Part shown: positions 1 to 31,168 of the stretch, piece by piece
How positions within the stretch are numbered: position 1 is the stretch's first letter
Layout: each line of letters opens with the position of its first letter
Assembly: GCA_039638295.1 (NCBI GenBank)
Contig: JBDIWJ010000015.1
Span: 1 to 31,168 of the forward strand
Direction of reading: 5' to 3'
DNA: 31,168 bases
Origin: Candidatus Phoenicimicrobium oleiphilum
GTDB lineage: Bacteria > Atribacterota > Phoenicimicrobiia > Phoenicimicrobiales > Phoenicimicrobiaceae
Translations under genes and position numbers: made by a program
The notes under the pieces: model-generated
What the model was told of the DNA's origin: nothing
The model's input: the letters and a program-made list of their open reading frames with translations, nothing else
Databases searched by the model: none

Positions 1-100
1 TTTCTTTAAAGGTGGTAGAGATCTTTTTAAGATATTTTTTTGTATTTTAGCATGAATTCTGGTATTAATAAATGGTAAGGTTTTATTTGTCACATGACCG

Positions 101-336
101 TTACCCAGTTACCCAGTTACCCAGTTATCTGGTTAAGAAAATAAGAAGACAGAAGCCAAATTAGTATCGAATGAAGAAAATAAGAGAAAAAATTAGGGGC
201 GTATGGCATACACCCTAAAACGGGAAGAGTAAAATTCACTTGTAAAACAACTAAAGTTGGCTAATTAATTTAAACTGGCTAACTGGGTAACTGGAGAACT
301 AATGTAATTGGCTAATCGGTCAATTGGTCAATGGGA
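101..336. repeat. Inverted 8-mer tandem-array spacer element with a central degenerate REP-like hairpin
   Basis: (TTACCCAG)x3 plus TTATCTGG at 101-132. Reverse-complement-like units AACTGGCT/AACTGGGT/AATTGGTC at about 273-336. Hairpin TTAGGGGCGTATGGCATACACCCTAA at 193-218. Confidence 0.85.
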
Positions 337-349
337 GAATTAACAAACT

Positions 350-1849
350 ATGGATATTAAATCAAAGATAAAGAAATTACCTGATACAAGCGGAGTATAT
401 TTTTTTAAAGATAAAGAAAATAAGATAATATATATTGGGAAAGCCAGTTCTTTAAAAAGTAGAGTTTCTTCATATTTTAGTAATATTTCAAATTTATCTC
501 CTAAAATAAGTAAAATGATTAAAGAAATAGTAGATATTGAATATATTCCCACTTCTTCTGAAACTGAAGCCCTTATATTAGAAAGTAAAATGATAAAGGA
601 TAATAGCCCATATTATAATACCCAATTCAAAGATGATAAAAGTTATCCCTATATCAAAATAACTATAGGGGAAGACTTTCCTCAAATATTTTTTTATAGA
701 AAAGTTGACCAAGATAGGGAAAATGATAAATCAATATACTTTGGCCCTTTTGTTAACGCAGATGCTACTAGAGAAGTTATAAAAATATTAAGAAGGATAT
801 TTAAAATTAGAGGGTGCAGAAAAAGAAATTTAGAAAAAACTAAAATTTGTTTAGATTATCAAATAGGCTTATGTTCAGGACCTTGTGCCAATATGATTAG
901 TAAAAGTGAGTACCAAAAGAGAGTTAAAGAGATTTGCCTATTTTTAGAAGGAAAACAAAAAAGATTATTATATAGACTTTATCAAGAAATGAAACAAGCA
1001 TCTTACCAATTAAATTATGAAAAAGCAGCAAAGATAAGAGATAAAATAAAATCAATTGAAGAAATATTAGCCAGTTCAAAATTATATTTTCATAGTAAAG
1101 AAAATAAAAATGGATATTTATTAAAAAAAATAAAAGAGGTAGAAGAAAATGAAATTAAGATGGGGGAAAGAGCAATCTATGATTTAAAAGAAAAATTGAA
1201 TTTGAAGATATTACCAGAAAGAATAGAAGCTTTCGATATATCCAATATTCAAGGGGAATTAGCCGTTGGCTCTTTAGTTGTTTTTGAGAAAGGAAGGCCA
1301 AAAAAGAATGATTACCGAAGATTTCGGGTAAAAAGAGTTAAGGTAATTGATGATTATGCTATGTTACAAGAAGTTACAGAAAGAAGATACAGAAGATTAT
1401 TATCTGAAGAAAAAAAATTGCCGGATTTAATCTTAATAGATGGAGGAAAGGGTCAACTTATAGCTGTAAATAGAATATTAAGCAAGCTAAATTTAAAGTT
1501 GCCGATAATAAGTTTAGCTAAAAGAGAAGAGGAAATATTTAAAATTGGAGATAATAAGCCCATAATTTTACCTTCTGATTCGGAGGCTCTTTTTTTAGTT
1601 AAAAGAATTAGAGATGAGGCTCACAGATTTGCGATAACTTATCATAAAAGAATTAGGAATAAAGAATTGCTTGATTCAAAATTGGACATTATACCAGGAA
1701 TTGGGATAAAAAGAAAAAAGTTATTATTAAAATATTTTAAAAGCATAGAAGAAATACAAAATGCTTCTATGGATGAGATAAGTAAAATACCAGGATTTGG
1801 TAAAGGAATAGCTGAAAAAATTAAAACAATTTTGGAGGTAAGAAAATGA
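350..1849 (+). CDS. uvrC: Excinuclease ABC subunit C (short form)
   Basis: GIY-YIG motif GVYFFKD..IIYIGKA, Cys cluster CLDYQIGLCSGPC, UVR motif YEKAAKIRD, RNase H-like RIEAFDISN and LPDLILIDGGKGQL, RIRDEAHRFA, C-terminal HhH motifs IPGIG/IPGFG. Confidence 0.96.
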   Translation: MDIKSKIKKLPDTSGVYFFKDKENKIIYIGKASSLKSRVSSYFSNISNLSPKISKMIKEIVDIEYIPTSSETEALILESKMIKDNSPYYNTQFKDDKSYPYIKITIGEDFPQIFFYRKVDQDRENDKSIYFGPFVNADATREVIKILRRIFKIRGCRKRNLEKTKICLDYQIGLCSGPCANMISKSEYQKRVKEICLFLEGKQKRLLYRLYQEMKQASYQLNYEKAAKIRDKIKSIEEILASSKLYFHSKENKNGYLLKKIKEVEENEIKMGERAIYDLKEKLNLKILPERIEAFDISNIQGELAVGSLVVFEKGRPKKNDYRRFRVKRVKVIDDYAMLQEVTERRYRRLLSEEKKLPDLILIDGGKGQLIAVNRILSKLNLKLPIISLAKREEEIFKIGDNKPIILPSDSEALFLVKRIRDEAHRFAITYHKRIRNKELLDSKLDIIPGIGIKRKKLLLKYFKSIEEIQNASMDEISKIPGFGKGIAEKIKTILEVRK

Positions 1850-2346
1850 TATTAAATTTTCAAGGAAAAAAACCTATAATAGATGAAAAGTCTTTTATCG
1901 CCGAAAATGCTACTATAATTGGAGAGGTTATAATAAAAGAATATGCAAGTATTTGGTATAATGTGGTATTAAGAGGTGATATAGCATCTATTATCATAGG
2001 AGAAAATACGAGTGTCCAGGATGGTAGCATAGTTCATTGTGATATAGGAATATCAACCGTAGTAGGAAATAATGTTACCGTAGGTCATAATGCAGTACTC
2101 CATGCTTGTAAGATTGGAGATAATTCTCTAATTGGAATAGGAGCAGTTGTGCTTGATAAGGCAGAGATAGGAGAAGGAGCAATTGTAGGCGCTGGGGCAA
2201 TAGTAACACCCCGAACTAAAATACCACCCTATTCAATGGCTGTTGGAATACCTGCTAAAGTAGTTAGAAATCTTACCGAAGAAGAAGTCGAAGGTTTAAA
2301 AAGTCATGCAATGGAATATGTGGAATTAATGAAAAAATATAAATAA
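1846..2346 (+). CDS. Gamma carbonic anhydrase family (hexapeptide-repeat) protein
   Basis: IWYNVVLRGD, QDGSIVH and VTVGHNAVLHAC carry the three metal-binding His. ATGA overlap with the uvrC stop. Confidence 0.92.
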   Translation: MILNFQGKKPIIDEKSFIAENATIIGEVIIKEYASIWYNVVLRGDIASIIIGENTSVQDGSIVHCDIGISTVVGNNVTVGHNAVLHACKIGDNSLIGIGAVVLDKAEIGEGAIVGAGAIVTPRTKIPPYSMAVGIPAKVVRNLTEEEVEGLKSHAMEYVELMKKYK

Positions 2347-2349
2347 TTA

Positions 2350-2585
2350 TCGTTTCTCGTGTCTTGTATCTCGTGAATCGTATATCGCATTTTAACGTAT
2401 AGATTATATAATTAATTATAAGTAACTAGTGATGAGTAACGGGTAGTGGTTCGATTAATCGAACCCGATAGATAATTTATTATAAACAATAAAGATCGAA
2501 TAAAATCGACTCCTACGCTGAAAGCCATACTTTTCTAAAAGAAGTTTTTAAACTCGATACTTGATAATAGATATTTGATATTTTT
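2350..2585. repeat. Composite spacer: 7-mer arrays, GTAG REP-like doublet, inverted 7-mer array
   Basis: TCGTTTC TCGTGTC TTGTATC TCGTGAA TCGTATA from 2350; AGTAACT AGTGATG AGTAACG from 2421; GTAG..CTAC palindrome pair 2443-2516; ACTCGAT ACTTGAT AATAGAT ATTTGAT from 2552. Confidence 0.85.
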
Positions 2586-2669
2586 TTATTAATTTATTTG
2601 TAAAATATTTAAAAAAGTGTATATAATAAATAAAATAATTGAAATCCAAAAAGTAGATCAAATGGTAAG

Positions 2670-2745
2670 GTAGGGGCACGATGCATCGTGCCCACAGGAG
2701 AAATTGGGGAATAATATGCGAGGGCACAATTCATTGTGCCCCTAC
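2670..2745. repeat. GTAG-tagged REP-like inverted doublet
   Basis: GTAGGGGCACGATGCATCGTGCCCAC (2670-2695, identical to 21757-21782) and GGGCACAATTCATTGTGCCCCTAC (2722-2745). Confidence 0.88.
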
Positions 2746-2993
2746 AACGTAATTATAACCAAAAAGTTGTAATTTATTATAAAATTATCTACAAGATACT
2801 ATCTATATAACGCGTTAAAAATATTTTTGGCTTTTTGGGGAATAAGCATAAAATGTGTTTTTCAAAAGTACAAAGTGTAAAGAATCAATATATTTTTATA
2901 CTTATCTAATTCAAAGCCCAAAAGCAATAATTGGTAAATTCGGGAATGGGTGAATGGATGAATTAGATAGTTGATCAGCGGGAGTTAAAAATT

Positions 2994-4484
2994 ATGAAAC
3001 ATAAATCAGTTGCTGACCTTGCTTATGAAATATTGAGCAAATATGAAAAACCCTTACATTATCGAAAAATTACCGAAGAATTGATAAAAATAAAACCTTT
3101 AAAAGTTAAAGAACCTTATTATACGGTAAATTCATCTATGAGTGGAGACAAAAGGTTTATGCGGACAAAGAGAGGGATTTGGGGTTTAGTTAAGTGGAAG
3201 TACAAAGATGCTAATATTAAATATTCCCTTACCAGTTATTGCTTAAAAGATGGCACTATGTTCTTGACTAGTTATATGAGACCTTTTTTCCCAAAGGATA
3301 AAAAAATTATTGAAATTACCTTTATCGATAAAGAAGGCATCGAAATTGAAGCGTTAGTAAATAATGAACTTAATTGTATAATTGGGTTGAAAGATTGGTA
3401 TAAAAAAAAGAATTTAAAAGTCAATGATATTATTTTTGTTGGTTTAATCGATTATGATAGAAGGAAATATTTTTTAGTTACTGAAAATGAAACTCTTGCT
3501 GAGCCCCAAGAGGATTTAAGTGAAAAGATATTTAATGTTTTAGAAAAAGAAGGACACCCCCTCTCTTTTAAAGAAATATGCGAAAGAGTATTAGAGGTTG
3601 AAACGAAAGAAAGCAATTTGTTTTATAAATATATTATAGATATTTTAAAAAGGGACTCCAGATTTATTGAAGAGAAAAATGATTTCTGGGGGCTTTTTAA
3701 CTGGTTGAGTGAAGTCGAAAAATTAAAAATTGAACTTTTAAATACTGAGGATAATAGAAAATTTAAACAATTAATTCAAAAAGCATTTAATTTTTTAGGA
3801 TTTGAAACTTCTCTTGTATCTGAAGGAAGAGCATCTTTTATTTTAGCAAAGGCACACTTAGATTATAAGACTTATAATTTAATTATTGATGGTAAGATAT
3901 TGGATAACCAGAGTAAAAGAATACAAAGATATGATTTTTGGAATGAATTAGAAAACGCTAAAGAAAAATATAAAGCAGATTTTTCAATAATCATTTCGGC
4001 AGATTTTAATTATGATAAACTAAGTAAAAAAATAGAAGAATACAAGGTTGTGTTATTTGAGCTAAGATGGTTAGATAGCCTCATAAAAGAACATAATAGA
4101 TTACCATTTTCTCTAAGTAATTTAAAATTAATATTTTTAGATAATAATACTATCGAAAATAATATAAATGAATTGATTGAAAAGAGAAAATTAATTTATT
4201 ATAAAATAAAATTAATTAATATTATGATCAGGGTATTAAATGAAAATAGTAGTAAAAAATTATATCTCAATTTAGAATCATTAACCAAAATTATTAATCA
4301 AAAAAGTTCGGAGTATTTTGAATTCGAAAAAGTATCAGAATCTGAGGTCGAAGAAATAGCCAAAATGCTTTCTTTAGAACCATTTAATATATTACAAATA
4401 ACTGAAATGGGCAGTATTATATTGAATTTTAGACCTGAGTTAGCTAAAAAGAGATTGGAGAAAATAATCAGCGAAATGTTTTAA
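2994..4484 (+). CDS. Multidomain nucleic-acid-binding protein: two HARE-HTH (RNAP delta N-terminal-like) domains, a B3-like barrel and a degenerate Mrr-like nuclease domain
   Basis: 496-aa ORF with GGGAG RBS. Two repeats of the pattern (A/I)xxIL...P(L)x(Y/F)xxI...D.RF.....WGL..W at about aa 1-68 and 173-237. GLKDWYKKKNLKVNDII is B3-like. AFNFLGF...IIDGK...KYKADFSIIISADF is Mrr-like. The CDS is secure; the domain calls are by eye. Confidence 0.65.
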   Translation: MKHKSVADLAYEILSKYEKPLHYRKITEELIKIKPLKVKEPYYTVNSSMSGDKRFMRTKRGIWGLVKWKYKDANIKYSLTSYCLKDGTMFLTSYMRPFFPKDKKIIEITFIDKEGIEIEALVNNELNCIIGLKDWYKKKNLKVNDIIFVGLIDYDRRKYFLVTENETLAEPQEDLSEKIFNVLEKEGHPLSFKEICERVLEVETKESNLFYKYIIDILKRDSRFIEEKNDFWGLFNWLSEVEKLKIELLNTEDNRKFKQLIQKAFNFLGFETSLVSEGRASFILAKAHLDYKTYNLIIDGKILDNQSKRIQRYDFWNELENAKEKYKADFSIIISADFNYDKLSKKIEEYKVVLFELRWLDSLIKEHNRLPFSLSNLKLIFLDNNTIENNINELIEKRKLIYYKIKLINIMIRVLNENSSKKLYLNLESLTKIINQKSSEYFEFEKVSESEVEEIAKMLSLEPFNILQITEMGSIILNFRPELAKKRLEKIISEMF

Positions 4485-4569
4485 TATTTCGTATTGTGTC
4501 TCGAGTATTGCGTACCGCAAAAATCTTACAGGAAAAAACCAGGAGAAAAATAGAAGAAGGAGCAAAATT

Positions 4570-5208
4570 ATGAAAATAAAATGGTTAGGTCATTCTTCAT
4601 TTTTAATTGAAAATAGGAGGGGAATCAAAATTATTACTGACCCCTTTGATGAAACACTCGGCTATAAATTACCTCGAATCAAGGTAAACATTGTTACTGT
4701 GAGTCACGAACATTTCGATCATAATTATGTAAGAGGAGTAAAAGGTAGACCAGTAGTTTTTAAGGGAATAATAAAAAGGGAATCACATAAAATGGAGTTT
4801 AGAGGGATATCATCCTACCATGACAGTGTTTATGGAGCCAAAAGAGGACCTAATACTATATTTGTGATTAAAGCTGATGGGTTGAATTTATGTCATTTGG
4901 GTGATTTAGGACATATTTTGAGCCAAGATAAATTAGCTGAAATTGGTTTAGTGGATATTCTATTTATTCCGGTGGGTGGATTTTACACTATCGATAGTAC
5001 ACAAGCTACGCAGATTGTTAATGATATAAAACCCAAAATTGCTATTCCTATGCATTATAAGACTGAGGCTATTAAATTCTCGATAGATACAGTAGATACC
5101 TTTCTTTTAAATAAAAATAATGTAAAAAGATTAGAATCAAGTGAATTAGAAATTGATAAGGATACTTTGCCCGAAAGTAATCAAATTTATGTTTTACGAT
5201 ATGAATAG
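4570..5208 (+). CDS. MBL-fold metallo-hydrolase
   Basis: WLGHSSF, ITDPF, SHEHFDH, HLGDLG, IPVGG and IPMHY motifs; AAGGAG RBS. Confidence 0.92.
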   Translation: MKIKWLGHSSFLIENRRGIKIITDPFDETLGYKLPRIKVNIVTVSHEHFDHNYVRGVKGRPVVFKGIIKRESHKMEFRGISSYHDSVYGAKRGPNTIFVIKADGLNLCHLGDLGHILSQDKLAEIGLVDILFIPVGGFYTIDSTQATQIVNDIKPKIAIPMHYKTEAIKFSIDTVDTFLLNKNNVKRLESSELEIDKDTLPESNQIYVLRYE

Positions 5209-5322
5209 CAAATCCCCTTCACGGGAGAGGGGATTGCCATGTTCCATATGATAGCTTGCAATCAGAGAACATAATAAATTAATAGACAGGCGAGGCCCCT
5301 GTCTCACTAACGACTATTCACT

Positions 5323-5344
5323 TCCCTGTTTTCACGAGGACAAG
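5323..5344 (+). repeat. 22-nt mini-hairpin repeat, consensus TCCCCGTTTTCACGGGGACA(A/G)G
   Basis: Copies at 5323-5344, 5411-5432 (degenerate), 10203-10224, 15049-15070, 18948-18969 and 21946-21967, all in the same orientation. Confidence 0.8.
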
Positions 5345-5365
5345 ATTCATTAAAGACTAATTTGG

Positions 5366-5394
5366 AGTATCGGAATTTTAAAAATTCCGATACT
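5366..5394. repeat. Perfect palindrome with 14-bp arms
   Basis: AGTATCGGAATTTT-A-AAAATTCCGATACT. Confidence 0.9.
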
Positions 5395-5454
5395 ATGAAA
5401 TGAATACTTTTACCAGTTTTCACGGCTATAAGTTTAAAAAACAATGTACTCTAA

Positions 5455-5546
5455 CAAGATTGTCAGAAAAAGTTTAATATAAACCCGAAATGGAATAAAA
5501 AAGAGATGGAGGGGTTTCAGGGGAGTTCACTTTCCTGACAAACTTG
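5455..5546. mobile_element. Possible MITE / IS-end remnant (92 bp)
   Basis: Imperfect terminal inverted repeats CAAGATTGTCAGAAAAAGT and ACTTTCCTGACAAACTTG; internal AAACCC/GGGTTT pair; no ORF. Confidence 0.45.
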
Positions 5547-5554
5547 ATAAATAA

Positions 5555-7349
<1,795 letters not shown>

Positions 7350-7413
7350 TGTACAGGTAGACTGTAAAATTTTATAAATTTTAAATTTTGGGTTAAAAAG
7401 TAGGTGATGAAAA

Positions 7414-8166
7414 ATGCTTAACGCTTTAATATTAGCTGGTACGAAGGGAAGAGGTCCTTTAGAGATAGCTACCAATGTAGAAAACAAAACTTTAATTATG
7501 ATAAACGGGAGACCAATAATTGACTATATTGTTGATGCTTTAAAAAGGTCAAAAAATATAGATAAGATAGTAGTGGTAGGTCCAAAAAATGAACTTTACT
7601 ACTATATCGGCGAAAAAGTTGAGAAAATTATAGAACCAGGAAATTCTATACTTTATAATTTAGAGGTAGGTATTAAGTATTTTAATTCAAATAAAGATTT
7701 GTTGATTTTAACTTCTGACATTCCTTTGATTTCCCCACAAGCTATAGATGAATTTATAGAAAAATGTTTAGAAAGAAAAGCTCATTTAGGATATCCTATT
7801 ATAAAAAAAGAAAATATTATAAAAAAATATCCAGAAGCACAAAGAACTTATGTAAAAATCAAGGAAGGCACAGTTTGTGGTGGAAATATTATATTTTTTA
7901 AACCGGAAATATTTTATGAGAATAAAGAATTGATTCAAGAATTATTTGAAAATAGAAAAGCTATGTGGAAATGGGCTAAAATATTAGGTTTAAAATTTGT
8001 AATAAAATATTTATTAAAGACTATAACTTTGAAAGAGATTGAAGAAAAAGTTACAGGGTTAGTCGGTTACAAATCTGCTGCGATTATTATTTCATATCCT
8101 GAATTAATGATAGATTTAGACAAGATTAGTGACTATGAGTTGGTACAAAAATATTTAAAAAAATAA
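7414..8166 (+). CDS. MobA-like nucleotidyltransferase family protein
   Basis: ALILAG...NK.LI.INGRP.IDY, LILTSDIPL, IDLDK; substrate unknown. Confidence 0.82.
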   Translation: MLNALILAGTKGRGPLEIATNVENKTLIMINGRPIIDYIVDALKRSKNIDKIVVVGPKNELYYYIGEKVEKIIEPGNSILYNLEVGIKYFNSNKDLLILTSDIPLISPQAIDEFIEKCLERKAHLGYPIIKKENIIKKYPEAQRTYVKIKEGTVCGGNIIFFKPEIFYENKELIQELFENRKAMWKWAKILGLKFVIKYLLKTITLKEIEEKVTGLVGYKSAAIIISYPELMIDLDKISDYELVQKYLKK

Positions 8167-8179
8167 GATAATAAAATAC

Positions 8180-8208
8180 TTGTGTTATTTAAATAAAGGT
8201 GATAAAAT
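8180..8208 (+). promoter_or_regulatory. Putative sigma70-type promoter for rho
   Basis: TTGTGT-17nt-TAAAAT with TG extended -10. Confidence 0.5.
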
Positions 8209-8573
8209 ATTAATGGAAAATGATCCAAAGGAATAAATCCTCTATTGTCCTCTTTTCAATAGAATTTCAAATGCATTTTTTATTTACTTCAAATTTCTAT
8301 TTTAAATCATAGAGAAATTTATAAAGCTTCTATAATTTGAAATAATTAAATCAGGGAATTGATTTATTGCAAAAATTTAAAAATGCAGCAAATTCAGAGG
8401 AAAAATTTATTTTACTTGATAAAAGAGACAAAGACAAGATGCAAATAAAAGTTATCTTTGCACATCAATTGTTCACCATGTAAAATTATACTACAAACAA
8501 TTTTAGTTTTAAAAACTAATAATAAGTTTTTATTATTCCATTTTGGTCATAATAAATAAGGAGGCTTCATAAT

Positions 8574-9824
8574 TTGTTATTAACGGATTTAAAAGAAAAA
8601 AGGATAAGTGATTTGTGTAAAATTGCCAAAGAATATAAGATTAACAATTTTTCTAGAATTAAAAAAATGGACCTAATCTTTAAAATATTGCAGGCAGAAG
8701 CAGAGAAGAAAGGTTACATGTTTTCTGAGGGTATTTTAGAAATAATGGATGAAGGTTTTGGATTTTTAAGAACCGGAGGTTATTTACCTAGTGGGAATGA
8801 TATTTATATTTCACCTTCTCAGATAAAGAGATTTAATCTTAGCAATGGAGATCTTGTATCAGGCCAAGTTAGAGCTCCAAAAGAAGGAGAAAGATATTAT
8901 GCTTTATTGAAAATTGAGGCAATTAATCATGAGGATCCAGAATTAGCGAAATTGAGGATAGATTTTGAAAATCTTACTCCATTATTTCCTGAAGAGATGA
9001 TTAAATTAGAATATAGACCAGATGAGTTATCAACTAGACTTATTGATTTATTTGCCCCCATTGGGAAAGGTCAAAGAGGTCTTATTGTTTCTCCCCCCAA
9101 AGCAGGGAAAACAATTTTGTTAGAAAAGATTGCTAATGGTATTACCCATAACCATTCAGAAATAAATCTTATTATATTATTGATTGATGAAAGGCCAGAA
9201 GAAGTAACTGGTATTCAAAGATCAGTAAAAGCAGAGGTGGTAAGTTCCACTTTTGATCAGCCTGTTGACAATCATATAAAAGTGGCAGAAATAGTTTTAG
9301 AAAGAGCTAAAAGAATGGTAGAACAAAAACAAGATGTAGTTATATTGTTAGATAGTATAACAAGATTGGCAAGAGCATATAATCAAAATGTCCCGACGAG
9401 TGGCAAGACATTGTCAGGAGGAATAGATTCAAGTGCTCTTTACTGGCCTAAAAAATTCTTTGGAGCAGCAAGAAATGTTGAAGAGGGAGGAAGTTTAACT
9501 ATTTTGGCTACTGCATTAGTAGAAACCGGGAGCAAGATGGATGAAGTAATATTTGAAGAGTTTAAAGGAACAGGAAATATGGAATTGAAATTAGACAGGG
9601 AACTTTCGGAAAATAGAATTTTCCCAGCAATTGATATTAGAAAATCTGGAACACGGAGAGAAGAGTTATTAATACCAAAAGGTAATTTACAAAAAATATG
9701 GGTATTAAGAAGGGCATTATCGTCTCAACCTGCTTTAGGGGCAATAAAATTAGTAATTAATAAATTAAAGCAGACTAAAAATAATCAAGAATTTTTAGAT
9801 TCTATTAAAGAACAAAATATTTAA
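8574..9824 (+). CDS. rho: Transcription termination factor Rho
   Basis: [62 protein letters not shown] start after AAGGAGG. Confidence 0.99.
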
Positions 9825-9861
9825 TATTTTTTAAAAAGATATTAAAAAATTATTATTCATT

Positions 9862-9890
9862 TTGACGTAAAAATAATATTATGTTATAAT
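9862..9890 (+). promoter_or_regulatory. Near-consensus sigma70-type promoter for rpmE
   Basis: TTGACG-17nt-TATAAT with TG extended -10. Confidence 0.75.
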
Positions 9891-9948
9891 TTTTAAGAAT
9901 TTTATTATAAAAATAATTTAAACAAAGAAAAGATTGAGGTTAGAAAAA

Positions 9949-10170
9949 ATGAAAAAAGGTATTCATCCCAAATATGAAAAATCCATAATAAGTTGCGCTT
10001 GTGGAAATACTTTCGAGACTGGTTCAACTAAAAAAAATATGAGAGTAGAGATATGTTCTGCCTGTCACCCATTTTTTACTGGTAAACAAAAAATTGTTGA
10101 TACTGCTGGAAGAGTAGAAAGATTCAATAAAAAATATAATTTAAATAATGAAGAAAATAATGAGAATTAA
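9949..10170 (+). CDS. rpmE: 50S ribosomal protein L31 (Zn-binding type)
   Basis: [29 protein letters not shown]. Start moved to ATG 9949, after GAGGT. Confidence 0.98.
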
Positions 10171-10300
10171 TTGAAACATATTTTTCTTTACCCGTTCTAA
10201 GTTCCCCGTTTTCACGGGGACAAGTTTCGAAAGTAAATGTTTAATTGATAAGAAGGATAAGGATAAGATGGAAACAGCGGGAACTTTAAGGGGAAATAAT

Positions 10301-10333
10301 AAAAACAGAGCTTCTATAAAGCTCTGTTTTTTT
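10301..10333 (+). terminator. Intrinsic terminator after rpmE
   Basis: AAAAACAGAGCTT-CTATA-AAGCTCTGTTTTTTT. Confidence 0.8.
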
Positions 10334-10379
10334 GTGAAATATAATTATATTGGGGGAATTATTGAGGGAGGCAACAAAG

Positions 10380-10958
10380 ATGCAAAAAGAGAAGAATGTT
10401 GGTTGGATTGAAGTTATTTGTGGGAGTATGTTTAGTGGAAAGAGTGAAGAATTGATAAGAAGAGTTCACAGGGTTCAAATTGCCAAAAAAAAAGTTCAAG
10501 TATTTAAGCCAACCATTGATAACAGGTTTGCAATTCAGTATATTTACTCTCATAATGGTAGTAAGATTAAAGCAATTAATATTAGTGAACCTAAAGAACT
10601 TTTAGAAAAATTAGATCCAGATACAGAGGTAATAGCTATTGATGAAGCTCAATTCTATAGTGATGATATCGTATCCATATGTCAAAAACTTGCAGATGAG
10701 GGGAAAAGAATAATTATTGCTGGTTTAGATCAAGATTTTAGAGGTGAACCTTTCGGACCAATGCCTAAATTACTTGCTGTAGCAGAATATATTAATAAAC
10801 TACAGGCAATATGTATGGTTTGTGGCAACCCAGCTTCCCGAACACAAAGATTAGTAAATGGAAAACCAGCTAAATATAGTGGTCCAACAATATTAGTTGG
10901 AGCAAAGGAAACTTACGAAGCAAGGTGTAGAAAATGTCATGTGGTGCCTAAAGAATAA
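10380..10958 (+). CDS. tdk: Thymidine kinase
   Basis: [32 protein letters not shown] and CRKC Zn site. Start moved to ATG 10380, after GGGAGG. Confidence 0.98.
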
Positions 10959-10962
10959 AATT

Positions 10963-11316
10963 GCACCGAGTATCGAGCATCGAGTATCGCGTTAAAAAGA
11001 AGGAATTAAAAAACTTAATTCGTATCTCGTATAAAATACATTAACAAGTAATAAGTAATTAGTAACAGGTTACAAGTCATGGGTTATCATCAGCTTCGTA
11101 TGATAACAGGGTTTCTACTGCAAAAGCAGGGGTTTAATTTATCGAACCCGTTTCGGGCCGAATGAATTTGACCCCTACATTAAAACCGGCGTGTTTACGA
11201 AATAGTTTTGAATTTTGAGTTATGGCTTAAACCTTCGTTTTTTTGCTAAATACTTTCTACAGGCTAAATACTACACGCTATATGTTATACTATATACGCA
11301 ATACGATATACGAGAT
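10963..11316. repeat. Composite spacer: 7-mer arrays, REP-like doublet, TTTTGAA array, inverted 7-mer array
   Basis: AGTATCG AGCATCG AGTATCG; ACAAGTA ATAAGTA ATTAGTA from 11044; doublet GCAG..CTAC at 11126-11178; GTTTTGAATTTTGAG at about 11205; CAATACG ATATACG before the thyX RBS. Confidence 0.85.
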
Positions 11317-11332
11317 GAGTGAGGTTAATTCT

Positions 11333-12007
11333 ATGAAAGTTACACTTATAAATTACACTAAAAATCCTGAAAGGATAATCGCTCAATCAGCAAGATTATG
11401 TTATTCTGCATCAGGCATTGAAGAATTAAATGAAAAGCTTACCGATAAATCGATATCGAAGTTAATTAAAAAGATAATGAAATTAGGACATTATTCTGTT
11501 TTGGAACATGCCACTTTTACTTTTGCTATAGAAGATATATCCAGAGTTACTTCTCATCAATTAGTACGACATCGGCTTGCCTCTTTTTCTCAACAGAGTC
11601 AAAGATATGTTAAAATAGAAGAAGAAGGATTTCCATATATTGTACCAGAATCTATCGCGAAGAATGGTAACTTAAATAAAATATTTATTAATACTATAAA
11701 TAAATTAGATGGTATTTACCATCTATTGATGGATAATGGTATAAAAGCAGAAGATGCCAGATATATTTTGCCACAGGCGGTCACAACTAAACTAATAATA
11801 ACTGCAAATGCTCGAGAATTACTGCATATTTTTAGGTTAAGATGTTGTAACAGAGCTCAATGGGAGATTAGAAAAGTTGCAATAAATATGTTAAAAGAAG
11901 TTAGAGATGTTGCGCCAATTATATTTGAAAATGCTGGTCCCCCTTGCGTTTCAGGACCTTGCCCTGAAGGAGAATTATCTTGTGGCAAACCCTGGTCTAA
12001 AAAATAA
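11333..12007 (+). CDS. thyX: Flavin-dependent thymidylate synthase
   Basis: GHYSVLEHA, ThyX motif RHRLASFSQQSQRY, EDARYILP, AQWEIR. Start at ATG 11333 after GAGGT; the longer ORF start is repeat-derived. Confidence 0.97.
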   Translation: MKVTLINYTKNPERIIAQSARLCYSASGIEELNEKLTDKSISKLIKKIMKLGHYSVLEHATFTFAIEDISRVTSHQLVRHRLASFSQQSQRYVKIEEEGFPYIVPESIAKNGNLNKIFINTINKLDGIYHLLMDNGIKAEDARYILPQAVTTKLIITANARELLHIFRLRCCNRAQWEIRKVAINMLKEVRDVAPIIFENAGPPCVSGPCPEGELSCGKPWSKK

Positions 12008-12032
12008 CAAAAAAAGGAGTAACTCGATAAAA

Positions 12033-12914
12033 ATGAATAATAGTAATTGCAATTATGGAGGTCAAGCAGTAATTGAGGGGGTAATGATGAGATCTCCTTT
12101 AAAATATGCTATTGCTGTGCGCAGACCAGATAAAGAAATAGTTTTAAAAATAGGCAAATTGAGTTCTTTATCCAACAAATTAAAATTTCTTAAATGGCCT
12201 ATTTTTAGAGGAATAATCAATTTAATCGACTCTTTAGTCCTTGGTCTAAAGGCATTAACCTATTCCGCAGAACAAGCTACAGGAGAAGAAGAAAAAATAA
12301 ATAATGTGGAAATGTTTTTTACTATACTGATTGCTTTTGGATTATTTATAGTCTTCTTTATAGCTTTTCCTACAGCAATTGCCAAATATTTAGATAAATA
12401 TCTTCCCAATTTAATTATATATAATTTGTTTGAGGGAGCGCTAAGGATTGGCATATTTATTCTTTATTTAAATTTTATATCAAGATTAAAAGATGTCAAA
12501 AGGGTATTTGAATATCATGGTGCAGAACATAAGGTAATATATACCTATGAAGCAGGTGAAGAACTTAAGGTTGATAATGTAAGGAAATATAGCACTTTGC
12601 ACCCTCGATGTGGAACAAGTTTTATTTTTATTGTTTTAGTAATAAGCATCTTAATATTTTCTTTATTGGGTAAGCAAACTTTGCTTTTAAGGATAGTATA
12701 TCGAGTATCTATAATTCCATTAATAGCTGGTCTGTCTTATGAAATATTAAAATTATCAGCAAAAAACCTTGATAAGCCATTAGTAAGATGGGCAGTTATG
12801 CCAGGATTATGGTTTCAGAGACTTACCACAAAAGAACCTGATGACAGTCAAATAGAAGTTGCCATAAAGGCATTACGTGGAGTGCTACCCGAAAATAACG
12901 AAATTATTAAATAA
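12033..12914 (+). CDS. DUF1385 domain membrane protein
   Basis: [37 protein letters not shown]; usual position before prfA. Start moved to ATG 12033. Confidence 0.92.
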
Positions 12915-12927
12915 GAAGTGGTGTATT

Positions 12928-13998
12928 ATGTTTAAAAAATTGGAAGAATATGAAAAAAAATATGAAGAATTAAATATTTTACTTTCTAATCCCAAGATTA
13001 TTGCTGATCAATCCCAATTTCAGCAATATTCTAAAACACATTCCGAAATTTCAAAAACTGTGTTAAAGTATAAGGAATATAAAAAAATATTAAAAGAAAT
13101 TGAAGAAAATTTAAAAATGTTAGAAGCAGAAAAAGATAGCGAATTTAAAAAACTAATAAAGGAAGATCTGGAAAGATTAGAAAAGAAAAAGACAAATTTG
13201 GAGTTAGAATTAAAGGAACTTATATTTCCTGAAGATCCTTATGATAAAAAGAATATAATTGTAGAAATTAGAGCTGGTGCTGGTGGTGATGAAGCAGCAC
13301 TTTTTGTAGGTGATCTTTTCAGGATGTATTCTCGATATTCCGAAGCAAATGGTTGGAAAACTGAAATAATGAATTCTAGTCCTACTGAAATTGGAGGATT
13401 CAAGGAGATAATATTTAACATAACCGGAACAGATGTTTATAAAAAACTAAAATATGAAAGCGGGGTGCATCGAGTACAGCGTGTTCCTATAACTGAATCA
13501 AGTGGTAGAATACATACTTCGACTGTTACAGTTGCAATACTACCAGAAGCAGAAGAAGTAGAGTTTGAAATTAATCCGAATGATTTAAAAATCGACCGTT
13601 TTCGTTCTACCGGACCTGGAGGTCAGAGTGTTAATACCACAGATTCAGCCGTGAGGATCACTCATATCCCTACTGGAATAGTGACTACCTGTCAAGATGA
13701 GAAGTCTCAACATAAAAATAAAGAAAAAGCTTTAAAAATATTAAGAGCAAGGCTTTTAGATAAAATGGAAAGAGAGAGACACGAAAAGATTGATCAAAAA
13801 AGAAGAAAACAGGTTGGTACAGGGGATCGAAGTGAGAGGATTAGGACCTATAATTTTCCTCAAAATAGAATTACTGACCATCGTATTAATTTGACCTTAC
13901 ATAATTTAGAAGAGGTATTAGAGGGAAATTTGGATAATTTATTAAATGCTTTATCAGAAAAATTAAAAAAGAGCAGTGATGACTTAAATGATGAGTGA
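12928..13998 (+). CDS. prfA: Peptide chain release factor 1
   Basis: [11 protein letters not shown], PxT motif [26 protein letters not shown]. Start moved to ATG 12928. Confidence 0.98.
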
Positions 13999-14887
13999 AA
14001 CTAAGGATGAGTTTAAAACCATAGGACAAGCTTTACGATACATTAATAAATTGTTGGAAAACGCTAAAATTATTAATTCATCAGGAGAAGCAGAAATATT
14101 ATTAAGTTATTTATTAAAAATGAACAGGAGTGAAATATACTTAAATTTTGATAAGATATTAAGTAATAATGAGAAAAGAGAATTAGAACAGGCAATCCAG
14201 AAAAGATTAAAAAATATTCCTCTTCAATATATTACCAAACATCAAGAATTTATGGGAATGGATTTTTTTATTGAAGAAGGAGTTTTGATTCCTAGACCTG
14301 AAACCGAAATTTTAGTAGAAAAAATTATTGAAAAATTAAAAAATAAAAAGCCAGATTCTCCTTTAAGAGTAGTTGATTTAGGAACAGGTTCAGGGATAAT
14401 CGCTATAAGTATTGCAAAATATATAAAAGATATTACTATTTATGCCACCGATATATCTGAAAAAACTTTAAAATTAGCATTTAAAAACGCCCATAAACAT
14501 AATTGTGAAGATAGAATAATATTCTTACAAGGAGATTTATTTGAACCTCTAAGAGAGAAAATAGATCAAAACAGTTTAGACGGGATCGTTTCCAACCCTC
14601 CTTATATAAGCTTAGAGGATTTTAAATCATTACCGATTGAAATAAAGGAAAAGGAACCAAAGATTGCTTTGTATGGTGGTATTAATGGGATAGATTATTA
14701 TCGAAAAATTATTAAAAAAGCCTCTTATTTTTTAAAAAAGAATGGTTTCTTAGCTTTAGAAGTGGGTGCTGGTCAGGCAAAAAAGGTAAAAGAATTGATT
14801 CTAAAAGAACATAATTTTAAACAGAATATAGAAATTTTTAAAGACTATTCTAATATAGAGAGAGTAGTAATAACATATCGTAAATAA
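13988..14887 (+). CDS. prmC: Release factor glutamine methyltransferase
   Basis: [26 protein letters not shown]; follows prfA. Confidence 0.97.
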
Positions 14888-14891
14888 AAAG

Positions 14892-15116
14892 ACAGTTTAC
14901 AGTATCGAGTATATAGTTATTTAGTTAAGAAAGTAAAAAAGAGAGAAAGGTAGGGGGCTTGATTTATCGAGCCCACAAAAAAATTATCAAAATGATACGA
15001 GTTGAATAAATTCGACCCCTACATCAGACAATGCAAAGAAAGTTTTGATCCTCATTTTTATGGGGACAGGATTTTGAATTATGTTTTTTGGTTTTACGTT
15101 TTAAGTTTATAGTTTA
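14892..15116. repeat. Composite spacer: 7-mer array, GTAG REP-like doublet, TTTTGAA array containing a 22-nt insert
   Basis: ACAGTAT CGAGTAT ATAGTTA; doublet 14950-15022; insert 15049-15070. Confidence 0.85.
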
Positions 15117-15132
15117 CAAGGATTTTTAAAAA

Positions 15133-15636
15133 ATGATTAGATCAATTTTATTTGTCTGTACTGGAAATACCTGCCGTAGCCCAATGGCTCAAGGTATGTT
15201 TAAAAAAATATTACAAGAAAAAGATAAAGAGTATTATCGATATAATATTCAATCTGCAGGAATTTCTGCTATTCCAGGAATCAAACCTACTGTTGAAGCG
15301 GTCAAAGTTATGTTGGAACACGGGATAGATATTTCTCAATATGAGTCCCAGCCATTAGAAGAAGATTCAATTAAAAGAGCAGATTTAATTTTGGTTATGA
15401 CCAATGAACATAAGGAATACATTAAAAAAAAATATCCTTTTGCGCAAAATAAAGTTTTCCTTATTAAGGAATTTGGGCAAAAAAAATATAGTAATAGCCC
15501 TCAAAAAAATGATAAAAAATATGATATTGATGACCCTATTGGGAGATCTATCGATTTTTATAGAATCATAGCAAAAGATTTAGAAATAAATTTAAAAAAA
15601 ATTGCAAATATAATTATTGAAAAAAATAATCAATGA
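15133..15636 (+). CDS. ywlE: Low-molecular-weight protein phosphatase, YwlE-like (probable arginine phosphatase)
   Basis: P-loop CTGNTCRS and DIDDPIG; position between prmC and rpiB. Confidence 0.85.
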   Translation: MIRSILFVCTGNTCRSPMAQGMFKKILQEKDKEYYRYNIQSAGISAIPGIKPTVEAVKVMLEHGIDISQYESQPLEEDSIKRADLILVMTNEHKEYIKKKYPFAQNKVFLIKEFGQKKYSNSPQKNDKKYDIDDPIGRSIDFYRIIAKDLEINLKKIANIIIEKNNQ

Positions 15637-15654
15637 TGGTGGTGAAACAGGATA

Positions 15655-16107
15655 ATGAAAATTGCCTTAGGAAGCGATCATGGTGGATATAAATTAAAAG
15701 AACACCTAAAAAAATATTTAGAAGAATTAAATATAGAATATACCGATTTCGGATGCGATAACGAACAACCAGTTGATTATCCAGATATAGGTTTTAAAGT
15801 TTCTAATGAAGTAATAAATGGAAATTTTGATAAAGGAATTTTAATTTGTGGAACCGGTATTGGAATGTCAATAGTTGCCAATAAAATAAAAGGTATCAGA
15901 GCTTCTCTTTGTAATGATGTATTTTCCGCCCGAAATGCCCGAGAACATAATGATTCGAATATTTTAACCTTAGGGGCAAGAGTTATTGGTATAGGACTGG
16001 CTCGAGAAATAGTTAAAGTATGGCTAAATACTGATTTTAGTCAGGAAGAAAGGCATATTATACGCTTGAATAAAATTAAACAAGAGGAAAATAAAATATA
16101 TAAATAA
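15655..16107 (+). CDS. rpiB: Ribose-5-phosphate isomerase B
   Basis: GSDHGG, VDYPD, CGTGIGMSIVANK, AREHNDSN. Confidence 0.97.
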   Translation: MKIALGSDHGGYKLKEHLKKYLEELNIEYTDFGCDNEQPVDYPDIGFKVSNEVINGNFDKGILICGTGIGMSIVANKIKGIRASLCNDVFSARNAREHNDSNILTLGARVIGIGLAREIVKVWLNTDFSQEERHIIRLNKIKQEENKIYK

Positions 16108-16370
16108 ATTAGTATCTCGTATATCGTAAAGAGAATAAGAGCCAGCAGTGAGAAACAGTTATGTCATTGCGAAGAGTAAAGCGACAAAGCAACCTTAAAC
16201 CGAGATTGCCACCCCCTAATAGAATTAGGGCTCGCAATGACAATTGGAACAAAATGCTTTTTTATTTCTCTAAATATTTACGAGATACTAAATACAAGAT
16301 ACTAGATACGAAATTTCTAACCGCTGCCCGCTATACGCTATACAATATACGAAATACTATATACGAGAAA
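16108..16370. repeat. Inverted 7-mer arrays enclosing a TGTC-tagged palindromic dimer
   Basis: TTAGTATCTCGTA (from 16109) versus TACGAGATACTAA (from 16279); TGTCATTGCGA...TCGCAATGACA at 16162-16242; CGCTATA CGCTATA CAATATA CGAAATA up to 16370. Confidence 0.88.
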
Positions 16371-16386
16371 TAAGGAGGAAGTATCA

Positions 16387-17016
16387 TTGCCTGAAGTAAA
16401 CATTTTAAACCACCCTTTAATCCAGCACAAATTAACTCTAATCAGAGATAAGAATACCCCATTAAAAGAGTTCAGAGAATTAGTAGATGAACTGTCCAAT
16501 CTAATGGCTTATGAAGTTACCAGGGAAATAAAGTTAAAAGAAATTGAAATAGAAACTCCCATTTCGAGAACAAAAAGCAAAGTAATATCTGGAAAAAATA
16601 TTGCTGTTATTGCCATTTTAAGGGCGGGTTTGGGAATGGTTAATGGTATCTTAAAACTAATTCCACCAGCAAAAGTTGGACATATTGGCATTTATCGAAA
16701 TCCAGAAACATTAAAACCAGTTGAGTATTACGCTAAATTACCATCTGATATTAAGGAAAGAAAAATTATTTTGGTAGATCCAATGTTGGCTACCGGAGGA
16801 ACAGCAGTTGCTTGTATAGACTATTTGAAGAAAAATGGAACAACAGATATAAAATTTATGTGTTTAATCGCTGCTCCTGAAGGAATAAATTATTTGCAAA
16901 AATATCATCCTGATATCAAGATATATACAGCTGCTGTTGATGAAAGACTAAATTCACATGGCTATATCGTTCCTGGATTGGGGGATGCAGGTGATAGATT
17001 ATTTGGAACAAAATAA
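16387..17016 (+). CDS. upp: Uracil phosphoribosyltransferase
   Basis: [44 protein letters not shown] start after AAGGAGG. Confidence 0.99.
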
Positions 17017-17207
17017 ATTAGTATCTTATATCTCGTGAATCGTATCTCGCTAAGACTGTTAGCCGCTTAGCCAGTTTACCGGTTATCCGATTAAAAAAAT
17101 AATATCAGGCTGGTTAACTGTAACAACTAACTTTTCGTCTTGCAACTGAGAACTTGTATTCGAAATTACTGGCTAGTGTTAACTGGCTAACCGGGCAACT
17201 GGGTAAC
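17017..17207. repeat. 7-mer array plus inverted 8-mer array pair
   Basis: TAGTATC TTATATC TCGTGAA TCGTATC; GTTAGCCG CTTAGCCA GTTTACCG GTTATCCG (from 17058) versus AACTGGCT AACCGGGC AACTGGGT (from 17181). Confidence 0.85.
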
Positions 17208-17251
17208 AATTGTATATATTTTACGCTAAATTTATAAAGGAGGTAGTATCT

Positions 17252-17695
17252 ATGACCCGTCCAACCTGGGATGAATATTTTATGGAAATAACCGAATTAG
17301 TATCAAAACGTTCTACTTGTCTGCGAAGAAGGGTGGGGGCGGTAATTGTGAAAGATAAACGTATACTTACTACTGGTTATAATGGAGCTCCCAGGGGACT
17401 TCCTCATTGCCTGGAAGTAGGTTGTTTAAGAGAAAAGAGAAAAATTGCTTCTGGAGAAAGACAAGAATTGTGCCGAGGGTTACATGCTGAACAAAATGCA
17501 ATTGTTCAGGCTGCATTATACGGCATTAGTATTCGGGGAAGCATATTATATTGCACTAGCCAGCCGTGTGTTACTTGTGCAAAAATGATTATAAATTCAG
17601 GAATAATAAAGATTATTTATAAGGAAAAATATCCAGATGAATTAGCCCGAAAGTTACTAAAAGAAGCAGGGGTAGTTGAGATTTGTTATGAATAA
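17252..17695 (+). CDS. dCMP deaminase family protein
   Basis: [35 protein letters not shown]. Start at ATG 17252 after AAGGAGG. Confidence 0.93.
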
Positions 17696-18845
17696 AATAT
17701 TAATTGCTATAATATTCGGGACTCGTCCCGAAGCTATAAAAATGTTTCCTATAATATATGAGATTAAAAAATATCCTCATTTAATAGATTCAAAAATTAT
17801 AGTTACTGGTCAACATCGTGAAATGTTAGATCAAATGTTAGAGATTTTTCATATTACTCCCGATTATGATTTAGGAATTATGGAACATAGACAATCATTA
17901 TCACATATCACTAAGAATAGTCTTTTAGGCATTGAAAGAATATTAGAGAAAGAAAGACCAACTATGGTACTGGTACAGGGTGATACTACTACTACCTTTG
18001 CTGGAGCTCTGGCTGCTTTTTATCAAAAAATAAAAATAGGCCATGTTGAAGCTGGTCTTAGGACAAATAATAAATATTACCCTTTTCCAGAAGAAATAAA
18101 TCGTCACTTAACCAGTGTATTAGCTGACCTTCACTTTGCTCCAACTGAAAAATCCTGTCAAAATTTAGTTTTGGAAGGGGTAAAAAGAGAGAATATTTTT
18201 ATTAGCGGAAACACAGTTATAGATTCTTTATTTTTGATGACTAAAGAAAATTATATTTTTAACGAGTCACTATTACAAGAAAAAAAAATGCTTAAGAAAA
18301 AAATTATTTTAGTAACTATGCATAGAAGGGAAAATTGGGGAGAACCATTAAGAGAGACTTGCCAGGCTTTACTTAAGCTTATTGATGAATACTCTGATTT
18401 AATGGTAATTTTCCCTATTCATAAAAATCCTGAGATAAGGAAAAATGTTAAAAAAATTTTAGAAAATAATAAAAGAGTCTTGCTTATCGATACTTTGGAT
18501 TATAGAGATATGGTAAACTTAATGTGTAAATCCTATATCATACTTACTGATTCTGGTGGTATACAAGAAGAGGCGCCTTCCTTGGGGAAGCCCGTTTTAG
18601 TATTACGAAATGAAACAGAAAGGCCTGAAGCAGTTGAAGTAGGGGCAGTAAAATTAATTGGAACTAATAGTGAAAAGATTTTTAATGAAGTCAAGGAGTT
18701 ATTAGACAATAAAGAGAGATATTGGAAAATGACTGGACATATTAATCCTTACGGGGATGGAAAAGCTTCGGAAAGAATTGTTAAAAGAATATTATATTAT
18801 TTCAATTTAATTGAACAATCCCCTAAAGAATTTGTGGTAAAATAG
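17688..18845 (+). CDS. wecB: UDP-N-acetylglucosamine 2-epimerase (non-hydrolysing)
   Basis: [51 protein letters not shown]. Confidence 0.97.
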
Positions 18846-18937
18846 TTAAAGTTTAAAATTGAAAGTGAAAAGCTATATCGGTTAGTTGGTTACTTGGTTA
18901 GTTAGTGCTCTATTAAATAAAGTATGTTATATTTCTA

Positions 18938-19033
18938 GAGATTGCTTCCCCTATTTTCGCAGGGGCAGGCTTACTTTGCTCCTCGCAAAGACAATCGATG
19001 TTATGTCATTGCGAGCGTTAGCGAAGCAATCTC
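18938..19033. repeat. TGTC-tagged palindromic dimer (arranged opposite to the 16162 copy) with a 22-nt insert
   Basis: GAGATTGCTT[insert]C...CTCGCAAAGACA followed by TGTCATTGCGAGCGTTAGCGAAGCAATCTC; 7/8-mer arrays at 18846-18905. Confidence 0.8.
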
Positions 19034-19106
19034 AAAACTGTATTACCTTAGTTATATTAGCACTAGATATTATCTGTTAACAAATATTTAGGGATGTGAT
19101 TCTTTT

Positions 19107-19778
19107 ATGTTTCCTATCTGGGATGATGTACCTACCAAAAAGTTTCCCTTGATTACTGTATTATTAATTATATTAGATACAATAGTATTTTTATACCAAG
19201 TATCTTTAGGTGAAAGTTTTAATGAGTTTATCTATTCAATGGGATTATTGCCTTTTGAGATTACTCATCATACTGATATATTTCCTTCGGGTCCTTCACC
19301 TATATACTTAACCATATTTACTTCTATATTTATGCATGGTAGTATAGTTCATTTGTTAGGGAATATGCTATTTTTATGGATATTTGGTAATAATGTAGAA
19401 GACTATTTGGGTAGAAGAAATTTTATAATCTTTTACATTTTTTGCGGAATAGCTGCTGCCTTTACTCAGATTTTTATTAACCCAAATTCTACTGTGCCCA
19501 TGGTGGGAGCAAGTGGGGCCATAGCAGGAGTATTGGGGGGATATTTATTACTTTATCCTAGGGCAAGGGTGACTACCATAATTATTTTTGGTTTTTTTAT
19601 AAGGTTAGTTAGAATACCAGCAGTTATTGTATTGAGTTTTTGGATAATATACCAATTTTTATATGGTATATCTTCTTTAGCAGTTAGTACAGGGGGAGGG
19701 GTAGCCTGGTTTGCCCATATTGGTGGTTTTATTTGTGGAGTTATAATAATTAAATTATTTAAAACATTTATTGAATAG
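19107..19778 (+). CDS. Rhomboid family intramembrane serine protease
   Basis: FMHGSIVHLLGNMLFLWIFG, GASGA (catalytic Ser), AHIGG (catalytic His). Confidence 0.96.
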   Translation: MFPIWDDVPTKKFPLITVLLIILDTIVFLYQVSLGESFNEFIYSMGLLPFEITHHTDIFPSGPSPIYLTIFTSIFMHGSIVHLLGNMLFLWIFGNNVEDYLGRRNFIIFYIFCGIAAAFTQIFINPNSTVPMVGASGAIAGVLGGYLLLYPRARVTTIIIFGFFIRLVRIPAVIVLSFWIIYQFLYGISSLAVSTGGGVAWFAHIGGFICGVIIIKLFKTFIE

Positions 19779-19806
19779 AATATCTAGCTGACAGTGGATA
19801 GCAAAT

Positions 19807-20111
19807 TAGTATCGAGTATCGAGTATATAGTATGTAGTAAAGAAAACAAAAGAGAAAAAAGTAGTGGTTTGATTTATCAAACCCGTAAAAAATCCGGGGT
19901 GGATGAATCCGCCCCCTGCATAAAAAACAATACAACACTATAATAAGTTTTGAATTTTAAATTATGGTTTTTAATTTTTCGCTTTAAATTTTTAGTTTTG
20001 ATATAATCAAGATAAATCTGAACGAAATACGACATACGAGTTATTGTAGACTTTAGAGGGGTAGTTCTTTTTCTAAAATCGATACTCGATGCTATATACT
20101 CGATACTGTAT
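19807..20111. repeat. Composite spacer: 7-mer array, REP-like doublet, TTTTGAA array, inverted 7-mer arrays
   Basis: TAGTATC GAGTATC GAGTATA TAGTATG; doublet 19861-19919; T-rich 7-mers at about 19948-20001; CGATACT CGATGCT ATATACT CGATACT from 20080. Confidence 0.87.
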
Positions 20112-20118
20112 GTAAAGA

Positions 20119-20147
20119 TTGATAAATTAAAATAAGTAAGTTATAAT
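20119..20147 (+). promoter_or_regulatory. Putative sigma70-type promoter for the pfkB-CBS pair
   Basis: TTGATA-17nt-TATAAT. Confidence 0.6.
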
Positions 20148-20202
20148 TTTAAAAATATTAATGAGTAGTTTTAGTATTATAAAAAGGAAGGGATAAAGAA
20201 AT

Positions 20203-21147
20203 ATGATAGCTACAGTTACTTTAAATCCTGCTTTAGATGTAATATTAGAAGTTAACAATTTAAAATTAGATCATTATAATAAAGTTCATAATACTCAATT
20301 AACTTCGGGTGGCAAAGGTATAAATGTATCCAAGGCAGTTAGGGGATGTGGCAGAGAGACCATTGCTCTTGGGTTTTTGGGGGGAGATCGAGGAAGAACT
20401 ATTGAAGAAGAATTAAGAGGGCTAGGCATTACCACCAATTTTTGGCATATTGAGGAAAACACCAGAAGTAATATAATTATTTGGGACAAAAAAAATGGAC
20501 AACATACCTTACTTAGTGAACCCGGCCCCCAAATTACTGAATACGATTTAGAAATGCTTCATTCAATCTTTTATAGAGTTATGTCTCAATGTAGCATAGT
20601 TACACTTTCAGGTAGCCTACCTCGTGGAGTACCGGTAGATATTTATGCGAATTTAATCACTACAGCCAAAGAAAGAGGTGTAAAGACTATATTAAACGCT
20701 TCTGGAGAGCCATTTGTTAAAGGTTTAGAGAAGAAGCCATTTTTGGCTAAGCCCGATATTCGGGAAAGTAACAAAGTTTTTGGTATAGTAATTAATAAGG
20801 AAAAAGATGCTATTGAAGTAGCAAAGGAAGTTGTACGAAGAGGAGCAGAAATTGCTATAGTTTCTTTAGAACTAGAGAAAGATATAATAGCTACCAGAGA
20901 TGAATTATGGTTTGCAGAAACTACTTACCATAAAATTGTCAATCTAATTGGAGCAGGCGATGCTTTAGTTGCCGGTTTTGCTATTGCTTTAACCGAAGAA
21001 GAAAAAAAATTTAAAGAAGCAATTAAATTTTCAATGGCCTGCGCTTTAGCTAGTGCCTTAAGAGAAGAAGAGGAATTTAGTTCAAGAGAAGAGGTAGAAA
21101 AATGTCTGCAGTATGTAAATATTAAAAAATATGAAAATAAAGAGTGA
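20203..21147 (+). CDS. PfkB family hexose-phosphate kinase (1-phosphofructokinase-like)
   Basis: TVTLNPALD, GGKGINVS, LSGSLPRGV, GAGDA. Confidence 0.9.
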   Translation: MIATVTLNPALDVILEVNNLKLDHYNKVHNTQLTSGGKGINVSKAVRGCGRETIALGFLGGDRGRTIEEELRGLGITTNFWHIEENTRSNIIIWDKKNGQHTLLSEPGPQITEYDLEMLHSIFYRVMSQCSIVTLSGSLPRGVPVDIYANLITTAKERGVKTILNASGEPFVKGLEKKPFLAKPDIRESNKVFGIVINKEKDAIEVAKEVVRRGAEIAIVSLELEKDIIATRDELWFAETTYHKIVNLIGAGDALVAGFAIALTEEEKKFKEAIKFSMACALASALREEEEFSSREEVEKCLQYVNIKKYENKE

Positions 21148-21163
21148 GGGGTGAAATTTTAAT

Positions 21164-21616
21164 TTGAAAATAAGGGATATAATGATTCGCGATGTTACCA
21201 GCGTAATGGCTGATTGTAAATTAGTAGATTTAATAAAAATTTTATCCAGACATAAAATAACTGGTGTACCAGTAGTGAACCATAATCAAGAAGTTATTGG
21301 ATTTATATCACAACACGATGTAATCAAAGCTACTTTACCGAATTATTTAGGGATTATAAGCAGTGGTTCTATTCTATCTGAATTTATTCAATTATCTAAG
21401 AAATTAAAAGAATATTCCCAACATCCCATTAATGAATTTATGAGGAAAAATGTTATTACCGTAGATGAAGATGATAACGAAGTTTTAGCAGCTGATTTAC
21501 TGATTAGAAACAAAATACAAAGACTTCCTGTTCTCAGAGGGGGGAAATTAGCAGGAATAGTAACCTTAACTGATATCTGTCGAATTCTTATTGAGAAAAA
21601 TGAAAAAAAAGAATAA
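21164..21616 (+). CDS. CBS domain pair protein
   Basis: IRDIM, ITGVPVV...GFIS..D, IQRLPVL..GKLAGIVT..DI; TTG start after GAGGGGTG. Confidence 0.9.
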   Translation: MKIRDIMIRDVTSVMADCKLVDLIKILSRHKITGVPVVNHNQEVIGFISQHDVIKATLPNYLGIISSGSILSEFIQLSKKLKEYSQHPINEFMRKNVITVDEDDNEVLAADLLIRNKIQRLPVLRGGKLAGIVTLTDICRILIEKNEKKE

Positions 21617-21621
21617 TGAAA

Positions 21622-22033
21622 TTAGTATATAGTGAATAGTAATAAAACGAAAAACAAAGTTCGTATCTCGTATCTCGTGAATCGTATCTCATTGAGAAAT
21701 AAGTATTGAGTATATAGTATCGAGTATATAGTTAAGAAAATAATAATGTATAATATGTAGGGGCACGATGCATCGTGCCCACCAGAAAAATCAAGAAAAA
21801 CCTCGGGTCGGATAAATTCGAACCCTACATTAAAATTACTACTTTATACGAAATATTTTGAATTTTGTATTATAGTTTTTCGCCTTTTGCTTTAAGTTTT
21901 TACTTTAAAAAGGATAGATCAGAACTAATAGACAGGCGAGCCTGTTTCTTGTTTCCACCGGGACAGGCTCCGTATTCACTCCTGAATTCTGATTTTCTTA
22001 ACGAGATACTCGATACGCGATACGATATACTAA
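21622..22033. repeat. Composite spacer: three 7-mer arrays, GTAG doublet, TTTTGAA array, hairpin with 22-nt insert, inverted 7-mer array
   Basis: TCGTATC TCGTATC TCGTGAA TCGTATC from 21661; doublet 21757-21828; ACGAGAT ACTCGAT ACGCGAT ACGATAT from 22001. Confidence 0.88.
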
Positions 22034-22061
22034 CAACTAATTTAAACTTCCGAGGTAAATA

Positions 22062-22733
22062 ATGAAAAAAGGATTATTTATAACCTTTGAAGGACTTGAG
22101 GGTTGCGGTAAAACTACTCAAGCAAAAATGCTTTACAATTATTTAAACAAAAAAGGAATTCCCTCTGTTTTTACTAAAGAACCAGGTGGGACAAAGATAG
22201 GACAAAAGATTCGTAAAATCCTTCTCGACCAGAAAAATGAGGGTATGGCTTATAAAACAGAAATGTTATTATTTTTAGCATCTCGAGCTGAAAATGTTAG
22301 ATTAGTGATATTGCCTGCCTTAGAAGAAGGAAAAATAGTGATATCAGATCGCTTTTGCGATTCAACCACTGCTTACCAGGGTTATGGGAGAGGTATAGAT
22401 CTTAAAATTATTGAGCATCTTAATAATTTAGTTATCGGAAAAGTTATCCCAGATATAACTTTTTTTTTGGATATTGAACCACAAGAGGGATTAAAAAGGT
22501 CAACTACCTTTAGCAATTCTCGAGAAATACGATTTGAAGAGGAATTTATTAATAAAAAAATTATAGATGGTAAATTATTTTTAGAAAGAGTTAGAGATGG
22601 ATATTATCAGTTATTACGAGAAGAAAAAAGAAGAATTAAGATAATTAATGCTAATAGAAGCAAAGAAGAAATATTTGAAGAAATAGTAAAAATTGTAAAC
22701 AAAAAATTAACCATATCTCGTAAATTAAAGTAG
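22062..22733 (+). CDS. tmk: Thymidylate kinase
   Basis: FITFEGLEGCGKTTQ, KEPGGT, SDRF..ST.AYQGYGRG. Confidence 0.97.
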   Translation: MKKGLFITFEGLEGCGKTTQAKMLYNYLNKKGIPSVFTKEPGGTKIGQKIRKILLDQKNEGMAYKTEMLLFLASRAENVRLVILPALEEGKIVISDRFCDSTTAYQGYGRGIDLKIIEHLNNLVIGKVIPDITFFLDIEPQEGLKRSTTFSNSREIRFEEEFINKKIIDGKLFLERVRDGYYQLLREEKRRIKIINANRSKEEIFEEIVKIVNKKLTISRKLK

Positions 22734-22976
22734 GAGCTAGGAGCCAGAATCCAGAAGCCAGAATAAAATCGTATCGCGTATTGAGTATCGTGTAGAACAG
22801 AATAACAAAAATAAAAAAGTTTACAGAAATCAGGAAACAGAATACAGTATTTGGAATTATCTTAAATTATAAGGCTATATTTTGTATTAAGTTATTTTAT
22901 ATTCTTCTGACTTCTGACTACTGGCTCCTGAATTCTTAAATAATAATTATATTTTTTCGCTTTAATTTTTTAGTTT
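22731..22976. repeat. Inverted CAGAAGC/TTCTGAC 7-mer array pair with nested 7-mer arrays
   Basis: TAGGAGC TAGGAGC CAGAATC CAGAAGC CAGAATA versus TTCTGAC TTCTGAC TACTGGC TCCTGAA at about 22904-22933. Confidence 0.87.
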
Positions 22977-23010
22977 AAATGAAATCGGGAACAAAAATAA
23001 AGGAGTTGTT

Positions 23011-24018
23011 ATGTCCTTTAAAAATATTATCGGTCAAGAAAAAGCTATAAATATATTATTAAAATCTCTAAAAGAGGAAAAAATATTTCCATCATATATA
23101 TTTATGGGAGACGATGGGGTAGGTAAGAAATCTACTGCTGTAGAATTTGCTAAAGCTATAAATTGTTTAAATTTAAGTAGCGATTTTGAAGTATGTGAAA
23201 GTTGTAGTTCGTGTAATAAAATTAATAAACTGTGCTCTCCAGATCTAAAAATTATCGAACCAATTAAAGGGTCAATAAGAATTGAACAAATAAGAGAATT
23301 ACGACGTGAAGTTAATTTAAAACCTTTTGAAAATAGGAAAAAAATATATATTATTGACCAGGCAGAGGAAATGACTCTTGAAGCCTCAAATTGTCTATTA
23401 AAAACTATTGAAGAACCTCCCGATTATGCAATAATAATTTTAATTTGTACTAACCTTGATTCTATTTTGCCTACAATAGTTTCCCGGTGTCAATTAATAA
23501 AATTTAGGTTAATAGATTATTTGAAAATTATGGAGACAGTTTTATTAAATAAAATAAATTTAGAAAAAGGTAAAGCAGAATTGATTTCTAAATTGGCTCA
23601 GGGGAGTATAGGTAAGGCCTTAAAATTGGTATCAGATAAAGAATATTTTAATAGAAGAGAAAAAATACTCAATTACCTGACTTTAATTTTACCTGGAAAA
23701 TACAATAGTAATTTAATTACAAATATGGAAAAAATATTAACAGATATGAATAAGACAGAAGAAACATTAGATATAATATTATTTTGGTACCGTGATATCT
23801 TATTAGTTAAAGAATTGAGAATTCAAAAATATATTTTAAATGTAGATAAGCTAAAGATTATTAAAGAAAAATCAAAAGTATATTCCCGGGAAATGTTAAT
23901 TGATATCTTGGATTATATCGAACAAATTCAGGAATTTATGAAAAAAAATATAAATAAACGTCTTATTTTGGAAAGATTATATTTAAAGATGGTAGGTGTA
24001 GAATATTGCCTAAAGTAA
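23011..24018 (+). CDS. holB: DNA polymerase III subunit delta-prime
   Basis: IIGQ, GDDGVGK, Zn module CESCSSC, ASNCLLKTIEEPP, ILPTIVSRCQ; lies between tmk and yaaT. Confidence 0.93.
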   Translation: MSFKNIIGQEKAINILLKSLKEEKIFPSYIFMGDDGVGKKSTAVEFAKAINCLNLSSDFEVCESCSSCNKINKLCSPDLKIIEPIKGSIRIEQIRELRREVNLKPFENRKKIYIIDQAEEMTLEASNCLLKTIEEPPDYAIIILICTNLDSILPTIVSRCQLIKFRLIDYLKIMETVLLNKINLEKGKAELISKLAQGSIGKALKLVSDKEYFNRREKILNYLTLILPGKYNSNLITNMEKILTDMNKTEETLDIILFWYRDILLVKELRIQKYILNVDKLKIIKEKSKVYSREMLIDILDYIEQIQEFMKKNINKRLILERLYLKMVGVEYCLK

Positions 24019-24854
24019 CAGGATTAAAATTTCCGAAAACAAATTTTATCTATTATTTTAGAATTAATAATAAAACAAAATTGAAGAGAGGAGATTTTTG
24101 TTTAGTAAACACTTCAATAGGATTAGATTTGGGTAAAGTAGCGATTCCTTATAGGTACATAAAAAATGGCGAGTTAGAAACACCACTTAAATGTATACTT
24201 AGAAAAGCCAACAGGAAAGATTTAAAAAAATGGGAGTTAATAAAACAAGAAGAAATAAAAGCACTAAATCTCTGCAAAGAAAAAATTAATAAATATAATT
24301 TACCAATGAAATTAGTATATGCTAAATATTTATTCGACAAAAGCCGTATAATATTTTATTTCATTTCTTCCCAACGAGTAGATTTTAGAGAATTAGTCAA
24401 AGATTTGGTGAAAACATTTAAAACCAAAGTCGAGTTAAGACAGATCGGGGTAAGAGATGGAACAAAAATGATTGGTGGGCTAGGGATATGTGGGCGAGAA
24501 GTGTGTTGTGCATCTTTCATTCAAAAATTTAATCCTATTCATATAAATATGGCAAAAGTGCAAAAGATTGCCCTTAACCAATCTAAAGTATCGGGTATTT
24601 GCGGGAGATTAATGTGTTGTTTATCTTATGAGTCTGAGTTCTATGAAGAGTCTCTTAAAAAATATCCTGAAGTAGGAGAAGATATAGAAATTGAAAAAGC
24701 CATAGGGAAGGTAGTAGAAATAAATATTTTAAAAAAATATATTATTGTAGAATTAGAAGAAAGTGGACTGAAAAAAAGAATAAAAATTTCTGAAGAAGAA
24801 TTAGAAGAAATTAGAAGAAAAAACAAAAGTGCAAAAAATAATGGTAATAGGTGA
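24006..24854 (+). CDS. yaaT: PSP1 domain protein (YaaT/RicT family)
   Basis: RVDFRELVKDL, ELRQIGVRD, GICGREVCC, SGICGRLMCCLSYE. Confidence 0.93.
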   Translation: MPKVTGLKFPKTNFIYYFRINNKTKLKRGDFCLVNTSIGLDLGKVAIPYRYIKNGELETPLKCILRKANRKDLKKWELIKQEEIKALNLCKEKINKYNLPMKLVYAKYLFDKSRIIFYFISSQRVDFRELVKDLVKTFKTKVELRQIGVRDGTKMIGGLGICGREVCCASFIQKFNPIHINMAKVQKIALNQSKVSGICGRLMCCLSYESEFYEESLKKYPEVGEDIEIEKAIGKVVEINILKKYIIVELEESGLKKRIKISEEELEEIRRKNKSAKNNGNR

Positions 24855-24901
24855 AGGTGGAATAGCTATCTATACTAATAGTTATTCACTATCAAATAAA
24901 T

Positions 24902-24965
24902 TAACTGGATAACTGGCAAACAGGGTAACTATTATATATGCAAAACGCGATACGAGATACAAGAT
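24902..24965. repeat. Right-arm-type 8-mer and 7-mer arrays running up to the start codon
   Basis: TAACTGGA TAACTGGC AAACAGGG TAACT; ACGCGAT ACGAGAT ACAAGAT then ATG. Confidence 0.75.
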
Positions 24966-25655
24966 ATGATTAAACTTAATAGCAACGAAAGAATAGAAGA
25001 TTTGGAATATAAAGGATTAAAGATTATTCAGTCAAGGGATTCTTACCGTTTTTCGGTAGATTCTATTTTATTAGCAAATTTTATTAGAGTTAAAAACTAT
25101 GAAAAAGTTATAGACTTGGGAACAGGTAGTGGAATAATTCCCCTTCTATTATATGACAGAAAAAAGGGTTTATCTATTTATGGTATTGAGATCCAAGAAC
25201 AATTAGCAAATATGGCAAAAAGAAGCGTAGAATTAAATAAACTACAAAACCATATAACTATAATTCAAGAAGACTTAAAAAATATAAAAAAGATTTTTAG
25301 AAATAGTCAATTTGATGTAGTAATAAGTAATCCTCCCTATATTTCACTGGGAGATGGGAAGATAAGTCCTTTAAGTAGTAAAGCTATTGCTCGCCATGAG
25401 ATTAAATGCGATATAGAGGATATAATTTCTACAAGTAATTATTTACTAAAAAATAAAGGAAGGATTTATTTAATATATAAAAGTATTAAATTAATAAAGG
25501 TAATTGTTACTCTTAAAAAATATGACATCCAACCAAAATCTATTAAGTTCATCCATTCTTGTCCAGATGAACAGGCCAATTTAGTTTTATTAGAAGGAAT
25601 GAAGGGTGGGAAAGAAGAATTAAAAATAGAACCTCCTCTATTTCTCAAAAAATAA
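24966..25655 (+). CDS. YabB-like tRNA1(Val) A37-N6 methyltransferase family protein
   Basis: [31 protein letters not shown]; lies between yaaT and rsmI. Confidence 0.88.
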   Translation: MIKLNSNERIEDLEYKGLKIIQSRDSYRFSVDSILLANFIRVKNYEKVIDLGTGSGIIPLLLYDRKKGLSIYGIEIQEQLANMAKRSVELNKLQNHITIIQEDLKNIKKIFRNSQFDVVISNPPYISLGDGKISPLSSKAIARHEIKCDIEDIISTSNYLLKNKGRIYLIYKSIKLIKVIVTLKKYDIQPKSIKFIHSCPDEQANLVLLEGMKGGKEELKIEPPLFLKK

Positions 25656-25684
25656 TAGAAAAAATTGGAGATAATAAAAATATA

Positions 25685-26557
25685 GTGAAGAAGAATAATC
25701 AATTGGAAAGAACTTTATATATTTGCGGAACACCTATCGGGAATTTAGAAGACATCACTTTAAGAGCTTTAAATATCTTAAAAAAAGTAGAATTAATTGC
25801 CGCAGAGGATACAAGACATACCCAAAAATTATTAAGACATTACCGGATAAATACGCCAATTACCAGTTATTATGAGCATAACAAATTTAAAAAAGCTCCC
25901 TATTTAATAGAAAAAATAAGAAACGGTCAAAAAATTGCTTTAGTTTCTGATGCAGGTATGCCTGGGATTTCTGACCCAGGATATTTTTTAATAAACTTAG
26001 CTTTGAAGAATGATATAAAAATAGTACCTATACCTGGCGTTTCTGCCTTGATAACAGCTTTAGTAGTTTCTGGATTACCTTCAGATCGTTTTATTTTTGA
26101 AGGCTTTTTACCTCGCAAATGTACAGAAAGGAAGAAATATTTTCGTAAAATAGAAAATGAAAATAGGACTCTTATTTTTTACGAAGCTCCTCACAGACTT
26201 AAAAGAACCCTTAAAGATATGTTAGAGGTATGGGGAGATAGAAAAATTGTTGTAGCTCGGGAACTAACCAAGAAGTATGAAGAGGTACTAAGAGGCGAAA
26301 TAAGCCAAATTCTAAAAGAGCTGGAAAATAGAAAAGTAAAGGGAGAAATTACCTTAGTAGTAGAGGGCAATACCAGAGAGAAAGAAAATGAGGAAAGTAG
26401 TTTAATAAAAAGAGACAAAAAAATAGAAGAGTTTTTAAAAGAATTAATATTACAAGAATATTCTAATAGGGAAATAATAAAAATAGCACAAGAAAAACTA
26501 AATATACCAAAAAATGTTATATATAAAAAATTATTGGAAATAAAAGATAGTGGATAG
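25685..26557 (+). CDS. rsmI: 16S rRNA C1402 2'-O-methyltransferase
   Basis: TPIGNLEDIT.RAL, AEDTRHT, VSDAGMPGISDPG, FYEAPHR, ARELTK. Confidence 0.97.
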   Translation: MKKNNQLERTLYICGTPIGNLEDITLRALNILKKVELIAAEDTRHTQKLLRHYRINTPITSYYEHNKFKKAPYLIEKIRNGQKIALVSDAGMPGISDPGYFLINLALKNDIKIVPIPGVSALITALVVSGLPSDRFIFEGFLPRKCTERKKYFRKIENENRTLIFYEAPHRLKRTLKDMLEVWGDRKIVVARELTKKYEEVLRGEISQILKELENRKVKGEITLVVEGNTREKENEESSLIKRDKKIEEFLKELILQEYSNREIIKIAQEKLNIPKNVIYKKLLEIKDSG

Positions 26558-26797
26558 CATTTAGCGTATAGCGTATAGCATATAGTAAGAAAAGAAGAAG
26601 TCAGATGTCAGAAACCAGAAGCCAAGTTTGTATCTCGTATCTCGTGAATCATATCTCGTAAATAAGATAGAAGACAGAATATTAAATAGAACGTATCGTG
26701 TATAATTAGTTAGCTAATGAATTAGCATTAAACCAGCTAATTAGCTAACTAAACAACCAACTAAACGATATAGCTTTTAGTTTTAAGTTTTTAATTT
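26547..26797. repeat. Composite spacer with several array families and an internal inverted repeat
   Basis: ATAGCGT-type units x6 (26547-26588); CAGATGT CAGAAAC CAGAAGC; TCGTATC TCGTGAA; TTAGTTAGCTAAT/ATTAGCTAACTAA (26706-26718/26740-26752); TTTTAAG-type units. Confidence 0.85.
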
Positions 26798-26824
26798 AGT
26801 AGTTTATACGAAATTGAAAGGTGG

Positions 26825-28759
26825 ATGATTATGAAAGAAAATAATTTATCTAAAAAAACATTTTATATTACTACTCCTATTTACTATGTAAATGATGTTC
26901 CTCATATTGGACATGCCTATACTACTATAGCCGCGGACGTTATTGCTCGATACAAGAGGCTATCCGATTATGATGTACTTTTTTCAACAGGTACAGATGA
27001 ACATGGCCAAAAGATTGCCCGTTCTGCAGAAAAAGTAAATTTAACTCCCTTGGAATTAGCAGATAAAGTGGTATTGCAATTTAAAAATCTTTGGCCCTTA
27101 CTAAACATACAGTATGATGATTTTATTCGTACAACTGAACCGAGACATGTTAAAGTGGTACAGAGAATATTTAATAAATTATACGAAAAAGGGGATATTT
27201 ATAAAGGTGAATATGAGGGTTGGTATTGTGTTCCCTGCGAAACATTCTGGACTGAAACTCAATTGACTGATAAAACTTGTCCTAGTTGTGGTAGGAAAAT
27301 AGAAAAGATAAAAGAAGAAAGTTATTTCTTTAAAATGTCCAAGTATCAAGAACAACTTTTATCTTACATTGAAGATAACCCTGAATGTATTCAGCCAGAA
27401 GTAAGAAAAAATGAAATTATAAGTTTCATTAAAAGTGGGCTCAAGGATCAAAGTGTTACTAGGACAAAGAAGAGTTTACAATGGGGGATAAATGTACCAT
27501 TTGATAATAACCATGTAATTTATGTATGGTATGATGCGTTGATTAATTATTTAACGGTTGCAGGGTATGATATAGATGAGGAAAAATTTAAAAAATATTG
27601 GCCTGCAGATATCCATTTAGTAGGTAAAGATATTTTAAGATTTCATACAATTATTTGGTTTACTATGTTAATGGCAGCTGGAATTAAGCCACCTAAGATG
27701 GTCTTTGCGCATGGCTGGTGGACTATAGAGGGAGAAAAAATGTCAAAATCTAAAGGGAATGTGGTAGATCCTTATGAAATGGTAAAAGAATTTGGAGCTG
27801 ATGTATTCAGATATTTTTTAATGAGAGAAGTTTCCTTTGGACAAGACGGTAATTTTTCTAAAGATTTATTAATTAAAAGAATAAATTATGACCTGGCTAA
27901 TGATTTAGGAAATTTGGTAAGCAGAACAATAGCAATGATTACTCAGTACTTTAATAAGGAAATTCCCCAGCCAGAAACAACAAGTAGAGAAACATACGAT
28001 ATAGAGTTAAAAAATTTTGCTTTAAAGACTATTAAAAAGTATTATACTCAAATGAATAATTTAGCTCTTAATACAGCCCTAGAGAGTATTTGGCAATTCA
28101 TAAGAAGAACTAATAAATATATTGACCAAACAGAACCCTGGATATTAGGTCGTGATAATTCACGAAAGGGAAGATTATCAACTATTCTTTATAATTTAGC
28201 TGAATCAATACGCCTATCCACTATTTTAATTTATCCTTTTATGCCAGTAAAAGCCCAAGAAATTTGGAGACAGTTAGGATTAGAAAGTGATTTAAGTAAA
28301 ATAAGATTGGAGAAAGAAGCTCATTGGGGAAATTTGCAGCCAGGTATTTTAGTTAAACCCGGAGAAGTTATTTTTCCTCGAATTGATACTAATAAAAAAG
28401 TAACCAAAGAAATAGAAGAAAAAGAAAAGGAAAAAGAAATTATATCTTATGAAGAGTTTAAGAAAATTGATTTAAGAGTGGGAAAAATTATTCAAGCTGA
28501 ACCAGTAAGTGGAACAGATAAGCTACTCAAATTGAAAATAAATTTAGGTAAAGAGGTAAGAACTATTGTAGCCGGGGTAAGAAAACATTATTCTGCAGAG
28601 GATATTTTAGGGAAGAAAATTGTAATAGTATATAATTTAAAACCTACAAAAATTAGAGGGATAGAGTCTCAAGGTATGCTTTTAGCTGCAGTTGATAACC
28701 ACGATGTAGTATTAATAACCGTAGACAAGGATATAACGGAAGGCAGCAAAGTGCAGTAA
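26825..28759 (+). CDS. metG: Methionine--tRNA ligase
   Basis: TTPIYYVN..PHIGH, GTDEHGQK, CVPC/CPSC knuckle, KMSKS, C-terminal tRNA-binding OB domain. Start could be 26831. Confidence 0.99.
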   Translation: MIMKENNLSKKTFYITTPIYYVNDVPHIGHAYTTIAADVIARYKRLSDYDVLFSTGTDEHGQKIARSAEKVNLTPLELADKVVLQFKNLWPLLNIQYDDFIRTTEPRHVKVVQRIFNKLYEKGDIYKGEYEGWYCVPCETFWTETQLTDKTCPSCGRKIEKIKEESYFFKMSKYQEQLLSYIEDNPECIQPEVRKNEIISFIKSGLKDQSVTRTKKSLQWGINVPFDNNHVIYVWYDALINYLTVAGYDIDEEKFKKYWPADIHLVGKDILRFHTIIWFTMLMAAGIKPPKMVFAHGWWTIEGEKMSKSKGNVVDPYEMVKEFGADVFRYFLMREVSFGQDGNFSKDLLIKRINYDLANDLGNLVSRTIAMITQYFNKEIPQPETTSRETYDIELKNFALKTIKKYYTQMNNLALNTALESIWQFIRRTNKYIDQTEPWILGRDNSRKGRLSTILYNLAESIRLSTILIYPFMPVKAQEIWRQLGLESDLSKIRLEKEAHWGNLQPGILVKPGEVIFPRIDTNKKVTKEIEEKEKEKEIISYEEFKKIDLRVGKIIQAEPVSGTDKLLKLKINLGKEVRTIVAGVRKHYSAEDILGKKIVIVYNLKPTKIRGIESQGMLLAAVDNHDVVLITVDKDITEGSKVQ

Positions 28760-28821
28760 ACGATGAAAGATTGTTTCTTTAGAGAATAAGGTGTAGATTG
28801 AAAATTTAAGGAGGGATATTT

Positions 28822-29676
28822 ATGTCTAATGAAAAAACTAAAGGAGAAAAATATAATATATCAAATTCATTTAGAGAAAATATTAACAGAAATCTGGGAT
28901 TGATATTCATAATTTTTATGTTTACTATTGTTGTCTTATTTATTACCTTACAAATAAGGGTTAATGACTTAAATATACAAACAGAAAAACAGATTGAGAA
29001 TATTAACCAAAACAATGAAAAAATAATTAGTAAAATAGAAGATCTATATAAAGAAATAAAACAATATAGCCAGGTAAAAATAGATAGAGAACAATTTACT
29101 GAAATTTATATGCAATTACAAGAATTAACCGGGATGATTTCTAACGAAGTAAAAAGAGAATTTTATATAACCAAAATTGTAGGAATCATTTCCCAGAGCA
29201 ATAAAACATTGCAGAGTAAAGAAATATATGAAATTGCTAAAACTATATACGAAGAATCTATAAAATATAATTTCAATCCTTTGTTAGTGACTGCTATAAT
29301 AAAAATCGAAAGTAATTTCGATCCTAAAGCAATTTCTGATTCTTACGCTTATGGATTGTGTCAGGTAAGAAGATTTATAGCTCCAGAATTAGCAGATAAG
29401 ATTGGTGTTGAATGGGATGGGGCGGAAAAAACCTTGTTTGATCCTATAAAAAATATTAAAATTGGAGTTTATTATTTATCTATGTTAAATAGGGACTTTG
29501 ATAATATTAAGACTGCTATTATTGCCTACAATCAAGGTCCTTATAGCGTACAGGAAAATCTTGCTAAAAATAATGAATTAAATCAAAGTTATGCAAATAA
29601 GGTGTTAGATTACTATGCTAGTTTAAGAGGATTTAGTATGGAAGAAATACAAAATGAAATAAAGTCTACTGACTAA
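28822..29676 (+). CDS. Membrane-anchored lytic transglycosylase (SLT domain) with coiled-coil stalk
   Basis: Hydrophobic segment LGLIFIIFMFTIVVLFITL; SLT motifs IIKIESNFDP, AYGLCQV, AYNQGP; GGAGG RBS. Confidence 0.88.
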   Translation: MSNEKTKGEKYNISNSFRENINRNLGLIFIIFMFTIVVLFITLQIRVNDLNIQTEKQIENINQNNEKIISKIEDLYKEIKQYSQVKIDREQFTEIYMQLQELTGMISNEVKREFYITKIVGIISQSNKTLQSKEIYEIAKTIYEESIKYNFNPLLVTAIIKIESNFDPKAISDSYAYGLCQVRRFIAPELADKIGVEWDGAEKTLFDPIKNIKIGVYYLSMLNRDFDNIKTAIIAYNQGPYSVQENLAKNNELNQSYANKVLDYYASLRGFSMEEIQNEIKSTD

Positions 29677-29692
29677 TAATCAATCTAATTAA

Positions 29693-29946
29693 ATTAGTCG
29701 TTAGTGAATAGTGAATACTCATTAGTATTAAATAAAGGTTTATAGTTTTCAGTTAATAATTTTAAGATGAAAATTAATTTAAATATCCAGTTACTCAATC
29801 AATTTAGTTAACTAATTTGATTTTATTTCCTTAACTAAATAACTATGCAATCGGTAACCAGTTAACTAATACTTAACGAGATACGAAATTAGCTTCTGAC
29901 TTCTATTTTCTTAACACGATACTCGATACGTAATACGAAATACTAA
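29693..29946. repeat. Composite spacer of 7/8-mer arrays
   Basis: TAGTCGT TAGTGAA TAGTGAA on the left; TAACTAAA TAACTATG, ACGAGATACGAAAT, TTCTGAC TTCT, and ACACGAT ACTCGAT ACGTAAT ACGAAAT on the right. Confidence 0.82.
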
Positions 29947-29954
29947 ATTTCTTA

Positions 29955-29983
29955 TTGTAAAGAGCATAAAGAAGTGATATAAT
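29955..29983 (+). promoter_or_regulatory. Putative sigma70-type promoter for the riboswitch-ribU transcript
   Basis: TTGTAA-17nt-TATAAT with TG extended -10, just upstream of the riboswitch. Confidence 0.65.
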
Positions 29984-30010
29984 TACTAAAAAATAGAATA
30001 TTAGAAATTA

Positions 30011-30203
30011 TACTTTTTCGGGGCAGGGTGAGGTTAAATTTAAGTTAACCAATTCCCGATCGGTGGTAAATTCTTTAGTTGTTTTAACAACTATGGAATG
30101 AGCCCACGAGTCAATTACTTATAACAGAAATACACCTATGAATTTATGACAGATCTGGTGGAAAGCCAGAGCCGACAGTAAAGTCTGGAAGGAAGAAAAA
30201 GTA
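30011..30203 (+). ncRNA. FMN riboswitch (RFN element)
   Basis: TTCGGGGCAGGGTGA..ATTCCCGATCGGTGGTA..AGCCCACGA..CAGATCTGGTG..CCAGAGCCGACAGTAAAGTCTGGA..GAAAAAGTA; P1 TACTTTTTC/GAAAAAGTA; sits upstream of an ECF S component. Confidence 0.96.
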
Positions 30204-30218
30204 ATTTGTTTTAGAAAG

Positions 30219-30263
30219 AAATATCCCCGAAAAGTAAAAAATCTTCGGGGATATTTTATTTTT
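30219..30263 (+). terminator. Riboswitch expression-platform terminator
   Basis: AAATATCCCCGAA/TTCGGGGATATTT followed by a T-rich tail. The 5' arm CCCCGAAAAGTA is complementary to the aptamer 5' end, giving an antiterminator. Confidence 0.88.
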
Positions 30264-30351
30264 AAGAAATATTTTTAAAGTAAAAAGTGAATAAAATTTT
30301 TATTCAAGTAAAAAATGAAAAATTCAAGTAAAAATTAAAAGGAGAATCGTT

Positions 30352-30882
30352 ATGAAAAGTACAAAGATCACCAGTATTTCCATATTAGTAGCTTTATCTA
30401 TAGTAGCCGGATATTTTATTCATTTTCCAATTTTACCTCAAGCTCCCTTTTTGCTATATGACCCAGGGAGTGTATTTCTTCTAATTGGTTCTTTCAAATT
30501 AGGACCCAAAACTGGCATACTAATGTGCTTTATTACTGCAATACTCTTTGCTCTTATTACCGGGCAAGGAGGACCTTATGGTGCTTTGATGAATTTCTTG
30601 GCAACTGGTACCCTGGTATTTATTTCTTCTCAAATTTATTTCTTATATCACACTAAGAAGGGAGCTATTTTTGGTATGTTCCTGGGAACCCTAACAATGA
30701 CTTTGATAATGATTCCAGCTAATCTGATAATAACCCCACTATATCTAGGTGTTCAAAGAGAAATTGTAGTTAAAATGTTAATTCCTGCCATTATTCCTTT
30801 TAATCTTTTAAAGGGAATTATTAGTGGGTTTTTAACTTTCATTTTGTATAAAAGACTATATCCTTTAATAATTAGTAAGTAA
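30352..30882 (+). CDS. ribU: ECF transporter S component, riboflavin-specific
   Basis: Hydrophobic protein; FPILPQAPFLLYDP, ANLIITPLYLG, IIPFNLLKG; controlled by an FMN riboswitch. Confidence 0.9.
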   Translation: MKSTKITSISILVALSIVAGYFIHFPILPQAPFLLYDPGSVFLLIGSFKLGPKTGILMCFITAILFALITGQGGPYGALMNFLATGTLVFISSQIYFLYHTKKGAIFGMFLGTLTMTLIMIPANLIITPLYLGVQREIVVKMLIPAIIPFNLLKGIISGFLTFILYKRLYPLIISK

Positions 30883-30899
30883 ATTGTGTTATTTATTTT

Positions 30900-30928
30900 T
30901 TGATAAATTAACAAAATAATTATATAAT
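30900..30928 (+). promoter_or_regulatory. Putative sigma70-type promoter
   Basis: TTGATA-17nt-TATAAT. Confidence 0.55.
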
Positions 30929-30954
30929 GATTGTAACCCAAAAAGTAAGCAAAT

Positions 30955-31050
30955 GGGCTCGATGAAGCGAGCCCCTACACGTTACATATTACGCATTACG
31001 CATTACTGTATCCTATACGCGATACGCAATACTTAATACGCGATACGAAA
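30955..31050. repeat. Single REP-like hairpin (CTAC end) plus right-arm 7-mer arrays
   Basis: GGGCTCGATGAAGCGAGCCCCTAC; ATTACGC ATTACGC; CTATACG CGATACG CAATACT TAATACG CGATACG directly before AAGGAGG. Confidence 0.82.
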
Positions 31051-31068
31051 GAAAGGAGGGAAATTTTT

Positions 31069-31168
31069 TTGAAAAATGTAGCAGTTTTGATGGCTGGTGG
31101 TCGTGGACAAAGATTTTGGCCTCATAGTCGTTTTGATACTCCTAAACAGCTGTTATCTATAACTGGTG
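31069..31168 (+). CDS. Mannose-1-phosphate guanylyltransferase, N-terminus (cut by the window end)
   Basis: TTG after AAGGAGG; translates MKNVAVLMAGGRGQRFWPHSRFDTPKQLLSITG. Not in the ORF track because it is partial. Confidence 0.85.
   Translation, partial: MKNVAVLMAGGRGQRFWPHSRFDTPKQLLSITG

Follow-up and report, generated by a model that had tools for sequence, protein, structure and literature searches.

The question raised by this window, i.e. the whole stretch of 31,168 nucleotides from Candidatus Phoenicimicrobium oleiphilum that was analysed, is what the short tandem arrays are that fill most of its intergenic spacers. A preliminary description had placed arrays of five unit families there and had read them as cargo-less members of an element class. 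The arrays are indeed present at the places given, far above shuffled sequences: the 917 spacers of the genome contain 175 arrays of lag 7 and 110 of lag 8, as compared to 1.0 and 0.3 in dinucleotide shuffles, and the other periods tested (5, 6, 9, 10, 13) yield just 2-4 arrays. Their density is about 0.006 per kb in coding sequences versus 0.77 per kb in spacers. A profile search detected 556 arms in 268 of the 917 spacers, and base-shuffled spacers gave 0 calls with the F1-F4 profiles. The unit families are F1 (TCGTATC, TAGCGTA), F2 (TAGTGAA/TAGTCGT), F2b (AGTAAC-type), F3 (CAGAAGC), F4 (GTTACCCA) and F5 (TTTTGAA); both 7-mer and 8-mer units are present, and there are no G-tracts. Stop codons in all frames do not explain the 7/8 period in general, since TCGTATC, GAGTATC, CAGAAGT and GTTACCCA contain no stop. 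The statement that nearly every spacer carries arrays needs some restriction: in the window, arms are found in 15 of 21 regions at the strict cut-off and in 17 of 21 if comparison with cassette flanks is added, and in the genome in only 255 of 670 spacers of at least 100 bp. Here, the 21 regions are 20 spacers of at least 40 bp and the 5' end; nine further junctions are below 40 bp. We note that the assembly is 91% complete, and that genes were called with an in-house script, so that small genes may be hidden in some divergent spacers.

It is conspicuous that the forward form of a unit lies on the left and the reverse form on the right, as was first noticed in the window. Genome-wide, 265 arm pairs have the forward arm before the reverse arm and 5 have the opposite order. 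By family, the concordant and discordant counts are 110:12 (F1), 26:2 (F2), 18:4 (F2b), 17:4 (F3) and 74:10 (F4); they rest on 277 of 443 arrays, those for which a family could be assigned, and the sign of each family was picked after viewing an earlier result, which fixes one bit per family and not the ratios. The nesting of arms also holds, i.e. pairs of two families are nested in 7 cases and crossing or side by side in none, and so does the enclosure of REP-like pairs, as 65 of 74 REP-like ends (scored with ad hoc GTAG motifs) are inside the arm polarity. The first arm follows the upstream stop at a median distance of 5 nt (at most 15 nt in 117 of 176 cases), and the last arm precedes the next start by a median of 32 nt. 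Many arm spacers are not complete elements: 154 of the 268 have one orientation only, and a same-family facing pair occurs in 73. Arms are equally frequent in divergent (23 of 58) and tandem (225 of 586) spacers.

The window contains many such composites. Upstream of uvrC (100..348), a forward F4 arm (100-131) faces reverse F4 arms at 276-299 and 309-348, with a fold z of -6.8. The composite at 2350..2979 has forward F1 (2350-2391), forward F2b (2420-2447) and reverse F1 (2552-2595) arms, a GTAG palindrome module from 2670 and a reverse F4 arm (2932-2979); parts of it are common to 64 other spacers, and the GTAG module recurs at G000:C43:166-609. Orphan arms are found at the stop of the HARE-HTH gene (forward F1, 4482..4516, plus strand) and at 5303..5323 (reverse F2, minus strand), the latter matching an L031 arm at 19 of 19 positions. 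At the end of pyrG (7180..7337) a forward F1 arm overlaps the stop (7195), and a near-palindromic F4 pair is located at 7243-7282 / 7301-7337. The tdk-thyX composite (10961..11313) comprises forward F1, forward F2b (11046-11087), reverse F5 (11203-11228) and reverse F1 (11272-11313) arms; the orthologous spacer measures 6-437 bp among relatives. In prmC-ptp (14892..15115) a forward F1 arm (14892-14944), a GTAG pair and a reverse F5 arm (15071-15115) follow each other. The rpiB-upp composite (16110..16366, fold z -7.3) has a forward F1 arm (16110-16137) and reverse F1 arms at 16277-16311 and 16318-16366, and that of upp-dCMP deaminase (17019..17207) has forward F1, forward F4 (17058-17089) and reverse F4 (17176-17207) arms. 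A single forward F4 arm lies in the wecB-rhomboid spacer (18887..18906, plus strand).

Further downstream, rhomboid-pfkB (19807..20108) contains a forward F1 arm (19807-19841), a GTAG pair, a reverse F5 arm and a reverse F1 arm (20081-20108), and CBS-tmk (21661..22032) contains two forward F1 arms, a GTAG pair, and reverse F5 (21855-21902), F3 and F1 (21998-22032) arms. In tmk-holB (22731..22976; 3-361 bp among relatives) forward F3 (22731-22765), F1 and F3 arms are followed by reverse F3 (22903-22937) and F5 (22954-22976) arms. The left part of the rsmI-metG composite (26550..26798) has a forward F1 (TAGCGTA) arm across the stop, a forward F3 arm and a forward F1 (TCGTATC) arm (26624-26662), and the right part an F4 pair and a reverse F5 arm (26773-26798). 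The SLT-ribU composite (29695..29945), which lies upstream of a promoter match and an FMN riboswitch, has a forward F2 arm (29695-29729; a 95% match to an L031 arm across 43 nt) and a reverse F1 arm (29918-29945). Right-hand arms only are found at 24906..24969 (reverse F4 and F1, minus strand) and, ahead of the RBS of the final, partial gene, at 30974..31048 (minus strand). An Rfam search matched the FMN riboswitch alone.

Sequence comparison identifies each of the five unit families as the arms of cassettes with a four-helix-bundle gene (PF05635/TIGR02436). Such a cassette consists of a 7/8-mer arm, an A-rich leader, the four-helix-bundle ORF and an inverted arm, with no promoter; the protein matches PDB 2GSC with an E of 1e-22. 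Among 64 loci with full flanks, 52 have the forward arm on the left, 52 the reverse arm on the right, 50 both arms and 48 both arms of one family, which supports the link to such genes made in the preliminary description. On a tree of 67 of the 71 proteins the arm family changes 7 times, as compared to 34.3 when shuffled and a minimum of 5; 11 of the 67 rows are without an F1-F4 arm, some of them having F5 or other units and some an arm on one side only. Each protein clade has its own arm unit. Within F1, units differ between subclades, and in 26 of 28 cases the arms of a subclade pair better with each other than with those of another. In the window, 18 of 21 regions match cassette flanks versus 5 of 21 for the reversed control. 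Right arms extend into the ORF, across its stop and last codons, and gene-less spacers contain ORF ends of this kind, e.g. the F5-family arm at 19942..19998 (plus strand) in rhomboid-pfkB has 91% identity, across 57 nt, with the final codons, the stop and the right arm of the L091 gene. As had been stated, the window itself has no four-helix-bundle gene, nor a coding remnant of one, at E<=0.01. The genes have dN/dS values of 0.10-0.35 in 10 clades, and the proteins are under purifying selection.

Seven genes of the source genome are flanked by arms (forward left, reverse right); close same-family arms are found only at two four-helix-bundle genes, and no other cargo was found among the seven, which does not support the proposed general traffic of small genes. 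A suggested link with GxxExxY genes is not supported either, the 91% complete genome having no such gene (PF13366). In the families f3, f4, f5 and f7 a four-helix-bundle gene occurs in 0 of 21, and F1 triplets are likewise absent. In a cross-phylum scan limited to 3 of the collection's 64 parts, 69 of 80 loci had enough flank. Loci with arrays on both sides had inverted matching units in 27 of 36 cases, versus 0.8 for swapped partners; at the chosen threshold, 33 of the 69 lacked the array on at least one side.

Filled and gene-less alleles, which the preliminary description had proposed to look for by aligning orthologous spacers, exist at rsmI-metG and prmC-ptp, and a deleted gene exists at upp-dCMP deaminase. 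In prmC-ptp the four-helix-bundle gene is intact in L066 and frameshifted in L007. At rsmI-metG, L051 and L092 carry genes of two different protein clades, and the spacer measures 2 bp in L016 and 6 bp in L006. The upp-dCMP deaminase spacer of L007 holds an internally deleted gene; a composite resembling that of this spacer sits in prmC-ptp of L008, and a near-identical copy of the rsmI-metG composite in tmk-holB of L023. Outgroup spacers are short at tmk-holB (17-40 bp), prmC-ptp (2-35 bp), rpiB-upp (44-73 bp) and CBS-tmk (-23 to 23 bp), but not at upp-dCMP deaminase (51-469 bp) or rsmI-metG (67-199 bp). As upstream neighbours of the 41 mapped cassette loci, 20 different genes were identified; this mapping replaced a first site count (flank blastn, 35 groups of 71) that was blurred by shared repeats. 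Near-identical proteins are found at unrelated operon junctions, e.g. the GCGTATC clade (87-97% identical) at 4 mapped sites, and different clades share one junction, each with its own arms. Intact genes are co-directional with their hosts (41 of 41 and 35 of 35), and gene-less remnants are 92 sense and 55 antisense. Two remnants of the source genome, 2 kb apart and inverted, have one deletion junction in common, which may reflect a local duplication. The spacer content of these housekeeping operons changes fast: the source genome has 60 F1 triplets, and its one congeneric genome has 2. Neither a target-site duplication nor a clean pre-insertion allele was seen among the orthologous spacers; the shortest alleles look like independent deletions, and a 4-bp spacer at G000:C43:3758, considered as a pristine empty site, has arm-like sequence in the upstream gene end and was set aside as eroded.

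Are the arrays kept as RNA stems that loop the insert out of the polycistronic mRNA, or are cut by RNase III, and so tune downstream expression? Predicted end-to-end stems of at least 20 bp in 51 of 54 filled cassettes, an RNase III gene in the source genome and the heptamers at the RNase III site of the Coxiella IVS (PMC4990558, in the text available) agree with this. The expected excess of folding over shuffles was seen in part, i.e. z is -2 or lower in 11 of 17 arm-bearing window regions versus 0 of 3 arm-free ones, but long-range pairing surpasses the highest shuffle value in 1 of 20 regions, and part of the z-scores comes from inner REP hairpins. Moreover, the antisense strand of filled cassettes folds as well (50 of 54), arm duplexes have no strand bias in a G.U test (sense 38 versus antisense 36, p=0.72), and arms show no better pairing with their own partner than with arms of the same family taken from a different spacer (31 of 74; 32 of 54 in filled cassettes, p=0.15), rows with N being left out of these pairing tests. 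One-sided spacers and the equally armed divergent ones do not fit either. In rhomboid-pfkB a sigma-70-like promoter match (20119..20147, plus strand, a consensus match alone), kept in orthologous spacers, follows the right arm and precedes the next gene. We consider it unlikely that each spacer is maintained as a stem; gene-less copies show no sign of RNA-level upkeep, which narrows regulatory readings. The four RNA runs examined, three of them again at tmk-holB, are all contig-level, and X1 has a flat depth across genes and spacers and looks like DNA. Its joint 22722->23000 in tmk-holB (depth 5.2 versus 29.4 for the spacer contig; 30 letters per side, none shared) is taken as a second allele whose interior would differ, in one contig of one run, and not as a precise loop-out; the remaining joints have sides below 30 letters and are repeat artefacts.

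The arrays might instead have come first, as satellites grown by slippage with stop-to-RBS polarity into which four-helix-bundle genes dropped as passengers. Arms outnumber intact genes by about 280 to 1, orthologous cassettes differ in copy number by whole units, and G011, G012 and G038 have many arrays with no four-helix-bundle gene detected. Nevertheless, the unit tracks the protein clade and not the site, ORF ends persist in gene-less spacers, and slippage gives no reason for the 265:5 order across families, so we regard this as improbable. About equally improbable is a movement via folded RNA, in which an Avd-like protein would bind the arms and a trans-acting reverse transcriptase would make the DNA copy. 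Avd binds RNA and RT, the protein has a weak match to Avd (NF033474, 24-36 bits), intact genes are always sense to the host and filled cassettes have the predicted stem; on the other hand, the Avd cut-off is 80 bits, PF00078 is absent from the source genome, 37% of remnants are antisense and pairing has no strand bias. It is even less probable that RAYT/REP activity moves the composites and takes the arms along as flanking sequence. GTAG-type ends occur in 59 of 255 arm spacers versus 40 of 415 others (odds ratio 2.8), most REP-like ends are within arms, and 341 of 809 spacers have at least 60 bp in common with another. But 196 of the 255 arm spacers have no GTAG-type end, the single Y1 gene of the source genome is flanked by other inverted repeats, F1-F4 arms occur at 0 of 10 top Y1 loci examined in relatives, and the REPs, sitting inside arms, look like later lodgers.

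On the sequence evidence, the arrays are probably the emptied, nested and recombined remains of a promoterless four-helix-bundle cassette spread by DNA-level copying, likely via its arms. A cassette would land just after a stop codon and be expressed by host transcription, and new copies would enter the interior of older ones, which would account for the 265:5 order and the lack of side-by-side pairs. Deletion would then remove the ORF, often with one arm, and gene conversion or inversion between arms would move and flip the husks. Multiplication without the ORF may account for most arms, as 556 arms stand against 2 intact genes and three genomes have arrays but no detected gene. No transposase, recombinase or RT was found travelling with the cassette, and the source genome has no RT; a putative role of the protein is to bind its own arm unit and promote insertion with host recombination functions. 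Units specific to a clade are expected from simple co-inheritance as well and are no demonstration of binding; kin are not independent. It is conceivable, if rather doubtful, that the cassettes represent an undescribed, widespread class of transposase-less elements, in which the four-helix-bundle protein recognises its own 7/8-mer unit and drives insertion after stops or into earlier copies; each protein clade with its unit would then be a separate element family. For abundant intergenic heptamer repeats an origin has been lacking, and for PF05635 proteins a function; a genome family with every stage at orthologous sites and about 10 protein clades, each with its own unit, makes the question testable.

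Several known systems are partly similar. MITEs are gene-less derivatives with inverted ends that outnumber coding copies, as the gene-less copies do here. Unlike in MITEs, the ends are tandem arrays, the ORF is not a transposase, and copies nest and chimerise. A target-site duplication was not found among spacers that include no clean empty/filled pair; no cognate transposase shares the ends, the Y1 genes examined carrying no arms. The distant match to the DGR accessory protein Avd (E 1e-5 to 5e-9) comes without RT, TR or VR context. GTAG REP/REPIN sequences, in the part of PMC3733652 available, resemble the GTAG-tagged palindrome pairs inside many composites, both being intergenic and repeated. 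Only inner hairpins (at 2670, 14945 and 21757) are GTAG palindromes, though; these pairs lodge inside and are missing from the majority of arm spacers, the arms consist of tandem units, and the 91% complete assembly has no GTAG-flanked RAYT.

Polar intergenic heptamer repeats also include the cyanobacterial STRR. GGGAATC in Xanthomonas and Nostoc (PMC4692102) and TAACTGA in Beggiatoaceae (PMC4679880) are, in the text available, intergenic 7-nt units with one strand after stops, the other before starts, and convergent pairs, as here; they are read there as quadruplex or regulator sites, and neither main text contains "four helix". The arms described here differ in having at least five unit families, 8-mers, nesting, no G-tracts and a tie to protein clades. 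The polar heptamers and the rRNA version are already published; a paper connecting the arms with the four-helix-bundle gene family outside rRNA was not found in a search with few subscription papers and without supplements. Another similar system is the ORF-bearing 23S rRNA IVS of Coxiella and Leptospira (S23p, PF05635), which, in the available part of PMC4990558, shares with the cassette the protein family, complementary ends, tandem heptamers by the ORF start and decay of the ORF with ends kept. Filled alleles likewise have a PF05635/TIGR02436 ORF between the ends, window copies being without it, and the basal stem is predicted in 51 of 54 filled cassettes, with a same-family facing pair in 73 of 268 arm spacers. 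Unlike the IVS, the window arms and mapped cassettes all lie between protein-coding genes and not inside an rRNA helix, many clades per genome have their own unit, and there are hundreds of gene-less nested copies. If the element class described above is real, polar bacterial heptamer repeats and ORF-bearing rRNA IVS would both be its footprints.

The inward-facing 7/8-mer arrays in the spacers of this genome are largely explained as husks, i.e. gene-less remnants of a cassette that consists of an arm, an A-rich leader, a four-helix-bundle ORF (PF05635/TIGR02436) and an inverted arm. The 917 spacers contain 175 arrays of period 7 and 110 of period 8, as opposed to 1.0 and 0.3 in dinucleotide shuffles, and are thus strongly non-random. 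The 87 arrays of period 14 are a harmonic; period 11 was seen 14 times, period 4 11 times and the rest at most 6 times each, and the density in coding DNA is about 0.006 arrays per kb. The units fall into the families F1 (KMGTATH, i.e. TCGTATC, GAGTATC, GCGTATC and TAGCGTA), F2 (TAGTGAA/TAGTCGT), F2b (TAAGTAA/TGAGTAA), F3 (CAGAAGC-like), F4 (the 8-mers GTTACCCA and GTTAGCTG) and F5, the TTTTGAA noticed at the outset.

Polarity was counted for the arrays with an assignable family, 277 of 443. With the sign of each family set after a first inspection of the arrays and not beforehand, the concordant arrays (forward-left or reverse-right) stand to the opposite ones as 110:12 in F1, 26:2 in F2, 18:4 in F2b, 17:4 in F3 and 74:10 in F4, and the trend is alike in ++ and -- spacers. 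A profile scan located 556 arms in 268 spacers, with no F1-F4 arm in the shuffles. Within a spacer, forward arms come before reverse arms in 265 cases and after them in 5, i.e. the inward-facing polarity holds genome-wide; arm pairs of two families are nested in 7 cases, and never crossing or side by side. The first arm lies at a median of 5 nt from the upstream stop, which it overlaps in 39 of 176 cases, and the last arm at a median of 32 nt upstream of the next start. A facing pair of the same family is present in only 73 of the 268 arm spacers, and 154 carry a single orientation. That nearly every spacer has arms is true of the long spacers of the window (17 of 21 regions) but not of the genome (255 of 670 spacers: 225 of 586 tandem, 23 of 58 divergent, 7 of 26 convergent). 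We note that the genes adjoining arm-bearing spacers have a lower GC3 genome-wide (median 0.242 vs 0.262), which may mean that arms prefer long-resident or core parts of the genome.

The suggested link of heptamer arms to four-helix-bundle genes is supported. Of 71 loci, 64 had full flanks; 52 of these have a forward arm on the left, 52 a reverse arm on the right, 50 both, and 48 both from one family. The genome itself has two intact genes, one within F1 and one within F3 arms, and a third, internally deleted, within F2 arms; DNA profiles revealed two more 5' remnants, 2 kb apart and inverted, with a common deletion junction. No coding remnant was found in the window at E 0.01, and 18 of its 21 regions match cassette flanks, vs 5 of 21 for reversed controls. 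F5 is the 3' end plus right arm of a further protein clade (loci L091 and L092): window 19942-19998 shows 91% identity over 57 nt with the end of the L091 gene, i.e. its final codons, stop and arm. The arm label changes 7 times on a tree of 67 proteins, where 5 changes would be the minimum and shuffled labels give 34.3; since kin cluster on the tree, these clade-specific units indicate co-inheritance and not binding. Within F1, each of five subclades has its own unit, and in 26 of 28 comparisons arms pair more strongly inside a subclade than between subclades. One clade (L041, L047, L073 and L079, all at one site) has AAACTAT-like units, with the direct repeat GACCGAAGGGAG at either end of the gene, and its arms do not face as in other clades. 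Purifying selection acts on the proteins, with a dN/dS of 0.10-0.35 in ten clades. They match 2GSC, a homopentamer given as of unknown function in PMC4990558, and their match to Avd is below the cut-off; the closest named record to the genome's protein is an Atribacterota MAG protein (89% identity).

Alignment of 20 syntenic stretches from 19 relatives revealed the filled and empty alleles that had been anticipated: the window's long spacers vary from 2 to about 500 bp, and its tight junctions are fixed. One relative (L007) has an intact gene in rsmI-metG, a frameshifted one in prmC-ptp and an internally deleted one in upp-dCMP deaminase. The prmC-ptp spacer is also filled in L066, and in L092 rsmI-metG is filled by a different protein clade with different arms. 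Altogether 41 cassette loci map to 20 upstream genes, and the GCGTATC clade (87-97% identical) occupies 4 mapped sites; among 15 orthologous sites at which this genome lacks the gene, 13 have arms at the cut-off. The sister family (five genomes) has compact spacers at tmk-holB (17-40 bp), prmC-ptp (2-35 bp), rpiB-upp (44-73 bp) and CBS-tmk (-23 to 23 bp), which makes the window's versions gains, but not at upp-dCD and rsmI-metG. Entire composites also turn up at non-orthologous sites: by eye, the interior of the window's rsmI-metG recurs in tmk-holB of L023, and that of upp-dCD in prmC-ptp of L008. In all, 341 of 809 spacers have at least 60 bp in common with another spacer, and the 3' remnant of one clade was located in three genomes, each time in another spacer and once reversed. 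No target-site duplication could be defined among the filled and empty alleles compared. At the 3' end of tmk in L008, L016 and L023, and also at G000:C43:3690-3758 in this genome, the host genes' last codons are invaded by arms which supply the stop and make the C-termini differ between relatives. In one sequencing run with DNA-like depth, an assembly bubble at window 22693-23029 reads as a second tmk-holB allele (depth 5.2 vs 29.4) with the same flanks.

It had been proposed that the arms form stems which loop the insert out of the mRNA. An end-to-end stem is indeed predicted in 51 of 54 filled cassettes, but in 50 of 54 on the antisense strand as well, and the 75 gene-less pairs show no strand bias (38 sense vs 36 antisense duplexes, p=0.72). 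Own partners pair more strongly than another spacer's arm in only 31 of 74 cases. A conserved promoter match is located downstream of the right arm in rhomboid-pfkB, and a loop-out there would thus fail to bring stop and RBS together. Folding reaches z<=-2 against 12-25 shuffles in 11 of the 17 window regions that bear arms, but inner hairpins contribute to these z-scores, and long-range pairing exceeds the shuffle maximum in only 1 of 20 regions. Every one of 41 intact genes reads in the direction of its host, which fits expression by read-through, and the remnants are mixed (92 sense, 55 antisense), which fits orientation-blind copying or flipping of husks.

A known mobiliser was also sought. 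No reverse transcriptase was found in this genome, and its one Y1 transposase-like gene (L093:1367-2430, on G000:C23) is flanked by unrelated inverted repeats, i.e. repeated AAAGGTGCCAGGCACCTTT palindromes that are not of the GTAG REP type (PMC3733652); none of ten Y1 loci of relatives has arms. Arms do enclose REP-like pairs, GTAG palindromes being enriched in arm spacers (odds ratio 2.8) and inside the arms in 65 of 74 cases, but 196 of 255 arm spacers lack them. Another palindrome family, starting with TGTCATTGCGA and ending near GCAATC, without an Rfam match, lies inside or beside arms at window 16163-16250 and 18935-19032; the wecB-rhomboid spacer matches another spacer (89% over 190 bp). 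Small TTCCCCGTTTTCACGGGGAC-like and ACAGGCGAGACGCCTGT-like families (window 5217-5345, 10195-10225, 18948-18970 and 21930-21970, and relatives) are often within arms, in L084 and L085 even separating the left arm of an intact cassette from its ATG. A general traffic of small genes is not supported: 7 genes are bracketed forward-left/reverse-right, and close arms of one family flank the two four-helix-bundle genes but none of the others.

Within the family, 27 of 30 genomes have the four-helix-bundle gene. Family by family, it occurs in 19 of 21 (f1), 15 of 20 (f2) and 4 of 9 (f6) genomes, and in 0 of 21 genomes of four other families; F1 triplets occur in 21 of 21 (f1), 12 of 20 (f2) and none of the other 30, and three genomes have many triplets with no gene detected. 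The other genome of the genus (G001) has 2 triplets vs 60 here, which suggests either that triplets were lost recently or that the present lineage underwent a burst; its spacers are shorter, yet the gene is kept. Among 69 scorable loci of other phyla, arrays lie on the left in 50, on the right in 46 and on both sides in 36, with inverted matching units in 27 (vs 0.8 for swapped partners; control windows 2 of 68).

The assembly (1.65 Mb, 33% GC, 91% complete) was annotated with our own dicodon script (1496 genes). The window, which is the entire contig G000:C15, is a co-directional housekeeping run from uvrC to metG; it also includes an SLT gene and, after an ordinary FMN riboswitch (30010-30204; RF00050, 94.9 bits), an ECF S component. 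The 496-aa protein at 2994-4484 has an N-terminal HARE-HTH as its only Pfam domain.

The identity of arms and cassette, clade-specific units, polymorphic occupancy, nesting order, a decay series and common composites are all observed. The cassette would insert just downstream of stops and within earlier copies, deletion would remove ORF and arms, and arm-mediated DNA recombination would spread the husks. We consider this model moderately probable; the protein may bind the arms and act in the insertion. That the cassette represents a new class of mobile element is rather doubtful. In our searches we found no literature linking polar heptamer repeats with this gene family outside rRNA, and four-helix proteins are absent from the main texts of PMC4692102 and PMC4679880. 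In the 23S IVS of Coxiella, GACAGAT heptamers in tandem precede the S23p ORF, and RNase III cuts at the first of them (PMC4990558); the TAACTGA repeats of Beggiatoaceae are polar to starts (PMC4679880). The GGGAATC repeats of Xanthomonas (PMC4692102) share with the arms of this genome the stop/start polarity and the convergent pairing.
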